Assembly: GCA_049303575.1 (NCBI GenBank)
Contig: JBAQNH010000002.1
Coordinates: 380,541-444,540, forward strand
DNA from: Microgenomates group bacterium
GTDB taxonomy: Bacteria > Patescibacteriota > Microgenomatia > UBA1400 > MFAQ01
Length of the DNA: 64,000 nt
Direction of reading: 5' to 3'
How positions within the stretch are numbered: position 1 is the stretch's first letter; each line of letters begins with the position of its first letter. Below, piece by piece: positions 1-64,000 of this stretch. The notes beneath the pieces were generated by a model. That model was not told where the DNA came from, did not search any database, and saw only the letters and a program-made list of their open reading frames with translations. The position numbers were made by a program, and so were the translations under genes.

Positions 1-10
1 AAGAAATAGT

Positions 11-916
11 ATGAACACCGCTCTAAAAAACATTCGCCGTTCACCCTACCAAGCCCTGTCTGCCATTTTCATTGTTAGCTTAACCATGTTTATCGTCGGC
101 GTCTTTGCTTTAGTCACTTTTGCTTCTCAGGAAATTCTCAACAACTTTGAAACCAAACCTCAAATCATCGCCTATCTCAAAGACGGTCACACCACCGAAC
201 AAGTTGGTGGACTTCTTAGTTCTCTAAACTCCACCGAGGGAGTCAAAAACGCCATTTATATTAGTAAAGACGACGCTTTAGAGCTCTACAAAAAAAGTGT
301 CGGCAACGACCCGGTGCTTCTCGGCACCGTTACCGACTGGGGAATTGTCACCGCTGACATTCTTCCCGCCAGTATTGAAATTACCGCTCAAAACCCTGAA
401 TCCTTCAAAAACATCGCTGCCACTTTGGAAAAAAGCGACATAATAAGTGTTACTCCTCAAGGTAAAAAGGAAATTGACTATCCTCAAGACGTCATTTCCG
501 AACTCACCAAGTGGACTAACGCTATCCGTATCGGCGGCCTAGTTTTAGTCATTGCTCTCACTCTCGTTGCCATTCTTACAATCATGACCATCATTTCCAT
601 GAAGATCTCCTCCAGAAGATTTGAAATTAGCACCTTTAAACTTATGGGTGCCAAAAATTTCTACATCATCAAACCCTATCTTCAGGAATCCGTTATTTAT
701 GGTTTAGGCGGTGCTTTCATTGGCTGGCTTGGTTGTTTTGTGACGATTCTTTACTCCACTCCTTTCTTGGCTCCGAGAATCGGCTCAATCATCTCTTTCC
801 CTATTTCACCTCTTACTTTTGCCATTCTCTTTGGCGCCCTAATTGTTTTTGGTCTTACCATCTCTTTTATTTCCAGTCTCTTCGCCGCCACCAGGTTTGT
901 TAACCGTTCCAAATGA
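11..916 (+). CDS. ftsX: Cell-division ABC transporter permease FtsX
   Basis: 301 aa. N-terminal cytoplasmic 'RRSPYQALSAIF' followed by TM1, a large extracytoplasmic loop, then 3 C-terminal TMs, which is the typical FtsX topology. The stop overlaps the start of the next gene (ATGA). Confidence 0.75.
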   Translation: MNTALKNIRRSPYQALSAIFIVSLTMFIVGVFALVTFASQEILNNFETKPQIIAYLKDGHTTEQVGGLLSSLNSTEGVKNAIYISKDDALELYKKSVGNDPVLLGTVTDWGIVTADILPASIEITAQNPESFKNIAATLEKSDIISVTPQGKKEIDYPQDVISELTKWTNAIRIGGLVLVIALTLVAILTIMTIISMKISSRRFEISTFKLMGAKNFYIIKPYLQESVIYGLGGAFIGWLGCFVTILYSTPFLAPRIGSIISFPISPLTFAILFGALIVFGLTISFISSLFAATRFVNRSK

Positions 917-2049
917 AAAAACTTCTGTTGGTTTTTGCCACCCTGCTTCTCTTTTTATGGATCAAGCCAACAAACGCCATTGATTGCGACGGCTCGGCTG
1001 ATTCTGTAGAAGCTTGTACTCAGAAAATTAACGAACTGAGAAACGAAGAAACAACCCTCAGTCAAGCAATTTCGGTTTTAAACGCAAAAATAAATCTTGC
1101 CCAAGCCCGAATAAATCAAACTCAGGTTCAAATAAACACTCTAGAGAGAGAAATTACTGTTTTGGATGGAGTTCTCGAAACAGTCAACGACTCCATGGAT
1201 CAGTTGGAAGTAATTTACACGGCTAGAGTTAGGGAAAGTTACAAACAGATGAGAGCCACTCCCGTCGATTTGATTTTTTCATCAAACTCCATAGGAGATT
1301 ACTTTAACAAAGTTAAGTATCTCAACACCGTGAAATCCAAGGACCAGTTAATTCTTGCCGAACTGGAGAGATCGAGAGTTGATTACGATCAAAGAAAAAA
1401 TGCCAAAGTCGAAAAACAACAAGAAGTCGAAAAACTAAAAGCGACCTTGGTTTCTCAGAGAAAAGCTCTTGACATTCAGCAAAAAGAAAAACAAAAAATA
1501 CTCTCTGCCACTCAAAGCGATGAGGCAAAATATCAACAGCTTCTAAGTCAGGCACTGGCCGAAAAAGCCGCCATTGAAAAAGCATTAATTTCGAGTGTAA
1601 AAGTCGGACCAATTAAAAAAGGCGAACCAATTGCCCTTACGGGAAACTCGGGATACCCCAGTTGTTCCACCGGTAAACATCTCCACTTTGAAATCAGAAA
1701 AAATGGAACGTGGACTGATCCGGGTGGGTATTTATCCAGTAAATCAGTCAAAGATGAACAAAACGGTGGGGGAAACGTCACAATCGGAAACGGAAGTTGG
1801 TCATGGCCGTTAAACGATACTATTCGCCTCACCCAATTTTATGGCAACACACCTTACTCTTGGCGATATAAATACTCCGGTGGTGTTCACACCGGTTACG
1901 ACATGGTTTCCACCTCAAGCGACATTATCTATGCACCCGCCGATGGTACTTTGTATAAATCGTCTCAAACTTGCGGCACAAGTAATATAAACATCGTCTA
2001 CATAGAACATGCCGATAGCGTTGTCAGTTTCTATCTTCACGTTCAGTAA
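913..2049 (+). CDS. EnvC-like coiled-coil protein with peptidase M23 (LytM) motifs in permuted order
   Basis: Signal peptide, long heptad/coiled-coil region (aa ~40-230), then 'GNSGYPSCSTGKHLHFEIRKNGTWTDP' (M23 C-terminal HxH block), then 'GGVHTGYDMVSTSSDIIYAPADGTLY...IVYIEHADSVVSFYLHV' (M23 N-terminal HxxxD block) at the extreme C-terminus. Translationally coupled to ftsX. Confidence 0.6.
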   Translation: MKKLLLVFATLLLFLWIKPTNAIDCDGSADSVEACTQKINELRNEETTLSQAISVLNAKINLAQARINQTQVQINTLEREITVLDGVLETVNDSMDQLEVIYTARVRESYKQMRATPVDLIFSSNSIGDYFNKVKYLNTVKSKDQLILAELERSRVDYDQRKNAKVEKQQEVEKLKATLVSQRKALDIQQKEKQKILSATQSDEAKYQQLLSQALAEKAAIEKALISSVKVGPIKKGEPIALTGNSGYPSCSTGKHLHFEIRKNGTWTDPGGYLSSKSVKDEQNGGGNVTIGNGSWSWPLNDTIRLTQFYGNTPYSWRYKYSGGVHTGYDMVSTSSDIIYAPADGTLYKSSQTCGTSNINIVYIEHADSVVSFYLHVQ

Positions 2050-2065
2050 CAAAATCCTGTTTTGA

Positions 2066-2959
2066 TTGATATACTGGTTAATAGTGAAATATTTTTCACT
2101 ACTGCTTACAACCTGCCTAGTATTTTTTCTGTTCCCAAAATCGGCTCATTCCGCCATCACCCTAAATATTTCTAATCTCGAAAAAGGAGAAAGTAATTTT
2201 TCTCTGGACGCCACTCTTTCTGGAATCTCCAGCTCTTCAAGCTGTTATGTTCAGGTTGTTATCACTGCTCCTGGTTCACCTCACTATTTTGGCCAAACGT
2301 GGAGTCCAAAAGGGGAGTGGTTCAAATATATTTCTTCTCCCGCCAAAGAGTACATTGTTGAGAACTTCATCAAACTGGAAAATGACCAAACAACCAAAAT
2401 CATCTTCAATACCGATCCCGATGACGAAGACTACAAAGGTCCTGGCGAATATTTGGTTAAACTTAATCGATATACTGGTGGCTCAACTTCTTCCGCCGGT
2501 GACTCAAACTCTCTTACGATGAATATTGCCGACCCTACGCCCACGTCGGATCCTACGACTATCATTACGGAAACACCCACCAATACTCCTACATCAACTA
2601 CCACACCAACAAACACTCCCACCAACACTTCCACACCCACACCGGTTAGAACACCCACTAAAACACCTACCCCAACACCTACTCCCACAACAAAATTAAA
2701 AACTACCACCCCTACCAAAACTCCAGTCATTGCAATCAAAACTACTCCGTCAAACTTACTTTCGACACCCTCCACCATTTTAGGTGAGTCTACCGACTCC
2801 GCCTCGTTAAGTGCCGATATGGTTGTAAATATTGAAATTACCCCCACTCCGGAAAATATAATTAATAAACCCAAAAACTATAAAACTCCATTTTTCATTG
2901 GTCTATTCCTTGCCGTTTCCTCCAGCGCCTTACTATATTTTCGCCATCGAAAAGATTAA
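2066..2959 (+). CDS. Secreted Thr/Pro-rich protein with C-terminal TM anchor
   Basis: N-terminal signal/TM, globular region, then a long low-complexity TPT(N/K)TPT linker (aa ~150-230) and C-terminal hydrophobic segment plus 'RHRKD'. No LPXTG. Confidence 0.5.
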   Translation: MIYWLIVKYFSLLLTTCLVFFLFPKSAHSAITLNISNLEKGESNFSLDATLSGISSSSSCYVQVVITAPGSPHYFGQTWSPKGEWFKYISSPAKEYIVENFIKLENDQTTKIIFNTDPDDEDYKGPGEYLVKLNRYTGGSTSSAGDSNSLTMNIADPTPTSDPTTIITETPTNTPTSTTTPTNTPTNTSTPTPVRTPTKTPTPTPTPTTKLKTTTPTKTPVIAIKTTPSNLLSTPSTILGESTDSASLSADMVVNIEITPTPENIINKPKNYKTPFFIGLFLAVSSSALLYFRHRKD

Positions 2960-2968
2960 AATACAAAA

Positions 2969-3359
2969 GATGGCTCGTAAATTTCTTAAATACACTCCGG
3001 TAGTTCTTTGGATGATCCTCATTTTTTGGATATCTTCAATTCCTGACCTTCCCTCAAACAAAGTTTATATTTTTGATTTTTTTGTTAAAAAATCCGCTCA
3101 TTTTCTGGAATACACCATTCTCTTTTTACTCTGGTACAGAGCGATAAGGGAAAAAAATCCTTTCCTGGCAATTGTCTTTTCTCTAATTTACGCTTTTACC
3201 GATGAAATCCACCAGCTTTTTGTCCCCGGTCGTACCGGCAGGCTTCAAGACGTGGGCATCGATTTTAGTGGCATGCTCATTTCCGCCCTATTAATAGTAA
3301 AATTTGACCTATGGAAACTACTTTTATCTCCACTTCCTACGAAGAAACTCGAGAAATAG
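2969..3359 (+). CDS. VanZ-like family membrane protein
   Basis: Start taken at the internal ATG (MARKFLKY...). Four TMs, with 'DEIHQLFVPGRTGRLQDVGIDFSGMLISALL' resembling the VanZ family signature. Confidence 0.5.
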
Positions 3360-3748
3360 CCAAAAAGTTTGCCGAAAAACTTGAAAGGGGCACCACCATC
3401 TGTCTCTATGGAGAACTTGCTGCTGGCAAAACCACTTTTACCCAAGGAATTGGTCAGGCTTTTGGCATAGAACGACTTGTTTCACCTACCTTTCTCATCA
3501 TGCGTCAGTATCCGGTTGAAAATCATCCCGTTATTAAAACCATTTATCATCTCGATCTGTATCGTCTTAACTCCATCGAAGACATCAAAGCTTTTGCTGT
3601 GGAAGAAATCTGGTCCGACCCCGAAAACCTTCTTGTTATCGAATGGCCGGAAAAGTTTAAGGAAAATCTCCCCCAAATTCGTTACGACATTTTTTTCAAA
3701 GCCAATGGTGAAAATGAAAGAGAAATTAAAATCCACGAACACAAATGA
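3311..3748 (+). CDS. tsaE: tRNA t6A37 biosynthesis ATPase TsaE
   Basis: Walker A 'GELAAGKTTF', 'SPTFLIMRQY', 'HLDLYRL'. Size is right for TsaE/YjeE (145 aa). Confidence 0.75.
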   Translation: METTFISTSYEETREIAKKFAEKLERGTTICLYGELAAGKTTFTQGIGQAFGIERLVSPTFLIMRQYPVENHPVIKTIYHLDLYRLNSIEDIKAFAVEEIWSDPENLLVIEWPEKFKENLPQIRYDIFFKANGENEREIKIHEHK

Positions 3749-4071
3749 GAATCTACATCGACTCCACCGACAACACCAAAGCCGTCATAAGAATTAATGA
3801 CAAAGAATATACGAGAAATGTGGAAAGTCCTAGAGATCAGGACGTCTTAGGTTTTCTTGTTCATTGTTTGGAAGAGCAAAACATCCGTCCTGAAGACATC
3901 GATGAAATTGAAGTCAATCCCGGACCCGGATCTTTTACCGGTACTCGTGTTGGCGTCGCCATTGCCAACGCCTTAGGATTTGCCCTAGATATTAAAGTTA
4001 ACGGCTCAATGACGTCTGTCGAGCCAATCTATTCTTCACCTCCGTCAATTACTCAAAAGAAAGAAACTTGA
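3745..4071 (+). CDS. tsaB: TsaB (YeaZ)-like protein, N-terminal half only
   Basis: 'MRIYIDSTDN...' and 'NPGPGSFTGTRVGVAIANALGFAL' match the TsaB/Kae1 N-terminal subdomain. At 108 aa it is about half the size of canonical TsaB. Confidence 0.6.
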   Translation: MRIYIDSTDNTKAVIRINDKEYTRNVESPRDQDVLGFLVHCLEEQNIRPEDIDEIEVNPGPGSFTGTRVGVAIANALGFALDIKVNGSMTSVEPIYSSPPSITQKKET

Positions 4072-4095
4072 CAATTATGAGGCCGACGTTACAAT
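4068..4095 (+). promoter_or_regulatory. Sigma70-like promoter TTGACA-16 nt-TACAAT upstream of the adhesin gene
   Basis: TTGACA at 4068-4073, a 16-nt spacer, then TACAAT at 4090-4095. It lies about 115 nt upstream of the 4211 ATG. Confidence 0.4.
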
Positions 4096-4163
4096 ACGTC
4101 CTAGAAGGCATTGATTTATAACCTCTATTTGGTCACTTTGGTTATAAGGAGCTAATAGTGAAA

Positions 4164-4185
4164 CCGATCTAAAAAATTAGATCGG
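4164..4185. promoter_or_regulatory. Perfect 9-bp inverted repeat (CCGATCTAA-N4-TTAGATCGG) in the adhesin 5' leader
   Basis: Seen directly in the sequence, ~25 nt upstream of the start codon. It could be an operator or an RNA hairpin. Confidence 0.3.
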
Positions 4186-4210
4186 TCTACTGCCTGAACA
4201 AAATAAATCA

Positions 4211-7200
4211 ATGAAGTCTCGAAATGTACGGAAAATAATTTCGTTTATTTCCTCTTTTAGTCTCGTACTTCAAACTTTTCTCCCCCTAACTCTTGCTTTG
4301 CCCGTTTATGCCGAAGATAGCACTTCTTCTGCAACGGTCGAACCAACTACTACCCCAACTCCAATACTAGAACCAACGGTCACACCCACGGTCGAACCAA
4401 CTACTACCCCAACTCCAATACTAGAACCTACCACTACACCGACTACTGAACCTACCCCAGATATTGATCCAGCAATCACCGCTACCCCAACCGCACAACC
4501 AACTACAGAGCCGATAGTTGAGCTAATAGCCGATCCAACCGTCGAACCTACAACCACCCCAGCTCCAACAGAAATTCTAAACAACTCTCCTCCTGCGGAA
4601 GAGACCGCTTCTTCTTCAGAATCCACTCCCTCTCAAACAGAAACCTCCGCAGTAGAAACCATTCCTGAACCAATAACGATTGTTTCTCAACTTGAACAAG
4701 CCATCACTCCCGAAATTAAACCAACTCTCACAACCGACAAACCAGATTACTTCCCAACAGACACGGTCCATATTACTGGTACCAACTTTCTTCCAAATAC
4801 AACCTACACGCTCCATATTTCTTCACAAGACAATCCTGTTTTCAACTATAATCCAGAAGTTACTTCCGATAAAAATGGAAGTATTTTTCACTCTTTCGTT
4901 TTAGACAACAACTACCGTCCTAACTATACTATCGACGCCCTCGATGCTTCAGGAACAATTGTCACTTCCTACTCTTTTACTGACACCGACCCGATAGCAA
5001 ATGTCAGCAATTTAACTGAATTAACTGCTGCCTTGGCAAATACAAGTGTTACGACAATCAATATCACGGCCAATATTTCGGGAATTACCTCTAGCATAAT
5101 AATTGGACGTGCCGTAATTATTAATGGCAATGGGTTTACCTTAAGCCCAACCTTCGAAAAAACTAGCAACTCCAACAACGCTACCCTTGCCATTTTAAGT
5201 TCAAATGTGACACTAAACAATCTAACTGTCGATGGCACCCTCGGCACTAGTTTGCACGGCATCAATATTTACATGGTAAATAATGTCCTGCTCGACAGTG
5301 TTAGTGTCTTAAATAATGATAGAGCTGGAATTGTAGTCAACGGTTCAATCGTGACCGTCAACAACATCACAACAGCTGGTAATGGTTGGGGTGGTATCAA
5401 CGTTGATCAGGGATCCGGCGTAACAACAGAGGCAAAGTTAATTATTAACGGCATTAGTTCTCACAACGAAGCCATCCACATTTGGCTCGATGACACCACT
5501 AAAACTGTTTCTGTTCAAGATACTAATCCAAAACAGTATATATATCAAGATTATGGAAATAAACGTATTTATACATTAAAAACTACCGGTAATTCCTCCG
5601 CTGATCTTGACCAGTGGGGCAACGAAGCTCCTGTTGGTTGGCAAAACGGCAATTTAAATGGTAATCAAGCGGACTATTTTGAAGGCGACTCTGTTGCCTA
5701 TAGAATGAAGTTTAATAATCTTTCTCTCTCATCCCACACAGTAACAATCGGTTGGGATACCACCAAAGGTGGAAAGCATGCGTTGGACTACCTAACTAGT
5801 TATGATCGAACTGAAACCACAGATCCCTGTTCCGGAGTCACTGGTTGTACCGGACCTGCAACAACTTTTACAATTCCCGCAGACTCAAATATTCCCGCCG
5901 ATCCAAACTGGACAGGATCACAAATTCCTGGTAATTTTTCACTCTTTGGAGGAACAATAACCGGCGTATCTTCATACAACTTGATAAATTCGTATTCAGG
6001 CGATAGTGAAACTCAAATAACTATTACCTTTACAGCTTCTCAAAACAATCCGGTTTTAGCGTGGGGTGGTCATATCGCAACAAGAGCTAATTGGGGCCAA
6101 AATAATTCTGCAATCTCTATTTCAGGTTCGCCATATCATATGAGACTAAGAGGACTAGATGGATCAGGAGGAAATCAAGATCGATCTTTGGCATCAGAAG
6201 CAGTCATTTATCCAGCTACAATTACTATTGTTAAAGATGCGGTTCCCAATAGTGCACAGGATTTTTCATTCACAACATCGGGGACTGAACTCCCAATCTT
6301 TTCTCTTGATGATGATTCAGATACAGCCCTTTCCAACTCCAAGGTGTTTTCCATTACCAATTTTGCTAGCAATAACGGAGACACAAAAACAATAACAGAA
6401 AATCCCCAAGGCGGATGGTTACTTACAGGATTGGTTTGTAATGACAACAATGGATCCATTAATTTAGAAACAAGAACAGCTACCTTATCTGTCGTAGAAG
6501 GTGAAAATCTCACTTGTACCTTCACCAATACGCAACAAAATGGAACACTGAGAGTCAATAAGATCACTGTACCCAATGAAGCAGAAATTTTCAGTGTTAC
6601 GGCAACTGGATCCGGAACTATAACCGGAAACGCAACCCAAAATGTAACAGGTGGATCATACGTAGACTTCACGGTTACAACTGGAACATACTCTGTTACT
6701 GAGTCTCCCAAAGCAGGATGGAGTGAAACAGAAAATACTTGTACAAATGTATCGGTTCCCGCAGGTGGAATGGGTGAATGTACAATCACCAATTCTCAAA
6801 GAGGAAGTATTTTTGGATATAAATATGAAGATGCCAACGGGGATGGACAATCTGGGGACTGGACACCTATTCAAAATTGGATAATCGAACTTTGGCAAGG
6901 ACAAGCAAAAGTTGGGCAAACCCAAACACTGGTAAACGGTTATTTCTCATTTACCGATCTTATTCGTGGTGAATACACCCTGATCGAACAAATGCCCTCA
7001 GGATGGACAAATGTATCTACCGATTCATTAAATGTTTCGCTAAATCCAGGCGAAAATGACGGATCGAATAATTTTGTAAACACTAGATACGGCACAATTA
7101 TTGTTGAAAAACAAACTCTTCCGGATGGAGATTTACAAAACTTTACCTTTACGGGTGACATTGCAGGTACCATCGCGGATGGAGAAACAATATCCGTTAT

Positions 7201-8827
7201 AAATCGTTTGCCTGGAAGGTATAGTTCGACAGAAGTACTTCCCGATGGTTGGGATTTGACATCAATTTCCTGTAGTGACCAAAACAGTTCTGGAAATATT
7301 AATACCGGAGTTGCAACTTTTAATATTGAATCAGGAGAAACTGTCAAATGTACCTTTACCAATACCAAAAGGGCTCATATTATCATTGAGAAAAATGCAA
7401 TTCCTGATGGTTCACAAGTATTTACGTTTAACAATAATTTTGGGAATGGAAATCTTACAACATTTAACTTAACTGACACCACCACCACTGGACTTCCAAA
7501 CTATAACGCTGAAGTACTTCCAGGAACCTATTCAGTCTCGGAGAATGAAATTACAGGGTGGAAACAAGACAGCGCAGTTTGTGGCAATGGAGAAACTATA
7601 GATAGTATTGATGTGGCTGCAGGCGAAACAGTGACCTGTACTTTCACTAATAATAAATTATCCACAATTACACTACTCAAAAACACCGTGGGTGGAAACG
7701 GAAGTTTTGATTTTGATGCGACAGGTGTTGGTTTACCAGCAGACATTGATTTATCAACTGTTGCGGGTGTTGCTAGCCAATCATTTACCAATCTAGACCC
7801 TGACAATACATATTCTATTTTTGAGAATGTTCCTGCAGGATGGGATTTAACAAGCGCAGTTTGCGACAATGGCGACTCTGTATCAAGGATTACTCCGAAT
7901 TCTGGAGAAGAAATTATTTGTACTTTTACAAATACTAAAAAAGGCAAAATCATCATTAAAAAAGAAACAAATTTAGATGAAGACCAAACTGAATTTAGAT
8001 TTTCCTCTTCGTACTCTGAGGGTAACTTCTACCTGTCTAATGGTGAACAAAACGATAGTGGCTATTTAACCCCCGGCACATACTCAGTAAGGGAATCATC
8101 TAATGAAGGAGATGGTTGGGAGCTTACTAGTGCAGTTTGTAGTAATGAAGACACTCCCAATGAGATAACTCTCGGTGCCGGTGAAGAAGTTACCTGTACC
8201 TTCACCAATGAATATACTAAGCCCGAACTTCAAATCAGCAAATCCAACTTTGCGGGAGGCGATAAAACTCCGGGAAGTGCAGTTACCTACAGGATCTTGC
8301 TTAAGGTCCTAGGTTCAGACATCGACGGCATCACAGTCGAAGATCTTTTGCCCAAGGGTTTTATATATCGACCCGGTTCATACCAAGTCAAGATTAATGG
8401 ATTGATTGTCGACATTGATGAACCAGATTATCAATCACCTGGTACTTGGATCATTGATTATCTTGTTAAAGCTGGCCAAGAGGTTGAACTTCTCTACACC
8501 GCCGATATTTCCGGAGATCAACAACCTGGTGTCTATCCCGATGCCGCTTGGGCAGTCGGAACCTCAATGACTGAAGAAGAAGTTTGGGCACTAGCTCAAA
8601 CAGATGGGTATGTAGACACCAACTTTGTCGGCACCGAAGTGAATGTCATCAAAAAACAAACTAGTGACGACTCTTACTCCGTCGAAAAAGAAGAAATTAA
8701 AAAGGGCGAAGTGCTTGGAGCCACGACCTCTTTACCCGCAACTGGGGCTTCACCTGCCTGGTTAATGTTAGCCTTCGTCTGTCTTGTCTATGGAATCAGA
8801 TTAATAAAGTCAGGTAACAAAAAGTAA
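4211..8827 (+). CDS. Giant LPXTG-anchored surface protein (adhesin-like)
   Basis: 1538 aa. Signal peptide, then Thr/Pro-rich tandem repeats and an Asn-rich region with beta-helix-like 'NGNGFTL/NITTAGNGWGG' repeats. At least 6 repeated ~110-aa domains each carry a 'GW(D/E)LTS..C....(T/K)CTFTN' Cys pair. A C-terminal 'YRILLKVLG...' DUF11-like domain follows. It ends in 'LPATG' plus a hydrophobic stretch plus 'KSGNKK'. Confidence 0.8.
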   Translation: MKSRNVRKIISFISSFSLVLQTFLPLTLALPVYAEDSTSSATVEPTTTPTPILEPTVTPTVEPTTTPTPILEPTTTPTTEPTPDIDPAITATPTAQPTTEPIVELIADPTVEPTTTPAPTEILNNSPPAEETASSSESTPSQTETSAVETIPEPITIVSQLEQAITPEIKPTLTTDKPDYFPTDTVHITGTNFLPNTTYTLHISSQDNPVFNYNPEVTSDKNGSIFHSFVLDNNYRPNYTIDALDASGTIVTSYSFTDTDPIANVSNLTELTAALANTSVTTINITANISGITSSIIIGRAVIINGNGFTLSPTFEKTSNSNNATLAILSSNVTLNNLTVDGTLGTSLHGINIYMVNNVLLDSVSVLNNDRAGIVVNGSIVTVNNITTAGNGWGGINVDQGSGVTTEAKLIINGISSHNEAIHIWLDDTTKTVSVQDTNPKQYIYQDYGNKRIYTLKTTGNSSADLDQWGNEAPVGWQNGNLNGNQADYFEGDSVAYRMKFNNLSLSSHTVTIGWDTTKGGKHALDYLTSYDRTETTDPCSGVTGCTGPATTFTIPADSNIPADPNWTGSQIPGNFSLFGGTITGVSSYNLINSYSGDSETQITITFTASQNNPVLAWGGHIATRANWGQNNSAISISGSPYHMRLRGLDGSGGNQDRSLASEAVIYPATITIVKDAVPNSAQDFSFTTSGTELPIFSLDDDSDTALSNSKVFSITNFASNNGDTKTITENPQGGWLLTGLVCNDNNGSINLETRTATLSVVEGENLTCTFTNTQQNGTLRVNKITVPNEAEIFSVTATGSGTITGNATQNVTGGSYVDFTVTTGTYSVTESPKAGWSETENTCTNVSVPAGGMGECTITNSQRGSIFGYKYEDANGDGQSGDWTPIQNWIIELWQGQAKVGQTQTLVNGYFSFTDLIRGEYTLIEQMPSGWTNVSTDSLNVSLNPGENDGSNNFVNTRYGTIIVEKQTLPDGDLQNFTFTGDIAGTIADGETISVINRLPGRYSSTEVLPDGWDLTSISCSDQNSSGNINTGVATFNIESGETVKCTFTNTKRAHIIIEKNAIPDGSQVFTFNNNFGNGNLTTFNLTDTTTTGLPNYNAEVLPGTYSVSENEITGWKQDSAVCGNGETIDSIDVAAGETVTCTFTNNKLSTITLLKNTVGGNGSFDFDATGVGLPADIDLSTVAGVASQSFTNLDPDNTYSIFENVPAGWDLTSAVCDNGDSVSRITPNSGEEIICTFTNTKKGKIIIKKETNLDEDQTEFRFSSSYSEGNFYLSNGEQNDSGYLTPGTYSVRESSNEGDGWELTSAVCSNEDTPNEITLGAGEEVTCTFTNEYTKPELQISKSNFAGGDKTPGSAVTYRILLKVLGSDIDGITVEDLLPKGFIYRPGSYQVKINGLIVDIDEPDYQSPGTWIIDYLVKAGQEVELLYTADISGDQQPGVYPDAAWAVGTSMTEEEVWALAQTDGYVDTNFVGTEVNVIKKQTSDDSYSVEKEEIKKGEVLGATTSLPATGASPAWLMLAFVCLVYGIRLIKSGNKK
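4334..4460 (+). repeat. Tandem 54-bp (18-aa TVEPTTTPTPILEPTVTP) coding repeat, ~2.3 copies
   Basis: A near-identical DNA unit starts at 4334 and again at 4388. Confidence 0.6.
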
Positions 8828-9772
8828 ATGAAACTAAAACTATTTTTCTTCATAATACTCGCAATCTTTCTTATCCCAGTATCCGTTTTGGCGGCCACTT
8901 TTTCAGTTCGTATTGGTCAACCAAAGACACCTACCAATCAGGATAATTTCAAACTAACTTTTGTTGCTCTCGATACTCAAACGAGTGGTCGGAATATTAC
9001 CGTCAAGTGTTTTAAAAAAGGACCTTCTGATGGGGGATACTCCCAGTTTGATGGAGACAAAATTCTAATCGAAGGTGGCAACACTGATTACTGCAACGTT
9101 ACCAGCAGTATTTTGAATTCAAACGGCACTTATTCGTTTTATGTCACTGCCGAAGTTCCTTCCGAACCAATTCTTACAAGTACAACTGTTTTCGTTGATT
9201 ACAATAACTCCGGTCCCAGTACCCCAATCTCTTACTCCAAAGAAAGGTTAAACGACTGCGATTATAAGATTAAGTTCAAAACTGCCAATGATGGCAAAAC
9301 CTCCAAGGTCGAGTTGTATAGGTCAGACTCACCTTCCATCTCCATTGACTCCGGCCATCTTGTGACGACCCAAAACATTGGACCCAACACCGAAGGCTCT
9401 TTCACCAATAGCGTCCCCACTTGCGGCAAAGAATACTACTTTGCTATCAGAGCGGTAGATAACTCCGACAATGTTTCCGGCATTACCGGCGATAGTTTTA
9501 CCAAGGTAATAATCGAAGGTTCAACTACGACAACCGGAACTACCACCCAGCAAGCCCTACTTGCTCAAGGAGGTTCTCAGGTAACCGAGGAAACACCAAC
9601 CGAAGTTGCCGAAACAGCCATTACTCCCTCGAGCGAAGCTACCTCAACCGAATCCGGCACCCCCGAAGTTTTGGGTGCGCAGAAATCTAGATGGGACAAT
9701 ATAAGATGGCTTTCAATTCCTCTGATACTCATCGCGACCTTCTTCTTCCTCAAGTCCAAAAAACGAGCATAA
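8828..9772 (+). CDS. Secreted Ig/FN3-like domain protein with Ser/Thr-rich stalk and C-terminal TM anchor
   Basis: Signal peptide and two beta-sandwich-like modules ('YYFAIRAVDNSDNVSG' is FN3-like). A T/S-rich linker is followed by a C-terminal hydrophobic segment plus 'KSKKRA'. The start abuts the adhesin stop. Confidence 0.5.
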   Translation: MKLKLFFFIILAIFLIPVSVLAATFSVRIGQPKTPTNQDNFKLTFVALDTQTSGRNITVKCFKKGPSDGGYSQFDGDKILIEGGNTDYCNVTSSILNSNGTYSFYVTAEVPSEPILTSTTVFVDYNNSGPSTPISYSKERLNDCDYKIKFKTANDGKTSKVELYRSDSPSISIDSGHLVTTQNIGPNTEGSFTNSVPTCGKEYYFAIRAVDNSDNVSGITGDSFTKVIIEGSTTTTGTTTQQALLAQGGSQVTEETPTEVAETAITPSSEATSTESGTPEVLGAQKSRWDNIRWLSIPLILIATFFFLKSKKRA

Positions 9773-9778
9773 TAGTTC

Positions 9779-10345
9779 TTGATGAAACCAGTTATTGGAG
9801 TCCTCTTAGTTATTTTCTCGATTGTTGTCGTGGCCACAACTTACTTTCCTTTAGTCAAAAATGAAGTTGAGTATCAACTCAACAAAGCGAAAGGACAAAA
9901 AATTGAGGAAGTTACTCCCCTTAGCCAGGAATTTGGTATCGTTATTTCCAAACTTGGTATTAATGCCAAGATAATAAAAAACGTCAACCCCTACGACGCC
10001 AAAATCTACCAGAATGCTTTAACCAAAGGTGTCGCTCACGCCGAAGGCACAGCTCTTCCCGGAGAAGATGGAAATATCTTTATCTTTTCTCACTCTTCGG
10101 AAAACTTTTATGAAGCAGTTCGATACAACTCCGTTTTTTATCTCCTTCCGAAGTTGGAGTTAGGGGATACCATCACCCTCTATTACGATAACAATCGTTT
10201 CGATTACCACGTTTCGGAAAAAAAAGTTGTTGATCCTGGTGATATAAAATATCTAAACGCCAACTCCGAAAAACCCCAACTTACTCTCATGACCTGCTAC
10301 CCGCCAGGAACCAATCTAAAACGTTTCATCGTTGTCGCCAACTAG
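9779..10345 (+). CDS. Sortase family transpeptidase
   Basis: N-terminal TM anchor and a 'TLMTCYPPG' (TLxTC) catalytic-Cys motif. 188 aa. Immediately downstream of the LPXTG substrate. Confidence 0.7.
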   Translation: MMKPVIGVLLVIFSIVVVATTYFPLVKNEVEYQLNKAKGQKIEEVTPLSQEFGIVISKLGINAKIIKNVNPYDAKIYQNALTKGVAHAEGTALPGEDGNIFIFSHSSENFYEAVRYNSVFYLLPKLELGDTITLYYDNNRFDYHVSEKKVVDPGDIKYLNANSEKPQLTLMTCYPPGTNLKRFIVVAN

Positions 10346-10370
10346 ACCTTGTGCCATAATGAAATAAGTT

Positions 10371-11213
10371 ATGGCACATCCGTTTATTACTCTTTTCGCA
10401 CCCCATCCTCACAACAATCACAAAGCCAAAATTCTCCGGCCTCGTTCAATTGTTATCCTCATTGGACTTTTCATCATGGGCCGCTCCATTGTCGACATCA
10501 CTGTCGGCCTCAAACCTGGCGTTCTTGGTTTTGCCTCACAAATTGATCCGGACAAAGTCATCGAGCTAACCAACACGGAACGTCTCAGTGCTGGCGTTAC
10601 CCTTCTTAAAGAAAACTCTGAACTAGATCAAGCAGCCCTCGCCAAAGCTACCGACATGTTTGAAAATAATTACTGGGCACACGTTTCTCCGACCGGCACC
10701 GAACCCTGGTACTTCGTTACCCAGTCGGGTTACGAATATAAACACGCCGGTGAAAATCTTGCCCGTGACTTCAGCAATCCAAAGGATGTTGTGACCGCCT
10801 GGATGGCCTCTCCAACCCATCGTCAGAACCTTCTTGATAATCGGTACAAGGACATTGGTGTCGCCGTCGTTGATGGCTATATCAACGGTGTCGAGACTAC
10901 CATTGTTGTCCAACTATTTGGTTCAACTCAAAACACTGTTGCCAAAATTGCTTCAACCACGGTGACCAATACTGTTTTTGCCAAGGAAGTTCCGGACAAG
11001 CTTATCCCCAGCTCCGGTCTTTCACCCATGGACCTCTCGCGCGCCTGGTCACTAGCCTTTGTCATTCTTATTTTATTTGCCCTTAGTCTCGACTGGATCT
11101 TCGTTCTCCGTTACAACATCATTCGTATCTCAGGTAAAACTTGGGCTCATTTAACCTACTTTGTCGGCCTCGCCATAATTCTCCTTATTATTCGTCAAGG
11201 AATCGTTCTATGA
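10371..11213 (+). CDS. CAP/SCP (YkwD-like) domain protein, membrane-anchored
   Basis: 'NNYWAHVSPTG', 'HAGENLARDF', 'WMASPTHRQNLLDNRYKDIGVAVV' match the CAP domain. TMs are present at both ends. Confidence 0.65.
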   Translation: MAHPFITLFAPHPHNNHKAKILRPRSIVILIGLFIMGRSIVDITVGLKPGVLGFASQIDPDKVIELTNTERLSAGVTLLKENSELDQAALAKATDMFENNYWAHVSPTGTEPWYFVTQSGYEYKHAGENLARDFSNPKDVVTAWMASPTHRQNLLDNRYKDIGVAVVDGYINGVETTIVVQLFGSTQNTVAKIASTTVTNTVFAKEVPDKLIPSSGLSPMDLSRAWSLAFVILILFALSLDWIFVLRYNIIRISGKTWAHLTYFVGLAIILLIIRQGIVL

Positions 11214-11464
11214 AAAAACCAATCCGCAGCCTACTGGACTATCTCCTTCTTACCGTTCTGGTTTCAATTGCCATTGTTCTTACTCTTTACTTCAACGGCA
11301 ACAAGCTCTTCCAGCAGGTTATCGTTATCGGTTTATCTATACTATATATAGTATGGGGTATCCTTCACCACCTAAAGGAGAAGAATCTCCAGGCACAAAT
11401 CATACTTGAATACGTTCTTTTTGGCCTCCTCGGGAGCCTAATAGTTATAGGATTATTAAATTAA
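11210..11464 (+). CDS. Small membrane protein (2-3 TM), hypothetical
   Basis: ATGA overlap with the upstream gene. Hydrophobic helices. Confidence 0.35.
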   Translation: MKKPIRSLLDYLLLTVLVSIAIVLTLYFNGNKLFQQVIVIGLSILYIVWGILHHLKEKNLQAQIILEYVLFGLLGSLIVIGLLN

Positions 11465-11495
11465 CAAACTTTTTCTAGCTGTATAATAGCAAAAT

Positions 11496-12227
11496 ATGAA
11501 AGGAATTGTTTTAGCCGGTGGACGTGCAACAAGACTCAGACCATTAACCTGGGTAATTAGTAAACAGCTTCTTCCTGTTTACGATAAGCCCATGATCTAC
11601 TATCCCATTGAAACCCTAGTCAAGGCTGGTATTAAAGATATCCTCATTATTATCTCTCCTGAAAACTCCGGTCTTTTTCTTAACTTACTCGGAACGGGAG
11701 AACAGTTCGGATGCCATTTTAGTTACGTCATCCAAAAAGAACCTCGTGGTCTGGCCGAAGCTTTCATCCTTGCCGAAGAATTCCTTGATAAAGATGATGT
11801 CACTATGGTTCTTGGAGACAATATATTTGACCACGACTTTTCTGAAGAGATTCGGTCATTCAAAGGTGGTGGCCAAATCTATCTTAAAAAACTCGATAAT
11901 CTTGAAGATGTCAAAAGACTTGGTGTCGTCGAGCTGGACGAAAACAACAAGGTAATCTCTATCGAAGAAAAACCGGCAAAACCCAAGTCAATGTATGTCT
12001 CGGTCGGACTCTACACTTATGACTACCACGTCATCGAAATCGCCAAAAATCTTAAACCATCTGCTAGGGGAGAACTGGAAATCAGTGGTAACCCCAGTGT
12101 AAATAACACCTATCTGGACAACAATAAACTTAAAGCCTGCGTTTTTGATGGTTACTGGCAAGACGCCGGTACCTTTGAAAGTCTATTAGAAGCCGGAAAT
12201 CACATGTCAGAAAAAACTCTACGCTAA
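11496..12227 (+). CDS. rmlA: Glucose-1-phosphate thymidylyltransferase-like nucleotidyltransferase (short RmlA)
   Basis: 'MKGIVLAGGRATRLRPLT...SKQLLPVYDKPMIYYPIETL'. At 243 aa it is shorter than canonical RmlA. Confidence 0.6.
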   Translation: MKGIVLAGGRATRLRPLTWVISKQLLPVYDKPMIYYPIETLVKAGIKDILIIISPENSGLFLNLLGTGEQFGCHFSYVIQKEPRGLAEAFILAEEFLDKDDVTMVLGDNIFDHDFSEEIRSFKGGGQIYLKKLDNLEDVKRLGVVELDENNKVISIEEKPAKPKSMYVSVGLYTYDYHVIEIAKNLKPSARGELEISGNPSVNNTYLDNNKLKACVFDGYWQDAGTFESLLEAGNHMSEKTLR

Positions 12228-12230
12228 AAT

Positions 12231-13229
12231 ATGAAAATACTTGTCACTGGTGGTGCAGGATTTATCGGTTCCAACTTTATTCATTACTGGTTAGAAAAAC
12301 ATCCTGAAGATGAGATCATTAATTTTGATCATTTAACCTACGCCGGACATCTCGAGTCTCTTCAGTCAATTAAAGACAATCCCCGCTATTCTTTCATTAA
12401 AGGAGACATCACTGATGCCAAAGCCGTCGACGCAGTCGCCTCCAAGGTTGATGCCATTATTCATTTTGCCGCCGAAACTCACGTCGACCGTTCCATTCTT
12501 GACCCTCTCATTTTTACCAGAACCAACATCATCGGTACCCAAAATCTTCTCGAAGCAGCCAAAAAATTCGGCATCAAAAAATTCCATCATGTTTCCACCG
12601 ATGAAGTTTTTGGAGCATTACCCCTAGGAACAGAAGACAAGTTTAATGAGACCACCCCCTACAATCCTCACAGTCCCTACGCCGCCTCCAAAGCGAGCTC
12701 GGATCACATCGTCAGAGCATATTTTGATACTTTTAATATTCCGGTAACAATAACCAACTGCAGCAACAACTTCGGCCCCTACCAAGATCCTGAAAAATTT
12801 ATGCCCCGCATGATCACCAATCTCCTTATGGGGCAAAAAGTTAAAGTCTACGGTGACGGCAAATATGTCCGTGACTGGCTTCATGTAATCGATCACTGTC
12901 GTGCCATTGAACTGGTTTTCCTTAAAGCAGTTCCAGGCAGTACCTACTGTGTCGGTGGTATGACCGAAGACGTCAATAATTTGGAAGTTGCTCAAAAAGT
13001 AATTAAACTTCTGGGCAAAAACGAAGCCGACTCTATTGAATTTGTTACCGATCGACCGGGTCACGACCGCCGTTATGCCGTCGACTGGACAAAAATAAAC
13101 AAAGACCTAGGCTGGTCTCCTCAATACGACTTTGACTCTTGGCTGGAGAAAACTGTCAGCTGGTACAAAGATAACGAAGACTGGTGGAAACCACTTAAAG
13201 AAAAATCTGAATCAATTTATAAAAAGTAA
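12231..13229 (+). CDS. rmlB: dTDP-glucose 4,6-dehydratase
   Basis: 'MKILVTGGAGFIGSNF', 'TDEVFG', 'YAASKASSDHIVRAYF'. 332 aa. Confidence 0.8.
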   Translation: MKILVTGGAGFIGSNFIHYWLEKHPEDEIINFDHLTYAGHLESLQSIKDNPRYSFIKGDITDAKAVDAVASKVDAIIHFAAETHVDRSILDPLIFTRTNIIGTQNLLEAAKKFGIKKFHHVSTDEVFGALPLGTEDKFNETTPYNPHSPYAASKASSDHIVRAYFDTFNIPVTITNCSNNFGPYQDPEKFMPRMITNLLMGQKVKVYGDGKYVRDWLHVIDHCRAIELVFLKAVPGSTYCVGGMTEDVNNLEVAQKVIKLLGKNEADSIEFVTDRPGHDRRYAVDWTKINKDLGWSPQYDFDSWLEKTVSWYKDNEDWWKPLKEKSESIYKK

Positions 13230-13279
13230 AAAAATGAGATTCCAATCAATTAATTTTGTTAAGACGGAGCTGATGTAAC

Positions 13280-14173
13280 ATGAGCAAAATAAAAGTTCTT
13301 GTCACCGGCGCCTCAGGTTTAGTTGGTTCACGTTTCATTGAGTTAGCTAAAAACTATCTCTTTATTACCCCTGAGTATCCCGATTTTGATCTTACCGACG
13401 AAAAGCTTGTCAAAAAAGTCATCGACGAAAACAACCCGGAATGGATTGTAAACTTCGCCGCCTTTACCGATGTCAACGCCGCCGAAGGACAGATGGGGGA
13501 TGAGTCCGGAGCAGCTTGGAAAGTAAACGTCGAAGGGGTTAATAATCTTCTTAAAGCTTTTCCCTCCAATAAAATTATTCAAATTTCCACCGACATGGTT
13601 TTTCCTGGCAGTGTCAATCACCCTGGACCTTACTCCGAGAACGACAAAACACCCGACGTCAAAGACAATCTCACTTGGTATGGCTGGACCAAAAATCGTG
13701 CTGAAAAAGCAGTTCTCAATCATGGTGGCACAGTCCTACGCATCATCTATCCTGTTAGAGCCCATTACGAACAAAAGCTTGATTATCTACACGCCTCTCT
13801 CAAAAAATTTACCGACGGCACGATGTATCCGTTGTTCAGCGACCAGCAAATCTGTATCTCCTTCATCGATGAAATCGCCGAAACTCTCCAAAAAATTATT
13901 GATACCGACAGTACTGGTATCTTTCACTGTTGCTCCGACACCACCACACCCTTTGAATTAATTTCCTTCACTGTCGATCAGTTAGGTGGAGACGCTTCAA
14001 CAATAAAATCGGCCTCCATTCTTGATTTCTTAGCCACTCAAACAAATAAAAATCGTTATCCTGTCTATGGTGGTTTAAAAACAGTTAAAACCGAAGAAAA
14101 GCTAGATCTCCATTTCTCGGCTTGGCAGACCGTGGTTGAAAAACTTATCGGTCAGGGGTTATCCTTAAAGTAA
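13280..14173 (+). CDS. rmlD: dTDP-4-dehydro-6-deoxyhexose reductase (RmlD-like SDR)
   Basis: 'KVLVTGASGLVGSRF', 'YGWTKNRAEKAV'. 297 aa. No rmlC is present in the cluster. Confidence 0.55.
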   Translation: MSKIKVLVTGASGLVGSRFIELAKNYLFITPEYPDFDLTDEKLVKKVIDENNPEWIVNFAAFTDVNAAEGQMGDESGAAWKVNVEGVNNLLKAFPSNKIIQISTDMVFPGSVNHPGPYSENDKTPDVKDNLTWYGWTKNRAEKAVLNHGGTVLRIIYPVRAHYEQKLDYLHASLKKFTDGTMYPLFSDQQICISFIDEIAETLQKIIDTDSTGIFHCCSDTTTPFELISFTVDQLGGDASTIKSASILDFLATQTNKNRYPVYGGLKTVKTEEKLDLHFSAWQTVVEKLIGQGLSLK

Positions 14174-14949
14174 TGAAGCTTTTTGTAAAGCTCTTCTTAG
14201 CTACGCTTACCCTCCTCTTTTTTAGTACGGCCACCACGACCGTCTTTGCCGATGCCAAATCAGACTATGAGTTTCAATATAGTCGCTATCGTCAAAACTA
14301 CATCGAGTACTCGATTCTAAAAAAGGACTTTCTCGCCAATCCTACTCTCGACAACCAGCAAAAAGCAGTTCTTGCTGCCAAACAAACCCTCTCTTCAAGA
14401 GATCTGTCCAAAGCTAATTTCGCTGCCTATCTCCTTGATCTTTGTCAGGAAAAACAAACCAACTACGCTCCCATAAAACCCCTTCTCGACTCGTTGAGGT
14501 CGGCCAAAGCCTTCTTCTTTTCCGAGGCCGAAAAATCTAAAGCTATCGTCACCCCAGCTAACCTGGCTTCATTTACCGAAGACTATTTAATCAATGTTGT
14601 TCCTCATAATCGTAGTTTCCGCACGGGGATAGTCGCTTGCAAAATTTCCCAGTTAGTCCGTATTCAGGCCCAGTCCAAAAATGCCCTGGATGTCATTCTC
14701 CCTAAGTTAGCCACGCCTCTTTCGACTCCGATTCAAACTCGAATCGATGATCTTCAACTCTTGGGAAACAAAATTAATGACTCCATCGACACTTTCACCG
14801 ACAAACTCTACACCGAAGAAGAAATTAGTAATATCGACAACGAATACTACTTCACTGGCAAAATTGAGACTCTTAAAAAAATTCAAACGCTCCAGCTGAA
14901 ATGGATCGATAGTCTAATAGACATTGACCTAAACTATGCCCATTCCTAA
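14173..14949 (+). CDS. Secreted hypothetical protein
   Basis: Signal peptide. No recognisable motifs. Confidence 0.4.
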   Translation: MKLFVKLFLATLTLLFFSTATTTVFADAKSDYEFQYSRYRQNYIEYSILKKDFLANPTLDNQQKAVLAAKQTLSSRDLSKANFAAYLLDLCQEKQTNYAPIKPLLDSLRSAKAFFFSEAEKSKAIVTPANLASFTEDYLINVVPHNRSFRTGIVACKISQLVRIQAQSKNALDVILPKLATPLSTPIQTRIDDLQLLGNKINDSIDTFTDKLYTEEEISNIDNEYYFTGKIETLKKIQTLQLKWIDSLIDIDLNYAHS

Positions 14950-15301
14950 ACTCGAAATCACCAACCCCCAAGCTCTCGAAGTAATAGGAAAAGTTAAATC
15001 TGGAGAAATTTTTGTTCCTCTCTCCACCTGGTTTAAAAAAACCAAATGGTATCTGATATCCATCTTAATTGTTATTATTCTCCTCATTGCTCTTGTCGTC
15101 GGTAAAAATCTCTCCGAAAAAACACCTGTCCCTGTGTTCACCCCTCCGGACATCGAAAGTGTTACCCCACCGGAGATCATCGATTTAAAGTCAGACTTCT
15201 CCGGACTCAAGGAGGAGATTCAAAATCTAAACACTGAACTCCCCGATCCCTTAATCCCCACCTTTGACGACAACCTCAACCTCGAAGAAACCGTTAACTA
15301 A
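14936..15301 (+). CDS. Single-pass membrane protein, hypothetical
   Basis: One TM after aa ~45. Overlaps the upstream gene by 14 bp. Confidence 0.35.
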   Translation: MPIPKLEITNPQALEVIGKVKSGEIFVPLSTWFKKTKWYLISILIVIILLIALVVGKNLSEKTPVPVFTPPDIESVTPPEIIDLKSDFSGLKEEIQNLNTELPDPLIPTFDDNLNLEETVN

Positions 15302-15328
15302 TATTACTTATGTGATAACATAAAAATC

Positions 15329-16057
15329 ATGGCCAAAGATACATCTAAAAAAACAATTAAAAAAATAACCAAAACTATGCCAAAAACTAGTCTCAAAACC
15401 AAGAAGGCTGTCAAAGTAATTAAAAAAATGCGCGTCGCCCCAACTCCTAAAGCAGTTTCGGTGAAAAGAAATTTTAATGTTATTCTTCTCGTCAAAATTC
15501 TCCTTATCATCGCCATCGGAGTAGTTGTTTTCTTGTTAGTCCAGAAAAATAGAGGCTTGTTCATTGCCGGCACCGTTAACAAGACCCCCATTTCTCGTTG
15601 GGAGCTAAACGCCAAAATGGCCGAAAAATATGCCTCTCAAACTTTCGAAGAAATCGTCTCCGAAAAACTTTTGGCTGAAAATCTCAAGAAAAACAAAATT
15701 GTCGTTACCCAAGAGGAAGTTCAAGCCGAACTAGCCAAGATTAAACTCCAGTACGGAGGAGAAGAACAATTCAAAGCCGCTATTGTTCAGTTTGGTATGA
15801 CCGAAGAGAAAGCACTCCAATCAATTGAACAGAGTATTGGTCTCAAGAAAATCATTGAAGCCCAAGGCAAAATCGAGATCACCGACGCTGCAATCTCTCA
15901 ATATTTTACCGAAAACAAAGCTAACTACACCGGTAAAAAACTTGAAGATGTCGCGGTTGAAATCAAAGAAATTCTATACCAGCAAGAGATTTACACCAAA
16001 TCCCAAGAATGGTACTCAGAAATTAGGAAGAACGCTCAGGTGAGTAGCTTCCTCTAA
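15329..16057 (+). CDS. Membrane-anchored SurA N-terminal-domain-like chaperone protein
   Basis: Lys-rich N-terminus, one TM, then a helical domain resembling the SurA/PrsA N-terminal domain. No PPIase core is evident. Confidence 0.4.
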   Translation: MAKDTSKKTIKKITKTMPKTSLKTKKAVKVIKKMRVAPTPKAVSVKRNFNVILLVKILLIIAIGVVVFLLVQKNRGLFIAGTVNKTPISRWELNAKMAEKYASQTFEEIVSEKLLAENLKKNKIVVTQEEVQAELAKIKLQYGGEEQFKAAIVQFGMTEEKALQSIEQSIGLKKIIEAQGKIEITDAAISQYFTENKANYTGKKLEDVAVEIKEILYQQEIYTKSQEWYSEIRKNAQVSSFL

Positions 16058-16072
16058 AACAATCACTGCCCT

Positions 16073-16885
16073 GTGAAAGAAAAAAAACCAGTAGTAATCG
16101 CGATACCCAAGCTGACAATCAGTGACGTAAAAGAGTTTGCCATAAAATGGTCAACTCCTTTACTCACCGCTCTGGCTGTCGTTATTCTCTCCATTACTGG
16201 CCTTGTCTTAAGTCGGGGAGAGAACAAAACTCAGTCTCAAACGGAAACAGGTGCAGTTCAACTTGAACTTCCGTCAGACAGTCTTGCTCTTTCTCCACCC
16301 GATTACCGCAGTAGCAACTCCATTGAGTTGGTCCTCAAAAACAGGAAAACCAGACTCGATTTTACCGATGGAGCCCTTACCCTCAAACAAATTTCCCAGC
16401 TTCTTTGGGCAGCCCAGGGTGTCAACGTCGACTGGGGTGATCGAACCGCCCCTTCGGCCAAATCCACCTATCCTCTTACTGTTTTTCTCATCGCCAACAA
16501 AGTCGACGGTCTCGACCCTGGGGAATACCAATATATTCCCGGAGACAGAACCATGGTTCATCAGCTCAAGCCGATTAAAAAGGTAGAGATAGGGGAGGCT
16601 CTCTTTGATCTTCTTAATCAGAGTTCCTTCAACAAAGTTCCCGCCGTCCTAGTCATCACTGGTGACATGAATAAAATGGCCGAAGCCTATGGAGGCATTC
16701 GCCATGACAAAGAAGTTTTTCTTGAAGCAGGCTACACCGCCCAAAATATTGCTCTTCAAGCAGAGAGTCTCAAACTGGGAACCAACGTCAACACCAACTT
16801 TGACGAACTTAAGTTAAGAGAACTAATCACTGTTCTCAGCACCGACACTATTATTAGTTTGATGCCCATAGGCATACCAAAATAA
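16073..16885 (+). CDS. SagB-type dehydrogenase (nitroreductase superfamily), N-terminally membrane-anchored
   Basis: GTG start. 'STYPLTVFLIANKVDGLDPGEYQYIPGDRTMVHQLK' matches the SagB-family YP...GxYxY...HxL block. An N-terminal TM is present. Confidence 0.5.
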   Translation: MKEKKPVVIAIPKLTISDVKEFAIKWSTPLLTALAVVILSITGLVLSRGENKTQSQTETGAVQLELPSDSLALSPPDYRSSNSIELVLKNRKTRLDFTDGALTLKQISQLLWAAQGVNVDWGDRTAPSAKSTYPLTVFLIANKVDGLDPGEYQYIPGDRTMVHQLKPIKKVEIGEALFDLLNQSSFNKVPAVLVITGDMNKMAEAYGGIRHDKEVFLEAGYTAQNIALQAESLKLGTNVNTNFDELKLRELITVLSTDTIISLMPIGIPK

Positions 16886-16890
16886 ATAAT

Positions 16891-17079
16891 ATGGCAGAAA
16901 TAATAAATCCTCAGACCGAAACTCAACCTCCACTTTTTGCTCCGGATGGTTCTCCAAGTAAAGAGGTCAAAGAAGCCCTCAAGGAGATGGAGATGGAACA
17001 AAATAGGGAATACTCCAAAAAATTTGCTGAAGAAATCGCAGACTTAATTGAAGAAAGACACAAAGACCACGCTCCTTAG
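16891..17079 (+). CDS. Small acidic helical protein (62 aa), hypothetical
   Basis: Lies 5 bp downstream of the SagB-like gene. No Cys/Ser/Thr-rich core. Confidence 0.3.
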   Translation: MAEIINPQTETQPPLFAPDGSPSKEVKEALKEMEMEQNREYSKKFAEEIADLIEERHKDHAP

Positions 17080-17718
17080 TTAGTTACCTTTCCTCCACTC
17101 GGCAATTTTTTTGTGATCACCCGAAAGTAATATCTCCGGCACCTTCCAGCCCTTGTATTCTGCCGGTCTAGTGTACTGTGGGTATTCTGTCTCAAATGTC
17201 TCCGAGTAAGACTCTTCATCAAGAGATTTTGGATTTCCTAAAGCTCCGGGAAGTAAGCGAACAATGGAGTCCACGATCACCATCACTGGTAGTTCTCCAC
17301 CCGACAAAACGTAAGGACCAATAGAGTAAACCTCATCGACCAAATTGTCGTGGACACGATGATCAATTCCTTCAAAGTGGGGGGCAATTAAAATCAAATG
17401 TTCCTCAGTCTTTAGGGTCTCCGCTGCTTTTTGGTTGTACATTTTACCTTTGGTGTCTAACAAAATTACTTTGGAACCCGGTTTTTTTAAATCTGCCAGG
17501 GCGCGATCAACGACATCAACTCTCATCACCATCCCTGCTCCACCACCGAATGGTTTGTCATCCACGCTCTTGTAGTTGTCATCGCTCCAGTCACGCAAAT
17601 TATGAACTTTAATATCCACAATTCCTGTCCCTGTTGCTCTGCCAATAATCGAGGTCCCAAAAACCTTCTCAAACATTTCCGGAAAAATCGTCAAAATATC
17701 TATTTTCATCAACCCCAA
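17080..17718 (-). CDS. trmD: tRNA (guanine37-N1)-methyltransferase
   Basis: 'MKIDILTIFPEMF...', 'GGGAGMVMR'. 212 aa, lacking the usual C-terminal extension. Confidence 0.85.
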   Translation of the reverse strand: MGLMKIDILTIFPEMFEKVFGTSIIGRATGTGIVDIKVHNLRDWSDDNYKSVDDKPFGGGAGMVMRVDVVDRALADLKKPGSKVILLDTKGKMYNQKAAETLKTEEHLILIAPHFEGIDHRVHDNLVDEVYSIGPYVLSGGELPVMVIVDSIVRLLPGALGNPKSLDEESYSETFETEYPQYTRPAEYKGWKVPEILLSGDHKKIAEWRKGN

Positions 17719-17789
17719 TTATACAGTTAGTCTTCTTCTAATCTTCTTCAAGCTAATAATCGTACTGGAGGATATATAATATCGTCTAT

Positions 17790-18047
17790 ATGCCAAGACT
17801 CGTCAAAAAAACAGCACACGGACCCCATCAAGTAGGGGACAAGTTTATCTGCATGTGCGGACTAAGCAAAAATCAACCTTTTTGTGATAGTTCCCATCTC
17901 AAAACCCTCAAGGAAAACGAAGACAAACTCTACTGGTACGACGAAACTGGTAAGTCAGAAGAGATCGTCACCGAAGAAAGTACTGAAGACGAATGTTGTG
18001 GAAACTGTTCCGGAGACTGTTGCCAAGAAGACAAAAAAACTAAGTAA
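17790..18047 (+). CDS. CDGSH-type iron-sulfur domain protein with Cys-rich tail
   Basis: 'CMCGLSKNQPFCDSSH' matches CxCx2Sx3PxCDxxH. The C-terminal 'ECCGNCSGDCCQEDKK' is additionally Cys-rich. Confidence 0.6.
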   Translation: MPRLVKKTAHGPHQVGDKFICMCGLSKNQPFCDSSHLKTLKENEDKLYWYDETGKSEEIVTEESTEDECCGNCSGDCCQEDKKTK

Positions 18048-18049
18048 TT

Positions 18050-19231
18050 ATGAACAAACTTCCTTTAGCTGTCGTCGTTATCCCCACCTACAATGAAGCC
18101 GAATCAATCGGTGAAATGATTGACGCTCTCTGCGGCAAAATTTTTCCTAAAATTAAAGACTGGCAATGCAAACTTCTGGTTGTCGACGACACCTCCCCCG
18201 ACGGTACCTACAAAATTGTCCAAAAAAAACAAAAGCAGTATAAAAATCTTGAGCTTTACTTAAATCCTACCAAGGCCGGTATTGGTGGGGCCTACGTCAA
18301 GGGTTTCCGTCATGCTATGACCACTCTTGGAGCAGACGTCATTATCGAGTTTGATGCTGACTTCCAGCATCCCCCCAAAGATATCCCCCTTTTATTAAAT
18401 GAAATTACCGCCGGATACGACTATGTTCTCGGTTCCCGCAAAATTAAAGGAGGTAGTAATCCTAAAGGCTGGGGTTTCAAACGCATTTTCTTCAGCGAAG
18501 TCGGTGGTCTAGTTGCTCGTTTTGGCCTTTTCTTTCCCGGAAAAATGTTCTTCAAAATTACCGACCCTACAACTGGCCTAAAGGCCTCCAGAGTCAAAGG
18601 CTTTGTCGATGCTATGGACATGGACCACCTGTACTCCAGAAATTTTGGTTACAAACTTGAGTTTTTGTACAAAATGGTTCAGCTTGGGGCAAAAGTTAAA
18701 GAGATTCCACTTCAGTTCGGTCTCCGCACCAAAGGTGAATCCAAGATCGAGTCTCAAACCGCCATCGACATTTTCCGCTCCGTTTTCCTCCTTCGTTGGA
18801 ACGACCCCACCACCCAGAAATTTATTAAATTTGGCTGCATCGGTCTTTTTGGTTTTGGTATCAACAAGTTTGGTCTCGATATTTTTTCCAAAGCCCTTCA
18901 AAATATAATCAACACCGTTGGCGTAAGAAACTTCATTGCCAACGCGCTAGCTGCTGAGATTTCTATAATAAGTAACTTCGTTTTAAACAATCTCTGGACC
19001 TTTAAAAACGAAAAACTAATCTGGGGCAAAATCCTTATTCAAAAGTTCCTTACGTTCAATCTTAGTTCGGTTGTCTCCGGTATTATCATCCCCAGTCTCG
19101 TCATCGGTGCCGGGACTCAGATTTTTGGTGACCAGTATCGCTTCCTCTTCCTAGTGTTAGCCGTACTCTTCTTTACGATTCCCCTAAACTGGTTCATCTA
19201 CAATCACGTCATCTGGAAGAAAAAGAAATAG
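18050..19231 (+). CDS. GT2 polyprenyl-phosphate glycosyltransferase (Dpm1-like) fused to GtrA-like membrane domain
   Basis: 'VVIPTYNEAESI...LLVVDDTSPDGT'. A C-terminal 4-TM 'FIKFGCIGLFGFGIN' GtrA-like region follows. Confidence 0.75.
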   Translation: MNKLPLAVVVIPTYNEAESIGEMIDALCGKIFPKIKDWQCKLLVVDDTSPDGTYKIVQKKQKQYKNLELYLNPTKAGIGGAYVKGFRHAMTTLGADVIIEFDADFQHPPKDIPLLLNEITAGYDYVLGSRKIKGGSNPKGWGFKRIFFSEVGGLVARFGLFFPGKMFFKITDPTTGLKASRVKGFVDAMDMDHLYSRNFGYKLEFLYKMVQLGAKVKEIPLQFGLRTKGESKIESQTAIDIFRSVFLLRWNDPTTQKFIKFGCIGLFGFGINKFGLDIFSKALQNIINTVGVRNFIANALAAEISIISNFVLNNLWTFKNEKLIWGKILIQKFLTFNLSSVVSGIIIPSLVIGAGTQIFGDQYRFLFLVLAVLFFTIPLNWFIYNHVIWKKKK

Positions 19232-20867
19232 ATTTTCGAATTCCAAATATAAGAACAATAAATAGTCCTAGTATCCCGATTAAACTAATTACGTTTCCTA
19301 CATTTTCAGTTTTTGTTTGTACGATACTTACTTCAACGATATTTTCTCCCTGAGGCAGATTAGTTTTTAAAAACCCAGTCTCCTCATCTTTTTCAAGATT
19401 GATGTTTCTATCATTATTTTTTACTGACCAGCCTGGCCAATAAAAAAGATTAAATATTATCTGTGAGTTTTCGGCGCTTTTTCCTTGCAATTTTACTCTT
19501 GGACTTACACCTTCAATTATTTCTTTGATTTCGAAATTGGTAGCTTTATGAACAATATTTGGTTTAAAGTAAGGATTAATTCTTACCCAAACAGGTTTTG
19601 CTTCCCAGCCAATATCGGTTGATCCATAAAATAAATGTTGTTCATAAAAATATTGATCATCATATCGAATTTTTTGCCACGTTCTTAAATAGTTTCGGTT
19701 GTTTATTACCAAAAGACCGACAATCATAACCAATAATAAAATTTTCCATTTTCTTCCTTTTAAAGCGTCAAACACCATGGCGGCAAGGACGCTACTGGTT
19801 AACATTGTCAACATCAATATCCTCCAAGGAAATTGAATTTGGGATAGAACAGGGATTATTCTCCACACAAAAACACTGCTTGGACTCATCAAAAATATTC
19901 CCAAATAGGAAAAAAATACCAAATATATTAAAAGTCTTTTGTTTGAATACTTAATCTTTCTTTTAATAAGAACTATCACCAGTAAAATTGTTGATATTAA
20001 AATTACAAATATATTTGCAAATCCAACCTGCATTGACATTCCGTCATTGTCTGTACCAGGATTTGAGTATTCATATTTCCACGGTGAATAAAGCATTTGT
20101 TTCCAAGATGGAAAATGGTCTAGATAATTTACAACGACATTTTTTCCCAATCCAACCATCTTCATTTCAGATATTGCCGGATACCAGAAAAATGCACTTA
20201 TCATAATTGCCAGTACCCCACTCAAAGTAAAAAGCCAAAATAATTTTTTACTTCTATATTTAGATAAAACTAATATTGCATAACAAAGTATTGGTAAAGA
20301 AAATATTAGTAAGCTAACATTATGTGCCAAAGGTAAAAGAGAAGAAACGATCGCCAATATAACAACACCAATATATGTTTTTTTCTTTCCTAAATTATCA
20401 ATCGCCCAAAACACCCAAGGAATAATTGAAAGAGCCAGTACAATGCCAATAGATCCATTCACATACATAGCCAAAAAACGATATGGTGTGTACATAAAGA
20501 GCAAGGACCCTAAGAAACTCGCAGTTTTTGAAAAATGTCCCTTTAAGAAAGCATACATACCCCAAATCGAGGAAAACACACAAATTATATTTAACACTCG
20601 ATAGCTATCACCAAAAGATAATCCGATTACTTTCAATATCGATCCCAAATAGTAAACTAAGGGATAAAAATAATTAAAAGTGGGATATCCATACCCATAT
20701 GCCATATTTGTCCCAAAACGTACCGGAAACTGGCCATTTATAAGTTCGCTATAAAAATGCATCAATCTAACTAAATGAAGTTGACTGTCATGACTCCAAA
20801 AAAAACCATTAATAAACAAATCACGAATCCCTGGAATTGTTATCAATACAAGTAATAGCCAAATCAT
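19209..20867 (-). CDS. Polytopic membrane protein, GT-C-like, 'HDxxxH' family paralog
   Basis: 552 aa with at least 10 TMs. N-terminal 'WSHDSQLHLVRL...GYGYP' is shared with 27017 and the C-half of 30175. It has a C-terminal extracytoplasmic domain. Confidence 0.45.
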   Translation of the reverse strand: MIWLLLVLITIPGIRDLFINGFFWSHDSQLHLVRLMHFYSELINGQFPVRFGTNMAYGYGYPTFNYFYPLVYYLGSILKVIGLSFGDSYRVLNIICVFSSIWGMYAFLKGHFSKTASFLGSLLFMYTPYRFLAMYVNGSIGIVLALSIIPWVFWAIDNLGKKKTYIGVVILAIVSSLLPLAHNVSLLIFSLPILCYAILVLSKYRSKKLFWLFTLSGVLAIMISAFFWYPAISEMKMVGLGKNVVVNYLDHFPSWKQMLYSPWKYEYSNPGTDNDGMSMQVGFANIFVILISTILLVIVLIKRKIKYSNKRLLIYLVFFSYLGIFLMSPSSVFVWRIIPVLSQIQFPWRILMLTMLTSSVLAAMVFDALKGRKWKILLLVMIVGLLVINNRNYLRTWQKIRYDDQYFYEQHLFYGSTDIGWEAKPVWVRINPYFKPNIVHKATNFEIKEIIEGVSPRVKLQGKSAENSQIIFNLFYWPGWSVKNNDRNINLEKDEETGFLKTNLPQGENIVEVSIVQTKTENVGNVISLIGILGLFIVLIFGIRKSISFSSR

Positions 20868-20882
20868 TACTATTGTTTTTGA

Positions 20883-21998
20883 TTATAAGTATGGTGCCCA
20901 ATCGGAAATAGGCGACATGTTATTAAGTAAAAAATTCCAGCTGAATAGCAGTATTGGTATCAAAAGAATTGCCAAGACGATCTTAAACTTCTTTTTTTGA
21001 ATCAGTTTGTCCCAGCCAATCAACACAAATGGTGCAATAGGTAAGATATATCGGCTGATGTCTCGGTGGGCGACCGACAAGGTCGACAGGAAAAACAATC
21101 CGGCAAAGTATGTCTCTATTTTCATTTTCTTTTTCCACATCTTGGCTACGCCAATACCGAAAATCAACCAAGTCCAGATCACATCTTCCAGCCAAAAATT
21201 TCCCACCCAAACCTGCCCCTTGGGAGCAAAGATAGAAAACGGTGGCCAAAAAAGATGAATATTATCTCCGCTGTTAAAGTATGCCCAAAAATCCCCCGTT
21301 CGAACTCCGTAAAACCAGAACAAAGCCAAGACGGCCAGTGCTTGAATGAGCAACGGCAGATACTTAAACTGAATTCTCTTTAACTTTACCGATTCCACCA
21401 GGGCATACAATCCATAAGCCCCAAGTAAAATCACCGCCGGACTTTTAGTTAATTGTGCCAAAAACCCAAATAGTCCCGCAAGCCAAAATTTTTCTTTACG
21501 GAAGTAAAAAATACTGGCAATAATGAAAAACAAAAACCACGGTTCCGGTGAGCCAATACTGCGCAAGGCCACCCATCGCGCCGGTAACACCAAAAATACC
21601 AAACATAACCATAACGGATTTTTGCTCAATCCAAACTCCTTAAGATATTTAAAAAGCATCAAAAAACACAACACACTCCCGAGGAGTGTCGCAAGAAGCA
21701 TGGCTGTCGGTCCTTTGAGTACTGTGTCAAACACGGAAATGATCGCCGGGTACAGGGGAAAATGTGCCGGGTAATACTCAACTGGCAGGGGATTAGAAAA
21801 CCGAGTTCTGATTGCCTCGGTGTTATACCAAGTTTTTTCTATGATCAAGTAGTTTGGCCCATCAAAATTTTGCCAAAGAATCTTAGTCCCTTCGGAAAAA
21901 TTCATACCCCAACCGGGAAGCTGAACTTTCAGAACAAAAGGCAACCAAACTAATAAGGAAAAAAGAACTACTGCGATAGCTAAATATGCTCGTTTCAT
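20883..21998 (-). CDS. Polytopic membrane protein, putative GT-C glycosyltransferase
   Basis: 371 aa, multi-TM. Co-directional with the 19209 gene. Confidence 0.4.
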   Translation of the reverse strand: MKRAYLAIAVVLFSLLVWLPFVLKVQLPGWGMNFSEGTKILWQNFDGPNYLIIEKTWYNTEAIRTRFSNPLPVEYYPAHFPLYPAIISVFDTVLKGPTAMLLATLLGSVLCFLMLFKYLKEFGLSKNPLWLCLVFLVLPARWVALRSIGSPEPWFLFFIIASIFYFRKEKFWLAGLFGFLAQLTKSPAVILLGAYGLYALVESVKLKRIQFKYLPLLIQALAVLALFWFYGVRTGDFWAYFNSGDNIHLFWPPFSIFAPKGQVWVGNFWLEDVIWTWLIFGIGVAKMWKKKMKIETYFAGLFFLSTLSVAHRDISRYILPIAPFVLIGWDKLIQKKKFKIVLAILLIPILLFSWNFLLNNMSPISDWAPYL

Positions 21999-22018
21999 CT
22001 ATCTCTTAGTATATACTT

Positions 22019-22735
22019 GTGAGTATGTCGAGACAAATAGAAAAACTGTCTGTATTTTTACCGGCTTACAACGAGGAAGCCAACCTCGAGCGAACAGTCA
22101 AAAACGTTATCGAAAACCTAAAGAAAAATGTTTCCGAATGGGAGATTGTCATCGTCGATGACGGCTCCAAAGACAGGACTAGTGAAATTGCCGACCAACT
22201 TGCCAAGGAAAACAAAAAAATTTCCGTTATTCATCACAACCCAAATAGAGGTTACGGCGGTGCTTTCAAAAGTGGTCTTTATGGTTGCAAATATCCTTGG
22301 ATTTCCTTCATCGACTCCGATGGTCAGTTCGACTTTAAAGAAATCGGTCGTTTCATCGAAACTCAAGAAAAAACCAATGCCGATATGGTCATCGGTTACT
22401 ATCTAAAACGAAAAGTTCCTTTCACTAGAATTTTAAATTCCAAAATCTGGCAGTTAATTGTCTTCCTTCTTTTTGGTCTTAATGTCCGTGACATTGATTG
22501 TGGTTTCAAACTCATTTCCAAAAAAATTGTCGACACCATCCCCAAACTTGAAAGCGAAAGGGGAGCCTTCATTAGTTCTGAGTTTTTAATTAAAGCCAAA
22601 AGAGCCGGTTTCAAGATTGTCGAGATCGGTGTTCAGCACTATCCACGTAAGTTCGGTGAAGCCACTGGTGCAAAATTAAATGTCATCGTCCAAAGTTTCA
22701 TCGACCTCTTTAAACTCTGGAGAAAAATCAAATGA
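22019..22735 (+). CDS. GT2 glycosyltransferase (Dpm1/GtrB-like)
   Basis: 'LSVFLPAYNEEANL...IVIVDDGSKDRT'. Confidence 0.7.
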   Translation: MSMSRQIEKLSVFLPAYNEEANLERTVKNVIENLKKNVSEWEIVIVDDGSKDRTSEIADQLAKENKKISVIHHNPNRGYGGAFKSGLYGCKYPWISFIDSDGQFDFKEIGRFIETQEKTNADMVIGYYLKRKVPFTRILNSKIWQLIVFLLFGLNVRDIDCGFKLISKKIVDTIPKLESERGAFISSEFLIKAKRAGFKIVEIGVQHYPRKFGEATGAKLNVIVQSFIDLFKLWRKIK

Positions 22736-24216
22736 TCAACTGGATCAAAAAAAATAAATTTGAATTTGCTTTGCTGCTTGGAATTCTTTTTATTGCTCTC
22801 TTTCTTCGCCTCTTTAGAATCAGTGAATTTATGACTTTCCTGGGCGACGAAGGCCGCGACGTTCGTATTGTCCGCGACCTCATCACCAAAGGTAATCTTG
22901 TTTTTATTGGCCCGCAAACCAGCATTGGCAACATGTATCTTGGCCCTCTCTACTACTACTTGATGGCTCCCGCCCTCTTCCTTTCCGGTCTCAATCCTGT
23001 TGGGCCTGCCGTGATGGTTGCCCTCCTAGGTGTCTTTACTGTCTGGCTTACTTGGTATGTTGGTCGAAACTGGTTTGGGAAAGTCGCTGGGCTCATTGCC
23101 GCTCTTCTTTTTGCCGTTTCCCCGGTTGCCATCATTTACTCCCGCTCGTCTTGGAACCCCAACCCCATGCCACTTTTTTCGCTTCTTTGTATCTGGGGTA
23201 TCTACCAAGTCTGGCAGCACAAAAAATATTTTTGGTTACCTTTGGTTGGTATTTTTTATGCTTTTGCAATGCAAATGCACTATCTCGGTCTGCTTCTTGC
23301 TCCCATCCTTGGCCTCTTCTGGTTGCTTTCATTACTCCAAGTTAAAAAAGACAAAGAACTAAAGTCTCAGTTCCTCAAAAAAACTCTGATTGCGGTACTT
23401 CTTTTCCTACTTCTTATGTCGCCCCTCGTTTTGTTTGACCTTAAACATTCCGGTATGAACTACAACGCTTTCAAAGTCTTTTTTACCGATCGTCAAACAA
23501 CCGTCAACCTTAATCCTGCAAGATCCGATCGTTTCCTTCCGGTGATTTACACTACCGTCACCGACTTGGTTCTTGCTCGTCAGGAAATTTATATTCCTCT
23601 TATTTCCGCCGCCATCTTTCTTCTTTCCCTTCTCGTTTTTATCAAATCAAAGTGGCGAACTGCTCTCAAACTTCTTTTTGCTTGGCTACTTCTCGCTCTT
23701 CTTGGTCTTGGGGTTTACAAACAGCACGTCTACATCCATTATTTAGGTTTTATTTATCCGGCTATTTATCTTCTCCTGGGAGCCATTCTTGGTTTTATTT
23801 CCACCAGAAAAGGAATAATTCTTAAAATTCTCGCCGCCATTTTTCTCGCCGCTCTTATTTTTCTCAATATTAAATACAATCCCACTTTTGGCAACCCCAA
23901 CCGTCAGCTTCAACGCACCGAGGAAGCCGTTGACTTAATCATCAAAGAGTCCAAAGGGGAGCCTTTCAATTTTGGTCTGATTGCCAAACAAAACTACGAC
24001 GAGTCTTACCGTTACTTCCTCGAAAACAAAAAGGCTAACTTAGTTCGTGGCGAAGTCAAAATTGTCGATCAGCTCTTTGTTATCTGCGAGGATGGTGACA
24101 AGTGTCAACCGGAGGGAAATCCGGACTGGCAAATTGCTGTTTTTGGACCATCACACGTTGTCTCCATGTGGCAAATTGATTATCTAAAAATCTATCGACT
24201 CGAACACACCAAATGA
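22732..24216 (+). CDS. GT-C glycosyltransferase, ArnT/PMT-like (GT39/GT83-like)
   Basis: About 12 TMs. A 'DE' motif sits in the first extracytoplasmic loop ('FLGDEGRDVRIV'). Confidence 0.55.
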   Translation: MINWIKKNKFEFALLLGILFIALFLRLFRISEFMTFLGDEGRDVRIVRDLITKGNLVFIGPQTSIGNMYLGPLYYYLMAPALFLSGLNPVGPAVMVALLGVFTVWLTWYVGRNWFGKVAGLIAALLFAVSPVAIIYSRSSWNPNPMPLFSLLCIWGIYQVWQHKKYFWLPLVGIFYAFAMQMHYLGLLLAPILGLFWLLSLLQVKKDKELKSQFLKKTLIAVLLFLLLMSPLVLFDLKHSGMNYNAFKVFFTDRQTTVNLNPARSDRFLPVIYTTVTDLVLARQEIYIPLISAAIFLLSLLVFIKSKWRTALKLLFAWLLLALLGLGVYKQHVYIHYLGFIYPAIYLLLGAILGFISTRKGIILKILAAIFLAALIFLNIKYNPTFGNPNRQLQRTEEAVDLIIKESKGEPFNFGLIAKQNYDESYRYFLENKKANLVRGEVKIVDQLFVICEDGDKCQPEGNPDWQIAVFGPSHVVSMWQIDYLKIYRLEHTK

Positions 24217-24752
24217 GTACCACTAACGGCAAATTAATTTGGATTGACCTCGAGATGACTGGACTTAATCCCTACAAAGATAAAGTTGTCGAGATTGCCA
24301 CCATCGTCACCGATGCTAATCTGGACGTACTGGCAGAAGGACCGGATTTGGTAATTCATCAACCCTCAGAAATAACAAACAAGATGATTGCCTGGAATCA
24401 AGAACACTTTGCTCAGTCAGGGCTCTTAAACGCCATTCACGACTCAAAAATATCTTTAGCCGAGGCCGAAGAACAAACGCTCAGCTTTCTTAAGAAATAC
24501 TCTCCTGCCAACACGGCTCTTTTAGCTGGCAACTCTGTTCACATCGACCGTGAATTCATCAGAGTTCATATGCCCAAACTCGCTGCCTTTGTTCATTATC
24601 GTATTATTGATGTCTCCACGATCAAAGAACTCGCTCTTCGCTGGTATCCTGAAGTCAAACCCTTCGTAAAAGTTGAGGCACATCGTGCTCATGACGACAT
24701 TCTCGAGTCCATAGATGAGCTAAAATACTATCAGGCACGTATATTTAAATAA
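24213..24752 (+). CDS. orn: Oligoribonuclease
   Basis: 'LIWIDLEMTGLNP', 'DKVVEIATIVTD', C-terminal 'HRAHDDI'. 179 aa. Confidence 0.8.
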   Translation: MSTTNGKLIWIDLEMTGLNPYKDKVVEIATIVTDANLDVLAEGPDLVIHQPSEITNKMIAWNQEHFAQSGLLNAIHDSKISLAEAEEQTLSFLKKYSPANTALLAGNSVHIDREFIRVHMPKLAAFVHYRIIDVSTIKELALRWYPEVKPFVKVEAHRAHDDILESIDELKYYQARIFK

Positions 24753-24754
24753 TT

Positions 24755-25516
24755 ATGTCAAACATCAAGCTCTCTATTGTTATACCCAACTTCAACGAAA
24801 AAGAAAATCTTGATCGGGGAGTTTTGGAAGAAGTCTATAACTACCTTAAGGGAGTCCGTTATGACTATGAAGTCCTCATTAGTGATGATGGCTCCACCGA
24901 CGGCAGCAAAGAAATGGCCGAAAAGTTTGCCCGCTCTCACCAAGGTTTCAGAGTCCTACCCAATCCTCATGGCGGCAAAGCTAAAGCTGTCTATGCTGGT
25001 ATCAAAGCCGCCAAAGGTGAGATTGTTCTTTTCACCGACATGGATCAGTCAACTCCTCTCAAAGAAGTTGAAAAACTTCTTCCTTGGTTTGATGAGGGTT
25101 TTGATGTTGTTTTTGGCTCCCGCGGCAAAGCCAGAGAAAATTTCCCCTGGTATCGCCAGCTCACTTCCTGGGGTTTTCGCGTCGTGAGAGGTATTTTTCT
25201 GCTCCGTCATGTTGTCGACACTCAGTGCGGCTTCAAAGCTTTCAAAACCAATGTTGCCAAAAAATTATTTCCCTTACTCTCGGTACTCAGGGACCAAAAA
25301 CAATCTACAGGTTGGACGGTTTCCGCTTTTGATGTCGAGCTTTTGTTCTTAGCCGAAAAATACAATCACAAACTCAAAGAGGTTGATGTCGCTTGGAAAG
25401 ACGAAGATGTGGCCACCAACAAAGACAAAAGATTCATCAAAGAATCAACCGACATGTTAAAGCAGATTCTCCAAGTCAAGAAAAACGATCTCCAAGGAAA
25501 ATATGATCAAAAATAA
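24755..25516 (+). CDS. GT2 glycosyltransferase (Dpm1-like)
   Basis: 'LSIVIPNFNEKENL', 'ISDDGSTDGS'. Confidence 0.7.
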   Translation: MSNIKLSIVIPNFNEKENLDRGVLEEVYNYLKGVRYDYEVLISDDGSTDGSKEMAEKFARSHQGFRVLPNPHGGKAKAVYAGIKAAKGEIVLFTDMDQSTPLKEVEKLLPWFDEGFDVVFGSRGKARENFPWYRQLTSWGFRVVRGIFLLRHVVDTQCGFKAFKTNVAKKLFPLLSVLRDQKQSTGWTVSAFDVELLFLAEKYNHKLKEVDVAWKDEDVATNKDKRFIKESTDMLKQILQVKKNDLQGKYDQK

Positions 25517-27017
25517 TAAAATCTGGATCATTGTTTTTACCTTACTGGCCTTCGGCTTATTCTTTTTTTTAAGACTATCGAAGCTCAATAATATTCCCGT
25601 GTTTGTGGATGAAGCCATTTATGTTCGTTGGTCTCAGGTAATGAAAAACGAACCTAATCTTCGTTTTATACCCCAAACGGATGGCAAACAACCTCTTTTT
25701 ATGTGGTCTACTATTCCCTTTTTCAAAATCTCCGACGATCCTCTCCTCGCCGGCCGTCTTGTTTCGGTGGCTACTGGTCTCGGCACTCTTCTTGGTGTCG
25801 GTTTCCTCGCTTACTTAATTTTTGGTGACTTACTAGTTGTTTCTTTTTCAATGCTGGTTTTTGCTATCCTGCCATACTCCGTTTTCTTCGATCGTATGGC
25901 GCTAGCCGACTCAATGCTTGGTATGTTTGGTATCTGGTCTCTGGCTCTCTCGATTCTTTTTGCCAAAACAAATAAACTCGATCATGCCATGCTTCTTGGT
26001 TTTGCTATTGGCGGAGGACTCCTCACCAAGTCTCCTGCCATTATGTTCTATCTTTGGCTCGCCGTATCCTTACTTTTCTTTTTTAGACCCAAAGGTAGCA
26101 AAATCAAAACTCTAGGCAATTTATCACTTGGTCTCCTTGCCGTTTTCATTATTTCCCAAGCCATGTACGGCATTCTTCGTCTCGGACCTGCCTTTGAAAT
26201 GATTGGTGCTCGTAATCAAGATTACTTGTTTACTTGGAGGGAAGTCCTCGGTCACCCCCTTAGTCCCTTAATCGGCAATCTCAAAACAACCGCAAACTGG
26301 CTTTGGCTACTCTTTTCTCCCGCCCTTCTCCTGGTTCTCATCTTTGGTCTTCTTCCTAAAAAAACCAGATCTTTATCTCTCTTCTTAATTTTTGTTTCAC
26401 TACTTCCTCTTGTCGCCCAAGCCGCTATCGCCAAAGTCTATACCAGTCGCTATGCTTTATTCGCCGTACTTCCCCTAATTCCGGTTATTGGTTTTGGTTT
26501 TCACTGGCTCGTAACAAGGAAGGGGATTCTTATTAAACTTTCGACATTTATTCTCCTACTTGTTCCCCTTATTTTTTCTCTTCTTTGTGTTTTTGCCCCC
26601 ACCAAAGCTTTTCTTTCCTACGATATGCACACTGGCTATCTCGAGGAATGGACTGCCGGCTGGGGTCAAAAAGAAGTAGCCAACTATCTCATTGATTTAG
26701 AATCAAAAGGGGAGAAGGTCGTCGTTTTCACCGAAGGCTTCTTTGGTACTCTTCCTGATGGTCTTCAGATCTACACCAATGGGCACCCCAACATTACCGT
26801 TGTTGGCTCAAACCCTTATGTTGGTGCTGTTCCGGAGGGCTTGATCAAAACTTCCCCAGACAATGCCCGCTTCTTGGTAATTAATAAATCTCGTAATCAT
26901 CTCAATGCCGGTTCGCTCGACACTCTAAAGCTCATCAAAGAATTTCCCAAACCGGCTCGCCTAGACGGCACCCAAGAAGCACTTCAGTTCTATCGCTATC
27001 AGCTTAACTCTTTATAA
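25503..27017 (+). CDS. GT-C glycosyltransferase, ArnT/PMT-like
   Basis: Multi-TM, with 'VFVDEAIYVRW' in loop 1. Confidence 0.55.
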   Translation: MIKNNKIWIIVFTLLAFGLFFFLRLSKLNNIPVFVDEAIYVRWSQVMKNEPNLRFIPQTDGKQPLFMWSTIPFFKISDDPLLAGRLVSVATGLGTLLGVGFLAYLIFGDLLVVSFSMLVFAILPYSVFFDRMALADSMLGMFGIWSLALSILFAKTNKLDHAMLLGFAIGGGLLTKSPAIMFYLWLAVSLLFFFRPKGSKIKTLGNLSLGLLAVFIISQAMYGILRLGPAFEMIGARNQDYLFTWREVLGHPLSPLIGNLKTTANWLWLLFSPALLLVLIFGLLPKKTRSLSLFLIFVSLLPLVAQAAIAKVYTSRYALFAVLPLIPVIGFGFHWLVTRKGILIKLSTFILLLVPLIFSLLCVFAPTKAFLSYDMHTGYLEEWTAGWGQKEVANYLIDLESKGEKVVVFTEGFFGTLPDGLQIYTNGHPNITVVGSNPYVGAVPEGLIKTSPDNARFLVINKSRNHLNAGSLDTLKLIKEFPKPARLDGTQEALQFYRYQLNSL

Positions 27018-28726
27018 TGAACTCAATGCTACGTCTATTAGTCAACTTGTTTACTTCTCTATGGAAATTGGTTAAACGTTTCCGTATTGAAATTTTACTC
27101 ATCGTTCTTCTTCTTCCTTCAGTTGGCAGTTTACTTCAACCGGGTTACTTTTCCATGCACGATGACCTCCAAGTTTTTCGTCTCTTTGAACTCAATAAAT
27201 GCTTCCAGGATGGTCAAATTCCTTGTCGTTGGGTACCTGACGGCGGTTTTGGTTATGGCTATCCGCTGATGCAGTTCTACCCTCCCATGCCTTACTACCC
27301 CATGGAGCTTATGGTTATGTTGGGTTTAGGTTTCTTCTGGCCGGTAAAAATTATGTTTATTCTCGCCTTTATTTTTTCCGGTCTTGGTATGTATTATCTT
27401 GCCAAAGAGTTTTTCGGCAAATGGGGAGGTATTCTTTCGGCACTCTTTTATGTTTATGCTCCGTATCACTCGGTTGATATCTATGTCCGCGGTGCCCAAA
27501 ATGAGGCTTGGGGTATGGTCTGGTTTCCCTTTGTCTTGCTCTATATCTACAAACTAATTACCAAAGAATTCTCTTGGAAAAATTTTATTTTCTTTGCCCT
27601 TGCCCTCATGGGTCAACTCACCTCACACAACGTTATGACGATGATCTTTGCTCCGACAGCAATTATCTGGGCTCTTTTTTGGCTTATTCAAAGCAAAAAT
27701 TTCAAAAGTATTAAACACCTCATTCTTTCCGGTCTGTTAGGAGTTGGCCTATCCGCTTTTTTCTTCATCCCTGTTGTTCTGGAACAGAAATTTGTTCATG
27801 TCGAATCAATGATGTCTGGCTACTTCAACTTCATGGCTCACTACGCCGATATTAATCAAATGTTCCTTTCTCGTTTCTGGGGTTACGGCGGCTCCACCTG
27901 GGGTCCGGAAGATAATATGTCTTTTTCCATCGGTCAGTTCCAATGGGTTGTTGCCCTCCTTGTTTCCGCCATCGCTCTTTTCAAAATCAAAAAACATAAA
28001 TCTCTTTCCCTCATGGTTTTAATGATGGTAGCGTTTGGTTTTGTTTATGCCTTCTTAGCCCACGGCAGATCAATTACAATTTGGAATAATTTACCCATAC
28101 TCCAATATGCCCAGTTCCCCTGGCGTCTTGTTGCTTTAATTGTCTTTTACTTTTCTTTTGTTGCCGGTTACCTCGCTACGATAAAGTTTTCTCCACTTCT
28201 GAAAAAAATACTCTTTGTTGTTGTCACTCTTGGGCTTATTAACTGGAACATTTATTTTTTCCAAATCGAAAGACCGGTCAGAGTTACCATCGAAGAAAAA
28301 ATGGCTGGTCGTCAATGGGAGCTCCAAGTCACCGGTGGTATCTTCGACTATTTACCTAGAAGTGCCGAGTTTCCTCCCGGTGCACCTGCCTTTACCATTC
28401 CGGTTTACTCCGTAGGTCAAGGAGGAATCTTAAGCTTCACTTCCGGTACCAACTGGATGAAGTTCAATGCCGTTGTCTCGACTCCCAACGCCAAAGTTAT
28501 TCTCCCGTTATTTACTTTCGAAGGTCTTGTCACCAAAGTTGACGGTAAAAAAGTCAACACTACCCATGACGAACTTGGCCGAGTCATCGTCGATCTTATG
28601 GAAGGAAACCACACCGTCTCGGCCAAAATTGGTTACACTCCGGTTCGTCTTCTCTCTGATCTGACAACTCTGGCTTCGATTTTAATATTAATAAAATTAG
28701 CTCAATATGCTCGACGCCGCACCTGA
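27017..28726 (+). CDS. Polytopic membrane protein, 'HDxxxH' family paralog
   Basis: 'FSMHDDLQVFRL...GFGYGYP' parallels the 19209 and 30175 genes. 569 aa with a C-terminal soluble domain. Confidence 0.45.
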   Translation: MNSMLRLLVNLFTSLWKLVKRFRIEILLIVLLLPSVGSLLQPGYFSMHDDLQVFRLFELNKCFQDGQIPCRWVPDGGFGYGYPLMQFYPPMPYYPMELMVMLGLGFFWPVKIMFILAFIFSGLGMYYLAKEFFGKWGGILSALFYVYAPYHSVDIYVRGAQNEAWGMVWFPFVLLYIYKLITKEFSWKNFIFFALALMGQLTSHNVMTMIFAPTAIIWALFWLIQSKNFKSIKHLILSGLLGVGLSAFFFIPVVLEQKFVHVESMMSGYFNFMAHYADINQMFLSRFWGYGGSTWGPEDNMSFSIGQFQWVVALLVSAIALFKIKKHKSLSLMVLMMVAFGFVYAFLAHGRSITIWNNLPILQYAQFPWRLVALIVFYFSFVAGYLATIKFSPLLKKILFVVVTLGLINWNIYFFQIERPVRVTIEEKMAGRQWELQVTGGIFDYLPRSAEFPPGAPAFTIPVYSVGQGGILSFTSGTNWMKFNAVVSTPNAKVILPLFTFEGLVTKVDGKKVNTTHDELGRVIVDLMEGNHTVSAKIGYTPVRLLSDLTTLASILILIKLAQYARRRT

Positions 28727-30182
28727 CGAACCTCAAGTTCTTGAGTATCAAGAAGTCAAAAGCCGCTCGGTGTCCGGAGTACTGGCTCTTATTTCCCGTA
28801 CCTTCATTGTTCAGATAATCTCGTTTATCTCGACACTGGCACTCACCATTTTTCTCGACCCCAATATTTACGGCATCTTTTATCTTGTTTCTTCCGTTGT
28901 CAATTTCCTGGCCTATTTCTCCGATGTCGGTCTAGCCGCCGCGCTCATTCAGAAAAAAGAAACAGTTACCAGGAAAGATCTTGCCACTACTTTTACCGTT
29001 CAACAGATACTCGTTGTTCTTCTCCTTTTGATTTTATTTTTGGCCAGACCTCTTATTCGTTCTCAATACAACATCGATCAGTTGGGGATGTATCTTCTCT
29101 ATGCCATGGGCATCTCCCTCTTTTTGAGTTCTCTCAAAACCATTCCCTCAATCATGCTTGAGAGAGAGATTAAATTTAATAAATTAATTCTTCCTCAGAT
29201 TCTCGAAACCCTCGCCTTCAACTTCGTTGCTGTTTTCTTCGCCTGGAAAGGTTTTGGAGTCACCGCCTTTACCTTTGCTGTTCTTGCTCGAGGAATTGTC
29301 GGTTTAGTCACTATGTATATTGTCTATCCCTGGAAGCCGATGCTTGGCATTTACCGTGACTCACTCAGTTCACTTCTTCGTTTTGGCCTACCATACCAAG
29401 CCAACACTTTCTTGGCAGTTCTAAAAGATGACGGTATGACTATCATTCTCACCAAAATTATTGGTACTACCGGCCTAGGTTACATCGGTTGGGCAAGCAG
29501 ATGGGCAGGTCTTCCTCTCCGTATTGTGATGGATAATCTCACCAAAGTTTCTTTCCCCACCTTTGCCCGTCTCCAACACGACAAAGAAAAACTCGCTCGA
29601 GCAGTTGAAGTTAGTCTCAAATATATGTGTCTTGCCGCTTTTCCCATTCTCGTTGGTATGGGTTTCTTTGCCCTTCCTTTGATAAACATTATTCCCCAGT
29701 ACACCAAATGGTTACCGGCTCTTATTCCTCTCTATATCTATCTTTACAACTCAGCTTGGGCCAGTATTTCCACCAGTCTTACTAATCTTTTGAATGCTAC
29801 TGGCCATATTCGATCTACCTTCAAACTAATGTTGATGTGGACAGGTCTTACCTGGATCACTATGCCTTTCTTGGCACTCAAATTCGGCTTCATGGGTGTC
29901 TCGTATGCCGTTGCTATTATCGCCACTTCTTCAATCGTTACTATCTTTATGGCACGAAAGTATGTTCACTTTAGTTTGTTAAACATTCTCAAAACACCTC
30001 TTTTTGCTACCTTGTCCATGAGTTTATTTCTTTTAGTTTTTGTCCGCTACGGCACCTCGGTTTTTAATCTCGTCGCTATCGGTGTTTTCTCTGCCGCTAT
30101 TTATTTCAGCACCGTTATTCTCGTCGAAGGCATCTCCTTTTTTACCAATACCCTAAACTACTTTAAAATAAAACATGTTTAA
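28707..30182 (+). CDS. Oligosaccharide flippase (Wzx/PST family)
   Basis: 491 aa with about 12-14 TMs. The N-terminal pattern is typical of polysaccharide-biosynthesis flippases. Confidence 0.6.
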   Translation: MLDAAPDEPQVLEYQEVKSRSVSGVLALISRTFIVQIISFISTLALTIFLDPNIYGIFYLVSSVVNFLAYFSDVGLAAALIQKKETVTRKDLATTFTVQQILVVLLLLILFLARPLIRSQYNIDQLGMYLLYAMGISLFLSSLKTIPSIMLEREIKFNKLILPQILETLAFNFVAVFFAWKGFGVTAFTFAVLARGIVGLVTMYIVYPWKPMLGIYRDSLSSLLRFGLPYQANTFLAVLKDDGMTIILTKIIGTTGLGYIGWASRWAGLPLRIVMDNLTKVSFPTFARLQHDKEKLARAVEVSLKYMCLAAFPILVGMGFFALPLINIIPQYTKWLPALIPLYIYLYNSAWASISTSLTNLLNATGHIRSTFKLMLMWTGLTWITMPFLALKFGFMGVSYAVAIIATSSIVTIFMARKYVHFSLLNILKTPLFATLSMSLFLLVFVRYGTSVFNLVAIGVFSAAIYFSTVILVEGISFFTNTLNYFKIKHV

Positions 30183-33100
30183 AAGACTGCTCTACTTACT
30201 ACCTCTTTTCCTCTTCTTCATTTTAGTTAAGGGAGCTTTTGCCTGGGTACCTCAGACTTTTGTTACCGTTTCCAATCCGGTTAGAGGCTATGACGGTTGG
30301 ACACTTACCGAACAACATCCACTCGACCTTCCCCGGTTTCAACTTCAGGAAGCTTCTCGTTCAGGACTTCCGGTTACTTGGCTACTTCGTTTTGACGCGA
30401 TCGAAGATGCCACCATCTCCGCTTTCTTTAAAAATCTCATTAACACCAACAAAACCCAGTTCCTTGGTGCTTTCTTGGAGATAACTCCTTCCCTTACCAA
30501 CGCTGCGGGTATCGGCTATCCCAACGGTGTCACTATTTTTAGTGCCAATCGAATTTTTCTTTCCGGCTACTCACAAACGGATCGAATGAAGTTGATAGAC
30601 ACTTACATGAACTCTTTCTTTATCCGCTATGGTTTTTATCCCAAATCTGTTGGTGCTTGGCATTTGGATAGCTTCTCTCTTGAATATCTTCAGAAAAAAT
30701 ACTCTGTCCTAACTGCCATAAACTGCGACGAGCAGTACTCCACCGACCATTATCGTCTTTGGGGAGGGTATCTGGGCAGTCCTTACTTTCCGGATAAAAA
30801 CAACTCACTTGTACCCGCGTCTAGTCTAAATAATCGGGTAAATCTGACTATGGTTCGTTGGGCTCAACGAGACCTATTTAATTTTTATGGCACAGGTTAC
30901 TCTTCTGCTTACTCTGTTCAGGTAAATGACTATCTTGGTATGGGTCAAAATACCGCCTATTTCAACAAACTAATCGCTCTTTATAGCCAACACACCTTTA
31001 ATGAACTAACCTACCTCAACGTTGGTCTGGAAAATGACTACCCCATTGCCGATTATCGTCAGGAAATAATTAACTCTTACAATTCTCTCGTCAAAAACAA
31101 AGATCTTTATGGTCTAAACTTTATCGATCTAGGAAATTTTGGTGATCTATTCAAAGCCCGCTATCCTGAAAGCAGTCCGGCTTATTTTTATCGCACCAAA
31201 GATCTGACCGACAAACAATCAGGTGAAGTCTTTTGGTACCAAAGTCCCTACTATCGTATTGGTCTCAAGTCACAAAATGGCCAAACCAAGGTAATTGATC
31301 TTCGTATTTACAACAGGGGAATCTATGAAGACTACCTGGTTACCCCCAATCACCAGACTGATCTGTATCTCGATATTCCCTCGGCCATCGACTCGGTCAA
31401 GTTCCCCGGATCTGAATTAAATCTTGATTTTGATTTGACTCAATTCATTACAGTTTACGCGAGGCAATGGGATCTCTGGCAGATTTCCTTGGAAAAAGAT
31501 AATCAAAAAATTACTTTCTATCCCGACACCATCACTTTTACCAATCTTTCTGTTCCTCAAGTTGAGTATCAAGGCCTAAAGGTTATCCAAAACAAAAACG
31601 ACGTTACTTGGAAAACTGCCCCCTACACTCCTTTCCAAGACACCTATAACTACTCCTGGTTTTTCTGGATTGTCCTTGCAATTATTATCTTTGTCCTCTT
31701 CAAAAAGATTCGTCGTAACAAACCACCAAAAATATCTCTTCCGGTAATCGTTGGTCTATTCTGTGTCGCCATCCTCGGCCTTACCGTCATCAAAAGTGGT
31801 TTGGTTTATTCCTTCGGTCTCGGTTTCTGGGGACCCAATGGCCACGACGCTGTTTTTCATCTCTCCCTTATCGAAAAGTTTGCTCAAAACCCCTTTAATC
31901 TTGATCACCCTCAGTACTCCGGCGTTAAGTTGACTAATTATCACTTCGTTTTCGATTATCTCTCCGGCATTATTGTTCGTCTTTTTCAAATGCCCGCTAC
32001 CACTTTCTATTTTCGAGTTGCTCCCATAATTTTAGGTCTTGCTCTTGTCTTCCTGTTAAACAAACTCATGACCAAGTGGCACTACTCTCCTTGGGGAAAA
32101 ACTGTTTCTTTCGTTTTGGTTTTTCTGGGCGGCTCTCTTGGTTTCATCCCCAAACTCCTTACCGGTCAGGACGTTTTCTCCGGCGAGTCCGCTTTCTGGG
32201 TCAATCAATCCGCCTCTCTTTTTCTCAATCCACCCTTTGCCCTTTCTCTTGTCTTTTTACTTCTCTTTTTGCTTAATATTGAAAGTGGAGAAAAAATTAA
32301 ACTCGGTACCTTCCTTAAATTAATTTTCTTTGGAGCCATTCTTTCCCAAACAAAAGTTTATGCTTTTGTTCTCCTCGTAGGCGCGCTTTTCTTCTGCAAG
32401 AAAATAAAGGTCTTGTCTGGAGTTGTTCTCCTCGGTACTCTTTTTACCCTTCCTTTTACCTCTTTCTCTGGCTCACCTTTTCAATTTGATCCACTTTGGT
32501 TTAGCCGCAGTCTTTTTGCATCCTTCGATCGTTTTTACTGGCCAAAGTTTGTTGAAGCCTGGCAAGCTTACGAAGCAACGGGGAACATCCCCAAACTCCT
32601 CGCCGTAAATATTTTTGCCACCACCATCTTCTTTATCGGTAACCTTAATGTCAGAATCCTCGGTCTCTTGGGACTAAAGGGTTACCAAACCAAAGACCTT
32701 TCTGAAAAGTTAGTCGACTGGATAATTATCATTGGCTTACTACTTCCTCTCTTTATTGTCCAAAAAGTAAATCCTTGGAACACTATTCAATTTACTTATT
32801 ACTCCATTTTCTTCCTTGGTCTTATTTCCGGTCCGGTAATTGTGCAAATGTTTAATAAAGTGAGTTCAAATGTCCTAAAAATTATTATTGGTCTCCTCCT
32901 TCTCTTTATCGGCACCGCCACCAGCATCGGCACTCTTAAAGATTATTTTGGCCGTTTTTCGGCTTCAACCACTAGCTTTAGTGAAATTGCCGGCCTCGAG
33001 ACACTAAGGAAACAACCCAAAGGAATTGTTCTTACTCCGATGTATCTCAAATCCGGTTGGAACGTTACTCCCAAACCTCTTTATGACTACGTCTCAACCG

Positions 33101-33369
33101 CCTATGTCTCTGCTTTCTCTGGACAGCCGGAATTCATCTCCGACACCATCAACCTGGACATCACCGGTTTCGACTATAAAGAGCGTAGTAGACAAGTTCA
33201 ACGCTTTTATAATACGCTTGATCGAACATGGGCCAGAAGCTTTTTGCGGGAGAATAACATAAGATATATTTACGAGACACCTTTCCAGTCAATCAAGATT
33301 AGTCCTGTTGATCTCTCACTAACTTTGATTTTTGACTCGGGAGGCATCAGAATCTACCAAACCAACTAA
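30175..33369 (+). CDS. Large fusion protein: secreted ~500-aa domain plus polytopic 'HDxxxH' membrane domain
   Basis: Signal peptide and an extracytoplasmic N-half. At least 10 TMs follow from aa ~505, with 'GPNGHDAVFHLSLIEKF' matching the motif of the 19209 and 27017 genes. Confidence 0.5.
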   Translation: MFKRLLYLLPLFLFFILVKGAFAWVPQTFVTVSNPVRGYDGWTLTEQHPLDLPRFQLQEASRSGLPVTWLLRFDAIEDATISAFFKNLINTNKTQFLGAFLEITPSLTNAAGIGYPNGVTIFSANRIFLSGYSQTDRMKLIDTYMNSFFIRYGFYPKSVGAWHLDSFSLEYLQKKYSVLTAINCDEQYSTDHYRLWGGYLGSPYFPDKNNSLVPASSLNNRVNLTMVRWAQRDLFNFYGTGYSSAYSVQVNDYLGMGQNTAYFNKLIALYSQHTFNELTYLNVGLENDYPIADYRQEIINSYNSLVKNKDLYGLNFIDLGNFGDLFKARYPESSPAYFYRTKDLTDKQSGEVFWYQSPYYRIGLKSQNGQTKVIDLRIYNRGIYEDYLVTPNHQTDLYLDIPSAIDSVKFPGSELNLDFDLTQFITVYARQWDLWQISLEKDNQKITFYPDTITFTNLSVPQVEYQGLKVIQNKNDVTWKTAPYTPFQDTYNYSWFFWIVLAIIIFVLFKKIRRNKPPKISLPVIVGLFCVAILGLTVIKSGLVYSFGLGFWGPNGHDAVFHLSLIEKFAQNPFNLDHPQYSGVKLTNYHFVFDYLSGIIVRLFQMPATTFYFRVAPIILGLALVFLLNKLMTKWHYSPWGKTVSFVLVFLGGSLGFIPKLLTGQDVFSGESAFWVNQSASLFLNPPFALSLVFLLLFLLNIESGEKIKLGTFLKLIFFGAILSQTKVYAFVLLVGALFFCKKIKVLSGVVLLGTLFTLPFTSFSGSPFQFDPLWFSRSLFASFDRFYWPKFVEAWQAYEATGNIPKLLAVNIFATTIFFIGNLNVRILGLLGLKGYQTKDLSEKLVDWIIIIGLLLPLFIVQKVNPWNTIQFTYYSIFFLGLISGPVIVQMFNKVSSNVLKIIIGLLLLFIGTATSIGTLKDYFGRFSASTTSFSEIAGLETLRKQPKGIVLTPMYLKSGWNVTPKPLYDYVSTAYVSAFSGQPEFISDTINLDITGFDYKERSRQVQRFYNTLDRTWARSFLRENNIRYIYETPFQSIKISPVDLSLTLIFDSGGIRIYQTN

Positions 33370-33370
33370 T

Positions 33371-34288
33371 ATGTCCAAAATAAATATCTCTGCTGTAATC
33401 AACACCCGAAACGAAGAAAAAAATATCGAAGACTGTCTCAAGACCCTTCATTTCGCCGATGAAATTATTGTGGTTGATATGGAGTCGACGGATAACACTA
33501 AGAAAATTGCCAAAAATTTTACCGACAAAGTCTTTGACCACAAAATGGTTGGCTACGTTGAGCCAGCCAGAAACTTCGCCATCAGCAAAGCCGTCGGCAA
33601 CTGGGTTCTCATTGTCGACGCCGATGAACGCATCCCTAAATCTCTTGCCAGAAAACTAATAGAGATTACTCAAGAAGATGATGTCGATTTTGTAAGAATT
33701 CCAAGAAAAAATCTTATTTTCGGTCAATGGGCCCAACACTCTCGCTGGTGGCCGGATTACAACATTCGCTTTTTCAAAAAAGACACCGTCGAATGGCAAA
33801 ATGAAATTCACTCCATTCCGGTAACTACCGGTATTGGCATTAATCTTGATGCCGATGAATCTCTTGCCATCGAACACCATCACTACAACACTATTGATGA
33901 GTACTTTGAGAGAGCTCTTCGCTACTCCACCCAACAAGCCAAGGAGTTAATTGATTCTGGATATAAGTTCGACGCTAAAGACCTTATCACCAAACCAATA
34001 GGGGAGTTCATTAGCCGTTTCTTTGCCGGTGATGGTTACAAAGATGGTCTTCACGGTTTAGTTCTCGCCTTTTTGCAAATGTTTTCTGTCATGCTCATCT
34101 ATTTAAAAATCTGGCAACACGAAGGTCACGAACCTAAAAAAGCCGCTTTATTTACTCCCATCTGGCAAAATCTTTTCCTCGAAAAATTCAAGGAACTTCG
34201 TTACTGGTACCTCACCGTCCTCATCCAGTCCCAACCCCAAAAAGTCAAAAGATTTTTGCTTAAAGTCAAACGAAAGTTTTCAAAATGA
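33371..34288 (+). CDS. GT2 glycosyltransferase
   Basis: 'ISAVINTRNEEKNIEDCL...IIVVDMESTDNTKKIA'. Paralog of the 35193 and 54881 genes. Confidence 0.65.
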   Translation: MSKINISAVINTRNEEKNIEDCLKTLHFADEIIVVDMESTDNTKKIAKNFTDKVFDHKMVGYVEPARNFAISKAVGNWVLIVDADERIPKSLARKLIEITQEDDVDFVRIPRKNLIFGQWAQHSRWWPDYNIRFFKKDTVEWQNEIHSIPVTTGIGINLDADESLAIEHHHYNTIDEYFERALRYSTQQAKELIDSGYKFDAKDLITKPIGEFISRFFAGDGYKDGLHGLVLAFLQMFSVMLIYLKIWQHEGHEPKKAALFTPIWQNLFLEKFKELRYWYLTVLIQSQPQKVKRFLLKVKRKFSK

Positions 34289-35196
34289 AAATAGGTTTTA
34301 TTACGGTCAGCTTTCATAGTATTAAAGATACCTTGGAAGTTGTAAGACAACTGGAGAAAAATGCCCTTCCTTTGGCCGTTACCTCTACGGTTTATGTCGT
34401 CGACAACGACCGGTCAGAAGAACTCAAAGAAAAACTTCAAAAACATTCTCAGGCAGTCTATGTTGAAAGTCCGGGAAACGTTGGTTTTGCCTCAGGCAAC
34501 AACCTTGGTTTTAAAAAAGCCCTCGAAGACGAAATGGATATTATTGTGTTGATAAACAACGATACTTTAGTTCCCGAAGACCTTATTCTCAAAATTCTCG
34601 CCTCTCCAATTAGTGAACCGACAACCGGAGTGGTTGGTGGTTTAATTTATTTTGCCAAAGGCTTTGAGTTTGAAAAAAAATATAAAAAAGATGAACTGGG
34701 AAAAGTCATCTGGTACGCGGGTGGGGAATACGACTGGGACAATGTCTACGCCAAACATATTGGTGTCAATGAAGTAGATATGGGTCAGTACAACGGCCAG
34801 AGAGAAACTGACTTCATCACCGGTTGTTTATTTATTACCAAGGCGGAAGTACTGAAAAAAGTTGGTCTCTTTGACGAGCGTTACTACCTCTACTTCGAAG
34901 ACTCGGATCTGGGATTAAGAATTAAAAAAGCTGGCTATAAACTCATCTTTGATTCCAACATAAACCTCTGGCACAAAGTAGCTCAAAGCTCGGGTATCGG
35001 TTCACCCTTAAACGATTATTTCTTAACCAGGAACAGACTAGTCTTTGGTATGGACTATGCCCGCACTCGTACTAAAATCGCCCTGTTTAAAGAAGCAGTT
35101 AAAAAACTCTTTGTTGGGACCAAGGCCCAAAAGCTAGCCATTCGTGACTTTTATATGAGAAAATTAGGCGGCGGTTCCTGGATAAAAAAACCATGA
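34285..35196 (+). CDS. GT2 glycosyltransferase (rhamnosyltransferase-like)
   Basis: 'IGFITVSFHS...YVVDND', 'YYLYFEDSDLGLRI'. Confidence 0.65.
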   Translation: MKIGFITVSFHSIKDTLEVVRQLEKNALPLAVTSTVYVVDNDRSEELKEKLQKHSQAVYVESPGNVGFASGNNLGFKKALEDEMDIIVLINNDTLVPEDLILKILASPISEPTTGVVGGLIYFAKGFEFEKKYKKDELGKVIWYAGGEYDWDNVYAKHIGVNEVDMGQYNGQRETDFITGCLFITKAEVLKKVGLFDERYYLYFEDSDLGLRIKKAGYKLIFDSNINLWHKVAQSSGIGSPLNDYFLTRNRLVFGMDYARTRTKIALFKEAVKKLFVGTKAQKLAIRDFYMRKLGGGSWIKKP

Positions 35197-36002
35197 AAAA
35201 AATCTCAGTCATCATTCTGGCCAAAAACGTCGCCGATGAAATAATTCCGGCTCTCAAGACCTCTCAATTCGCTTCGGAGATCATTGTTGTTGATACTGGC
35301 TCAACCGACGACACGGTTGAAATTTGTCGAAAATTCGGTGCCAAAATTGTTCATGCAACCGGAGACAGTTTTGCCAAATGGCGTAACGATGGTGCCAAAG
35401 AAGCCAAGGGAGAATGGTTGTTGTATCTCGACTCCGATGAGCGAATCCCTGTCAAGCTGGCCAGAGAAATCCTTTCCACCCTTGAAGCCCCTCAACACCA
35501 AGCCTACACTATCAGCCGCTACGAAATTTTCTTAGGCAAGCATCTTCGTCACTGGGGAGATCCTCGCGTTCTTCGTCTGATGAAAAAAACCGCCCTCAAA
35601 CGTTGGGAAGGCAAACTACACGAACAGCCAAAAATTACGGGGAAGGTGGGTAATCTTCATCATCAAATGGTTCACCTTTCTCACAAGAATATCGATGAAA
35701 AAGTCCCCAACACTCTAAACTGGTCCAAATTTGAAGCCAAAATGCTTCTCGATGCCGGTCATCCGCAAATGAAAGGCTGGCGTTTCGTCAGAATTATGTT
35801 TACCGAGTTTTGGTATCGAGCTGTAAAACAAGGACTCTGGAAAGATGGCACCGAAGGCTGGATAGAAATCATCTACCAAATGTTCAGTAAATTCATGACT
35901 TACGAAAGGTTATGGGAAGCTCAAAGAAAACCTTCACTTTCCGATACTTACAAAAAAGTTGATGAAGATCTATTAGAAGAATGGCAGAAAGAAAATAAAT
36001 GA
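35193..36002 (+). CDS. GT2 glycosyltransferase
   Basis: 'ISVIILAKNVADEI...IIVVDTGSTDDTVEI'. Confidence 0.65.
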   Translation: MKKISVIILAKNVADEIIPALKTSQFASEIIVVDTGSTDDTVEICRKFGAKIVHATGDSFAKWRNDGAKEAKGEWLLYLDSDERIPVKLAREILSTLEAPQHQAYTISRYEIFLGKHLRHWGDPRVLRLMKKTALKRWEGKLHEQPKITGKVGNLHHQMVHLSHKNIDEKVPNTLNWSKFEAKMLLDAGHPQMKGWRFVRIMFTEFWYRAVKQGLWKDGTEGWIEIIYQMFSKFMTYERLWEAQRKPSLSDTYKKVDEDLLEEWQKENK

Positions 36003-37063
36003 AAAAAGCCTTAATTTTTGATCCGTATCTTGACACCCTCGGAGGAGGGGAACGTTATGCTCTCACTTTTGCTCAGTCACTGTCAGACTCCGGTTTCCGT
36101 GTTGAGGTTGCTTGGGGAGATAGAGAAACCTTAAACAAAGCGGAGCAGCGTTTTGGCCTTGACCTTTCGAATATTAAAATTAATAAGGAAGCTTACGAAA
36201 CATGTACCGGCAATACTCCCCTATTTCGTAAATTTCTTTTTACCATCCGCTACGGCCTTATTTTTTGGGTTAGTGATGGCAGTCTCCCCTTTTTGTTTTC
36301 CAAAAACAATTTAATTCATTTCCAAGTTCCCTTCAAAACTATTGGCGGAAACCCATTCATAAACAAGATTAAAACTCTTTTTGTCCACAAGTTTGTTTAC
36401 AACTCCAGTTTCACCGCTGCTGTTCACGAAACTCATTTCCCTAAAAATAAAAGTTTTGTTCTCTATCCTCCTGTAGACACAGCAAGTTTCCTTCCGGGAA
36501 ATAAAGAAAATATTATTTTATCTGTTGCCCGTTTTGATTCTCCGAGCCATTCCAAACGTCAGGATGTTCTAATTGATTCCTTTAAAATTCTCCATGAGTC
36601 CTCTCCGGACTATCAACTATTTTTAGTCGGCAGTAGTCATCTGGAATCGGACACCCTCGAAAAGCTTAAAGAACAGGCTAAATCTCTTCCCATTAAGTTT
36701 GTCGTTAATCCTGACTTTGATAAATTAAAGAGTCTATACGCTAAGGCTAAATTCTTCTGGCACGCTGCAGGGTTCGAGATAGATGAAAAAAAGGATCCCG
36801 AAAAAGTCGAACACTTTGGCATTGCAACTGTCGAGAGCATGGCTGCCGGCTGTGTTCCCATTGTTATCGGCAAGGGTGGTCAAGTGGAAATTCTCTCCGA
36901 AGGCACTGGTTTCCTTTGTGCCAACGCTAAAGAAATCGCCGATACTACCCAAAAACTAATCAAGAATTCCTCTCTTTACGAAAAGACAAAAGAAAATGCC
37001 AAGGAAAGGTCAGAAAAATTCTCCACTAAAGAATTTAACAAAAAAATTCTTACCTTAATCTGA
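35999..37063 (+). CDS. GT4 glycosyltransferase
   Basis: C-terminal 'FGIATVESMAAGCVPIV' matches the GT4 EX7E region. Confidence 0.7.
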   Translation: MKKALIFDPYLDTLGGGERYALTFAQSLSDSGFRVEVAWGDRETLNKAEQRFGLDLSNIKINKEAYETCTGNTPLFRKFLFTIRYGLIFWVSDGSLPFLFSKNNLIHFQVPFKTIGGNPFINKIKTLFVHKFVYNSSFTAAVHETHFPKNKSFVLYPPVDTASFLPGNKENIILSVARFDSPSHSKRQDVLIDSFKILHESSPDYQLFLVGSSHLESDTLEKLKEQAKSLPIKFVVNPDFDKLKSLYAKAKFFWHAAGFEIDEKKDPEKVEHFGIATVESMAAGCVPIVIGKGGQVEILSEGTGFLCANAKEIADTTQKLIKNSSLYEKTKENAKERSEKFSTKEFNKKILTLI

Positions 37064-37064
37064 C

Positions 37065-38657
37065 ATGGTATCGATTCTTAAAAAGATTCACCCGCTAACC
37101 CTTATTTTTTTCTTTGCTCTGATTTTAAGTTTAGTCATAAAAATTCTTTCAGTCTGGGGAAATAACTTTCCTTTAACCTACGACCAAGGTCGTGATCTGG
37201 TTGATCTTCGTCAGATGGTCGTTACTCATACACCACGGCTTGTCGGACCGACCACCAGCATCAATGGGGTTCTTCTCGGACCCTTCTACTATTACTTTCT
37301 CCTAATTCCTTTTCTAATCTTTGGTGGCAGTCCGATGGCTATCGTTATCTGGCAAATACTTTGGTATCAGTTTGCCGTGCTTATCTTATGGTTCGTCCTT
37401 AAGAAGAAATCCGTTATTCAAGCAAACTTAGTTGGTATTATTTTATCTCTCCTGCCGACAGGCTTTTACACCGCCCGTTACTTTTGGAATGCCAATGCCA
37501 TGCCCATCTTCACCATTTTATTTATTACCGCTCTTGTTTACTCGTTTGAGAATCGATCACTGAAAAAATCTTTTCTGGTCGGTTTGGTAAGTGGTCTATC
37601 TCTACAAATTGAAGCAGCTTTTGGTATTATCTTTTTTCCCTTTGCTCTGCTTTTATTATTATTGAAACGTTTTTCCTTCAAAAATATTTTTGCCTCTCTC
37701 GTGGGTTTTGTGGTAACTATCCTTCCTCAAGCCCTCTTTGAAGTGCGCCACAATTTTTTAATGACCAAGACACTTCTGTCTGAGTTTACGGGCAAGGCTG
37801 CCATTCTGGGAGAAAAGTTATCCTTCAGCGAGCGCCTACCCGAAAGAGAACTCCGCTTCATTAATACCTTAAGAGACACCAATCACATACCCTTCGAAAC
37901 ATTATCCCTTATTTACCCCATCCTTCTCGTTCTGGGAATTTATTATCTACTCTCCAAGTATCGAAAAAACATTCCCAATGACCTAACACTTCTTTCTCTT
38001 TCATTCTTTATTGTTTCCATAATCTTTTACTTAGTTTTTCCCATGGGAATCAAAACCTGGTATGTTTTAGGTCTCACCATTCCAGCAGCCGTTTTCTTTT
38101 GCAGTATTTTCGAAAGAATTTTCTCCAAAAATATTATTGGGAAAATACTGGTCTTTATCTTTATCCTTTTTACTTTTTCCAATACCCTCAAAGCCCACCT
38201 TGAATATCTCGGTAAAAACTTTAATAAACCATCCGACAACCCCAGTAATTTAATGAACGAAATCAAAGCCGTTGACTGGGTTTATCAACAAGCGGAAGGA
38301 AAAGGATTCAGAGTCTACAGCTACTTACCGGCCATCTACGACTATCCCTTCCAACATGCCTTCTGGTGGTACGGTACCAAGACATACGGCTACCAACCGG
38401 AAAATATTGCCTACCTTCCTAATCAGCCGGAGTACATCATAAAAGGAGATCTTGCTTGGACAAAGAAAAAGGAAACCTTAGATGGCACTCCAGTCTTCCT
38501 CATTATCCAGGGAGATAGCGAACACTCCGACTTTTTCCAAAAGTGGATGGGAAACTTCAGCAAACTTTGTTCTACCAAAGAAACTCAAATTATTGACAGT
38601 CTTAAAGTGGTTAAACTCGTTTCTTGCGTAGGACAGCCAACCACAATAGCCAAATAA
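37065..38657 (+). CDS. GT-C glycosyltransferase, ArnT/PMT-like
   Basis: 'LTYDQGRDLVDLRQM' in loop 1. Paralog of the 22732 gene. Confidence 0.55.
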   Translation: MVSILKKIHPLTLIFFFALILSLVIKILSVWGNNFPLTYDQGRDLVDLRQMVVTHTPRLVGPTTSINGVLLGPFYYYFLLIPFLIFGGSPMAIVIWQILWYQFAVLILWFVLKKKSVIQANLVGIILSLLPTGFYTARYFWNANAMPIFTILFITALVYSFENRSLKKSFLVGLVSGLSLQIEAAFGIIFFPFALLLLLLKRFSFKNIFASLVGFVVTILPQALFEVRHNFLMTKTLLSEFTGKAAILGEKLSFSERLPERELRFINTLRDTNHIPFETLSLIYPILLVLGIYYLLSKYRKNIPNDLTLLSLSFFIVSIIFYLVFPMGIKTWYVLGLTIPAAVFFCSIFERIFSKNIIGKILVFIFILFTFSNTLKAHLEYLGKNFNKPSDNPSNLMNEIKAVDWVYQQAEGKGFRVYSYLPAIYDYPFQHAFWWYGTKTYGYQPENIAYLPNQPEYIIKGDLAWTKKKETLDGTPVFLIIQGDSEHSDFFQKWMGNFSKLCSTKETQIIDSLKVVKLVSCVGQPTTIAK

Positions 38658-40887
38658 GGAAACTTGCCCCACTTATTATTATTCCCCATTTGAAACTTTC
38701 CGGCTTGTATTCAAAAGTAATTTCTCCATCTTTTATTTCTCGAACATCGACTGTTCTAAAAGGAGATACCTCGTTTCCAATTTTTGTAGGTTTTCCGTTG
38801 ATTGTTGCTACCCACCCAGGATAATAAGTATCGGTCAGTAGTAATTTTTCACCATCGACATTACTAAACTTAATCACCACCTTATTACTCTCATAGCTGG
38901 TTATGGTTGCACTTCCCTCGGCATCGGTTCCATCAGTATTAATTATTCTTGCCCTCTCCTTATACTTCGTGTTTAGTAGTACTGCCACCGACTCTGTTTT
39001 AAATACTCTTGTCCATTCTTTTTCGTTAATTTTGTAATTAATATTGTTTCCAGGTCCATCGGCCTTTTCGTCTCTTGTGATGGCCAGTAAATACTTCACA
39101 TTATATTTTCCTAGTGATTCAGCATCGTACACGGTCAGTTCGGAATATCTAGATACTCCAGGAACCATTTCCTTGTTCAAGTCGTAGCTATAAGCCTTCA
39201 CATAGCTTGAAATCGCCATTGGATCATATCCGGAAGGGCTCATCAACTTGTAAGCCATCCAAGTATTTGGAGGTAAGATCTCGGCTTTTTCTCTATCAAC
39301 TCGGAAGACGCTAGTATCCTTTTTAAGGAATTTAGTTACTTCCGTTTCCGGATAGGCATAAAGCTTGGGGACTATGGGAGTATATTTCCATCCAAATCTA
39401 AAAAGATCGGCAATTACAATCATAAGTACGAACCACTTCCAAAATTTTATTTTTTTGGACAAAATGAATACACCAAATAATCCTCCCGACAATAGTAGCG
39501 GTATGGCCAAGTTTCTTATTCCAATGTTCAAATTTTTAATATTTGGCAACAGCTGTGAAACAACATCTGGTTGAGAAAAAAGACGAATTGAAAAAATACT
39601 AATCCCTAGAGCAATTACTATCGCGAGAGTCGAGGGAACAAAAAGTCTAACTTTTTGCAACCAATTCAGCGAATTCATATTTTCTATCATCTCTGCAACC
39701 AAAACACTTACTCCCAGTAGATAGATCATACCGACCCTTCCAGCCACGCTTGTCCACAAAAAAGGTACCTTAAAGCGATATACTGCTTCTCCCAAAGGTG
39801 TGCTGAACTGAAAGATAAGTGCCACCACACTTGCCACCAAAAAAAACTTACCAACCTTCAATTTTTTGAAAAATACCAGCCCAAAAATTAATCCGACTAG
39901 ACCGATTACTCCCGCGTAGGTCACTGTTTCGTGGTAATTAAAGTAACCCCAGAAATTTCCGGTTGACGGATTCCCAAAATAATCGGGAGCGATCATTGTA
40001 ATTAAATTTTCTGACGGCAACAAACCGTAATTGATACCGGCAATCGATCCATCGTCAAAACGGATACTATGATTCATTAGTTCAATCGTTGGAAGTAGTT
40101 GGATAGCACTAAAGCAAACAGACAGAATCAACGATAGAGCAAAGAAGATATTAAATTTTCGATTTTTTATACCCGCTCTGTATACAAAATAACAAACAGT
40201 TAATATTGCTACATATATCAATGCCTGAAGGTGTCCAGCGGTAACCATAAAAAAGAATAAAGGTGAAAGCCACAACAAATATTTTTTATTGTTTTTCTCA
40301 ATAGTTTTTTCTATGACTATTAACACTATAGGAATCCAAATCATTGTAAAATCTGCGTTTACAAACTGAGACCACAATATTGCAAAACCACCCAACGCAT
40401 ACACCACGGAACCAATCAGCGCCGGCAAGGTCTCTTTCTTTACTGTCTTTAAATACCAATACATTGATAATATAGAGCCAAGAGGCTGAGATATTACTAG
40501 CCACGTCCATCCATTTACTCTACCCAAGATAACCTCAATAAGATTAAAAGGATTCAATGGCCCTGAATTAAAGTTAGCCAACAGAGGATATCCTGAATAT
40601 GAATATGGGTTCCATAACGGCCACTTAAAGTTTAAAAAACTTCGAACTATTTCATCTTTCCACATAAAAAACTGCGAAAATATATCTGAGATAAGCGTGT
40701 TTTTCACTGGAACTCCAACTACATATCCCCATTTACTCTCAAGCCATGGATAATACGCACCCACTAACAAGTCTCCTGGAAAGGGGATATATCCTCTAAA
40801 CACCTTCCAGTAAAATGCCAAGACAATACCTATAAGCAATAAAATTGGCAAAAATTTGATTATTTTATTTTTCACTCTAACCACCAT
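38611..40887 (-). CDS. YfhO-like large polytopic membrane protein (GT-C-like)
   Basis: 758 aa. A multi-TM N-terminal region is followed by a ~200-aa C-terminal extracytoplasmic domain and a final TM. Confidence 0.45.
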   Translation of the reverse strand: MVVRVKNKIIKFLPILLLIGIVLAFYWKVFRGYIPFPGDLLVGAYYPWLESKWGYVVGVPVKNTLISDIFSQFFMWKDEIVRSFLNFKWPLWNPYSYSGYPLLANFNSGPLNPFNLIEVILGRVNGWTWLVISQPLGSILSMYWYLKTVKKETLPALIGSVVYALGGFAILWSQFVNADFTMIWIPIVLIVIEKTIEKNNKKYLLWLSPLFFFMVTAGHLQALIYVAILTVCYFVYRAGIKNRKFNIFFALSLILSVCFSAIQLLPTIELMNHSIRFDDGSIAGINYGLLPSENLITMIAPDYFGNPSTGNFWGYFNYHETVTYAGVIGLVGLIFGLVFFKKLKVGKFFLVASVVALIFQFSTPLGEAVYRFKVPFLWTSVAGRVGMIYLLGVSVLVAEMIENMNSLNWLQKVRLFVPSTLAIVIALGISIFSIRLFSQPDVVSQLLPNIKNLNIGIRNLAIPLLLSGGLFGVFILSKKIKFWKWFVLMIVIADLFRFGWKYTPIVPKLYAYPETEVTKFLKKDTSVFRVDREKAEILPPNTWMAYKLMSPSGYDPMAISSYVKAYSYDLNKEMVPGVSRYSELTVYDAESLGKYNVKYLLAITRDEKADGPGNNINYKINEKEWTRVFKTESVAVLLNTKYKERARIINTDGTDAEGSATITSYESNKVVIKFSNVDGEKLLLTDTYYPGWVATINGKPTKIGNEVSPFRTVDVREIKDGEITFEYKPESFKWGIIISGASFLIWLLWLAVLRKKRV

Positions 40888-40917
40888 TCTAGCATCGGGA
40901 TTGATATACTTAGAAAG

Positions 40918-41796
40918 ATGATTGGAAAAACGATTGATATTATCATTTCCAGCTACAACGCCAAGAACTTGCTGGGGAAAAATCTTCCGGAAATAATTAA
41001 ACTTTCGGGAGATGCTGGAATTATCGTCGTTGACGACGGAAGTGACGATGGTACGCCTGAATATTTAAAGGAAAAGTTTCCCCAAGTAATCTGTCTCCAT
41101 CACGATAAGAATCAGGGTTTCAGTAAATCAATGAACATCGGCATCGGTTACTCCCAGGCAGACCTCATCGTTTTTCTAAATAACGACGTCATTCCACTTA
41201 AGGGATATCTAGAAGAATCTCTCAAATACTTTTCCGACAAGGACATTTTAGGAGTCTCCTTCAACGAAAGAGATTCGTCGTGGCCAAAAGTTGGTTGGCA
41301 CAGAGGTAAATTTCAGTTCAATAGGGGAGAAGACAAATCCAAGGCTTACTATGCCGGCTGGTTGTCTGGTGGCAGTGCCATTGTAAGAAGAGATCTTTTA
41401 AACAAGCTTCATGGATTCAACGAAATTTACTCACCCGGGTACTGGGAAGACATCGATCTCGGCTGGCGTGCTTGGAAATCTGGTTTAAAGATTCTCTGGA
41501 TACCAGATGCCAAAGTTCTTCACCAGCACGAGTCCAGTTTTAGCAAACTTGATCCTCATTTCGTTAGTACCATAAAACAAAGGAACGAACTCCTTTTTAT
41601 CTGGCAAAACTTTTCCGAGAAAAAATTTATCCTCTCTCATCTTGGCTTCTTAGTTTCTCACTCAATTAAACATCTTGGATATCTCAGGATTATTTTTATC
41701 GCTCTCAAAGAATATTTAGCCAAAGGTAAAAAAACCAAGGGGATTCTTTCCGACTCTCAGGTTCTAAGTTTAATCAACAAACCCTATGAACGTTGA
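40918..41796 (+). CDS. GT2 glycosyltransferase
   Basis: 'IDIIISSYNAKNLL...IIVVDDGSDDGT', DxD 'LNNDV'. Confidence 0.65.
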   Translation: MIGKTIDIIISSYNAKNLLGKNLPEIIKLSGDAGIIVVDDGSDDGTPEYLKEKFPQVICLHHDKNQGFSKSMNIGIGYSQADLIVFLNNDVIPLKGYLEESLKYFSDKDILGVSFNERDSSWPKVGWHRGKFQFNRGEDKSKAYYAGWLSGGSAIVRRDLLNKLHGFNEIYSPGYWEDIDLGWRAWKSGLKILWIPDAKVLHQHESSFSKLDPHFVSTIKQRNELLFIWQNFSEKKFILSHLGFLVSHSIKHLGYLRIIFIALKEYLAKGKKTKGILSDSQVLSLINKPYER

Positions 41797-42604
41797 TCTC
41801 TCAATCGTTACCGTCGGTTTCCGTTCCGAAAAAACCATCGGTCCTTTTTTGAACTCAATTCAAAGATCCAAAGACGGGCTTAAAAAAGAAATCATTGTTG
41901 TCGACAACTACCCTTCGGATCGCTGTGCCGAGATAGCCAAAAAACACCCTCTCAAGCCCAAAGTACTCATCAATACCGAAAATGTCGGTTTTTCCAAAGC
42001 CATCAACCGTGGTTTAAAAGAATCTAAGGGTAAATATGTTCTCATCATCAATCCCGACACTGGAATCAAAGGCTCGTCCATAAAACTTCTCTATGATTTT
42101 GCCGAATCACACCCCGTTCTTGGTGCCGTCGCCCCCAAACTACTTTACCGCGATGGTAAAACGCAGCCATCTATCTATAAGTTCCCCACCATTTGGAATG
42201 CTTTTAAATACTATTTTCTCGGCTGCAAAAACTGCTTTAACAAATACTACCCCGGCAACAAAATCACCAAAGTCGACGTTGCCGTCATGGCTGCTTTTTT
42301 GGTTCCCAGAGCCACTATCAATCAAGTTGGTGGTCTGGATGAAAGCTACTTTCTATACTACGAAGACATTGAGTTTTGTCGTCGGCTTCGAAAATTTAAT
42401 CTTCCGGTTTACTACTATCCCAAAGCTGTAGTTATGCACCTTCACGGAGCCAGCGGTAATTTTAGTTCACATCTTTCCAGTCCTCTCGCCAAGTCTGCCC
42501 AGATTTATCACGGCAAGTTTGGCTCAAATGCTCTAAACTTTGTTTTATGGTCAGGTCAAAAGTGGCAAAAAATAATTAAAAAAGTATCATGGTCAAAAAA
42601 ATAA
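41786..42604 (+). CDS. GT2 glycosyltransferase
   Basis: 'LSIVTVGFRSEKTI...IIVVDNYPSD', 'YEDIEFCRR'. Confidence 0.65.
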   Translation: MNVDLSIVTVGFRSEKTIGPFLNSIQRSKDGLKKEIIVVDNYPSDRCAEIAKKHPLKPKVLINTENVGFSKAINRGLKESKGKYVLIINPDTGIKGSSIKLLYDFAESHPVLGAVAPKLLYRDGKTQPSIYKFPTIWNAFKYYFLGCKNCFNKYYPGNKITKVDVAVMAAFLVPRATINQVGGLDESYFLYYEDIEFCRRLRKFNLPVYYYPKAVVMHLHGASGNFSSHLSSPLAKSAQIYHGKFGSNALNFVLWSGQKWQKIIKKVSWSKK

Positions 42605-43806
42605 TCACCAAGTTCTTTTTACCCTTAGTAATCCTCGGTATTCTTCTCCAACTTTTTATCTCCATTACTACTTATCATCCGGATCTACGCGCTTTTGTTT
42701 TGGCTTCCAAATTTATTGGTAGGGGAGAAGTCCTCACTTTTTATGACCACGTTGCCAAACTTCCCCAAGGAGATCTGGTTAAAAAAATCTACAACGATGA
42801 TATCTTCATTTATCCACCTCTTGCCTATCTGATTCCATCCGCTTTCCATCTTCCTTTCCTAGGAGCTATGACTAAAGCCGTGGATATTATTACGTTGGAC
42901 GACAACGCTCTTTTCAAAGGCTATTTTGCCTACCTTCCTCTCCTTGTTTTCAAACTTCCCTTCCTCTTTTTTGGTTTTCTTACCCTCATCTATCTGCCCA
43001 AACTTTTCAAGAGCAAAGAAGACGGTCGTTTGGCCCAGCTTATCTGGCTTTTTGCTCCGGTCACCATTCATGTTGCCGCTGGTATTGGCCAGGTGGACAC
43101 AATTCTAACCTTCTTCCTTCTTCTTGCTCTCATTGCTCTTAAAAAAGGCTCATTTGGTTGGGGTTCGGTTTTTGTCGCTCTTTCTGCCCTTATCAAACCC
43201 TTTGGTCTAGCCCTTCTTCCTCTAATTGCTATCAAAGTCTTCAAAGAGAAAGGCTTTAAAAAAGCACTTCTGGCTGTTTTGCCGGGAGTCGCTGTTTGGC
43301 TCGCTTTTATTCTGCCTTACCTAGGCTCTCCCGCTTTTAAGATGTATGCACTTCTGGCCTCTCTAGCCGAAAAGTCAACCTTCGCTGGTATTGCCATTTC
43401 CGGGGGAACAGTCATTCCCTGGCTTTACATTGTCTATATTCTGATTGCCATTTATCTCTACTCCGGCAAACTTAGTCTTATCCACTCCATCGGTTTGACC
43501 ATTCTTTCGACTCTGGCTTTTAATCACTTTCATCCTCAATGGTTCCTTTGGTTTGTGCCCTGGCTTCTCTATTACTCAATTACCTCGGGTAAACACTATC
43601 TTTGGCTCATGCTTATTCTCTTTTGGACGGTGATCTGGCTTTCCTTTGACCCTTCTCAAAGTATTGGTATGTTTCTCTTTCTTAAAGACACCTTCACCCC
43701 AACCACCGTTAATCCAATTCAAAACTCAAGCTTGGTGATTTTTGCTCGCGCCGGTTTAATTGCTTCACTAATATCACTACTTTATGACCGAAAAGACCCA
43801 GACTAA
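42589..43806 (+). CDS. Polytopic membrane protein, putative GT-C glycosyltransferase
   Basis: 405 aa with about 11 TMs. Confidence 0.4.
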   Translation: MVKKIITKFFLPLVILGILLQLFISITTYHPDLRAFVLASKFIGRGEVLTFYDHVAKLPQGDLVKKIYNDDIFIYPPLAYLIPSAFHLPFLGAMTKAVDIITLDDNALFKGYFAYLPLLVFKLPFLFFGFLTLIYLPKLFKSKEDGRLAQLIWLFAPVTIHVAAGIGQVDTILTFFLLLALIALKKGSFGWGSVFVALSALIKPFGLALLPLIAIKVFKEKGFKKALLAVLPGVAVWLAFILPYLGSPAFKMYALLASLAEKSTFAGIAISGGTVIPWLYIVYILIAIYLYSGKLSLIHSIGLTILSTLAFNHFHPQWFLWFVPWLLYYSITSGKHYLWLMLILFWTVIWLSFDPSQSIGMFLFLKDTFTPTTVNPIQNSSLVIFARAGLIASLISLLYDRKDPD

Positions 43807-44929
43807 ACGTCTTTTTTGGATTATCCTCATTTTAGGTCTGGTAATTAGATTGGTCTTAGCCTATTTCCAATATTCCGGAGATATCAAAAATCACTTTGTC
43901 TGGGGAAATGGTTTTTTGGAAAATCCAGTTGATTTTTATTCTCGTCACTTCGCAGGTTACAACGACCCAAATTATCCACCCTTAGCCATCATTTTCTTCG
44001 CAGCCGCCAATCTTCTTCACCAGGCCGTTAGTAGTTTCCTCTTATTACTTAATAGAACTTTCAGTTTCTTTCCTTCATTTATTGTTCCGCTCATTATCCA
44101 CGAAAATACGCGTTTCGCTTTTCTGAAACTCCCTGGGATCATTGCCGACATCTTTACTTTTACGATAATCTACAAGTTTCTTACCAAGCAAAAATCAAAG
44201 AGACCCTTACTCCTCGCCAGTCTTTATCTATTTAATCCTGCCGTTATCTATATTTCTTCAGTTTGGGGACAGATAGAACCCCTCACCAATCTATTTCTGG
44301 TATGGTCCTTATATATTGCCCTGTACTCACCCCTGCGTTATTTTTCAATTCTGGTTTTTGCCCTTGGTGTACTCACAAAACAAACCACCCTTTGGTTTGG
44401 TCCGCTATATTTAATTCTTTGGTTAAAGCAGCTGACGAAGGATGAAATTTTTAGAGGTCTTGTTCTTTCACTCGGAGCCTTTTTTGCCTCCTTCCTTCTT
44501 TTTAGGATTGGACCCAGTTCAGCCATCAGCATATACTTCCAAACACTTTCTGGTTCTTCTACTCTGGTTTCCGACGCCGCTTGGAATATCTGGCACTTTC
44601 TTTTTCCCCCAGGTACCGAAGACGCCATTACCATCAAGGGGATTTCGGTAAGATCATTATCGATCTTTATTCTTTTCTCCTCCCTTTTTTATCTAATCAT
44701 CAAAGAACTCAAAAACTTTTCCATGTCTCGTTTCCTCAACCACCTCTTTATCTGGTCCCTTTTGGTATTTTTTATCCAGACTCGTGTCCACGAACGCCAT
44801 TTGGCTCCGGCCATCCTTTTCTGTCTCCTTACTCCCGGATTATTCTCTCGATACTTATTAGATTTCTTCGTCCTCTCCGCTTATCATATGTATAACCTAT
44901 ACTGGAGTCTGAGACTACCATTTATATGA
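43784..44929 (+). CDS. Polytopic membrane protein, putative GT-C glycosyltransferase
   Basis: 381 aa, multi-TM. Confidence 0.4.
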   Translation: MTEKTQTKRLFWIILILGLVIRLVLAYFQYSGDIKNHFVWGNGFLENPVDFYSRHFAGYNDPNYPPLAIIFFAAANLLHQAVSSFLLLLNRTFSFFPSFIVPLIIHENTRFAFLKLPGIIADIFTFTIIYKFLTKQKSKRPLLLASLYLFNPAVIYISSVWGQIEPLTNLFLVWSLYIALYSPLRYFSILVFALGVLTKQTTLWFGPLYLILWLKQLTKDEIFRGLVLSLGAFFASFLLFRIGPSSAISIYFQTLSGSSTLVSDAAWNIWHFLFPPGTEDAITIKGISVRSLSIFILFSSLFYLIIKELKNFSMSRFLNHLFIWSLLVFFIQTRVHERHLAPAILFCLLTPGLFSRYLLDFFVLSAYHMYNLYWSLRLPFI

Positions 44930-46563
44930 TCAACCTAATTCTTGTCGGTATCTTATCAATCGCGGCGTTTTTCCGTCTATTTAATCTAAGCACACTTCCA
45001 ATCTCTCTTTTTGGCGACGAAATCGATGTCGGTTACCACGCCTGGTCTTTGATTACCACGGGGCGGGATTATATGGGCAATCTTTTGCCGACATATATTC
45101 ACAGCCTCTCTGAGTGGCGTGCACCCCTATTGATGTATATAACTGCTCCCTTTGTCGGAATTCTTGGACCCACCGCTTTTGCTGTCCGTCTTCCAGTAGC
45201 TCTTCTTGGCGTTGCCTCCGTTTATCCTTTATATTTACTGGTCAAACACCTTTCCAAAAACACTACGTTGGCCTTGCTTTCCGCTCTCGTTTTGGCTCTC
45301 ACTCCTTGGCACATTCACTACTCCAGGGCTTCTTTCGAAGTGGTCCCTTTAATTTTCTTGCTTCTCTGGGGCACTTATCTTTTTACTAAAGAAAAATACT
45401 TTGCTAGTCTCATTCCCTTCGTTCTTACTTTCTACACCTACTCAACCGCCAACATCTTTACCCCGTTATTTGTTCTGGGGCTTCTCCTTATTTACCGTCC
45501 CAAATTAAATCTCAAAAAGAACTGGGCTAAATTAATTCTTCCCGTAATCTTAATTCTTCCCATGGCCTACAACGTTTTATTTGGTCAGGCTAGTGGACGC
45601 TTTGGTATTATCAGCGTCTTTAATGATCAAAAAATTATTGACCAACTCATCATCAAAAGAACCGATCCCTGGATAAAAGCCTCACCATTTGAAACAGTCT
45701 TCCATAATAAATATTTTGCTTACGCTACCGCCATTGGTTCAAACTATGTCTCTGCACTTTCTCCCCAGTTCCTTTTCCTCAAAGGCGATCCATTTTTCCG
45801 TCACTCTATAAGTGAACAAGGAGAGCTTCTTTGGATTTTCCTCCCCTTCTTTTTACTCGGTCTTTTTGCTCTTCTTAAAAACATCTCGGAAAAGCAAAAC
45901 AAACTAATTCTTCTTTGGTTGCTTCTCGCCCCTATTCCATCCAGTCTCACCCAGGGTGGGGGAGATCATGCTACCCGTCTCTTCCTTATGGTTCCACCCC
46001 TAGTACTAATTACTGCCATGGGTTTCTGGGAATTTGTTTCCAAAATTAAATTCAAAAAGATTTTTATTCTCATCATTGGTTCTCTCTTGATTCTGGCTTT
46101 TGCCAACTACTTCCATCAATACTCCATTCATTACAAATTCGACTCCGCCAGATTTTGGCAGTATGGTTACGAGAGTATCTTTACCCAATTGAAGGCGGCA
46201 GAAGTTGGCGCCAAAAATGTCTATATCAACAATTCCTACGAACCATCGCTATTAAAATTCGCTTTTTATACCCAGTACCCTCCGAGTAAATTCCAAAAAG
46301 ATTTTCAAGGTGATCAGCCAGAGGCATACGATATTGGCATATTCAAAGGGTTCCGTTTTGGAGAAAACTACTTTTTTGGCCAAGTAGGTAATCTCGATGA
46401 TCTTCAAAAACTTCTTCAACCGGGAGACATCTATCTTGCCGCTCAACTCAAAGAAATTCCCGGGGATTGGGACTGGTCAGTCACAGCTCCTTTTGGATTG
46501 AAAACCGTAGGCTTCACCCGAGATTTACTGGGTCAGCCATTATTTACCATCGTCAAACGTTAA
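44926..46563 (+). CDS. GT-C glycosyltransferase, PMT/ArnT-like paralog 1 of tandem array
   Basis: 'SLFGDEIDVGYHAWSLITTGRDYMGNLLP'. 545 aa. C-terminal 'YG(Y/F)' domain. Confidence 0.65.
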   Translation: MINLILVGILSIAAFFRLFNLSTLPISLFGDEIDVGYHAWSLITTGRDYMGNLLPTYIHSLSEWRAPLLMYITAPFVGILGPTAFAVRLPVALLGVASVYPLYLLVKHLSKNTTLALLSALVLALTPWHIHYSRASFEVVPLIFLLLWGTYLFTKEKYFASLIPFVLTFYTYSTANIFTPLFVLGLLLIYRPKLNLKKNWAKLILPVILILPMAYNVLFGQASGRFGIISVFNDQKIIDQLIIKRTDPWIKASPFETVFHNKYFAYATAIGSNYVSALSPQFLFLKGDPFFRHSISEQGELLWIFLPFFLLGLFALLKNISEKQNKLILLWLLLAPIPSSLTQGGGDHATRLFLMVPPLVLITAMGFWEFVSKIKFKKIFILIIGSLLILAFANYFHQYSIHYKFDSARFWQYGYESIFTQLKAAEVGAKNVYINNSYEPSLLKFAFYTQYPPSKFQKDFQGDQPEAYDIGIFKGFRFGENYFFGQVGNLDDLQKLLQPGDIYLAAQLKEIPGDWDWSVTAPFGLKTVGFTRDLLGQPLFTIVKR

Positions 46564-46572
46564 AAAGGGTAA

Positions 46573-48273
46573 ATGTTCAAAAATAAGTCTCTATTACTTC
46601 TAGTTGCGATTGTTTTTTTGTCCGCGTTTTTCCGTTTGTACCGTCTCGATTTGAATCCTCCCAGTTTATACTCTGACGAGGTTGATATCGGCTATCAAGT
46701 TAAGTCGCTACTTGCGACAGGTAAAGACTACCAAGGGTATATTCTTCCCCTTCAGTTTCACTCTTTCTCGGATGTTCGTACTTCCCTTCCCATCTATGCC
46801 ACTACCTTAGTCTCACTTATTCCCGGAGTGTCTCTCGATCTGGCCATCCGTCTCACTCCGGCTATTTTTTCCCTTCTTTCTCTTATCCTGATCTATTTTT
46901 TAACGAATAATCTGTTTACGTTGTTCAAAATAAAAAAAGAAAATAGTCTTTTGGAACCGGGGATCTGGGCTTCCCTCTCTTTGTCCCTTCTTCCGTGGCA
47001 CTACACCTACTCCCGTATCGGTTTTGAACTCTCGATGCTATTTTTCTTCGTTGTTTTTGGACTATTTTTATACACTCGATTTCTTCAAAACAAAAACCAA
47101 AGATTACTAGTCCTGAGTTTAATCGTTTTATCTTTGGTGCCTATGGTCTACAGTACCGCCAAACTCTCCGTTATTTTTTACCCCTTAATCCTTTTTTTAC
47201 TTCCCGGAGGCTATGAATTTTTCAAAACCAAAAAGAACCGAGTCTATCTGCTAATCCTTTTTATTCCTCTCGGTGTACTTTTCCTCAATGGAGGAGCCAG
47301 TAAACGTTTTAGCGAAATTTCTATTTTTACGGATCCTACTGCCTCAACGGAGATAGATGTCATTCGTCAGGTTGATCTTGGCTCAAACCCACCGATCGGT
47401 TCAGTCCCGGACTTAAACACCAAAATAGTCCATAACAAAATTGTTTTTATTGTAAACACCCTCACCAAAAATCTCATCAACCCCATTTCCGGAGGTTTTC
47501 TCTTTCTCCAGGGAGACGAAAATCAACGCCATGCCGTCACTGGTTGGGGGATGTTGGAAAAATCTCTGATTGTCCCTCTACTTCTCGGTCTTTATTTTCT
47601 CATCTCAAGAAAACATAAAAGATTTCTGGCACTTCTTGCTGTTCTTTGGATTTCCGCTACCACCCCCGCCGCGCTCACTAGAGATGGTTTTAATCACGCC
47701 TCAAGAAACTTCATGATGATTCTTCCTCTTGTCTTGTTGATTTCTACTGGTTTTCACCACCTACTAAAATCTTCTAAATTATTGACTATTCTATTAACTG
47801 TTCTGCTACTTGTAGAATCCGCTCTCTATTTTCATGACTACTGGTATCACTACCAGTACGATTCCCAAAGAGACTGGAACTATGGTCTAAAGCAAGTGAT
47901 TCTCGAAACCAACAAGTATTCTGGACGACCGGTCATTATTACCAGAAACTACGAACCACCACTTATCTATTATCTTTACTATGCAAACTTTCCACCAGCC
48001 AAGTTCCAGGAGATGTATCAAACCAAAACTTTCCTCGAAAAAGTTGATCAAAAACTAAATATCGAAGGAGAGAAACTCACGGGAACAAATGTTTACTTCG
48101 CCTCAATCATCGATAAAGAATTAGCGAATCCGTTTTTAATAAAGAATGGAGTTTATGTTCTAACCCACAACGAGTATCTCGAGACCAAAGAACCAAACCA
48201 TTCCCTGCTTGAGACTGTCAAATTCCCAACCGGCCTTCCTGTTCTTTATATTCTCGATGCAAACAAACTATAA
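46573..48273 (+). CDS. GT-C glycosyltransferase, PMT/ArnT-like paralog 2
   Basis: 'SLYSDEVDIGYQVKSLLATGKDYQG'. 566 aa. Confidence 0.65.
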   Translation: MFKNKSLLLLVAIVFLSAFFRLYRLDLNPPSLYSDEVDIGYQVKSLLATGKDYQGYILPLQFHSFSDVRTSLPIYATTLVSLIPGVSLDLAIRLTPAIFSLLSLILIYFLTNNLFTLFKIKKENSLLEPGIWASLSLSLLPWHYTYSRIGFELSMLFFFVVFGLFLYTRFLQNKNQRLLVLSLIVLSLVPMVYSTAKLSVIFYPLILFLLPGGYEFFKTKKNRVYLLILFIPLGVLFLNGGASKRFSEISIFTDPTASTEIDVIRQVDLGSNPPIGSVPDLNTKIVHNKIVFIVNTLTKNLINPISGGFLFLQGDENQRHAVTGWGMLEKSLIVPLLLGLYFLISRKHKRFLALLAVLWISATTPAALTRDGFNHASRNFMMILPLVLLISTGFHHLLKSSKLLTILLTVLLLVESALYFHDYWYHYQYDSQRDWNYGLKQVILETNKYSGRPVIITRNYEPPLIYYLYYANFPPAKFQEMYQTKTFLEKVDQKLNIEGEKLTGTNVYFASIIDKELANPFLIKNGVYVLTHNEYLETKEPNHSLLETVKFPTGLPVLYILDANKL

Positions 48274-48280
48274 TTAATTT

Positions 48281-49945
48281 ATGAAAAAATCCTTAATCCT
48301 TCTGGGGCTTATTTTCATCACCGGTCTTTTCTTAAGAATTGTTGTTCTCGGCTCTACTCCCTCAGGTTTCACACCAGACGAAGCCAGTCAGGGATACGCT
48401 GCCTACTCTTTACTTCAAACTGGTAAAGATGAATGGGGAATTCCCTGGCCGTTAACCAGTTTCCGTGCTTTCGCCGATTACCGCGCCCCTCTTCAGACAT
48501 ATCTCATGATTCCTTCAGTTGCCGTCTTTGGTCTAAACGAGTTTGCGGTCAGACTACCTTCGGCTATTTTTGGTAGCCTGGCCATTTTACTTTTATATTT
48601 TCTTGCCAAGGCTCTTTTCCCAAAGCAGCCCAAAGTGGCTCTCTTTGCCTCTCTTTTTTTAGCCATTTCTCCGTGGCACCTTCAGTTTTCCCGTATGGCT
48701 CTCGAAGCCAACTACTCTTCTTTCTTCCTCACCGGTGGCCTACTCTTTTTTATTCTCGGTCTCACCAAGCCTAGACTTTTTATTTTGTCGGCTATTTTGT
48801 TTGGCCTGGATCTTTACAGTTATCTTGCCGCTAAGATATTTGTTCCCCTATTTATTCTCGGTTTACTCCTTGTCTACAGAGATAGCTTCCAAAAGATTGC
48901 AATCAAGTATTTATGTCTCTTCCTCGGCCTTCTGGCCCTCTTCGGAGCACCTCTGTATCTCGACTCCTTCTTTGGTCCCGGCAATGTTCGTGGCAAAGAT
49001 CTAATCATCACCAACTTCTCCAAAGAAAATATAAACGAGATTGGCACCATTCAGTATCTTTCTCCTCTCAACAAAATTAACCCTCAAATAAGTAGGCTCT
49101 TTACCAACAAGCTCACTTTTACCATCACTCACTTTTATCAAAACTACCTTAGTTATCTTTCACCTGCTTTTTGGTTTGCCGAAAGCGGTTGGGAAACTAC
49201 CTACGCCATTATTCCGGGCAGAGGATTACTCTACTTCTGGATGATTCCCCTACTTTTTTATGGCATTTACTTCCTTATCAAAAGAAAAGACAAAACCTCG
49301 CTTATTTTTCTTCTCTGGTTGCTACTTGGAATAATTCCCGCCGCTATCACGAAAGAAGGTTATCGTCCGAACAGAGCTGGTTCACTCATGACTCTGTTTG
49401 AGTTAGTATCAGCCTTTGGTTTTGTCGAGTTGCTGCAAAACTTCAGGTTCTTAAACAGAGCTCTCGGTAAAATCATTATTGGTTTCATCGTTCTAATTTC
49501 CTTTGCGTTTTATTTAAACGACTATTTTATTGTCTGGAAAATTAAATATCCCGATGCTATGTCATATGGCTATCGTGAATTGGTTGCCAAAGTAAACCAG
49601 TATCAAAAAGACTACAACAAAGTCGTCATCGATAGGGGAAGCCAGTCTCAAGTATTCTTTGCTTTTTACTCTAAAATGAATCCGGCAGAATATCAAACTT
49701 ACTCCGAAAAATGGTGGCCAATTATTCAAGAAAGAAATCTACTTTTCCTGGACATGATTGATAGCTATACTCTCAAAAATTTTACCTTTAGATCTTTTGA
49801 TGCCTCGGTCGATCTTGTTCCTGGTAATCTGGTAGTTATTCCAGCAGTAAAAATGACTGAGATACTCAAACCAAATATTGTCGATCGGGTAAACTATCCT
49901 GACTATAAACCTGCCTTTTATTTACTTCACTATGTTCAAAAATAA
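48281..49945 (+). CDS. GT-C glycosyltransferase, PMT/ArnT-like paralog 3
   Basis: 'FTPDEASQGYAAYSLLQTGKDEWG'. 554 aa. Confidence 0.65.
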   Translation: MKKSLILLGLIFITGLFLRIVVLGSTPSGFTPDEASQGYAAYSLLQTGKDEWGIPWPLTSFRAFADYRAPLQTYLMIPSVAVFGLNEFAVRLPSAIFGSLAILLLYFLAKALFPKQPKVALFASLFLAISPWHLQFSRMALEANYSSFFLTGGLLFFILGLTKPRLFILSAILFGLDLYSYLAAKIFVPLFILGLLLVYRDSFQKIAIKYLCLFLGLLALFGAPLYLDSFFGPGNVRGKDLIITNFSKENINEIGTIQYLSPLNKINPQISRLFTNKLTFTITHFYQNYLSYLSPAFWFAESGWETTYAIIPGRGLLYFWMIPLLFYGIYFLIKRKDKTSLIFLLWLLLGIIPAAITKEGYRPNRAGSLMTLFELVSAFGFVELLQNFRFLNRALGKIIIGFIVLISFAFYLNDYFIVWKIKYPDAMSYGYRELVAKVNQYQKDYNKVVIDRGSQSQVFFAFYSKMNPAEYQTYSEKWWPIIQERNLLFLDMIDSYTLKNFTFRSFDASVDLVPGNLVVIPAVKMTEILKPNIVDRVNYPDYKPAFYLLHYVQK

Positions 49946-51611
49946 ATCCTTCATCGTCCTACTTCTCCTAACCCTCATTGGAGGTATTCTACGCTTCGCA
50001 TTTTTAGATCAAGCTCCGATTTCTCCCAACTGGGACGAAATCAGTCATGGTTACAACGCTTACTCAATTTTGACCACCGGCAAAGATGAATGGGGTATTA
50101 GTTTCCCCCTTATATTCCGAGCCTTTGGTGACTTCAAACTTCCCGTTTACATTTACCTCACCACCATTCCAGTTGCCATTTTTGGTCTTAGTACATTTGC
50201 CATTCGTTTTATCGGAGCCCTTGCCGGCACCCTCGCCATTCCAGGAATTTTTCTCCTAACCCGTGCCCTTTTCCCCGATAAAGAAATAAAATTAAAAAAA
50301 GTTGTTCTCCCACTTTCATTGATCTCGTCATTTATTCTTGCTTTCATGCCCTGGCATTTTTTCATCTCTCGTCCAGCCTTAGAAGCCAACCTCGCTCTTA
50401 CCTTTATCATTTTTGCGGTCTATTTTCTTCTCAAGGGTTTGGAAAATTCCAAAAATTTCATTCCAGCAGCATTTTTATTCGGTCTTTCCCTACACACCTA
50501 CAACACTGCCCGGGTTTTTGTTCCCACTCTATTACTCGCTTTTGTTTTGGTTTACTGGAAAAAAATAAAACTTAATAAATCGGTTATTTTTTCCTGTATC
50601 CTTATTGGTTTATTCGCTCTTGTTGTTGCCTATCAATTATTTTCTGGTTCCGGTACTGCTCGTTACAGCAAGCTCAATATTATTACCGAATCAACGGCTT
50701 ACACTCTTGGTCAAAAGAGAGTCGAAAGCCAACTCCCTCCCCTTATTGCCAAGTTGGTTTTTAACCGCCCCTTATACTTTGTTGAAACTGTCATCGGTAA
50801 CTACTTCAACTATTTCTCACCCACCTTCTTTAATCAAAGTTGGGGAGCTCAATCCCAATTTGCTATTCCCGGAGTAAATATTGTTGGTCTTCCGGTTCTC
50901 ATCCTTTTCCTCCTCGGACTACTCTACTTCATTCGCCGTCCAGGAGAAAAGTCGCTACAGTTCATTTTTGCCTGGCTCCTCCTTGCCCCTCTAGCTGCCT
51001 CTCTCACTGTCGATCCACCCCAAGCCCTCCGCCCTAATCCCATGATTCCGGCTATTGTTTTATTTGCCGGTTTAGGAGCCATTTTACTTATGGAAAAACT
51101 TTCAGATAGCTTAAAGACCATTGTTTCGCTAATTATTGCTCTCTCCATTCTTCTTAATTTTTCTCTCTATCTAAATAACTACTTCGTCCTCTATCCCAAA
51201 ACCTACTCCGAGTCCTGGCAGTATGGTTATCAAGAGTTGTACCAATATCTAAACAATCAAAAAGATTACCATAAGTTCTTCGTTACCAAACGCTACGGTG
51301 AACCCCATATTTTTTACGCCTTTTATAACAAATTAAAACCAACCATTCTTCAGGATACTTCTCGCTCCAAACGTTTTTACCAGTCCGAGTGGTACTGGAC
51401 GGACAAAATCGATAACTATTATTTTGTCAACGAGTTTGATATTCCCATTACCAAAATAGAGTCCTTAACCTTGGAAAGTGGCGAAGTAGTACCCACCAAA
51501 GACAGTCTTCTGATTACTACCTCGGGACATGTTCCGGTAAATGCCAATGTTTTAAAAACCATTAATTTCCTCGACGGTTCTACCGCCTTTATCATTGCCC
51601 AGATGCCATGA
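49932..51611 (+). CDS. GT-C glycosyltransferase, PMT/ArnT-like paralog 4
   Basis: 'PNWDEISHGYNAYSILTTGKDEWG'. 559 aa. Confidence 0.65.
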   Translation: MFKNKSFIVLLLLTLIGGILRFAFLDQAPISPNWDEISHGYNAYSILTTGKDEWGISFPLIFRAFGDFKLPVYIYLTTIPVAIFGLSTFAIRFIGALAGTLAIPGIFLLTRALFPDKEIKLKKVVLPLSLISSFILAFMPWHFFISRPALEANLALTFIIFAVYFLLKGLENSKNFIPAAFLFGLSLHTYNTARVFVPTLLLAFVLVYWKKIKLNKSVIFSCILIGLFALVVAYQLFSGSGTARYSKLNIITESTAYTLGQKRVESQLPPLIAKLVFNRPLYFVETVIGNYFNYFSPTFFNQSWGAQSQFAIPGVNIVGLPVLILFLLGLLYFIRRPGEKSLQFIFAWLLLAPLAASLTVDPPQALRPNPMIPAIVLFAGLGAILLMEKLSDSLKTIVSLIIALSILLNFSLYLNNYFVLYPKTYSESWQYGYQELYQYLNNQKDYHKFFVTKRYGEPHIFYAFYNKLKPTILQDTSRSKRFYQSEWYWTDKIDNYYFVNEFDIPITKIESLTLESGEVVPTKDSLLITTSGHVPVNANVLKTINFLDGSTAFIIAQMP

Positions 51612-53257
51612 AAAAATACTGGATATTAATTCTGGCTCTCCTTATTGGCTCTTTCTTAAGACTCTATCAGCTAGGTGTTATTCCCAATGCCCTTACCTGG
51701 GACGAAGCAGCTCTAGGTTACAATGCCTTTTCAATTTTGAAAACTGGTAAGGATGAATACGGCACAGTCCTACCCATAATTTTCAAAAGCTTCGGCGATT
51801 TTAAGCCAGGTCTCTATGTTTATCTTGCTGTTCCCTTTGTTGCTATTTTTGGTCTTACCGAGTTTGCGGTCAGACTCCCCGGTGCTCTTTTTGGCATCCT
51901 CGCCATTTTTGGAGTTTTCTTGTTAACCAGAGAAATTTTTTGGGAAGAAAGAAAAGCTCGTCTTATTGCCTCATTTGCTGCTCTTGGTCTTGCCATTATG
52001 CCACTTCATATCCATTTTTCTCGGGGCGCTTGGGAAACCAACGTCTTTTCTACGCTCCTTCTTTTTTCAGTTTATTTTCTAGTCAAATTTGTACATACTG
52101 GACGTTTCTTAAAATGGTCTCTTATTTTTGGTCTGCTCACCTTTGTCACCTATCAAGCCGCCAAGATACTCACGCCCTTGATCATTGGTTTGACCATTCT
52201 CGTTTTCTGGAAAAGTTTTATTACCCATCTAAAAACTCATCTTCGTAAACCGTTAAACTTCGGCTTGGTAAGTTTGGCTGTAGCCATTGTTCTCTATTTG
52301 TTTATTGGATCAACGACGGGTGAAATGGGTAATCGTCTCAAACGACTCAGTATCTTTGGTTATCGTCCTGAAATTACAGAACAAACAAAAAAAATCGACG
52401 ATAATAACAATCTTTCTCTTTCCCTTTTTCATGGTCAGTCTCAGTTAACCACAAGACTAATTGCCGGCCGCTATCTCAAACACCTTTCTCCTAAAGTTCT
52501 TTTTTATGAGGGCACTACTGTTGTTGAAAGGGGACACTTCCCGGGACTTGGTGCTCTCCAGCCATTTGATTTTATTTGGTTAGGTCTAGGTTTTATTTTC
52601 TTGATAAAAATTAAAAATACCAAAGTTATCGCTTTTGTTTTAGGTCTTTTGTTTCTTTCTCCCTTACCTGGCTCACTTACCATTTCGGATTACTCCACCG
52701 TGAGGAGTTTGTTTATGACCATTCCTTTGGCTATACTCCTTGGCCTGGGCTACTCTTATACCTTCACCAAACTTAAATATATTTTTTATCCGCTTCTCGG
52801 ATTAACCATATTAATTTTTGTCTATTTTGTCGACTTACTGTTTATTCACGCCAACTATACCTATGCTCGCGAATTCCAATATGGCTACCGCGAAGCAATA
52901 AAATTCGCTAGCCGTTTTCCGGAAAGCAAAGTCGTTATGACCGATGTCTTTGGTCAACCCTACATCTTTTATCTTTTCTACACCCGTTTTGATCCATCCT
53001 CCTATCAAAAAATCCACAACTTCGAAAGTGGTGGTTTTGATGTCGGTAAGGTCAGTAAATTGGATCGAGTGGAATTCCACCAATTTAGTGTCGGTGAATT
53101 TGCCTCTCAATCAAACACTGTTTTTCTTGGTACTGTAGGCAATGTTCCTGAAGACTATAAATTTGACGCTCCCGAAATCGAAACACATGAAGATGTTTTT
53201 TACCCAGATGGAGAATTCGCCTTTAGATTGATTAAAACCAAAACCAGTGAAAAATAA
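51608..53257 (+). CDS. GT-C glycosyltransferase, PMT/ArnT-like paralog 5
   Basis: 'LTWDEAALGYNAFSILKTGKDEYG'. 549 aa. Confidence 0.65.
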   Translation: MKKYWILILALLIGSFLRLYQLGVIPNALTWDEAALGYNAFSILKTGKDEYGTVLPIIFKSFGDFKPGLYVYLAVPFVAIFGLTEFAVRLPGALFGILAIFGVFLLTREIFWEERKARLIASFAALGLAIMPLHIHFSRGAWETNVFSTLLLFSVYFLVKFVHTGRFLKWSLIFGLLTFVTYQAAKILTPLIIGLTILVFWKSFITHLKTHLRKPLNFGLVSLAVAIVLYLFIGSTTGEMGNRLKRLSIFGYRPEITEQTKKIDDNNNLSLSLFHGQSQLTTRLIAGRYLKHLSPKVLFYEGTTVVERGHFPGLGALQPFDFIWLGLGFIFLIKIKNTKVIAFVLGLLFLSPLPGSLTISDYSTVRSLFMTIPLAILLGLGYSYTFTKLKYIFYPLLGLTILIFVYFVDLLFIHANYTYAREFQYGYREAIKFASRFPESKVVMTDVFGQPYIFYLFYTRFDPSSYQKIHNFESGGFDVGKVSKLDRVEFHQFSVGEFASQSNTVFLGTVGNVPEDYKFDAPEIETHEDVFYPDGEFAFRLIKTKTSEK

Positions 53258-54884
53258 ATTAATTATCATCATTCTCCTCCTCGCTACCATTCTGAGATTG
53301 GTTTTGCTGGACAAATTCCCGGCAGGTTTAAACTCCGATGAAGCCGCTATTGGTTACAACGCTTGGTCTCTACTGGAGACGGAGAAAGATGAGCATGGCG
53401 TGACTTGGCCTTTAGTTTTTCGCTCCTTTGATGACTACAAACCTCCCGTGTATTTTTACCTGGTTCTTCCTTTTATTAAAATCCTAGGATTAAATATCTG
53501 GGCGGTTAGATTACCCTCAGCCCTTCTGGGTATCGCCTCAGTCTACCTTCTCTACCTGCTTGCCAAAAGACTTTTCTCGGAAAAAGAATATCAGTATCTT
53601 CCCGCTCTTTCCGCTTTTTTCCTAGCCATCTCTCCCTGGCATCTCCATTTTTCCCGCGGCGGTTGGGAAGTAAATGCCGCCACTTTCTTTATCCTTCTCA
53701 CTCTTCTCTATCTCCACAAAAGTTTGGAAAATACCAAGTTCCTCTTTGTCTTTGGCCTTAGTGCCGTCCTTTCTCTTTACACCTATCACTCTGCCCGTAT
53801 TATCACCCCACTTCTTATAGCAACTTTTGCTATCGTTTATTTTAATAAAGTAAAGATTTTCTTTGAAAAGAAAAATCTCAAACTTACTCTTACCGCCCTG
53901 GTCTTTTCTGTCATCTTGGCTCTCCCTATTGTTTTTCAACTACTCTCTAAATCCGGTCAGTCACGTTTCTCCGGAGTCTCCATTTTTGCTGATGCTGGTC
54001 CTATCTGGCAGGCGACCAACTACCGAATTGAACACAACTCCACCAATCCCTTAGTTGATGTTTTTCATAATCGATACTTTACTTACGGCCTAAGATTCGT
54101 TCAAAACTATCTTAGTCACTACTCTCCCGATTTTCTTTTTATTGATGGTGACACTATTGCCAGAAGCCGCGTTCCCGAAATGGGGCAGACCTACCTCTAC
54201 CTGTTACCCTTCTTGTTTCTGGGAATTCTTTCCTTGTTAAAGTTTGACTCTGACGGCAAAAAGATAACCCTCGCCTGGTTTTTAATTGCTCCAATTGCCG
54301 CCGCCCTTACCTATCAGTCTCCTCACGCTCTCAGATCTCAAAACATGGTTATTCCCTTGACTCTAATCTCGGCTATTGGTGTTCTTACCTTTTTCCGTTT
54401 CATAAAAAATAATTTAAAAAAATATTTCTCTTTAATTCTTCTGGTTCTGGTTACGGTTCAACTATATAGCTTTGCCCGTTATCTACATATGTACTATGTT
54501 CACTATCCCAAAGAGCTCTCCTATGCTTGGCAGTATGGCTTTGATCAAATTGCAAAATACACTAAAGCAAACTACGACCAGTATGATCACATCATCATTA
54601 CCGATCGTTATGACCAACCATATATTCTGACCGCCTTCTTTACTTTCTACGACCCGGCCGTTCTTCAAACAGAGCTGGTTATGTCCACACCCGATCAATA
54701 TGGTTTTGCCACCGGTAGGAAGTTTGGTAAATACGAGTTTAGATCCATTAAATATGATGAAGACAAAAACCTCCCCAACACCCTCCTTATCTCTTCCGAA
54801 GAAAAAATAGATGACACCAAGGTAATAAACACGGTAAAATCTCCTTCAGGGGAAACCATGTTCAAGTTTATCTCTACCAAATGA
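53247..54884 (+). CDS. GT-C glycosyltransferase, PMT/ArnT-like paralog 6
   Basis: 'LNSDEAAIGYNAWSLLETEKDEHG'. 545 aa. Confidence 0.65.
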   Translation: MKNKLIIIILLLATILRLVLLDKFPAGLNSDEAAIGYNAWSLLETEKDEHGVTWPLVFRSFDDYKPPVYFYLVLPFIKILGLNIWAVRLPSALLGIASVYLLYLLAKRLFSEKEYQYLPALSAFFLAISPWHLHFSRGGWEVNAATFFILLTLLYLHKSLENTKFLFVFGLSAVLSLYTYHSARIITPLLIATFAIVYFNKVKIFFEKKNLKLTLTALVFSVILALPIVFQLLSKSGQSRFSGVSIFADAGPIWQATNYRIEHNSTNPLVDVFHNRYFTYGLRFVQNYLSHYSPDFLFIDGDTIARSRVPEMGQTYLYLLPFLFLGILSLLKFDSDGKKITLAWFLIAPIAAALTYQSPHALRSQNMVIPLTLISAIGVLTFFRFIKNNLKKYFSLILLVLVTVQLYSFARYLHMYYVHYPKELSYAWQYGFDQIAKYTKANYDQYDHIIITDRYDQPYILTAFFTFYDPAVLQTELVMSTPDQYGFATGRKFGKYEFRSIKYDEDKNLPNTLLISSEEKIDDTKVINTVKSPSGETMFKFISTK

Positions 54885-55759
54885 AAAACAAACGTCAAAC
54901 AATCTCCGTCGTTCTGGCAACCTTCAACGAGGAGGCAAACATCAAGGCTTGCTTGGACTCGGTCAAAGACTGGGTCGATGAAATGATCATTGTCGATGAA
55001 CAAAGTACCGACAAAACAAAAGAGATCGCCGAAAAGTTAGGAGCCAAAGTTTACTCAGAACCTCACGAGCAAATCTTTCATATCACCAAAAACAAAGCAA
55101 TAAACAAAGCCAAGTCCGCCTGGATTCTTCAGTTGGATGCCGACGAAAGAATTACTCCCGAAATGAAAAAGGAAATCATCGGCATTCTGGAAGGGGAGTA
55201 CTTCGGCTACGACAGTTGGATCAGTCCGGTAAGAAAATCCATCAATAAAATTGTGAAGATTTTTCCCGAGCCAAACAAACTCGATAAACCTGCCTTTGCC
55301 TACTGGCTTCCTCGCAAGAATTTTTTCCTGACAAGATACTTAAAAAATACTGGTCAGTATCCCGATCCCGTCATCCGTCTATTCCAAAAAGGCAAAGCCA
55401 TTCTTCCTGCCAAAGACGTCCATGAGCAGATGAAAGTGGATGGAGTTGTTGGTTGGCTCAAAACCGATCTCGACCACTACGCCACTCCGGACTTCAGCAG
55501 ATATTTATTAAGAGAAAATCGCTACTCCAGTCTGCAAGCTAGATTTTATAAAGAAGCCGGTCTTAAAGTAAATTTCTTTAGAACAATCAATTTCTTATTC
55601 TTTAAACCACTTGGTACCTTCCTCGATCTCTATATCCGTCGCCGTGGTTTTTTGGATGGTTTCCCCGGATTTGTTTTTTCTCTCTACTCCGGACTTCACC
55701 ATGCCTTTTCCTACATGAAGCTCTGGGAACTGTACAAAAACGAAACCTATGGAAAATAA
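54881..55759 (+). CDS. GT2 glycosyltransferase
   Basis: 'ISVVLATFNEEANIKACL...IIVDEQSTDKTKEIA'. Confidence 0.65.
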   Translation: MKNKRQTISVVLATFNEEANIKACLDSVKDWVDEMIIVDEQSTDKTKEIAEKLGAKVYSEPHEQIFHITKNKAINKAKSAWILQLDADERITPEMKKEIIGILEGEYFGYDSWISPVRKSINKIVKIFPEPNKLDKPAFAYWLPRKNFFLTRYLKNTGQYPDPVIRLFQKGKAILPAKDVHEQMKVDGVVGWLKTDLDHYATPDFSRYLLRENRYSSLQARFYKEAGLKVNFFRTINFLFFKPLGTFLDLYIRRRGFLDGFPGFVFSLYSGLHHAFSYMKLWELYKNETYGK

Positions 55760-56768
55760 AATAAAAGTTTTCCTGGACAGCGGCACTCACTCTCAAGGGA
55801 GAGGTGTCGGCTTCTATGCTGAAAACCTCGCCAAAGGACTAGAGAAACTTTCCGATGTTACTCTTACCGACGCCAACCCCGATCTTATTCACTATCCCTT
55901 CTTTGATCTTTTTTACCCCACTCTTCCCTACAAAAAATTAAAACCAACCATAGTTACTATCCACGACGTCACCCCCTTGGTCATGTCAGACAGATATCCC
56001 AAGGGAATTAAAGGAACAATAAACTTCTTTCGTCAATGGCTCTCCCTTCAGTCTGTCTCGGCCATTATCACCGACTCGGAAAACTCCAAAACAGACATCG
56101 AAAAATATCTCTTTGTTCCCAAAGAAAAAATCTTCGTCACTCCTCTTGCTATCGACCCAGTCTATGGCAAGGAAATCTCGGAAGAAAAGCTCCTAGAAGT
56201 CAAGAAACGACTTAATCTTCCCGATAAATTCATTCTTACTGTCGCAGGTGGTCCAAATCCAAATAAAAATCTTCCCTCCCTTGCTGAGGTCACCGATCGT
56301 CTGGACATTCCCTTGGTTGTTGTCGGCAAAGGCATGCTCCAAGAAGTCAGAGAACCGGTGCATCCTGAGCTTATCGATATGATTCGTTTGAAGGTCTACA
56401 AGCATCTTATTCTCCCCGGCTTCGTTAGTAATGATGATCTAAACGCTCTCTATCGTTTGGCTACCCTGTACGTCCAACCAAGCCTCTATGAAGGTTTTGG
56501 ATTACCCCTCTTAGAAGCTATGACTGCCGGTTGTTTGGTCGCAAGTTCCAACTCCAGTAGTCTTCCCGAGATCTATCATGAGGAAGCCATCACCTTTAAT
56601 CCCCGAAAACTTACCTCAATGGAAAAAGCTATCAAAAAAGCCCTTGCTCTCTCACCAAAAGCAAAACAAAAGCAGATTGAGCTCGCAAAAACTAAAGCCG
56701 CCACCTTCTCTTGGCCCAAGACCGCCAAAGCCACTTTCGAAGTCTACAAGCAAGTAACATGTCGCTAA
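55749..56768 (+). CDS. GT4 glycosyltransferase
   Basis: 'EGFGLPLLEAMTAGCLVASSNSSSLPEI'. Confidence 0.7.
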   Translation: MENKIKVFLDSGTHSQGRGVGFYAENLAKGLEKLSDVTLTDANPDLIHYPFFDLFYPTLPYKKLKPTIVTIHDVTPLVMSDRYPKGIKGTINFFRQWLSLQSVSAIITDSENSKTDIEKYLFVPKEKIFVTPLAIDPVYGKEISEEKLLEVKKRLNLPDKFILTVAGGPNPNKNLPSLAEVTDRLDIPLVVVGKGMLQEVREPVHPELIDMIRLKVYKHLILPGFVSNDDLNALYRLATLYVQPSLYEGFGLPLLEAMTAGCLVASSNSSSLPEIYHEEAITFNPRKLTSMEKAIKKALALSPKAKQKQIELAKTKAATFSWPKTAKATFEVYKQVTCR

Positions 56769-57892
56769 TATCAATTATAAAAAAAGTTGTCGTTTGGCGC
56801 CTCCTGATATTTGCTGTTGCTGTCGCCGCCATGTTTATTCTTCCGGCACGTCCACGTTTCACCAATCTCACTCCTACGGCATCGACAGGGGACCTGCTTA
56901 CTATGTGGTCCAATTTTGACGGCCTGCATTTTCTTTCAATAGCCGAGTATCGTTATGATTACCCGGGGAAAACTGATATGTCTTATGCCTTTTTTCCGGT
57001 ATATCCTTGGCTCATCGGGACACTAAATATCTTTGGTTCCTACATTATTTCTGGTCTCTTTCTTTCCCATCTATTTTTTATAGCCGCCCTTTTCTTCCTT
57101 TACCGTCTAGTTTTACTTGACGAAAAGCCTCGCATCGCCAAGTCCACCATCTTTTTGGTTCTTCTTTTTCCAACTTCAGTTTTCTTTGGTTCTGTCTACA
57201 GCGAGTCTCTATTTCTTCTCCTTGCTGTTCTCAGTTTCTATTTTGTCCGTAAGAAATATTTTCTGCTAGCTTGTCTGGCTGCCATGATTGCTTCAGCGAC
57301 AAGAATTACCGGAATTTTTCTCTGGCCAGCTATCGCCTATGAATTCTGGCTTACTTACGGTAAAAGTCTCAAAAGATCACTTAATCCCAGCGCCATCTGG
57401 CTTGCTCTTCCTCCACTTGGACTTCTCTCCTATATGCGTTTCCAATTGGAAAAAGTCGGTGATCCTCTCTTTTTTGCTCATATTCAGTCTGTCTTTACTG
57501 GTCGCAGCACAGACAAACTAATTCTCGTTCATCAAGTCTTTTATCGCTACTTTAGGATGCTTTTCCTCACTGACCCCGCATCATCTGTTTATTTCACCGT
57601 CGTTTTGGAGTTTCTATCAGCTAGTCTGATTTTAGGTGTCTTAATATTATCTATCAGAAGAATTCGTTTCTCTTACTGGTTTTTTATTCTCCTTTCATTT
57701 GTTTTACCCAGTCTATCAGGCACCTTTATGAGTGTCCCTCGCTACGCTTTAGTTCTCTTCCCCGTGTTTATATTTTTAGCCAAGTTTCTAGATCGTCTAC
57801 ATCCCTTCGTCCGTTATGCCTACTACGTTCTCTGTATCATTCTCTCTATTCTTTCTGTTGCCTTTTTCACCCGCGGCTACTTTATCGGATGA
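56759..57892 (+). CDS. PIG-V/GT76-like mannosyltransferase family membrane protein
   Basis: 'WSNFDGLHFLSIAEYRYDY...AFFPVYPW' resembles the PIG-V family WDxxHY...AFFPLxP block. Multi-TM. Start chosen at the internal ATG. Confidence 0.45.
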   Translation: MSLISIIKKVVVWRLLIFAVAVAAMFILPARPRFTNLTPTASTGDLLTMWSNFDGLHFLSIAEYRYDYPGKTDMSYAFFPVYPWLIGTLNIFGSYIISGLFLSHLFFIAALFFLYRLVLLDEKPRIAKSTIFLVLLFPTSVFFGSVYSESLFLLLAVLSFYFVRKKYFLLACLAAMIASATRITGIFLWPAIAYEFWLTYGKSLKRSLNPSAIWLALPPLGLLSYMRFQLEKVGDPLFFAHIQSVFTGRSTDKLILVHQVFYRYFRMLFLTDPASSVYFTVVLEFLSASLILGVLILSIRRIRFSYWFFILLSFVLPSLSGTFMSVPRYALVLFPVFIFLAKFLDRLHPFVRYAYYVLCIILSILSVAFFTRGYFIG

Positions 57893-57907
57893 TGTAGAAT
57901 ATTTATA

Positions 57908-57996
57908 GCTGTCAAGAGAACCACTAAAAAGGTCGGCAACCGAGCCTCCAAAAGGTCGCGGTGCCAAAATGACAAGCCTCTGTTATTAATTAGAGG
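57908..57996 (+). ncRNA. Candidate SAM-responsive riboswitch (S-box-like motifs) plus SD-sequestering hairpin in the metK leader
   Basis: P1-like helix GCUGUCA/UGACAAGC enclosing AGAGA, GGCAACC and GGUGCCAA. A CCUCU-N10-AGAGG hairpin follows, containing the metK Shine-Dalgarno sequence. Confidence 0.4.
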
Positions 57997-58005
57997 AAAA
58001 ACAAA

Positions 58006-59109
58006 ATGAAATACCCCCTCTTTTCTTCCGAGTCGGTTTGTGCCGGCCACCCCGACAAGATCTGTGATCAGATCTCTGATGCCGTATTAGATGCCGCTCT
58101 AAAGGTCGACCCTCATTCTCGAGTGGCCTGTGAGACACTGGTTACGACAAATAAGTTGGTTCTTGCCGGAGAGATTACTTGTTCCGAATCTCTTGATTAC
58201 AAATCCATTGCTCGTAAAGTAGTTAATGATCTTGGTTTTACCAAAGACATCTATCATTTTGGCCCCAAAACCGATATCGAAGTCTACATCCACGAACAGT
58301 CCAAAGACATTGCGGTGGGTGTTGACGATGGTGGAGCAGGAGATCAAGGTATGATGTTTGGCTATGCCACCAACGAAACTCCCGAGTTTATGCCCCTACC
58401 TATCACTCTTGCTCACGAACTAGTCAAAATAATGGACAATCTGGCCATAAAAGATCTACCTTACCTACGTCCAGATGGAAAATCACAGGTCACTGTTCAT
58501 TATGAAAATGGCCGACCTGTTTCCATCAAAAAAATTGTCCTTGCCAAACCCCATGAACCAAAAATTGACAAAGAAGAAGTAAAAAGGGAATTATTAAACC
58601 AAGCCATTTTTCCTTTACTGGAAAAATATCATCTGCCTAAAGTTTTAGAAAAAGATATCATCTTCAACGGTACTGGAGTTTGGGAGATTGGTGGACCTGC
58701 CTCGGACACCGGTGTCACTGGTAGAAAAATTGTTGTTGATACCTACGGCGGCATGGGCAGGATTGGTGGTGGATGTTTTTCAGGAAAAGATCCAAGTAAA
58801 GTAGACAGATCAGCTGCTTATGCAGCCCGTTTCCTAGCCAAAAACATTGTGGCACAGGGTTTAGCCAACCGTTGTGAAGTTCAACTTGCTTATGCAATTG
58901 GCACCAAATATCCCGTCGGTAAAGCCATAGAAACTTTTGGCACAGCCCAAAAAGATCAGAAGATAATTGAAAACTACGCCTGGGGTTTATTGGATCTTTC
59001 TGTTGGTGGAATCATCAAGGCACTCAATCTTCTGCAGCCAATCTATCAAAGTACAGCTTGTTACGGTCATTTCGGTCATCTGGAATACCCCTGGGAGAAA
59101 CTAGTCTAG
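58006..59109 (+). CDS. metK: S-adenosylmethionine synthetase
   Basis: 'SESVCAGHPDKICDQISDAVLDA', 'GGGCFSGKDPSKVDRSAAYAAR'. 367 aa. Confidence 0.85.
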   Translation: MKYPLFSSESVCAGHPDKICDQISDAVLDAALKVDPHSRVACETLVTTNKLVLAGEITCSESLDYKSIARKVVNDLGFTKDIYHFGPKTDIEVYIHEQSKDIAVGVDDGGAGDQGMMFGYATNETPEFMPLPITLAHELVKIMDNLAIKDLPYLRPDGKSQVTVHYENGRPVSIKKIVLAKPHEPKIDKEEVKRELLNQAIFPLLEKYHLPKVLEKDIIFNGTGVWEIGGPASDTGVTGRKIVVDTYGGMGRIGGGCFSGKDPSKVDRSAAYAARFLAKNIVAQGLANRCEVQLAYAIGTKYPVGKAIETFGTAQKDQKIIENYAWGLLDLSVGGIIKALNLLQPIYQSTACYGHFGHLEYPWEKLV

Positions 59110-59130
59110 CCTCCATGATAAACTACAGTA

Positions 59131-59799
59131 GTGAAAACACTTGTTATTATTCCTGTTTATAACGAAAATTTTCGTGCTGTAGACACGATCAATAAGGTAC
59201 TAAAAAACACAAAAAATGATTTAATCGTCGTTGATGATGGTTCAAATGACGATACCTGGAAAATATTGAACAGAAACTTTAAAGACAATGAAAGAATTAC
59301 ACTTTTGTCACATGTAATAAATCTTGGAAAGGGTGCGGCTATGAGGACTGGGGTGCTAATGGCATGGAAAATGAAAGGCGACACCGTCATTTTTATCGAC
59401 GCAGACGGTCAACACAATCCAAAACATTTAAAAAAATTTGAAAAAGAACTGAAAAAAAATGATATTGTCTTCGGATTTAGGAAGCTTAACGGAGATATGC
59501 CCTTTGTAAGAAGGTGGGGAAACATCATCGCCAAAAGTATACTAAAACTTTTTTTTAACATAAAAAGAAAAGAATTTTTATGTGGTTTCCTAGGGTTCAA
59601 CAAATCCATTTATAAACAAATAAAATGGAGATCTACGAGATATGGAGTTGAGACCGAGATTGCTACTAGGGTTGGAAAAAACGGATTAAACTTTTCGGAA
59701 GTTGAAATTGACACAATATACATTGATAAATACAAGGGCGTGTCCATTTTTGATGCTATAAAGATATTGTTTCAGATTCCTGGATGGTACTATAATTGA
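59131..59799 (+). CDS. GT2 glycosyltransferase (Dpm1-like)
   Basis: GTG start. 'LVIIPVYNENFRAV...LIVVDDGSNDDT'. Confidence 0.65.
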   Translation: MKTLVIIPVYNENFRAVDTINKVLKNTKNDLIVVDDGSNDDTWKILNRNFKDNERITLLSHVINLGKGAAMRTGVLMAWKMKGDTVIFIDADGQHNPKHLKKFEKELKKNDIVFGFRKLNGDMPFVRRWGNIIAKSILKLFFNIKRKEFLCGFLGFNKSIYKQIKWRSTRYGVETEIATRVGKNGLNFSEVEIDTIYIDKYKGVSIFDAIKILFQIPGWYYN

Positions 59800-59803
59800 A
59801 ACC

Positions 59804-60661
59804 ATGTACAAAATTGGAATCATTGGCTACGGAGTCGTTGGAAAAGGTATCCATCGGTTGTTCAAAAATGAAGTTACTGCAATTTTTGACCCATTTATAA
59901 ATGAAGACGGGAAAAGCTTTGCTACAAATATTGGTGGACAAGAATACGATTTTACAAATAAGAAAGGTTTCAAAGGTTTGGATCTGGCTGTAATTAGTGT
60001 TCCCACGAACGAAACATCCACAGGAAAAGCAGACACAAGCCTAGTAAGAGACACACTCAGTTGGCTTTCAAAAGAAATCAATTTCAAGGGGGTTATATTG
60101 GTTAAATCCACCATGCCTCCAAGTGAGATGGCTGAGTTAGGAAAAAAATTTAAGAGATTTGTCTTTAGCCCGGAATATATGGGAGAATCAAAATATTTCA
60201 CTCCTGCATGGAAATATCCTGATCCATTAAACATGGAGGCTCACACCTGGCAGGTCTTTGGTGGAGAAAAACGTGATACTTCTTTCTGCATAGATATTTT
60301 TAAAAGAAGAATGGGTGTCGATACTGTCTTTTTCCAAGTCGATCTAATGACCGCGGTTCTCACAAAATATATGGAGAATAGCTTTTTTGCGATGAAGGTG
60401 ACCTTCTGTAACGAGTGGTTCGAAATTGCCAAAACGTTTGGAGTTGATTACAATGAGTTAAGAGAGTGCTGGCTGGCAGATCCCAGAATTAACCGAAACC
60501 ACACCCTAGTGTTCCCCGAAAGTCGTGGCTATGGGGGTAAATGTTTTCCCAAAGACACAAAGGCGATTATTTTTGACGTCGAAAAGGAAGGTTACGAACC
60601 AAAGCTCATGAAAGCCATGGATAAGACAAATAAGGTCTTTAGGAAAGCAAACGACAAATAA
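59804..60661 (+). CDS. UDP-glucose/GDP-mannose dehydrogenase family protein lacking the C-terminal UDP-binding domain
   Basis: Rossmann 'KIGIIGYGVVGKG'. 'GGKCFPKDTKAI' is like the catalytic-Cys GGSCFPKD block. Only 285 aa. Confidence 0.5.
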   Translation: MYKIGIIGYGVVGKGIHRLFKNEVTAIFDPFINEDGKSFATNIGGQEYDFTNKKGFKGLDLAVISVPTNETSTGKADTSLVRDTLSWLSKEINFKGVILVKSTMPPSEMAELGKKFKRFVFSPEYMGESKYFTPAWKYPDPLNMEAHTWQVFGGEKRDTSFCIDIFKRRMGVDTVFFQVDLMTAVLTKYMENSFFAMKVTFCNEWFEIAKTFGVDYNELRECWLADPRINRNHTLVFPESRGYGGKCFPKDTKAIIFDVEKEGYEPKLMKAMDKTNKVFRKANDK

Positions 60662-60678
60662 TAAGTTAAAATATATAT

Positions 60679-61026
60679 ATGTCCATCATCGGTGTTCAGC
60701 TTTTAGTATTTTTATTTTGTTTTTTAATGCTCTACAACGTCTTTTTATATTGGAAAAAAAATGAGATAGGGCTAAAAGGTGCAATGGTTTGGGTAATAAT
60801 CTGGGGAGGGTTACTTTTTATTACTTTTTTCCCCAAATACATGGAACCTTTTGTAAGAGAATTGTTTTTTGTCAGACTATTTGACCTAGTTACCTTTGTC
60901 GCCTTAGCCATCATCTCTTATGTCATGTTTCAGAATCATGTGAGAACAAATAGACTCTTAAAAGAAGTTGAAATTCTAGTTAGAAAAATGGCGGTTAAGG
61001 AAGTTTCCAAAAAGAAGATAAAATGA
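60679..61026 (+). CDS. Small 3-TM membrane protein, hypothetical
   Basis: 115 aa. Lies between the dehydrogenase-like gene and the GT4 gene. Confidence 0.35.
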   Translation: MSIIGVQLLVFLFCFLMLYNVFLYWKKNEIGLKGAMVWVIIWGGLLFITFFPKYMEPFVRELFFVRLFDLVTFVALAIISYVMFQNHVRTNRLLKEVEILVRKMAVKEVSKKKIK

Positions 61027-62171
61027 AATTCAAAGGCAAAATACTGGTATTTTGCCCATACTACCCACCTCATGTAGGGGGTCTAGAAAGCCACGCAGAT
61101 GAGTTCAACAAACACCTTTCGGAGAGAGGTTGTGAAATCACAGTCTTCACACCCAGATTACCTTCAAGTGCTCCAGAACAAGAACTTAGATATAAAAACG
61201 TCAATATAGTCAGATTTCCGGCTTTTGAGATCATCCCTAACTGGTTTTTACCCAAATTTTGGCAAAAAAAATACAAAAAATTAGTAAATGATATATATCA
61301 GAAAGAATTTGACATTATCATTTCAAGAACAAGGTTTTTTTTCACCTCCATAATGGCACTCTCTTACGCCAGAAAAAGAAAAATCAAATGGATGCATATA
61401 GAACACGGATCTGATTTTGTTCAACTATCAAACAGTCTTCATTCATTAATTGCCAAACTTTTTGATTACACTCTTGGAAGACAAATCCTAAAAAAAGCTA
61501 GCGTCGTGGTTGCTAACTCCAAAGCTTCTGCCGTCTTTTGTAAAAAGATATATAGGAAAAGAAACTATCAAGTTATTTATCGCGGTATTGAAGTAGATGA
61601 AATTGAACATATACCACCCAGCAAAGATATTGTTAATAAATACAAAGGTATTTTGAAAATCATATTTACTGGTAGATTAATTGATGGAAAAGGTGTCGGT
61701 GATTTAGTAAATGCAGTGTCAAAATTAAGAATAAAAAACTGGATACTATTTATAATTGGCATTGGTCCCCAAATAAATAATTTGGAGACTCAGACAAAAG
61801 AACTAAAAATATCAGATAAGGTAATATTCTTTGGTCAAAATAATAAAAGGGAATTAATTGGAACACTAAAGGCAAGTGACATTCTGGTTAATCCGAGCTA
61901 CACAGAAGGCTTACCAACTAGCGTTATCGAGGCGGCAATTTGTGAAAAGCCAATAATCGCAACCAATGTTGGTGGCACTAAAGAAATTATTGGTGACAAC
62001 TCAGGAATTCTGATACCCGCTAGAAATCCATCCATATTGGCTGAAAAGATAGAATATTTATCAAAAAACCAAGACCTAAGAATCAAGATGGGGCACCAAG
62101 CAAAAATTGAAATACAAAACAAATTTAACTGGGACAATTCAATAGACAAATATATTGCCTTACTAAAATAA
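61023..62171 (+). CDS. GT4 glycosyltransferase
   Basis: 'EGLPTSVIEAAICEKPIIATNVGG'. Confidence 0.7.
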   Translation: MKFKGKILVFCPYYPPHVGGLESHADEFNKHLSERGCEITVFTPRLPSSAPEQELRYKNVNIVRFPAFEIIPNWFLPKFWQKKYKKLVNDIYQKEFDIIISRTRFFFTSIMALSYARKRKIKWMHIEHGSDFVQLSNSLHSLIAKLFDYTLGRQILKKASVVVANSKASAVFCKKIYRKRNYQVIYRGIEVDEIEHIPPSKDIVNKYKGILKIIFTGRLIDGKGVGDLVNAVSKLRIKNWILFIIGIGPQINNLETQTKELKISDKVIFFGQNNKRELIGTLKASDILVNPSYTEGLPTSVIEAAICEKPIIATNVGGTKEIIGDNSGILIPARNPSILAEKIEYLSKNQDLRIKMGHQAKIEIQNKFNWDNSIDKYIALLK

Positions 62172-62173
62172 AT

Positions 62174-64000
62174 GATTGAAATACTAAAAGGAATACTCGG
62201 TATATTTCTTCTAATCGGCGCAACCGACATGATTGGTCGCTTATTTTGGAAAAGAGAAGATGGCTTGCCCGGAAGATGGCTATCTTGGTTGGTATCTTTC
62301 TTCACCATCATTACCCCCATCTTTTATATTCTTAATCTACTTAAACTAGAAATAAATTATTATTCAGCAATCGGAATTTTAATAACTATTTGGTTGGGTA
62401 CTGGGCTAATTTCAAAAAAGAAATTACTTGAATTTGGCAAACAAAAGATCAAAGCAATATTCTTTTGGCTCCTTGCCTATCTTGCTCTACATCTTATTTT
62501 TTACTCAATATATTTCACAATTCCGGAATGGGATAGTTATGGCAACATATCCAGTGTAAGAGATAATTTAGTTAGTGGTTTTATAGTCTCAAGCTACAGA
62601 CCACTATTCAGTGCCTCCATGACAATTTTCTCACTAGTTTCTTCTGTCGACCCCTACATTTTATTTCCAATCGTATTGATCGTTGCTCAATCTAGTTTAC
62701 TATTTTCTGTTTATCTTTTTACTAAAGACAATAAAGATAAATTCCTAAGAGGTTTAATACTTGTAAGCACCCTCGCTGTACCCGTAATCAATATGGAAAT
62801 TGATATTCCTAGAGCTCAAAGCGTGCTTATGGTTTTTATTCCAATATTTTTTTATTACCTAAAAGTATATTTTTCCGAGAAAAAAGATTTTCGTTATTTA
62901 ATAGTGGTTTTTTGGATTTCCATAGTGGGTCTAATGTATCACGAATTATTTGCAGTTTTAGTACTTGTTGCCTTTTGTTCCGCAGCAAAAATCATAATTA
63001 AATTATGGATTAACGGAGGCAAAAAAGACAAGATAATAATTACTTTGATTTGTTTTGTTACATTTTTGTTGGGATGGATTGCATACGATCATTTATTTAC
63101 TATTAGTTATGCGTTTGGCCTTGCAAATAATGTCATCAACAATTTGATACACAATTTTAGTTGGAAATGGTGGTTTTTGAGTACTGATCTTTCTGCAGAT
63201 AATATGTCCGTAGCTTGGATTGGTTGGAAATCAATCGCAATGTATTATGGTTACTATTTATCACCAATTATCTTTGGTTGGATAATATTGCATATTTTTT
63301 CAATTTTTATACATCGTAAATTATCAAAAATTCATATATGGTTATTATTTACTGGAATATTGTATTTTGCTTTAACAGAAATTCTTCCCAGAATGAACAT
63401 TGGCATATTGCCGGAAAGGTCTTGGATATTTTTCGATATTATTGTCTTGCTTTTTACCGCCAGTTTCCTAAAAAATATTAAACACTCATATTTAATAAAA
63501 GCGTTTATTGTTTTTCTAATTATTGTTTCAATGTATGGTAGTTTCGTCGTAGCCATGGGAAAAAAATCCCTGACATCATCAGAGGAAATGAAAGCAGCCG
63601 TGTGGATAAAAAACAATACTCCAAAAGAATCTATATTTCTAAGTCAACAAGCAAACAATCAAATAGTTAGATTTTTTGGAGAAAGAAATATGTTATCCCC
63701 AAACAAAGAATTCTTTTTGTCAGAAAAACTAATTGAACAGAGTGAGGTAAATATTTGTGAATCGGATATCATTTCAACAGAAATCAATAAAACAAAAAAT
63801 CTGTTATTGAATTTTGATATTTTGAATGGAAATACAAACAATCTCGCTGTATTTGTAAATGAAACAAGAGAAAAAATTAAAAAATTTAAAACTATTTGTT
63901 ACCCAGTAGTAACTTTTTCTCACTCCCCTTTATATGTAATGTATTCATCGGTCAAATTAGAAGGGCTATACTCCACCCGAGAATGGTGGCGAGAAGTAAA
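62174..64000 (+). CDS. Polytopic membrane protein (partial, runs off the window end), putative GT-C-like
   Basis: The ORF opens at the ATG at 62174 and continues to the window end with no stop. Many TMs. It is absent from the ORF track only because it is incomplete. Confidence 0.45.

Follow-up and report, generated by a model that had tools for sequence, protein, structure and literature searches.

In Gram-positive bacteria, SpaA-type pili are encoded by clusters that combine a tip adhesin, pilin subunits and a class C sortase, and a dedicated sortase system of proteobacteria (class GN 'marine', TIGR03784) serves a single target and is accompanied by an accessory protein. In Clostridioides difficile, a c-di-GMP-II riboswitch turns on a sortase substrate (PMC4591827); the adhesins CD2831 and CD3246 are controlled by the c-di-GMP-II riboswitches Cdi2_3 and Cdi2_1, respectively, anchored by SrtB and shed by ZmpI (Peltier et al., 2015, PMC4591827). 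In Bacillus thuringiensis, the c-di-GMP riboswitch Bc2 is reported to control the collagen adhesion protein Cap (PMC4933901). Members of CPR/Patescibacteria are thought to be attached to other cells, and their known attachment machinery consists largely of type IV pili and Pam pili. The latter are assembled by donor-strand exchange with chaperone-usher-like factors, and sortase appears in their description only as background (bioRxiv 10.64898/2026.03.03.709456).

Here we analyzed a stretch of 64,000 nucleotides (the window), whose closest relatives were MAGs of Candidatus Collierbacteria (Microgenomates, CPR), which bore out the suspicion in the first-pass annotation that the organism was CPR-like. 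The window contains a putative surface-attachment cassette of three genes, which encode a giant LPATG adhesin, a small FN3 protein with a membrane anchor and a sortase dedicated to the cassette. The three ORFs (4211..8827, 8828..9772 and 9779..10345, all on the forward strand) have exactly the coordinates given before, and the functional unit begins further upstream, at 4068 rather than at 4211. The comparative set for Microgenomates comprised 68 genome loci and 890 clusters (50% identity), and nearly all of the 68 loci had the genes for adhesin, FN3 protein and sortase in this order. The locus adds a defined, conserved substrate-partner-sortase module with an extended sorting signal to what is known of CPR attachment. 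Our main reading is that it represents a c-di-GMP-gated surface-display operon of a Collierbacterium, with a probability of roughly 0.6. The next gene on the forward strand, encoding a CAP/YkwD-family membrane protein (10371..11213; Pfam/NCBIfam profile searches and neighbourhood comparison), is possibly a fourth operon member. It adjoins the cassette only in Collierbacteria- and Woesebacteria-type loci, and a terminator-like hairpin (10350-10378) overlaps its start.

The adhesin (1538 aa, 4211..8827), which was analyzed by ORF calling, Pfam and repeat alignment, starts with a signal peptide (aa 1-34) and a Thr/Pro-rich linker (35-165). Its Asn-rich region, previously described as beta-helix-like, indeed corresponded to the Pfam Pectate_lyase_5 beta-helix (aa 263-391), and is followed by a domain without Pfam assignment (~455-675), six SpaA-like Cys-pair repeats together with one SdrD_B-like domain (676-1335), and a DUF11-like domain (1336-1498). 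The six repeats proved to be real, but their length was ~90-100 aa instead of the ~110 aa first estimated; their Cys pairs are located at 743/769, 844/857, 1021/1047, 1124/1143, 1218/1237 and 1310/1329, and each repeat closes with C-T-[FI]-T-N. A domain search agreed with the proposal that they resemble Ig-like pilin/adhesin modules, with Pfam matches to SpaA_4 (142.2 bits vs 27.3, over five stretches) and SpaA_2 (61.7 vs 25). Of the residues of a putative isopeptide triad (first-strand Lys, Glu and last-strand Asn), the Glu of YSxxE and the Asn of CTFTN were invariant in all six aligned repeats, and the first-strand Lys was present in the five repeats that span this strand; in the shortened first repeat, a Lys lies just upstream of the alignment. 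No NCBIfam family was found for the adhesin or the FN3 protein, and no Pfam family for adhesin aa 161-264 and 454-680. Sequence comparison of the whole adhesin with PDB yielded no match, and a word-index homologue search with its C-terminal 204 aa returned none at E<=0.001. The length of the adhesin was highly variable in relatives, from 773 to 2713 aa.

The C-terminus of the adhesin, GEVLGATTSLPATGASPAWLMLAFVCLVYGIRLIKSGNKK followed by the stop codon, confirmed the previously reported combination of LPATG, a hydrophobic stretch and KSGNKK. The extended sorting signal (8705..8824, forward strand) comprises GEVLGATT (8705-8728), a Ser, LPATG (8732-8746), the hydrophobic segment ASPAWLMLAFVCLVYGIRLI (8747-8806) and KSGNKK (8807-8824), a typical LPXTG layout that was conserved in about 60 orthologues. 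Alignment of the fetched loci gave the logo G[EQ]VLGAST-x(0-5)-LP[AS]TGA in about 60 loci, and the peptide GEVLGATTSLPATGAS is a putative sortase substrate. The G-x-V-L-G-x-x-T motif precedes the anchor in both the adhesin, where it lies 0-5 aa before LPxTG, and the FN3 protein, where it was detected at a median distance of 18 aa ahead of the membrane helix (123/142 vs a background of 0.04). The VLG motif also occurs in further envelope proteins that lack LPXTG, such as the family of ORF 2066-2959, for which no Pfam family was found.

The ORF at 9779..10345 (188 aa, forward strand) starts 952 nt past the adhesin stop codon at TTG 9779, or more likely at ATG 9782, and contains the expected TLxTC motif in the form TLMTC as well as an N-terminal membrane helix (aa 3-23). 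Its identification as a sortase, for which an HMM search and the catalytic triad had been named as the check, withstood both: PF04203 scored 87.0 bits (cutoff 26.6) and TIGR01076 66.7 (cutoff 39.35), and His105 (10091-10093), Cys173 of TLMTC (10295-10297) and Arg182 (10322-10324) did not vary among 63 operon-linked orthologues or within alignment A4, and aligned to PDB sortases. The top 50 Foldseek PDB matches of the AlphaFold model (pLDDT 83.6) were all sortases (E down to 9e-12), led by class C sortases and C. perfringens SrtD; the best PDB match by sequence was also C. perfringens SrtD (4d70). On the other hand, the sortase missed every NCBIfam class cutoff, with 69.2 bits vs 160 for class C (NF033745) and 58.2 vs 165 (NF033746) and 62.5 vs 140 (NF058671) for class D. 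The C-terminal membrane helix of class C is absent, as the protein ends 6 aa past Arg182 and its sole helix is N-terminal. At the site of the class C DP[WFY] lid, no DPW-type motif was present and the family consensus was P-x-D-x-x-F.

The FN3 partner protein (314 aa, 8828..9772, forward strand) was examined by ORF calling, alignments, AlphaFold and Foldseek. Its earlier description as a secreted FN3-like protein with a C-terminal TM but no LPXTG held, with a signal peptide at aa 1-22 and a membrane helix at 289-308 followed by the tail KSKKRA. The mature part comprises the motif VRIGQPKTPT (aa 27-36, nt 8906-8935), the domains FN3a (25-125) and FN3b (130-228), and a disordered Thr/Ser/Glu stalk (231-287) that contains EVLG (VLG at nt 9668-9676) and K286. 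The AlphaFold model shows two beta-sandwich domains, whose fold matches were tandem FN3 pairs (neogenin, DCC and RbmA; E 2e-8 to 1e-5), and domain 2 carries the FN3 signature (Y-corner / A-x-N-x-x-G-x-S) as YYFAIRAVDNSDNVSG; in Pfam, neither the FN3 HMM nor any other family matched. The best-conserved stretch of the family was the N-terminal PK motif (V-R-L-x-Q-P-K-S-P-T). None of 142 FN3-module proteins had an LPXTG within the last 45 aa. Several lysines were frequent among the 261 family members (K33 in 223, K63 in 225, K64 in 233, and K138, for which Arg can substitute, in 253), and none was invariant. Lys33 was ruled out as an obligate acceptor, as it is missing in 38/261 members, including some intact-looking loci. 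Lys residues were approximately 10 times more abundant between the VLG motif and the helix than in the rest of the stalk (0.139 vs 0.013), and 179/190 proteins had a Lys there. Intramolecular isopeptides were also ruled out for this protein: N215/S217/G221 are residues of the regular FN3 signature, and a conserved Asn or Asp is lacking from the last strand of domain 1.

In the window, the adhesin and FN3 ORFs share the same frame and are divided by a single TAA (8825-8827). Readthrough of this codon is neither needed nor supported, and relatives also have overlapping or out-of-frame junctions. Among 142 further cluster representatives, 91 (~64%) were adhesin-FN3 fusions, 88 of which had an internal LPxTG. 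In the fused precursor, the internal LPxTG is followed by a membrane hairpin of two helices and a site that resembles a signal peptide: all 80 parsed fusions had a linker of 41-70 aa with exactly two hydrophobic segments, and the loop between these segments had a median of 4 Lys/Arg and 0 Asp/Glu. Such a polyprotein with internal LPXTG is an unusual architecture. We know of no pilus precursor in which an internal LPXTG is followed by a membrane hairpin, and none was found in a full-text literature search. Because the gene order is strict and in-frame fusion is frequent, the FN3 protein is probably an obligate partner of the adhesin.

We propose that the adhesin, FN3 protein and sortase are translated from closely spaced, coupled ORFs and are then secreted via Sec, after which the C-terminal sorting signal would hold the adhesin in the membrane. 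The sortase (Cys173/His105/Arg182) would then cleave LPATG between Thr and Gly and move the adhesin to an envelope amine. In this scheme the FN3 protein would accompany the adhesin in one-to-one proportion. Throughout Microgenomates, its coding sequence lies between those of substrate and sortase, and in most lineages it is translated as the C-terminal portion of a precursor shared with the adhesin. By analogy with C. difficile CD2831, peptidoglycan may serve as the default acceptor, for which we see about even odds.

The main alternative, tentative and in our opinion somewhat on the unlikely side, is a two-subunit 'minimal pilus', in which the sortase would link Thr1511 of the adhesin to an amine on the FN3 protein, itself anchored in the membrane, so that the fibre would be tethered to the membrane and not to the wall. 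The amine could be offered by Lys33 in the N-terminal motif, by the alpha-amine exposed by signal peptidase or by a juxtamembrane Lys after VLG, and G-x-VLG-x-x-T might act as a docking element that lines up donor and acceptor on the sortase. Such a linkage would fit the constant position of the FN3 gene and its fusion to the adhesin in most clusters, the membrane anchor that the FN3 protein always has in place of an LPXTG of its own, the VLG motif common to both anchors, the Lys-rich stretch before the FN3 helix, the conservation of the PK motif, and a sortase that, by both sequence and fold, most resembles pilin-linking class C enzymes. However, this sortase falls below the class C cutoff and lacks the C-terminal helix, the FN3 family has no invariant lysine and K33 is missing from intact-looking loci, and the VLG motif is shared by envelope proteins that have no LPXTG. 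A related and slightly less probable possibility, which should be considered unlikely, is that the fused precursors are processed as polyproteins: cleavage by the sortase at the internal LPAT/G and by signal peptidase after the second hairpin helix would excise the membrane hairpin, and the sortase would join the adhesin covalently to FN3. The joining site would be either the new N-terminal region of FN3 or the Lys-rich juxtamembrane segment, with the VLG motif as docking site. If true, the product would be a fibre of two pieces tethered to the membrane, and sortase would have a new use.

Canonical wall anchoring to lipid II/peptidoglycan, with FN3 as a co-expressed but independent surface protein that has no anchoring role, appeared less probable still. 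It is the default for LPXTG proteins and has been demonstrated for CD2831 (PMC4591827); moreover, the window contains peptidoglycan-linked genes (FtsX and a PcsB-like M23 peptidase), and the FN3 protein offers no invariant nucleophile. However, it would leave unexplained why FN3 is placed between substrate and sortase across Microgenomates, why in-frame fusion via a conserved hairpin has occurred repeatedly and why the two proteins have the VLG motif in common.

With regard to expression of the main reading's operon, we identified a sigma-70-type promoter (4068..4095, forward strand) with -35 TTGACA (4068-4073), a 16-nt spacer and -10 TACAAT (4090-4095), which agrees with the consensus at 11/12 positions. 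Both hexamers were kept in four diverged relatives (L001, L002, L003 and L079), in which the spacer has drifted. The previously noted strong promoter is near-consensus, but it is probably not the sole control, as a c-di-GMP-II riboswitch, absent from the first-pass annotation, occupies the 5' leader. The aptamer (RF01786, 4095..4178, forward strand) was detected by the Rfam covariance model at full length (67.0 bits vs a gathering score of 53.5, E 7.8e-13), and L001, L002 and L003 scored 63.0, 65.0 and 54.9, respectively. P1 is formed by 4102-4105 with 4168-4171 and P2 by 4116-4123 with 4140-4147; the pseudoknot pairs UCAC (4133-4136) with GUGA (4158-4161), a compensated change relative to the Rfam consensus GCAC/GUGC. 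The outer P1 pairs are missing, which is consistent with a transcription start at ~4102. In 11 related aptamers, 93% of cells were paired, compared with 24-42% for slid structures used as control, and 9 pairs had changed on both sides.

The combination of promoter and aptamer was also found ahead of the adhesin orthologues of L001, L002, L003 and L079, as well as those of the metagenome loci L070 and L074-L077; the metagenome loci are mostly sequence-identical to L001. A degenerate core regex on 68 loci and Rfam scans of 14, a survey that divergent or other-class riboswitches could escape, limited the riboswitch to one Collierbacteria subclade; therefore, it should be regarded as an add-on to the module and not as part of its core. 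We could find no earlier example of a c-di-GMP riboswitch in a CPR genome.

Folding of the leader suggested how such a riboswitch might act. A hairpin (H, ACCGAUCUAA/UUAGAUCGGU, 4163..4186, forward strand), present in the MFE folds of 5/5 distinct leaders, competes with the P1 3' strand and the ACCG core. The translation start region AUAAAUCAAUG (4203..4213, forward strand; AUG at 4211-4213) is complementary at 11/11 positions to aptamer nucleotides 4109-4119 (CAUUGAUUUAU), with which it is predicted to form an anti-start helix in the OFF state. Complementarity of this extent was matched by 12/5000 shuffles here and by 2-184 of 5000 in four other leaders. In 5/5 distinct leaders, the aptamer 5' half paired with AUCAAUG (folding z-scores -2.4 to -4.5), which is conserved among them. 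The five leaders are related, and their anti-start helix showed conservation, not compensatory change. The aptamer-enforced fold leaves the AUG region unpaired. No Shine-Dalgarno sequence was visible upstream of the adhesin start. By nearest-neighbour energies, the OFF fold had -34.4 kcal/mol and the aptamer-enforced fold -9.8, pseudoknot and ligand excluded; with a gap of ~25 kcal/mol toward the OFF fold, the switch would have to be kinetic, operating during transcription.

The complementarity between aptamer and start region predicts a translational ON switch. Transcription from the consensus promoter would start almost exactly at the P1 stem. When c-di-GMP is absent, hairpin H would capture the P1 3' strand, and the freed aptamer 5' half would pair with -8 to +12 of the adhesin start codon, an OFF state suggested by the folds and the conserved complementarity. 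When c-di-GMP is bound, the aptamer would be locked and the A-rich start region left single-stranded, allowing translation. The opposing view, that the element acts in transcription, is an OFF switch or is a decaying relic that came from Firmicutes, seems improbable. It could account for the restriction to one subclade, the c-di-GMP enzymes not seen in the window or fetched loci, the energy gap and the homology of hairpin H to terminator stems of non-CPR aptamers. However, hairpin H has no 3' U-tract, unlike those relatives; the aptamer retains its core, pseudoknot and P2, and compensatory changes distinguish four diverged Collierbacteria lineages in which the surrounding leader has drifted; both AUCAAUG and the promoter hexamers have been conserved; and the known c-di-GMP-II switches ahead of adhesins are ON switches (PMC4591827).

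As for the source of the ligand, Pfam searches of ~48 ORFs of at least 108 aa and a six-frame motif scan revealed no diguanylate cyclase, EAL, HD-GYP or PilZ in the window, and no GGDEF, EAL or HD-GYP motifs turned up when 1.19 Mb of sequence from related and other fetched loci was scanned. The literature examined on cyclases in CPR contained nothing specific to this lineage. In the polyprotein reading, where c-di-GMP would switch the Collierbacteria operon in an organism that has no evident cyclase, the ligand might be acquired from a host. A c-di-GMP riboswitch in CPR would imply that at least some ultra-small bacteria use, or eavesdrop on, the sessile-versus-free messenger to time adhesin display.

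Comparison with known systems showed a mixture of shared and distinct features. A true polymeric sortase pilus with adhesin subunits joined head to tail, the sense in which the first-pass term 'pilus-like' was not upheld, is very improbable despite the SpaA/CnaB-like domains with conserved Lys/Glu/Asn signature and the class C-like sortase, because there is only one LPXTG protein, large and of variable length, no small major pilin with pilin motif and LPXTG, no PK-type motif in the adhesin part of fused ORFs, and a sortase below the NCBIfam class cutoffs. The cassette shares with Gram-positive SpaA-type pili the SpaA/prealbumin-like Ig domains with this signature, and a dedicated sortase that is encoded beside its substrate and has its best sequence and fold matches in class C. 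It differs in that the partner has an FN3 fold and a membrane anchor instead of LPXTG, and in the sortase, with 69 bits vs the class C cutoff of 160 and no C-terminal membrane helix. The combination of one sortase, one substrate and an extra conserved protein recalls the TIGR03784 system, of which the locus is not a member (score 32 vs 158); motif, accessory protein and taxon differ too. Pam pili are likewise CPR-specific surface filaments of Ig-like folds and occur in Microgenomatia (bioRxiv 10.64898/2026.03.03.709456); identity of the cassette with them was rejected, as assembly by donor-strand exchange makes them a different system.

B. thuringiensis Bc2/Cap is similar in having a c-di-GMP riboswitch in an adhesin 5' UTR, but its host is a Firmicute, and the abstract of that report mentions neither an operon sortase nor an FN3 partner (PMC4933901). 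The closest precedent is C. difficile CD2831. In CD2831/CD3246, as here, a class II aptamer lies directly ahead of a large sortase-substrate adhesin and is ON at high c-di-GMP (predicted for our locus), and a short conserved motif is found by the anchor, namely ZmpI cleavage sites in C. difficile and G-x-VLG-x-x-T here. However, the C. difficile sortase is not described in the adhesin operon, whereas the Collierbacteria sortase is in the operon; control in C. difficile is transcriptional or via a ribozyme, whereas start-codon sequestration without a terminator is predicted here; and our locus is further distinguished by its FN3 partner or polyprotein, by LPATG in place of PPKTG/SPKTG and by its CPR host.

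The locus encodes an adhesin module that is gated by a riboswitch and has its own dedicated sortase and a conserved FN3 partner; the module also occurs in a polyprotein form. The three ORFs proposed in the first-pass annotation, namely the adhesin (4211-8827), a middle FN3 protein (8828-9772) and a sortase (9779-10345), were all found where it had placed them and lie on the + strand. The adhesin (1538 aa) starts with a signal peptide, contains a Thr/Pro-rich linker of 130 aa and ends in GEVLGATTSLPATG-ASPAWLMLAFVCLVYGIRLI-KSGNKK, with KKGEVLGATTSLPATGASP as a candidate sortase substrate peptide. Pfam analysis revealed SpaA_4 (142 bits in five stretches), SpaA_2 and Pectate_lyase_5 (aa 263-391), together with a sub-threshold SdrD_B match and a weak DUF11-like resemblance of the C-terminal domain; residues 161-264 and 454-680 matched no Pfam family. 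Repeat alignment also bore out the six Cys-pair repeats noticed at first pass, in which the Glu of YSxxE, the Cys pair and the Asn of CTFTN were invariant and a first-strand Lys was aligned in five of the six. Judged by these residues, the repeats bear the signature of SpaA/CnaB isopeptide domains plus a predicted extra disulfide.

The sortase (188 aa, probable start ATG 9782) has an N-terminal membrane helix and a TLMTC motif. Its identity, first proposed from the motif, held up: the Pfam Sortase model scored 87 bits, and His105, Cys173 and Arg182 were invariant in 63 orthologues. All NCBIfam class cutoffs were missed (class C, 69 vs 160; SrtD, 62 vs 140; class D, 58 vs 165; class E, 42 vs 160). 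The best PDB sequence matches were C. perfringens SrtD and class C enzymes, and class C sortases were the first structural matches of the AlphaFold model (pLDDT 83.6); both the C-terminal helix and the DPW lid of class C were absent. Each of the best 120 homologues was either without a source name or labelled as Microgenomates/Patescibacteria or as an unclassified 'bacterium'. The enzyme is a genuine sortase beyond the curated classes.

The FN3 protein (314 aa) begins with a signal peptide, ends in a hydrophobic helix followed by the tail KSKKRA, and lacks LPXTG. Its homologues were found only in CPR Microgenomates, the nearest in Candidatus Collierbacteria. AlphaFold predicted two confident beta-sandwiches (aa 25-228, pLDDT mostly >85), matched by Foldseek to tandem FN3 pairs, followed by a disordered stalk (231-287) and a membrane helix. 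Cys61/89 and Cys144/199 were invariant or nearly so, and the most conserved linear motif, [VI]-[RK]-[LI]-x-[QE]-P-K-[ST]-P-T, lies five residues past the signal-peptide cut. Of 142 members, 123 carry a [VI]LG motif in the stalk (consensus G-x-[VI]-L-G-x-x-T; background rate 0.04 per 90 aa), and Lys was ten times more frequent between this motif and the membrane than in the remaining stalk.

A scan of GTDB species genomes yielded 68 loci (L001-L068), nearly all of which had the adhesin, FN3 protein and sortase in this order on the same strand, with genes that mostly abut or overlap; an exhaustive profile search gave 890 clusters at 50% identity. Adhesin C-termini always comprised G-[EQ]-V-L-G-A-S-T, 0-5 residues, L-P-[AS]-T-G-A, a hydrophobic segment and a basic tail. 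At the split-gene loci, adhesin orthologues ranged from 773 to 2713 aa, and the sorting signal and the segment preceding it (FVGTxVxV...) were conserved despite this variation, which suggests that the binding domains turn over rapidly. At many loci the adhesin and FN3 protein were fused into one ORF, for example an ORF of 2286 aa in L025. Among 142 further cluster representatives, none of whose FN3 modules had an LPXTG of its own, 91 were long proteins in which the FN3 module forms the very C-terminal end, and an internal LPxTG was present in 88 of these 91 fusions. In all 80 parsed cases the fusion linker was 41-70 aa long with exactly two hydrophobic segments, and the loop between them had a median of four Lys/Arg and no Asp/Glu. 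By its sequence the linker is a membrane hairpin, and its second helix also acts as the FN3 module's signal peptide. Because the adhesin and FN3 ORFs of the window are in frame and parted only by TAA-ATG (KSGNKK*MKLKLFF), the split form amounts to the fused one interrupted, within its cytoplasmic loop, by a stop codon and a start codon. Taken across genomes, these sequences indicate a lineage-wide module in which the FN3 protein is an obligate partner.

The [VI]LG motif was also found in other envelope proteins of the same genomes. A conserved 297-aa protein of the window (2066-2959, + strand), with homologues in L001, L002, L004, L006, L008, L011 and L051 and no Pfam family, has a Thr/Ser/Pro-rich linker with [VI]LG-x-S-T, a motif it shares with both the adhesin and the FN3 protein, about 38 aa before its C-terminal hydrophobic segment. 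In L023 (2360-3881, - strand) a protein of ~300 aa ends in VLGAST-MAGTG plus a membrane segment and overlaps a divergent second sortase gene, a similar protein in L020 (1938-2807, + strand) ends in VLGAST-FAGTG, and one in L025 (12207-13529, + strand) has VLGIST-KK-LPKTG. These three proteins suggest that more than one type of sortase-substrate pair may exist in Microgenomates, the pairs differing in motif but all sharing VLGxxT.

The gap between a consensus promoter (TTGACA-16-TACAAT, 4068-4095, + strand) and the adhesin ATG at 4211 is filled by a full-length c-di-GMP-II riboswitch aptamer (4095-4178, + strand; Rfam 67 bits vs gathering 53.5, E 7.8e-13), which the first-pass annotation had overlooked. 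The outermost P1 positions of the Rfam model are unpaired here and coincide with the -10 box, which makes the functional P1, near 4102, the probable start of the transcript. The stop codon of an upstream TsaB-like ORF (3745-4071, + strand; only 108 aa, the N-terminal part of the TsaB/YeaZ model) falls within the -35 box. The pseudoknot is UCAC/GUGA, a compensated change relative to the family consensus GCAC/GUGC. Promoter and aptamer also occur together 5' of the orthologous adhesin genes of L001, L002, L003 and L079. Further metagenome loci with this arrangement are L070 and L074-L077, the majority identical in sequence to L001. Among the Collierbacteria MAGs, LCDA01, CAZENT01, DDWV01 and Ga0209417_1000058 have the switch. 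An Rfam scan found no aptamer in L004, L007, L008, L009, L011, L013, L016, L017, L019, L022 and L024 (other Collierbacteria, Woesebacteria, Gottesmanbacteria, Levybacteria and Pacebacteria), and a conserved-core regular expression found no additional one in the 68 loci. Six non-CPR metagenome contigs (L069, L071, L072, L073, L078 and L080) have c-di-GMP-II aptamers with an identical 30-nt core (UCAC/GUGA variant), most of them preceding an evident stem and U-tract terminator. When 11 aptamers sharing one core (five CPR and six non-CPR) were compared, 93% of cells were paired, nine pairs differed on both sides and slid controls collapsed.

In the non-CPR relatives, the terminator following the aptamer uses an ACCG segment; CPR leaders keep the homologous hairpin (4163-4186 in the window) without the U-tract. 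This arrangement is consistent with acquisition of the CPR aptamer from such a non-CPR lineage, followed by rewiring. In minimum free energy folds of CPR leaders, the 5' half of the aptamer is paired to the adhesin start region, and the P1 5' strand to codons 2-4; CAUUGAUUUAU (4109-4119) complements AUAAAUCAAUG (4203-4213, AUG included) at 11/11 positions. Such pairing was seen in all five distinct leaders (z-scores -2.4 to -4.5), in each of which the complementarity overlapping the AUG beat shuffles (2 to 184 of 5000 equalled it). The core AUCAAUG is conserved amid drift in the remaining leader, and support for the helix comes from conservation, without compensatory change. Enforcing the aptamer fold left the AUG region fully unpaired, and no Shine-Dalgarno sequence was visible upstream of the adhesin start. 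The simplest reading of these folds is a translational ON switch, as would be expected for an adhesin. The computed OFF state was ~25 kcal/mol more stable than the aptamer fold, whose energy left out tertiary and ligand contributions, and control would therefore need to be kinetic. Neither the window nor 1.19 Mb of fetched loci showed any enzyme that makes or breaks c-di-GMP.

The genes of the window form an envelope island, with FtsX, a PcsB-like M23 peptidase, VanZ, TsaE and the short TsaB upstream, and CAP/YkwD, RmlA/B/D, many GT2 and GT4 enzymes, a flippase and at least 10 PMT/PMT_2/YfhO-type GT-C paralogues downstream. The large envelope/glycosylation part spans 11496-62171, with about ten GT2 enzymes, GT4s and a Wzx-like flippase besides RmlA/B/D; six tandem GT-C ORFs of 545-566 aa lie at 44926-54884, of which two were scanned. 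A possible function of these glycosyltransferases is O-glycosylation of the FN3 stalk and of the adhesin's Thr/Pro-rich linkers. Just past the sortase stop, an 11-bp hairpin with a weak T-tail (10350-10378, + strand) overlaps the annotated CAP/YkwD start; it may terminate some of the transcripts or control how CAP is translated. A SAM-I/IV riboswitch (57904-58012, + strand; 42.1 bits vs gathering 41.1, Rfam) lies immediately 5' of metK (SAM synthetase; 58006-59109, + strand), with 7 nt of overlap into its annotated start. Such an arrangement is classic, and it gives this CPR window a second riboswitch. Over 1-58000, C strongly and consistently exceeded G on the + strand (GC skew about -0.1 to -0.28), which carries nearly all genes; near 58 kb the skew flips and GC content drops to 0.31-0.36.

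The analysis establishes what the parts are, the presence of the aptamer, the order of the genes and the architecture of the fusions; the mechanism is proposed. c-di-GMP would free the adhesin start codon, the coupled ORFs would be translated together, Sec would export the adhesin and FN3 protein, and the sortase would cut LPATG between Thr and Gly and move the adhesin onto an amine. We take peptidoglycan as the default acceptor, at roughly even odds (about 0.5), because of the CD2831 precedent in C. difficile (PMC4591827), and peptidoglycan-linked genes are present in the window. This choice leaves the FN3 partnership without explanation, which a sortase joining the adhesin to the FN3 protein would provide: such a linkage would account for the gene order and fusion, the motif common to both proteins and the class-C-like sortase. 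However, no Lys is invariant among the 261 members of the FN3 family (Lys33 occurs in 223), which weakens this second model, and we regard it as a tentative alternative to peptidoglycan attachment.

The main points of interest are a c-di-GMP riboswitch in a CPR genome and an internal-LPXTG precursor. Full-text literature searches found nothing joining riboswitch, c-di-GMP and Patescibacteria, or Collierbacteria and riboswitch, or Microgenomates with sortase and LPXTG, and nothing with internal LPXTG; papers on Patescibacteria and LPXTG covered only unrelated topics according to their titles and abstracts. The recently described Pam pilus of CPR bacteria is an unrelated system. The regulatory logic matches that of the C. 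difficile adhesins CD2831/CD3246 (PMC4591827) and of B. thuringiensis Bc2-Cap.

Follow-up and report, generated by a model that had tools for sequence, protein, structure and literature searches.

Mycobacterial lipomannan (LM) and lipoarabinomannan (LAM) are assembled in two compartments: GT-A and GT-B enzymes work in the cytoplasm with nucleotide sugars, and extracytoplasmic GT-C enzymes then work with polyprenyl-phosphate sugars (PMC3229680). A comparable two-compartment logic is documented for the streptococcal GacI/J/K/L system (10.1101/180810). The mycobacterial and corynebacterial set compared here consists of Ppm1, the GT87 enzymes PimE and MptA-C, AftA-D, EmbA-C, and Rv3779 with PpgS/Rv3632, which serve LM, LAM and arabinogalactan. 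A large glycan gene block from a Microgenomates bacterium is best read as a two-compartment assembly line of this kind, comparable to those for mycobacterial LM/LAM or for the rhamnose polysaccharide of streptococci.

The window, meaning the whole stretch of DNA analysed, is 64,000 nt long and comes from a 704-kb contig of a Microgenomates (CPR) MAG with a genome below about 1 Mb. Positions 18050-64000, about 46 kb or roughly 5-6% of the genome's DNA, are tiled by 36 genes in the ORF map. Of these consecutive genes 34 are glycan-related, a run that cannot be chance. Intergenic gaps do not exceed 21 bp, except for 113 bp ahead of metK. Promoter and terminator scans gave only chance-level results.

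Genes are named below by the first of their coordinates. The 36 include ten GT2 genes (18050, 22019, 24755, 33332, 34285, 35193, 40918, 41786, 54881 and 59131; Pfam Glycos_transf_2, E 3e-10 to 3e-35), three GT4 genes (35999, 55749 and 61023, by Pfam), one Wzx-type flippase and 17 polytopic proteins placed in the GT-C superfamily by HMM, profile or fold evidence (19209, 20883, 22732, 25503, 27017, 30175, 37065, 38611, 42589, 43784, 44926, 46573, 48281, 49932, 51608, 53247 and 56711). The remainder are one unassigned membrane protein, a short Ugd-like gene, a GacJ-type DUF2304 gene, and orn and metK, the sole genes without an obvious sugar role. An acidic motif stands right behind TM1 in all 16 GT-Cs inspected, and the WWDYG motif of STT3/PglB-type oligosaccharyltransferases was not found in that inspection. 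The ORF map and Pfam scans bear out nearly every count in the sequence-only reading, including three GT4 genes, more than 15 GT-C-like proteins, and orn and metK as the only interruptions; most ORFs fall into glycosyltransferase families. Its richness in GT2 genes also stands, at ten by Pfam rather than about 11. Many NCBIfam matches fall well short of the curated thresholds, which makes any sugar specificity a guess.

Four GT2 proteins are Dpm1-like (18050, 22019, 24755 and 59131, with matches to DPMS 5mlz, ArnC and PpgS), in keeping with the minimum of four proposed earlier. The first, at 18050-19231 (+), is a predicted polyprenyl-phosphate hexose synthase with a GT2 domain (Pfam E 1.9e-26) and a C-terminal four-TM domain of GtrA/DPMS type (GtrA_DPMS_TM, E 5e-10). 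Its residues 8-389 align end to end with residues 26-372 of the Pyrococcus Dol-P-Man synthase 5mlz (E 5.9e-42), and homologues 63-75% identical can be found in related loci L049 and L026. The fusion to a GtrA-like domain had been pointed out; it is there, but it is nothing other than the usual archaeal-type DPMS architecture.

Next to it, at 19209-20867 (-), a YfhO/PTPS_related-type GT-C forms a low-GC insertion (GC 0.319, GC3 0.27). It matches Pfam PTPS_related at 30.3 bits and YfhO at 28.6 bits (cut-off 28.5), and is 26% identical to 27017 over its full length (E 7e-38). No homologue lies between those of 18050 and 20883 in L006, L027, L049 or L026. The small GT-C at 20883-21998 (-), 371 aa and PIG-V/PMT-like, lies on the minus strand as well, yet it counts as conserved core: relatives are 70-78% identical, with orientation unchanged. 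It reaches Pfam PMT at E 2e-4, under the cut-off, and the NCBIfam AZOBR_p60025 glycopolymer family at E 1.8e-11; hhalign gives 60-69% probability against A2 and A3, and an NFDG motif lies behind TM1.

Two candidate donor-synthase/GT-C pairs with overlapping genes follow, all on the plus strand. The soluble Dpm1/ArnC-like GT2 at 22019-22735 (GT2 E 3e-35; best PDB matches ArnC, 8e-16, DPMS and GtrB) overlaps by 4 bp the GT-C at 22732-24216, its putative transferase half, which matches Pfam PMT_2 (E 1.7e-12) and the STT3 N-terminal region (E 1.5e-5), aligns with the tandem family described below (hhalign 98%) and has a GDE motif. After an orn-like DEDDh 3'-5' exonuclease (24213-24752, +; Pfam RNase_T E 2e-30), whose position is retained in 19 of 58 related loci, comes a second soluble Dpm1/ArnC-like GT2 at 24755-25516 (GT2 E 1e-29; best NCBIfam match ArnC, 63 bits, under cut-off). 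It overlaps a GT-C at 25503-27017, which is followed by another at 27017-28726; both have PMT/PMT_2 matches, and the two carry the motifs VDE and HDD. Among related loci, 43/58, 52/59 and 58/62, respectively, have these three genes next to the anchor. Three of the four Dpm1-like enzymes lack a membrane anchor, which counts against the reading preferred below.

The predicted lipid-linked glycan flippase of the Wzx/MOP family at 28707-30182 (+), noticed already from the letters alone, has about 12 TM segments (Polysacc_synt_3 E 5.4e-52) and is present in all 68 related loci. The next gene, 30175-33369 (+), encodes 1064 aa without a sequence match in Pfam, NCBIfam or PDB. An AF2 model (pLDDT 89.2, pTM 0.85) shows an N-terminal extracytoplasmic (beta/alpha)-barrel at about 27-490, a TM core at about 495-925 and a C-terminal domain, and Foldseek matches it to 3lm3 (E 1e-11), DPY19 (1e-6) and AftA (3e-6). 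Among GTDB representative genomes, 453 stretches hold relatives; of 188 homologues, those bearing a taxon name all belong to Microgenomates groups or to an unclassified bacterium. The "hypothetical" protein is a GT-C particular to this lineage, and its extracytoplasmic barrel makes it a fusion with a hydrolase/deacetylase-like domain.

Cytoplasmic transferases follow at 33332-37063 (+), namely the GT2 genes 33332, 34285 (rhamnosyltransferase-like; TIGR01556 E 2e-18, under cut-off) and 35193 and the GT4 gene 35999, which adjoin the anchor in 69/72, 66/71, 66/67 and 61/65 loci, respectively. A variable slot (GC 0.374) then holds a GT-C at 37065-38657 (+; PMT_2 E 2.4e-5 at 25.0 bits, narrowly below the cut-off; 94% against A3 by hhalign) and a YfhO-type GT-C at 38611-40887 (-; YfhO 47.5 bits). 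Homologues share only 30-55% identity, and they vary in orientation or are absent. The YfhO family had thus been recognized, though with one member where there are two. Beyond the slot lie two more cytoplasmic GT2 genes, 40918-41796 and 41786-42604 (+; Pfam E 2e-24 and 9e-20), the second rhamnosyltransferase-like and both kept in Collierbacteria loci. Two small plus-strand GT-Cs complete this part. One, at 42589-43806, is GT87-like (30 of 40 homologues match Pfam GT87; H30 and D32 are invariant). The other, at 43784-44929, has an ALG6/PimE fold in its AF2 model (pLDDT 93.3), and its D33 is invariant; every one of its best 19 PDB matches in Foldseek has a GT-C fold, with ALG6 in first place (E 6e-6, TMq 0.70) and PimE at 5e-4.

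Six PMT_2-type GT-C paralogues of 545-566 aa stand in tandem at 44926-54884 (+). Five match Pfam PMT_2 (E 1e-7 to 8e-13), and 46573 is placed in the family by paralogy (E 6e-60). In each, about 120 aa at the C-terminus form a soluble domain, and a DE motif behind TM1 is invariant in all six. No significant sequence match links the family to solved GT-Cs; its profile reaches E 0.1 against ArnT. Pairwise identity is 26-37%, less than the 45-72% to positional counterparts in other genera, which implies ancient paralogues with old and fixed subfunctions. Copies 49932 and 51608 are found in 44/45 and 51/53 loci. Behind the array, at 54881-57892 (+), come GT2 54881, GT4 55749 and the PIG-V-like GT-C 56711-57892 (31 bits, cut-off 22.4), the last named already in the earlier inventory, in 59/64, 50/54 and 39/46 loci.

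The housekeeping gene metK (58006-59109, +; matched by each of Pfam's three MetK domains, E 1e-34 to 9e-59) opens a variable tail and follows the 56711 homologue in just 9 of 43 loci. The low-GC module at 59131-64000 (+; GC 0.336) looks like a side-chain type. By Pfam it holds, all on the plus strand, the short Ugd-like gene 59804, the DUF2304 gene 60679, of the GacJ/Rv3632 family (10.1101/180810), and GT4 61023. It begins with a PpgS/GacI-like GT2 (59131, +; PpgS best NCBIfam match, end to end, 75 bits). From 62172 onward (+) runs an 18th polytopic protein, GT-C-like in topology only and without a family or PDB match, which is 637 aa in full, judging from related locus L086.

Upstream, the dTDP-rhamnose genes rmlA, rmlB and rmlD at 11496-14173 (+; NTP_transferase 2e-59, GDP_Man_Dehyd/Epimerase 1e-82, RmlD_sub_bind 3.5e-33) are a possible precursor supply; Pfam scans found no rmlC in the window. 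A sortase-type surface protein of 1538 aa is encoded 10 kb upstream.

Compared with the mycobacterial system, the block shows the same switch from GT-A/GT-B to many GT-Cs, a GT87-like enzyme, fold matches to PimE and AftA, and a PpgS-like GT2 partnered by a DUF2304 gene. The mycobacterial genes, however, are largely dispersed in a 4.4-Mb genome, whereas here about 17 GT-Cs share one 46-kb block; genes for phosphatidylinositol mannoside and decaprenyl-phospho-arabinose are not seen, and the proteins have negligible sequence identity with their mycobacterial analogues. Streptococcal GacI/GacJ/GacK/GacL likewise joins a GT2 polyprenyl-phosphate-sugar synthase and a DUF2304 helper to a Wzx-like flippase and a GT-C, in a rhamnose setting that is matched here by rmlABD and two rhamnosyltransferase-like GT2 genes. 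It has one GT-C, however, and exports its backbone by the ABC transporter GacD/E, which has no counterpart here; in the present block a Ugd-like gene stands between the GT2 and DUF2304 genes. Eukaryotic ER lumenal assembly (DPM1/ALG5, RFT1, ALG3/6/8/9/10/12, PIG-M/PIG-V) resembles the block in overall logic and protein folds, including an end-to-end DPMS homologue, a MOP-family flippase, the ALG6-fold GT-C (TMq 0.70) and PIG-V and PIG-M Pfam matches. This similarity is limited to the fold level; here the context is a bacterial operon, without an STT3/PglB-type enzyme bearing WWDYG. With Gram-positive CsbB/GtcA/YfhO teichoic-acid glycosylation the block has GT-Cs of the YfhO family in common, along with a GT2 synthase and a GtrA-type domain, but YfhO-type genes here occupy variable low-GC slots and form a small share of the cluster, and teichoic-acid genes are absent from the window.

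The block had been called an island, and a horizontally acquired, strain-variable surface-antigen locus in the style of O-antigen or capsule loci would have some features to point to. Three segments (19209-20867, 38658-40887 and 59131-64000) are of lower GC (0.32-0.37) with tetranucleotide patterns that resemble each other, the first was not found beside its conserved neighbours in four relatives, and relatives differ downstream of 56711. These segments are the only variable parts. The minus-strand stretches do lie where they were reported, at 19209-21998 and 38611-40887; two of the variable segments account for them in part, but 20883-21998 is core. Core GC (0.414-0.419) matches the housekeeping flank (0.420), with tetranucleotide r = 0.90-0.93; gene order and orthology are kept over at least five candidate families, among them Collier-, Woese-, Shapiro-, Davies- and Blackburnbacteria (Wzx 68/68, 33332 69/72, 35193 66/67, 51608 51/53 and 54881 59/64 related loci); and the tRNA scan and Pfam scans of ORFs found no tRNA and no integrase or transposase family. 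Because of this, "island" in the sense of horizontal transfer is rejected: the block is a vertically inherited Microgenomates supercluster. Nor is it a canonical Wzx/Wzy locus, since PGT, Wzy and Wzz are absent. The antigen-island explanation is already contradicted for the core and, taken as a whole, highly improbable.

Protein O-glycosylation is unlikely too, though it has more in its favour. PMT_2-type GT-Cs, especially the six in tandem, would move sugars directly from polyprenyl-phosphate onto Ser/Thr residues of exported proteins (pilins, S-layer proteins or sortase substrates, for example), and the cluster would be mainly a protein-glycosylation system, its paralogues serving different protein clients or acting as hetero-oligomers. 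Yeast PMT paralogues work as heterodimers. The Pfam PMT/PMT_2 matches, the invariant PMT-like DE motif, the NCBI label GT39 for a PMT_2-type protein, PgfS of protein-glycosylation machinery among the NCBIfam matches of the Dpm1-like GT2s, and the upstream sortase-type protein all fit. PMT_2, however, includes ArnT-type enzymes acting on lipids and glycans, the C-terminal soluble domain is as in ArnT and Aft/Emb enzymes, and MIR domains are absent. Direct protein mannosylation also has no need of Wzx, six non-Dpm1 GT2s, GT4s or GT87-, ALG6- and PIG-V-like enzymes; in known systems, all of these serve to lengthen glycans. It is improbable, again, that several independent two- or three-component decoration systems (GtrA/GtrB/GtrX, CsbB/GtcA/YfhO or GacI/J/K/L type) are merely co-located, each with a target of its own, an envelope polymer made elsewhere (teichoic-acid-like, peptidoglycan or lipoglycan) that would receive a side-chain sugar. 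Four separate donor synthases, two with GT-Cs immediately after, two YfhO-type proteins, a GacI/GacJ-like pair and low-GC slots with the behaviour of exchangeable cassettes suggest such systems. Yet 17 GT-Cs to four synthases is far off 1:1, a full cytoplasmic GT2/GT4 set and Wzx are present, and the tight, overlapping, deeply conserved order across genera fits one coordinated pathway better.

The preferred reading, which we consider reasonably probable, is that the supercluster divides between two compartments the assembly of a single cell-envelope glycoconjugate, complex and conserved in structure. The families and folds, the order and conservation of the genes and the kept catalytic motifs are direct observations; the donors, the sequence of steps, one product instead of several and anything about the acceptor are inferred. 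Six ordinary GT2s, together with two or three GT4s, would work on the cytoplasmic face and use nucleotide sugars, dTDP-rhamnose being a likely one, to make a lipid-linked oligosaccharide, which the Wzx-type protein would flip across the membrane. The four Dpm1/ArnC/PpgS-like GT2s would load single sugars onto polyprenyl phosphate, and outside the membrane about 17 GT-Cs would use these to extend and branch the glycan, each with its own linkage. The 1064-aa protein may couple GT-C activity to a hydrolase-like or remodelling domain. Such inside-to-outside transfer of lipid-linked sugars, as first suggested, fits every family assignment that could be tested. "Surface glycosylation" went too far: whether the acceptor is protein, wall polymer or lipid cannot be inferred from sequence. 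It also counts against the preferred reading that Pfam scans of the window turn up neither an initiating phosphoglycosyltransferase nor a Wzy, a chain-length regulator, an LCP, a ligase or an oligosaccharyltransferase, so that both the first and the last steps of the pathway lack genes there.

Conserved genes would specify an invariant glycan core, and the three low-GC slots lineage-specific decorations. A CPR bacterium with a tiny genome thus commits some 46 kb to sugar-transferring enzymes; since the block is inherited across the lineage and takes so large a share of the genome, its product is probably a complex sugar polymer of the cell surface, built outside the membrane.

The block at 18050-64000 is tiled by open reading frames (ORFs) that overlap or lie no more than 21 bp apart, the sole exception being a gap of 113 bp before metK. 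Genes are named here by their start coordinates. Pfam assigns ten of them to GT2 (18050, 22019, 24755, 33332, 34285, 35193, 40918, 41786, 54881, and 59131), three to GT4 (35999, 55749, and 61023), and one to Wzx-type flippases (28707; Polysacc_synt_3, E 5.4e-52; Polysacc_synt, E 1.8e-20). The product of 28707 has 12 hydrophobic segments, and thus combines the HMM match with the roughly 12 TM segments of a Wzx/MOP flippase. Thirteen polytopic proteins match PMT, PMT_2, STT3, YfhO, PTPS_related, or PIG-V. The other genes with Pfam matches are an orn-like RNase_T, metK, a 285-aa Ugd-like gene, and a DUF2304 gene. All domains of the block come from known superfamilies, and public annotation already names several of its genes GT39, GT2, or GT4. 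Scans for sigma-70 promoters and intrinsic terminators over 17-64 kb gave counts at or below shuffle expectation and are uninformative on operon limits.

These numbers can be compared with the sequence-only reading. It had put the GT2 genes at about 11, one more than Pfam finds, and had mentioned a single YfhO-like protein where Pfam has two (38611-40887 and 19209-20867). Its remaining counts (at least 4 Dpm1-like GT2, 3 GT4, one Wzx-like, one PIG-V-like, and more than 15 GT-C-like proteins) agree with the Pfam, profile, and fold evidence.

Seventeen polytopic proteins can be predicted to be GT-Cs from HMM matches, paralogy, homologues, or fold. Eleven of them match Pfam PMT, PMT_2, STT3, YfhO, PTPS_related, or Mannosyl_trans2 at or above cut-off, two (20883 and 37065) have GT-C matches just below it, and four (46573, 42589, 43784, and 30175) have no Pfam match. 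A hydropathy scan gives 5-13 hydrophobic segments per candidate; the method is rough, and 20883, with the lowest count (5), probably has more. AF2 models of the 30175 and 43784 products are multi-helix bundles. An acidic motif directly follows TM1, in the first extracytoplasmic loop, in 16 of the 16 GT-Cs inspected. This motif is DE in 22732, 25503, and the six tandem copies described below, HD or HDD in 19209 and 27017, NFDG in 20883 and 56711, HPD in 42589, and SGD in 43784, the last two being invariant among homologues.

The evidence for individual members differs in kind. Paralogy places the product of 46573-48273 in the tandem family (35% identity to 44926, E 6e-60). For 42589-43806 there are 400 representative relatives; Pfam GT87 matches 30 of 40 aligned homologues, and H30 and D32 are invariant. 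The product of 43784-44929 is publicly annotated as "hypothetical protein WA052_02700" (100% identical). Its AlphaFold model, built with 28 homologues, has pLDDT 93.3 and pTM 0.91, and its best 19 PDB matches in Foldseek all have the GT-C fold, including ALG6 (E 6e-6, TMq 0.70), PimE, ALG3, STT3, PIG-U, and ArnT. The YfhO assignment is clear for 38611-40887 (47.5 bits against a gathering score of 28.5) and marginal for 19209-20867 (28.6 bits against 28.5), which also matches PTPS_related at 30.3 bits. The Mannosyl_trans2 match of 56711-57892 (31.2 bits, cut-off 22.4) covers only positions 20-180 of the 443 in the profile; hhalign relates this protein to the GT87-like family profile A4 with a probability of 72%. 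The 62172 ORF (637 aa in full) has no match in Pfam, in hhalign against profiles A1-A4 (probabilities at most 1.5%), or in a PDB sequence search. It is classed only as a polytopic membrane protein and is left out of the seventeen.

Six of the GT-Cs are PMT_2-type paralogues arranged in tandem at 44926-54884. One of them, 53247-54884, matches an NCBI entry named "glycosyltransferase family 39 protein" at 100% identity. A single tandem sequence finds no match in a PDB sequence search, and a profile of all six reaches ArnT only at E 0.1. The paralogues are 26-37% identical to one another, whereas each shares 45-72% identity with the genes at the matching position in other genera. The duplications must thus be old, and each copy has been retained.

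A further GT-C is a lineage-specific protein of 1064 aa (30175-33369). Only 188 homologues are detectable among 5.8 billion proteins; wherever a taxon is named it is a Microgenomates group or an "unclassified bacterium", and every product name given is "hypothetical". A PDB sequence search gives no match. The AF2 model (pLDDT 89.2, pTM 0.85) predicts three parts. The N-terminal part would be an extracytoplasmic barrel resembling CE4-type deacetylases and 3lm3 (E 1e-11), a "putative glycoside hydrolase/deacetylase". The predicted membrane core resembles DPY19, a C-mannosyltransferase (E 1e-6), and AftA, an arabinosyltransferase of mycobacteria (E 3e-6, TMt 0.54), and is followed by a C-terminal domain. 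D558 and D594 are invariant, in the loop that corresponds to the acidic-motif loop after TM1. In the N-terminal domain some Asp, Glu, and Arg residues are invariant, and no His is. Because of this lack of His, it is unlikely to be a canonical metal-dependent CE4 deacetylase.

Variants of this protein can be found in related loci. Some relatives (L005 and L026) carry a second, distant paralogue (23-26% identity) inside the cluster, between the homologues of 35193 and 35999. In many Shapiro-, Woese-, and Blackburnbacteria (L058-L084) the sole version is a short form, corresponding to about residues 500-1064, without the hydrolase-like N-terminus.

Four GT2 products (18050, 22019, 24755, and 59131) are Dpm1-like, as had been claimed. 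Every NCBIfam score is far under the equivalog cut-off. The 18050 product aligns over its full length with the Pyrococcus Dol-P-Man synthase 5mlz (E 6e-42). The fusion to a GtrA-like domain noticed earlier is therefore present, as standard DPMS architecture, and the idea of a novel GT2-GtrA fusion was dropped. The nearest matches of 22019 are ArnC (8e-16), DPMS (4e-12), and GtrB (7e-11); the best match of 24755 is ArnC, and that of 59131, end to end, is PpgS. 18050 carries the GtrA/DPMS TM domain, and the other three have no predicted TM segment. Soluble catalytic subunits exist among polyprenyl-phosphate glycosyl synthases, for instance human DPM1 and the mycobacterial Ppm1 domain. A DUF2304/GacJ-type gene lies near 59131, and two donor-synthase genes overlap GT-C genes (22019/22732 and 24755/25503). 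Two further GT2 genes are rhamnosyltransferase-like.

Gene order in the cluster is conserved across Microgenomates genera. A scan of GTDB species genomes for the 1064-aa family hit 453 stretches. Of these, the top 80 bear the names of Collier-, Woese-, Shapiro-, Davies-, or Blackburnbacteria, or else generic or obviously wrong placeholder names. Around the 1064-aa anchor, homologues recur in order: the flippase gene 28707 in 68 of 68 related loci, 35193 in 66 of 67, 33332 in 69 of 72, 34285 in 66 of 71, 35999 in 61 of 65, 27017 in 58 of 62, and 25503 in 52 of 59. In a metagenome scan with the last tandem gene (53247) as its anchor, the counts are 44/45 for 49932, 51/53 for 51608, 59/64 for 54881, 50/54 for 55749, and 39/46 for 56711. 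Two Collierbacteria genomes have both cluster halves on one contig with the order kept (L006 and L002 on DDWV01000001; L027 and L004 on LCKO01000006). A rearranged array of six PMT_2 genes, one of them 55% identical to 53247-54884, was seen on a contig labelled Candidatus Wildermuthbacteria, of the Parcubacteria group (L087, MHTX01000008.1). Either this contig is mis-binned or the array is present outside Microgenomates.

The composition of the core is that of its surroundings. GC content is 0.419 at 20883-38657 and 0.414 at 40918-57892, against 0.420 in the flank, and core and flank correlate at 0.90-0.93 in tetranucleotides. The window holds no tRNA, and Pfam scans of its ORFs found no integrase or transposase families. 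Together with the conserved synteny, this speaks against the "island" of the sequence-only reading in the sense of horizontal acquisition. A compositional departure is confined to three low-GC segments, 19209-20867 (GC 0.319), 38658-40887 (0.374), and 59131-64000 (0.336), whose mutual tetranucleotide correlations (r 0.93-0.96) exceed their resemblance to the core.

These segments are also variable in content. Four relatives have no homologue of 19209 between those of 18050 and 20883. At 37065/38611 there is a slot that relatives fill with varying GT-C or YfhO genes, on either strand. The region past 56711 differs among genera; it is shared with the close relative L088 at 71-95% identity, and a pair of a PpgS-like GT2 and DUF2304 recurs there in several other loci. 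The minus-strand segments singled out earlier are thus in part variable low-GC slots, except 20883-21998(-), which is conserved core, with 70-78% identity and the same orientation in relatives.

The tail contains the 285-aa Ugd-like gene (59804-60661, +), whose product is UDP-glucose/GDP-mannose dehydrogenase-like. It keeps GxGxxG and the catalytic GGKCFPKD with its Cys, and lacks the entire C-terminal UDP-binding domain. A fresh pseudogene was rejected in view of the kept motifs, an 88% identical homologue in L088, and the same 285-aa product called on two Logan contigs; the gene looks like a conserved short form. GC skew on the + strand is strongly negative (-0.13 to -0.28) across most of 1-58 kb regardless of gene orientation, near zero at about 5-9 kb, and positive (+0.06 to +0.14) at 58-62 kb, over metK and the low-GC tail. 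A G/C strand disparity over the whole chromosome is described for the order UBA1400, including Collierbacteria (PMC7143001). The change of sign in the tail may reflect a recent inversion or acquisition.

Other genes lie within or beside the cluster. The orn-like DEDDh exonuclease gene (24213-24752, +) overlaps the upstream GT-C gene by 4 bp and has no apparent functional link to glycan synthesis; 19 of 58 related loci have it at the matching place. To the left of the cluster, the window carries ordinary genes for envelope and housekeeping functions: FtsX, a PcsB-like M23 peptidase, VanZ, a SpaA-fold surface protein with sortase, rmlA/rmlB/rmlD, and trmD. FtsX, with an extracellular domain, and the coiled-coil M23 peptidase resembling PcsB (11-2049, +) are arranged like the cell-division hydrolases of the FtsEX-PcsB type in Gram-positive cocci. 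The surface protein (4211-10345, +; 1538 aa) contains SpaA/prealbumin-fold repeats together with an adhesive domain that resembles pectate lyase, and is followed by a 314-aa ORF without family and then the sortase. This is predicted to be a Gram-positive-type pilus/adhesin locus and a candidate glycosylation substrate. Upstream of the cluster, rmlA, rmlB, and rmlD (11496-14173, +) were seen, with no rmlC (3,5-epimerase) in the window; the ORF after the rml genes (14173-14949, 258 aa) has one N-terminal TM segment and no Pfam match.

Two familiar kinds of pathway do not fit. The 494-aa product of 22732 matches the STT3 N-terminus weakly (25.2 bits), but an oligosaccharyltransferase role was rejected for the lack of WWDYG and of a large C-terminal domain. 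WWD/WWDYG is absent from every complete window ORF of at least 150 aa. Bac_transf, MraY/WecA-type, Wzy_C, and Wzz have no Pfam match in any window ORF, nor in the related loci L002-L004. A canonical Wzx/Wzy-dependent O-antigen or capsule locus is thus rejected, since the locus has no PGT, Wzy, or chain-length regulator. More broadly, no initiating phosphoglycosyltransferase, Wzy, Wzz, LCP, ligase, or oligosaccharyltransferase was found in the window or the neighbouring loci examined.

A two-compartment pathway, whose known logic fits the parts, can be proposed. GT-A and GT-B enzymes would act with nucleotide sugars on the cytoplasmic face, and the flippase would carry the intermediate over the membrane. 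The Dpm1-type GT2 would make polyprenyl-phosphate sugars, which would supply the GT-Cs outside. The same scheme is documented for LM/LAM (PMC3229680) and in streptococcal GacI/GacJ/GacK/GacL (10.1101/180810); the DUF2304 protein there is GacJ, and the corresponding mycobacterial pair is PpgS/Rv3632. Hints of this scheme in the window are a GacI/GacJ-like pair in the cluster tail, the two overlaps of donor-synthase and GT-C genes, and the two rhamnosyltransferase-like GT2 genes with rmlABD upstream. Unlike hypervariable O-antigen and capsule loci, the cluster is conserved gene by gene, which suggests a structurally fixed, important polymer.

We consider it probable that the product is such a polymer with a few exchangeable decorations, made by this two-compartment logic. 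In the main rival, the PMT_2 paralogues would O-glycosylate proteins directly. The pilus/adhesin locus offers a candidate substrate, and the flippase and the other GT2 and GT4 enzymes would have no use in such a system; we hold this rival to be unlikely. A set of independent decoration systems seems somewhat less likely again: the exchangeable slots and tail could be read in this way, and the gene order conserved across genera fits one coordinated pathway better. A horizontally acquired antigen island would account for the three low-GC segments; the core matches its flank and keeps its synteny, and this explanation is highly improbable.

In CPR/Patescibacteria, most biosynthesis has been shed and envelopes are little known. 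A block of about 35 genes with about 17 GT-Cs, conserved gene by gene in relatives, occupies about 5-6.5% of the 0.7-Mb contig. That so much is kept and conserved in a tiny CPR genome argues that the product is important to the cell, which may need it for envelope integrity, for contact with hosts, or in dealing with phages. In the literature searched on CPR and Microgenomates glycosyltransferases, neither the cluster and its conservation nor the GT-C array or the 1064-aa fusion is described; for a related Microgenomates genome, only "29 genes of glycosyl transferases" are remarked on (PMC7143001). The cluster is a solid finding, and a suggestive one for CPR envelope biology, at the level of annotation in uncultured organisms. 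It provides targets for study in the end-to-end DPMS homologue, the six ancient PMT_2 paralogues, and the lineage-specific "hypothetical" GT-C fusion.

A larger proposal, offered tentatively and somewhat doubtful as a whole, is that Microgenomates, with genomes below about 1 Mb, make a lineage-defining, invariant envelope heteroglycan, that the 1064-aa enzyme is bifunctional, and that the glycan has a central role in the envelope or in host attachment. If this is true, the heteroglycan would rival mycobacterial arabinogalactan/LAM in enzymatic complexity, and would be built mostly outside the membrane by at least 12 conserved GT-Cs. The hydrolase-like/GT-C fusion would represent a new type of extracytoplasmic polymerase or remodelling enzyme with two functions. 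These bacteria, presumed to be episymbionts, would have the polymer at the centre of their envelope integrity or host attachment.

Follow-up and report, generated by a model that had tools for sequence, protein, structure and literature searches.

Several GT-C glycosyltransferase paralogs, some encoded in tandem, are found in mycobacteria and corynebacteria (embC-embA-embB, AftA-D, MptA/B, and PimE), where they carry out distinct extracytoplasmic steps on one envelope glycan with a polyprenyl-phosphate-sugar donor. Mycobacterial LM, LAM, and AG are assembled by such a series of GT-C enzymes (PMC3485146, PMC3044687), and EmbA and EmbB form a heterodimer (PDB 7bvf). Three-component extracytoplasmic glycosylation has also been described (PMC11127046). 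Gtr-type systems, GacI/GacK/GacL of Streptococcus pyogenes, and GT136 combine a GT2 polyprenyl-phosphate-sugar synthase, a flippase (GtrA/Wzx), and a GT-C enzyme; these systems use one GT-C per decoration, in a polysaccharide locus with rhamnose genes nearby (10.1101/180810; PMC11127046). The GT39 protein O-mannosyltransferases (PMTs: Pmt1/2/4, POMT1/2, and actinobacterial Pmt) require a MIR domain (PMC12705809, PMC7759382), and PMT dimers have been described (PMC12705809). The eukaryotic, ER-lumenal ALG mannosyl- and glucosyltransferases (ALG3/9/12 and ALG6/8/10) are a paralogous GT-C series that extends a flipped lipid-linked oligosaccharide begun by cytoplasmic GTs; each member contributes one defined sugar, taken from a polyprenyl-phosphate-sugar. 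Oligosaccharyltransferases (OSTs: STT3/AglB/PglB, GT66) carry a WWDYG motif after the last TM helix.

Layout and evolution of the array

The analyzed DNA (the window) is a stretch of 64,000 nucleotides from a Microgenomates group bacterium. The initial annotation had described six consecutive same-strand genes of 545–566 aa that abut or overlap by a few bp, and six intact, abutting or overlapping ORFs were called on the + strand at exactly these coordinates (44926–54884). They are G1 (44926–46563, 545 aa), G2 (46573–48273, 566 aa), G3 (48281–49945, 554 aa; the modelled protein), G4 (49932–51611, 559 aa), G5 (51608–53257, 549 aa), and G6 (53247–54884, 545 aa; GTG start), with successive junctions of +9, +7, −14, −4, and −11 nt.

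What is new here is the evolutionary picture of the array. G1, G3, G4, G5, and G6 are ancient GT-C paralogs (groups 1, 3, 4, 5, and 6) with one-to-one orthologs, and their order has been kept across Microgenomates. Identity was 40–47% within ortholog groups versus 24–33% between groups. In the NJ tree, G3, G4, G5, and G6 were each monophyletic (30/30 bootstraps), with G3 and G4 as sisters in 28/30 and G5 and G6 in 21/30. The gene order G1-G3-G4-G5-G6 was monotonic in 76 of the 80 related loci, which come from Collier-, Woese-, Shapiro-, Blackburn-, and Amesbacteria. G1-type genes occurred in 70/80 of these loci, G4 in 69/80, and G6 in 71/80. Ortholog identity was 58–59% for G1 (related loci L001 and L004), 51–65% for G4, 48–62% for G5, and 55–61% for G6. 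The density of the array, previously regarded as unusual, is a conserved Microgenomates feature and not exceptional for the lineage.

G2 arose recently from G1, evolves fast, and occupies a slot that elsewhere holds other extra copies or none. It nested inside G1 (G1 + G2 clan, 30/30 bootstraps), and its orthologs were found in three close relatives only. The slot between G1 and G3 held one to two extra divergent family members in 25/57 loci, 10 of them on the opposite strand. By identity and tree, the earlier view of the genes as old paralogs rather than recent duplicates stands for the five core groups but not for G2, a recent, lineage-specific G1 offshoot. Both the variable slot and G2 would suit a redundant or diversifying set, in which functionally equivalent copies serve for dosage or let a surface glycan vary antigenically. 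The core paralogs, however, are one-to-one, in fixed order, and strongly conserved within groups across order-level lineages, contrary to what redundancy or rapid turnover would produce; this explanation is considered very unlikely.

Motifs, topology, and catalytic residues

The six proteins aligned pairwise over their full length (BLASTP, 26–37% identity, 110–251 bits). Invariant in all of them (G1 numbering) are the D31 E32 pair, G36, Y37, T45, D48, R88, P127, H129, S133, R134, E138, Y413, and G414, within ~30 common invariant residues. The Asp-Glu pair opens the first loop after TM1, which is the most conserved region of the protein. Across 317 sequences of the five core groups, D33, E34, and 30 further positions were ≥ 90% conserved, and these are invariant in all six window proteins, including G2. 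The motifs named in the initial annotation were all recovered in the alignment of the six, with small deviations in some copies: three have TGRDY, TGKDY, or TEKDE in place of 'TGKDE', G2 and G4 have a degenerate 'FAVRLPSA', and G2 has YGL for 'YG(Y/F)'. Residues that discriminate the groups adjoin invariant ones (182 by Y181, 364 by R365). Judged by these residues, all six copies are probably catalytically competent.

Eleven TM helices were taken from the G3 model, and the topology was derived by combining secondary structure with charge bias rather than by using the coordinates of the model. Lys and Arg per residue amounted to 0.29 in the proposed inside loops vs 0.10 in the outside loops (321 sequences). 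By these positive-inside statistics, loop 1 with its invariant Asp-Glu pair is predicted to face the outside of the cell, as the earlier proposal would require. The C-terminal end is a family-specific alpha/beta domain of ~130 aa, in which a carbohydrate-binding fold was not found.

The paralogs might also be co-translated parts of an obligate hetero-oligomer, i.e., one multi-subunit GT-C complex on one substrate as in EmbA-EmbB or Pmt1-Pmt2, which would fit either acceptor type. The overlapping or near-abutting genes suggest coupled expression, and the genes are strictly retained together and in order, with G5 next to G6 in 51/51 loci and G4 next to G5 in 42/52. Furthermore, GT-C heterodimers exist and were among the structural matches (PDB 7bvf, EmbA-EmbB; 6p2r, Pmt1-Pmt2). 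Yet G1 often lies several kb apart from G3–G6 in related loci, and the catalytic residues are complete in every paralog, so that no member resembles a simple scaffold. Such a complex is rated as rather improbable.

Family assignment

The six proteins are members of a single, distinct subfamily within the class-A GT-C membrane glycosyltransferases. Their proposed place in the PMT/ArnT/STT3 structural class was borne out by Pfam and structure searches, in which the top HMM and structural matches did not fall in a non-glycosyltransferase family. PMT_2 scores were 30.7 bits for G1 (barely over the cut-off), 16.2 bits for G2 (sub-threshold), 40 bits for G4, 32.7 bits for G5, and 42.7 bits for G6. 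The HMM check thus supported PMT_2 membership but not PMT (PF02366), which was reached marginally by G1 only (24.5 bits, barely over the cut-off). ORFs at 22732, 25503, and 37065 had been listed as further family members, and they do match PMT_2 (37065 slightly below the cut-off), as does the ORF at 27017, which was overlooked (above the cut-off). Because these four genes resemble the six over the N-terminal 100–240 residues only, the six are a separate clade and not part of nine equal paralogs. Besides the core paralogs, ~10 further confirmed or suspected GT-C genes lie within ~38 kb.

The array proteins share the loop-1 Asp-Glu pair, the predicted 11-TM N-in/C-out topology, and multiple conserved paralog groups with GT39, but no MIR or other PMT-specific domain was detected in the Pfam search, and the alpha/beta domain stands at the C-terminus instead. 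The modelled G3 fold was equally close to STT3B, ArnT, Pmt4, and ALG12. On these grounds, the initial identification as PMT/GT39 protein O-mannosyltransferases is not upheld. The array motif 'WQYGY' (aromatic-Tyr-Gly) directly follows the last TM helix, at the position of WWDYG in OSTs, but it is not WWDYG, loop 1 is of the PMT/ArnT type, and no STT3 Pfam match was obtained. To the ALG enzymes, which are unclustered, there is no sequence-level relationship; the likeness is one of logic, an analogy and not membership.

ArnT (GT83) is similar in size and likewise carries a soluble domain C-terminal to its last TM helix. It gave the best TM-score (5f15; TMq 0.54, TMt 0.55) and the sole sequence-level match among solved structures (E 0.004), which would suit enzymes that transfer sugars to a membrane lipid head group (lipid A-like or a glycolipid), altering surface charge. 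However, identity to ArnT is 12–14%, the NCBIfam ArnT equivalog model scored 25 bits against a cut-off of 567, and the C-terminal domains are not detectably similar. The window has no lipid A genes, the surface it encodes is of Gram-positive type (a sortase and its LPATG substrate are present), and five conserved paralogs are hard to square with a single lipid modification. Lipid modification of this kind is regarded as highly improbable.

Neighboring genes and donor supply

The array forms the central part of a block of 13 genes (40918–57892), with genes ≤ 9 nt apart or overlapping, all on the + strand. Upstream are two cytoplasmic GT2 genes (Pfam Glycos_transf_2) at 40918–41796 and 41786–42604, with relatives in 45/80 and 52/80 loci. 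Their top NCBIfam matches were sub-threshold (MftF and EpsD for the first; rhamnosyltransferase TIGR01556 and EpsD for the second). Two Leu/Phe/Ile-rich proteins (405 and 381 aa; 42589–44929) follow, the 40918/41786/42589 junctions overlapping and the gene at 43784 overlapping G1 by 4 nt. No Pfam match was obtained for these two even at E ≤ 5, their orthologs carry weak or faint precomputed GT87 marks, and the 42589 product weakly matched 'cell surface glycopolymer formation protein' in NCBIfam. Both are presumed to be membrane proteins and may be small GT-C (GT87-like) enzymes; a 43784-type gene was present in 59/80 related loci. Downstream of G6, a GT2 (54881–55759, 4-nt overlap) and a GT4 (55749–56768, 11-nt overlap with the GT2) were assigned by Pfam. 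The last block member is a PIG-V-like (Mannosyl_trans2) membrane glycosyltransferase (56711–57892; PF04188 31.2 bits, cut-off 22.4) with relatives in 33/80 loci. G6 was followed by GT2-GT4 in 43 related loci, in 31 of which the PIG-V-like gene came next, and the conserved arrangement in relatives is GT2-GT2-(43784-type)-array-GT2-GT4-PIG-V-like.

The Dpm1-like GT2s reported earlier at 18050, 22019, 24755, and 59131 are real genes (all + strand) that look like polyprenyl-phosphate-sugar synthases, which were their closest NCBIfam matches, far below the cut-offs. The GT2 at 59131–59799 (222 aa) matched PpgS best (below cut-off, positions 3–217 of 226). In relatives, the block is immediately followed by a GT2 of this type; in the window, the two are separated by a SAM riboswitch and metK. 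The GT2 at 18050–19231 is fused to a GtrA/DPMS TM domain (PF00535 93 bits, PF04138 40 bits), and its top NCBIfam matches were PgfS, ArnC, and PpgS (all sub-threshold). These two are candidate polyprenyl-phosphate-sugar makers. The other two, Dpm1/ArnC-like by Pfam and NCBIfam (22019–22735 and 24755–25516), flank the PMT_2 GT-C gene at 22732–24216 and an RNase T-like gene. A Wzx-type MOP flippase is encoded at 28707–30182 (+ strand; Polysacc_synt_3 177 bits), with NCBIfam matches to MOP flippase and 'O-glycosylation flippase', both below cut-off. RmlA-like, RmlB, and RmlD-like genes make a dTDP-rhamnose-like pathway the sole nucleotide-sugar pathway in the window, and GDP-mannose pathway genes were absent there, which leaves mannose as the sugar unsupported. 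The window yielded no initiating phosphoglycosyl transferase, polymerase, or ligase.

Thr/Pro-rich proteins

Composition confirmed the long Thr/Pro-rich stretches noted earlier in ORFs 2066 and 4211, the latter ending in an LPATG sorting signal. These could be acceptors if the array enzymes were protein O-glycosyltransferases, moving sugar from polyprenyl-phosphate-sugar to Ser/Thr in the Thr/Pro-rich linkers of secreted or sortase-anchored proteins with paralog-specific preferences, as in Pmt1/2/4 or TMTC1-4. PMT_2 membership, the Asp-Glu motif in the first outward loop, and the flippase's second NCBIfam match are in line with this, as is PgfS, part of a streptococcal adhesin-glycosylation system, as first or second match of three Dpm1-like GT2s. 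The marginal PF02366 match, the lack of a detected MIR or PMT C-terminal module, the fold equally near STT3B, ArnT, and ALG12, and the missing GDP-mannose genes count against it. The ORFs also lie 36–43 kb from the array, and none of the 84 related loci had a Thr/Pro-rich ORF within 10 kb of it, so the suggested tie between them was not sustained. Protein O-glycosylation appears unlikely, and protein O-mannosylation specifically is not supported.

Proposed role in envelope glycan assembly

The conserved GT2/GT4 and other GT-C-like neighbors point to glycopolymer assembly over protein modification. We estimate an approximately even chance that the array assembles or decorates an envelope glycan in several steps, operating outside the membrane with polyprenyl-phosphate-sugar donors. 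Against this stand the lack of an identified initiating transferase, polymerase, or ligase in the window, the sub-threshold synthase matches of the GT2s, the C-terminal domain in which no carbohydrate-binding fold was found, and the presence of Thr/Pro-rich secreted proteins in the window. The cytoplasmic GT2/GT4 enzymes would build a lipid-linked glycan primer, possibly containing rhamnose, for export by the Wzx-type flippase, and the Dpm1/ArnC/GtrB-like GT2s would charge polyprenyl phosphate with single sugars. The five core paralogs would work outside the membrane, each attaching its own sugar or making its own linkage as the envelope glycopolymer or lipoglycan grows; the catalytic base would presumably be the loop-1 Asp. 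The variable slot, here G2, may provide lineage-specific decoration.

The GT2, flippase, and GT-C components resemble the Gtr- and Gac-type systems (the synthase assignment here being sub-threshold), as do the nearby rhamnose genes, but five ancient GT-C paralogs of the same subfamily are kept together here. With the mycobacterial sets, the array shares the partly tandem GT-C paralogs and, as proposed, the division of one envelope glycan into distinct extracytoplasmic steps. The array proteins nevertheless belong to another subfamily (11–14% identity, no Emb/Aft Pfam match) and, at ~550 aa, are much smaller and lack lectin-like C-terminal modules. The tandem copies number five to six here, in an uncultivated CPR bacterium, and three in emb.

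Layout of the array and its gene block

The array consists of six ORFs on the + strand that encode GT-C glycosyltransferase paralogs, exactly as described in the initial annotation: G1 (44926-46563, 545 aa), G2 (46573-48273, 566 aa), G3 (48281-49945, 554 aa), G4 (49932-51611, 559 aa), G5 (51608-53257, 549 aa), and G6 (53247-54884, 545 aa, GTG start). The junctions between them were, in order, +9, +7, −14, −4, and −11 nt. The six proteins were 26-37% identical when aligned end to end, and all pairs scored 110-251 bits in BLASTP, so their likeness is far beyond chance. Residues D31-E32, G36-Y37, T45, D48, R88, P127, H129, S133-R134, E138, and Y413-G414 (G1 numbering) were common to all six, and the sequence motifs named initially were essentially right, being most degenerate in G2 and G4. 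Since all ORFs were intact and the catalytic residues retained, pseudogenes and degenerate copies were rejected.

The array is the core of a block of 13 genes (40918-57892) that overlapped or were separated by at most 9 nt, and promoter- or terminator-like sites were not enriched among them. The block comprised two GT2 genes, genes for two presumed membrane proteins, G1-G6, and genes for a GT2, a GT4, and a PIG-V-like membrane transferase. The two presumed membrane proteins were rich in Leu, Phe, and Ile and had no Pfam match, and their counterparts in relatives were GT87-like. A SAM-I/IV riboswitch (57904-58012, + strand; 42.1 bits, barely over the gathering score, 41.1) and metK (58006-59109) followed as one unit between the PIG-V-like gene and a PpgS-like GT2 gene at 59131. 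A mobile or phage origin of the block was rejected, given the surrounding housekeeping genes trmD, tsaE, metK, and ftsX and the synteny in relatives.

Family assignment

The Pfam family PMT_2 (PF13231, gathering threshold 26.1 bits) was matched by G1 (30.7 bits), G3 (49.3), G4 (40.0), G5 (32.7), and G6 (42.7), and G2 scored below the threshold (16.2 bits). The features of GT-C class A were all present: multi-pass proteins with a conserved N-terminal module, a long first extracytoplasmic loop, and conserved acidic residue(s) opening that loop. The six proteins belong to the GT-C superfamily and to PMT_2. The likeness of the other GT-C proteins of the window (22732, 25503, 27017, 37065, and others) to the six was confined to the N-terminal 100-240 residues. 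Three of these (22732, 25503, and 37065) had been listed as further members; they are PMT_2-type GT-C proteins, and the resemblance to the six ends with that N-terminal part.

Membership in GT39, the PMT family proposed initially, was not borne out. In the Pfam search, PF02366 (PMT) matched G1 alone and marginally (24.5 bits, cut-off 22.7) and had no match in G2-G6, and neither a MIR (beta-trefoil) domain nor a PMT-type C-terminal transmembrane module was found in any of the six. In the structure model of G3, residues 232-320 were partly short helices and partly unstructured, and the domain at the C-terminus was of alpha/beta type. A luminal MIR domain is a feature of eukaryotic PMTs; bacterial Pmt enzymes, to our knowledge, likewise have none.

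Among solved structures, ArnT was the sole match, a marginal one (E 0.1 with a profile of the six, E 0.004 with a profile of 72 members), and the latter alignment spanned the TM2-TM7 region only. An ArnT-like lipid modification is very unlikely as the role of these enzymes: the ArnT equivalog NF009784 was matched by G3 only, at 25 bits against a cut-off of 567, and the window encodes an envelope of the sortase/LPXTG type. Matches to I-SceI endonuclease in the sequence search of solved structures (E ~0.02) were judged to be due to chance, and the NCBIfam matches (Agl23, ArnT, and the LA_3751 family) were all far below threshold and gave no usable name. Neither the marks of GT66 oligosaccharyltransferases (an STT3 match in Pfam, and WWDYG in the C-terminal domain) nor those of GT53 arabinosyltransferases of the tandem embCAB kind (an Emb-type sequence, and a carbohydrate-binding module at the C-terminus) were found in the six. 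Membership in GT39, GT83, GT66, or GT53 is not supported, and the subfamily is about equally far from STT3, PMT, and ArnT. Public annotation offers no more than 'glycosyltransferase family 39 protein' or 'ArnT-like' for these proteins. An NCBI entry with the very sequence of G3 is titled 'glycosyltransferase family 39 protein [Microgenomates group bacterium]'.

Structure model, topology, and C-terminal domain

G3 was modeled by AlphaFold2 from 72 sequences of the family, and the model was confident (pLDDT 93.1, pTM 0.91). Hydropathy-only prediction of transmembrane segments gave overlapping, unusable segments and was replaced by the model helices and charge-bias statistics; 11 transmembrane segments with the N-terminus inside and the C-terminus outside were assumed, and residues 113-143 were taken as an interfacial segment. 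In 321 family sequences, K+R per residue was 0.29 in the proposed cytoplasmic loops vs 0.10 in the proposed external short loops, a bias that places the first loop (residues 25-69) outside. This 11-segment topology with an external first loop is inferred from secondary structure and charge bias. The loop carries D33 and E34 (G3 numbering), which were invariant in the six and reached at least 90% conservation across 317 sequences; the loop was also the most conserved region (14 of 45 positions at least 80% conserved). The Asp-Glu pair is thus predicted to face outward, as the initial annotation had expected of a GT-C enzyme.

Strict criteria yielded three positions (182, 308, and 364) that discriminate between the ortholog groups, too few for acceptor differences to be inferred; two of them adjoin invariant residues (182 by Y181, 364 by R365) and would fit, if thinly, a shared donor chemistry with differing acceptor pockets. 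One-to-one ortholog groups, together with these few residues beside invariant ones, offer concrete targets for biochemistry.

When 1.84 billion representative proteins were searched with a profile of the C-terminal domain, 1,658 clusters matched. Among the best 150 matches, the domain was located at the C-terminal end of the protein with two exceptions; approximately 70 of these proteins were 500-600 aa long, and most of the shorter ones resembled fragments. The domain is a hallmark of the G1-G6 subfamily, which, with this domain and its distance from STT3, PMT, and ArnT, could add a new specificity class to GT-C enzymes.

Conservation across Microgenomates

Orthologs of G3 were present in many other Microgenomates at 40-77% identity, well above the 26-37% between the paralogs of the window. 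The same array recurred on two related contigs, of which one belongs to Candidatus Collierbacteria GW2011, with genes pairing one-to-one with G1, G3, G4, G5, and G6 at 47-65% identity. A scan with one genome per species returned 382 relatives, and gene order was counted in the best 80 loci, where every ORF of at least 300 aa was typed by its best match. The named lineages among these 80 were Collier-, Woese-, Shapiro-, Blackburn-, Ames-, and Curtissbacteria, beside unnamed Microgenomates/Patescibacteria. The order G1...G3-G4-G5-G6 was kept in 76 of them; G5-G6 were adjacent in 51/51 loci, G4-G5 in 42/52, G3-G4 in 37/60, and G1-G3 in only 18/51.

Mean identity was 40-47% within groups vs 24-33% between them. 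In the neighbor-joining tree, G3, G4, G5, and G6 were each monophyletic (30/30 bootstraps), and the sister pairs G3+G4 (28/30) and G5+G6 (21/30) suggest that neighboring genes arose by tandem duplication. Group identities and tree agree with the initial view of old paralogs, and a recent tandem duplication was rejected. G2 was nested inside G1 (G1+G2 clan, 30/30), and among the best 80 loci it had orthologs in three close relatives only. In 25/57 loci, one or two further divergent members of the family stood in the G1-G3 interval, in some cases on the other strand. From order, identities, tree, and this interval, the array is an ancient five-gene core with a variable slot. Redundancy or antigenic variation among the paralogs would fit the slot only and not the five-gene core, and is very improbable as an explanation of the array.

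Relatives of the neighboring genes recurred as well: the upstream GT2s in 45/80 and 52/80 loci, the gene type of 43784 (one of the two Leu/Phe/Ile-rich proteins directly upstream of G1) in 59/80, and the downstream GT2, GT4, and PIG-V-like genes in 50/80, 45/80, and 33/80. These last three followed G6, in this order, in 31 loci, and the next gene, when visible, encoded a Dpm1/ArnC-like GT2; in the window, the SAM riboswitch and metK occupy that place.

Many species-representative genomes with a Microgenomates-type array bore the MAG titles 'uncultured Gammaproteobacteria', 'uncultured Pseudomonadales', or 'Clostridia bacterium' (loci L006, L009, L013, L016, L019, L021, L022, L028, L030, L032, L033, L036, L037, L039, L040, and others). 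Because array content and order were those of named Shapiro-, Woese-, and Collierbacteria, these titles look like taxonomic mislabels.

Other glycosylation genes of the window

The stretch from 18 to 40 kb, upstream of the block, also encoded three additional Dpm1/ArnC-like GT2s, one of which carried a fused GtrA domain, along with two YfhO-like proteins, four further PMT_2-type GT-C proteins, a Wzx flippase, and other GT2 and GT4 enzymes. The GT2s at 18050, 22019, and 24755 had their best NCBIfam matches to ArnC and PgfS and that at 59131 to PpgS and AglJ; Dol-P-hexose transferase matches of these four short GT2s were weaker. Several of all these alignments were near full length, and every one was far below the cut-offs, so the four are no more than candidates for the polyprenyl-phosphate-sugar synthase of a Gtr/Gac-type three-component system. 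The GtrA_DPMS_TM domain fused to GT2 18050 scored 40 bits (cut-off 26.1), and the Wzx-type flippase gene was located at 28707, so that the flippase component of such a system is present; a functional link of either to the array is inferred.

Altogether, approximately 16 confirmed or suspected GT-C-type membrane transferases were encoded in ~38 kb (18050-57892): G1-G6, the YfhO-like proteins starting at 19209 and 38611, a weak PMT match starting at 20883, the PMT_2 proteins at 22732, 25503, 27017, and 37065, the PIG-V-like protein at 56711, and two proteins with no family match at 42589 and 43784. The proteins at 27017 and 19209 were mutual paralogs (26% identity over full length). An RNase T/DEDD-type exonuclease (24213-24752, + strand; PF00929, 107 bits) lay inside the glycosylation region, between GT-C and GT2 genes that its gene overlapped or nearly abutted. 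A Leu/Phe-rich, probably membrane-embedded protein of 1064 aa (30175-33369, + strand) matched nothing in Pfam or NCBIfam, lenient thresholds included; its relatives lay upstream of the array in 7/80 loci, in the order 30175-33332-34285-35193-35999, and it may represent a further, undescribed family of large envelope-glycan enzymes.

RmlA-like, RmlB, and RmlD-like genes were found at 11.5-14 kb, and no RmlC was recognized in the window. The RmlA-like ORF (11496-12227, + strand) was short, with 243 aa against a model of 286 positions, and below the cut-off. A nucleotide-sugar dehydrogenase ORF (59804-60661, + strand; 285 aa) covered model positions 58-294 of 413. Both may be truncated genes, genes with alternative starts, or reduced CPR versions. 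Neither a GDP-mannose gene nor an initiating phosphoglycosyl transferase was found in the window.

Proposed function

We put it at about an even chance that the five core enzymes (G1 and G3-G6) each carry out one step on a single envelope glycopolymer or lipoglycan, outside the membrane and with polyprenyl-phosphate-sugar donors. By established GT-C biology, the Dpm1/ArnC-like GT2s would make the polyprenyl-phosphate-sugars, from which G1-G6 would take single sugars on the outer side of the membrane. A lipid-linked primer would be started by cytoplasmic GT2/GT4 enzymes and exported by the Wzx-type flippase; each core enzyme would then act at a different step, and the G1-G3 slot would supply lineage-specific additions. 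Extracytoplasmic precedents are GacI/GacL of Streptococcus (10.1101/180810), the three-component systems (PMC11127046), and the mycobacterial assembly of LM, LAM, and AG (PMC3485146, PMC3044687). The paralogs might instead form a hetero-oligomeric complex, a reading compatible with either acceptor type, glycan or protein, and quite improbable in our estimate.

Closest in logic to stepwise glycan assembly by the core enzymes are, in mycobacteria, the tandem Emb paralogs and assembly by GT-C enzymes in series, and elsewhere the ALG series of the ER lumen and three-component glycosylation of the Gtr/Gac type. Enzyme class and pathway type are already known and the general principle is established; new are the distinct subfamily with its own C-terminal domain and the deeply conserved collinear five-paralog array. 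No earlier description of array or subfamily in CPR/Microgenomates was found in the searchable literature, whose coverage mostly excludes subscription journals, so this absence is no proof.

Like other CPR bacteria, Microgenomates have not been cultivated; their genomes are tiny, they probably live attached to other cells, and hardly anything is known about the chemistry of their envelopes. In this genome of ~0.7 Mb (the contig is 704 kb), the 13 glycosylation genes take up ~17 kb, and the five ancient paralogs have kept their order across order-level lineages, which implies that the surface glycan is both indispensable and complex in structure. More tentatively, the core with its conserved GT2, GT4, and GT-C-like neighbors may be a lineage-defining Microgenomates pathway, in which a GT-C subfamily not described before would build a complex envelope glycan or lipoglycan, nearly all of it on the outer side of the membrane. 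Such a pathway would correspond, in these bacteria, to the ALG pathway of the ER lumen and to LAM/arabinogalactan assembly in mycobacteria. Strain-specific surface variation would then come from the variable G1-G3 slot and be relevant to attachment of ultra-small, probably host-dependent cells.

Host surface and Thr/Pro-rich proteins

The window also carries ftsX, tsaE, trmD, metK, and genes for an M23 peptidase, a sortase, and an LPATG-anchored SpaA-type protein, which marks it as CPR chromosomal DNA and the surface as Gram-positive-type. In the initial annotation, the array enzymes were taken to O-mannosylate Thr/Pro-rich secreted proteins. Such proteins are present in the window, and the fold does not tell acceptors apart; against this model, PMT-specific features are missing, nothing indicates mannose as the sugar (its pathway is absent from the window), and no Thr/Pro-rich gene, the 2066 type included, was linked to the array in 84 loci. 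Neither the sugar nor the protein partners named initially were thus supported, and we consider protein O-glycosylation by the array unlikely. Should it be the function after all, CPR bacteria would prove to possess an elaborate system of protein O-glycosylation.

The ORF at 2066-2959 (+ strand, 297 aa) had no family match. Between its hydrophobic N-terminal and C-terminal stretches lay a run of TPT/TPTN repeats of ~60 residues, with 34 S/T/P in 40 aa, and the product is plausibly an O-glycosylated surface protein. A full-length cyclic-di-GMP-II riboswitch (4095-4178, + strand; 67 bits, gathering score 53.5) was located 32 nt upstream of ORF 4211-8827, which encodes a SpaA/prealbumin-fold surface protein of 1538 aa that carries a Thr/Pro-rich linker at the N-terminus and an LPATG sorting signal at the C-terminus. 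Next came a 314-aa ORF without a family match and a sortase gene (9779-10345). The arrangement of the segment 4095-10345 suggests that c-di-GMP controls a sortase-anchored adhesin or pilin in this CPR bacterium. At the other end of the window, the + strand genes lost their strong negative GC skew after ~58 kb, and G+C was 0.31 in 62001-64000 vs ~0.41 in the rest.
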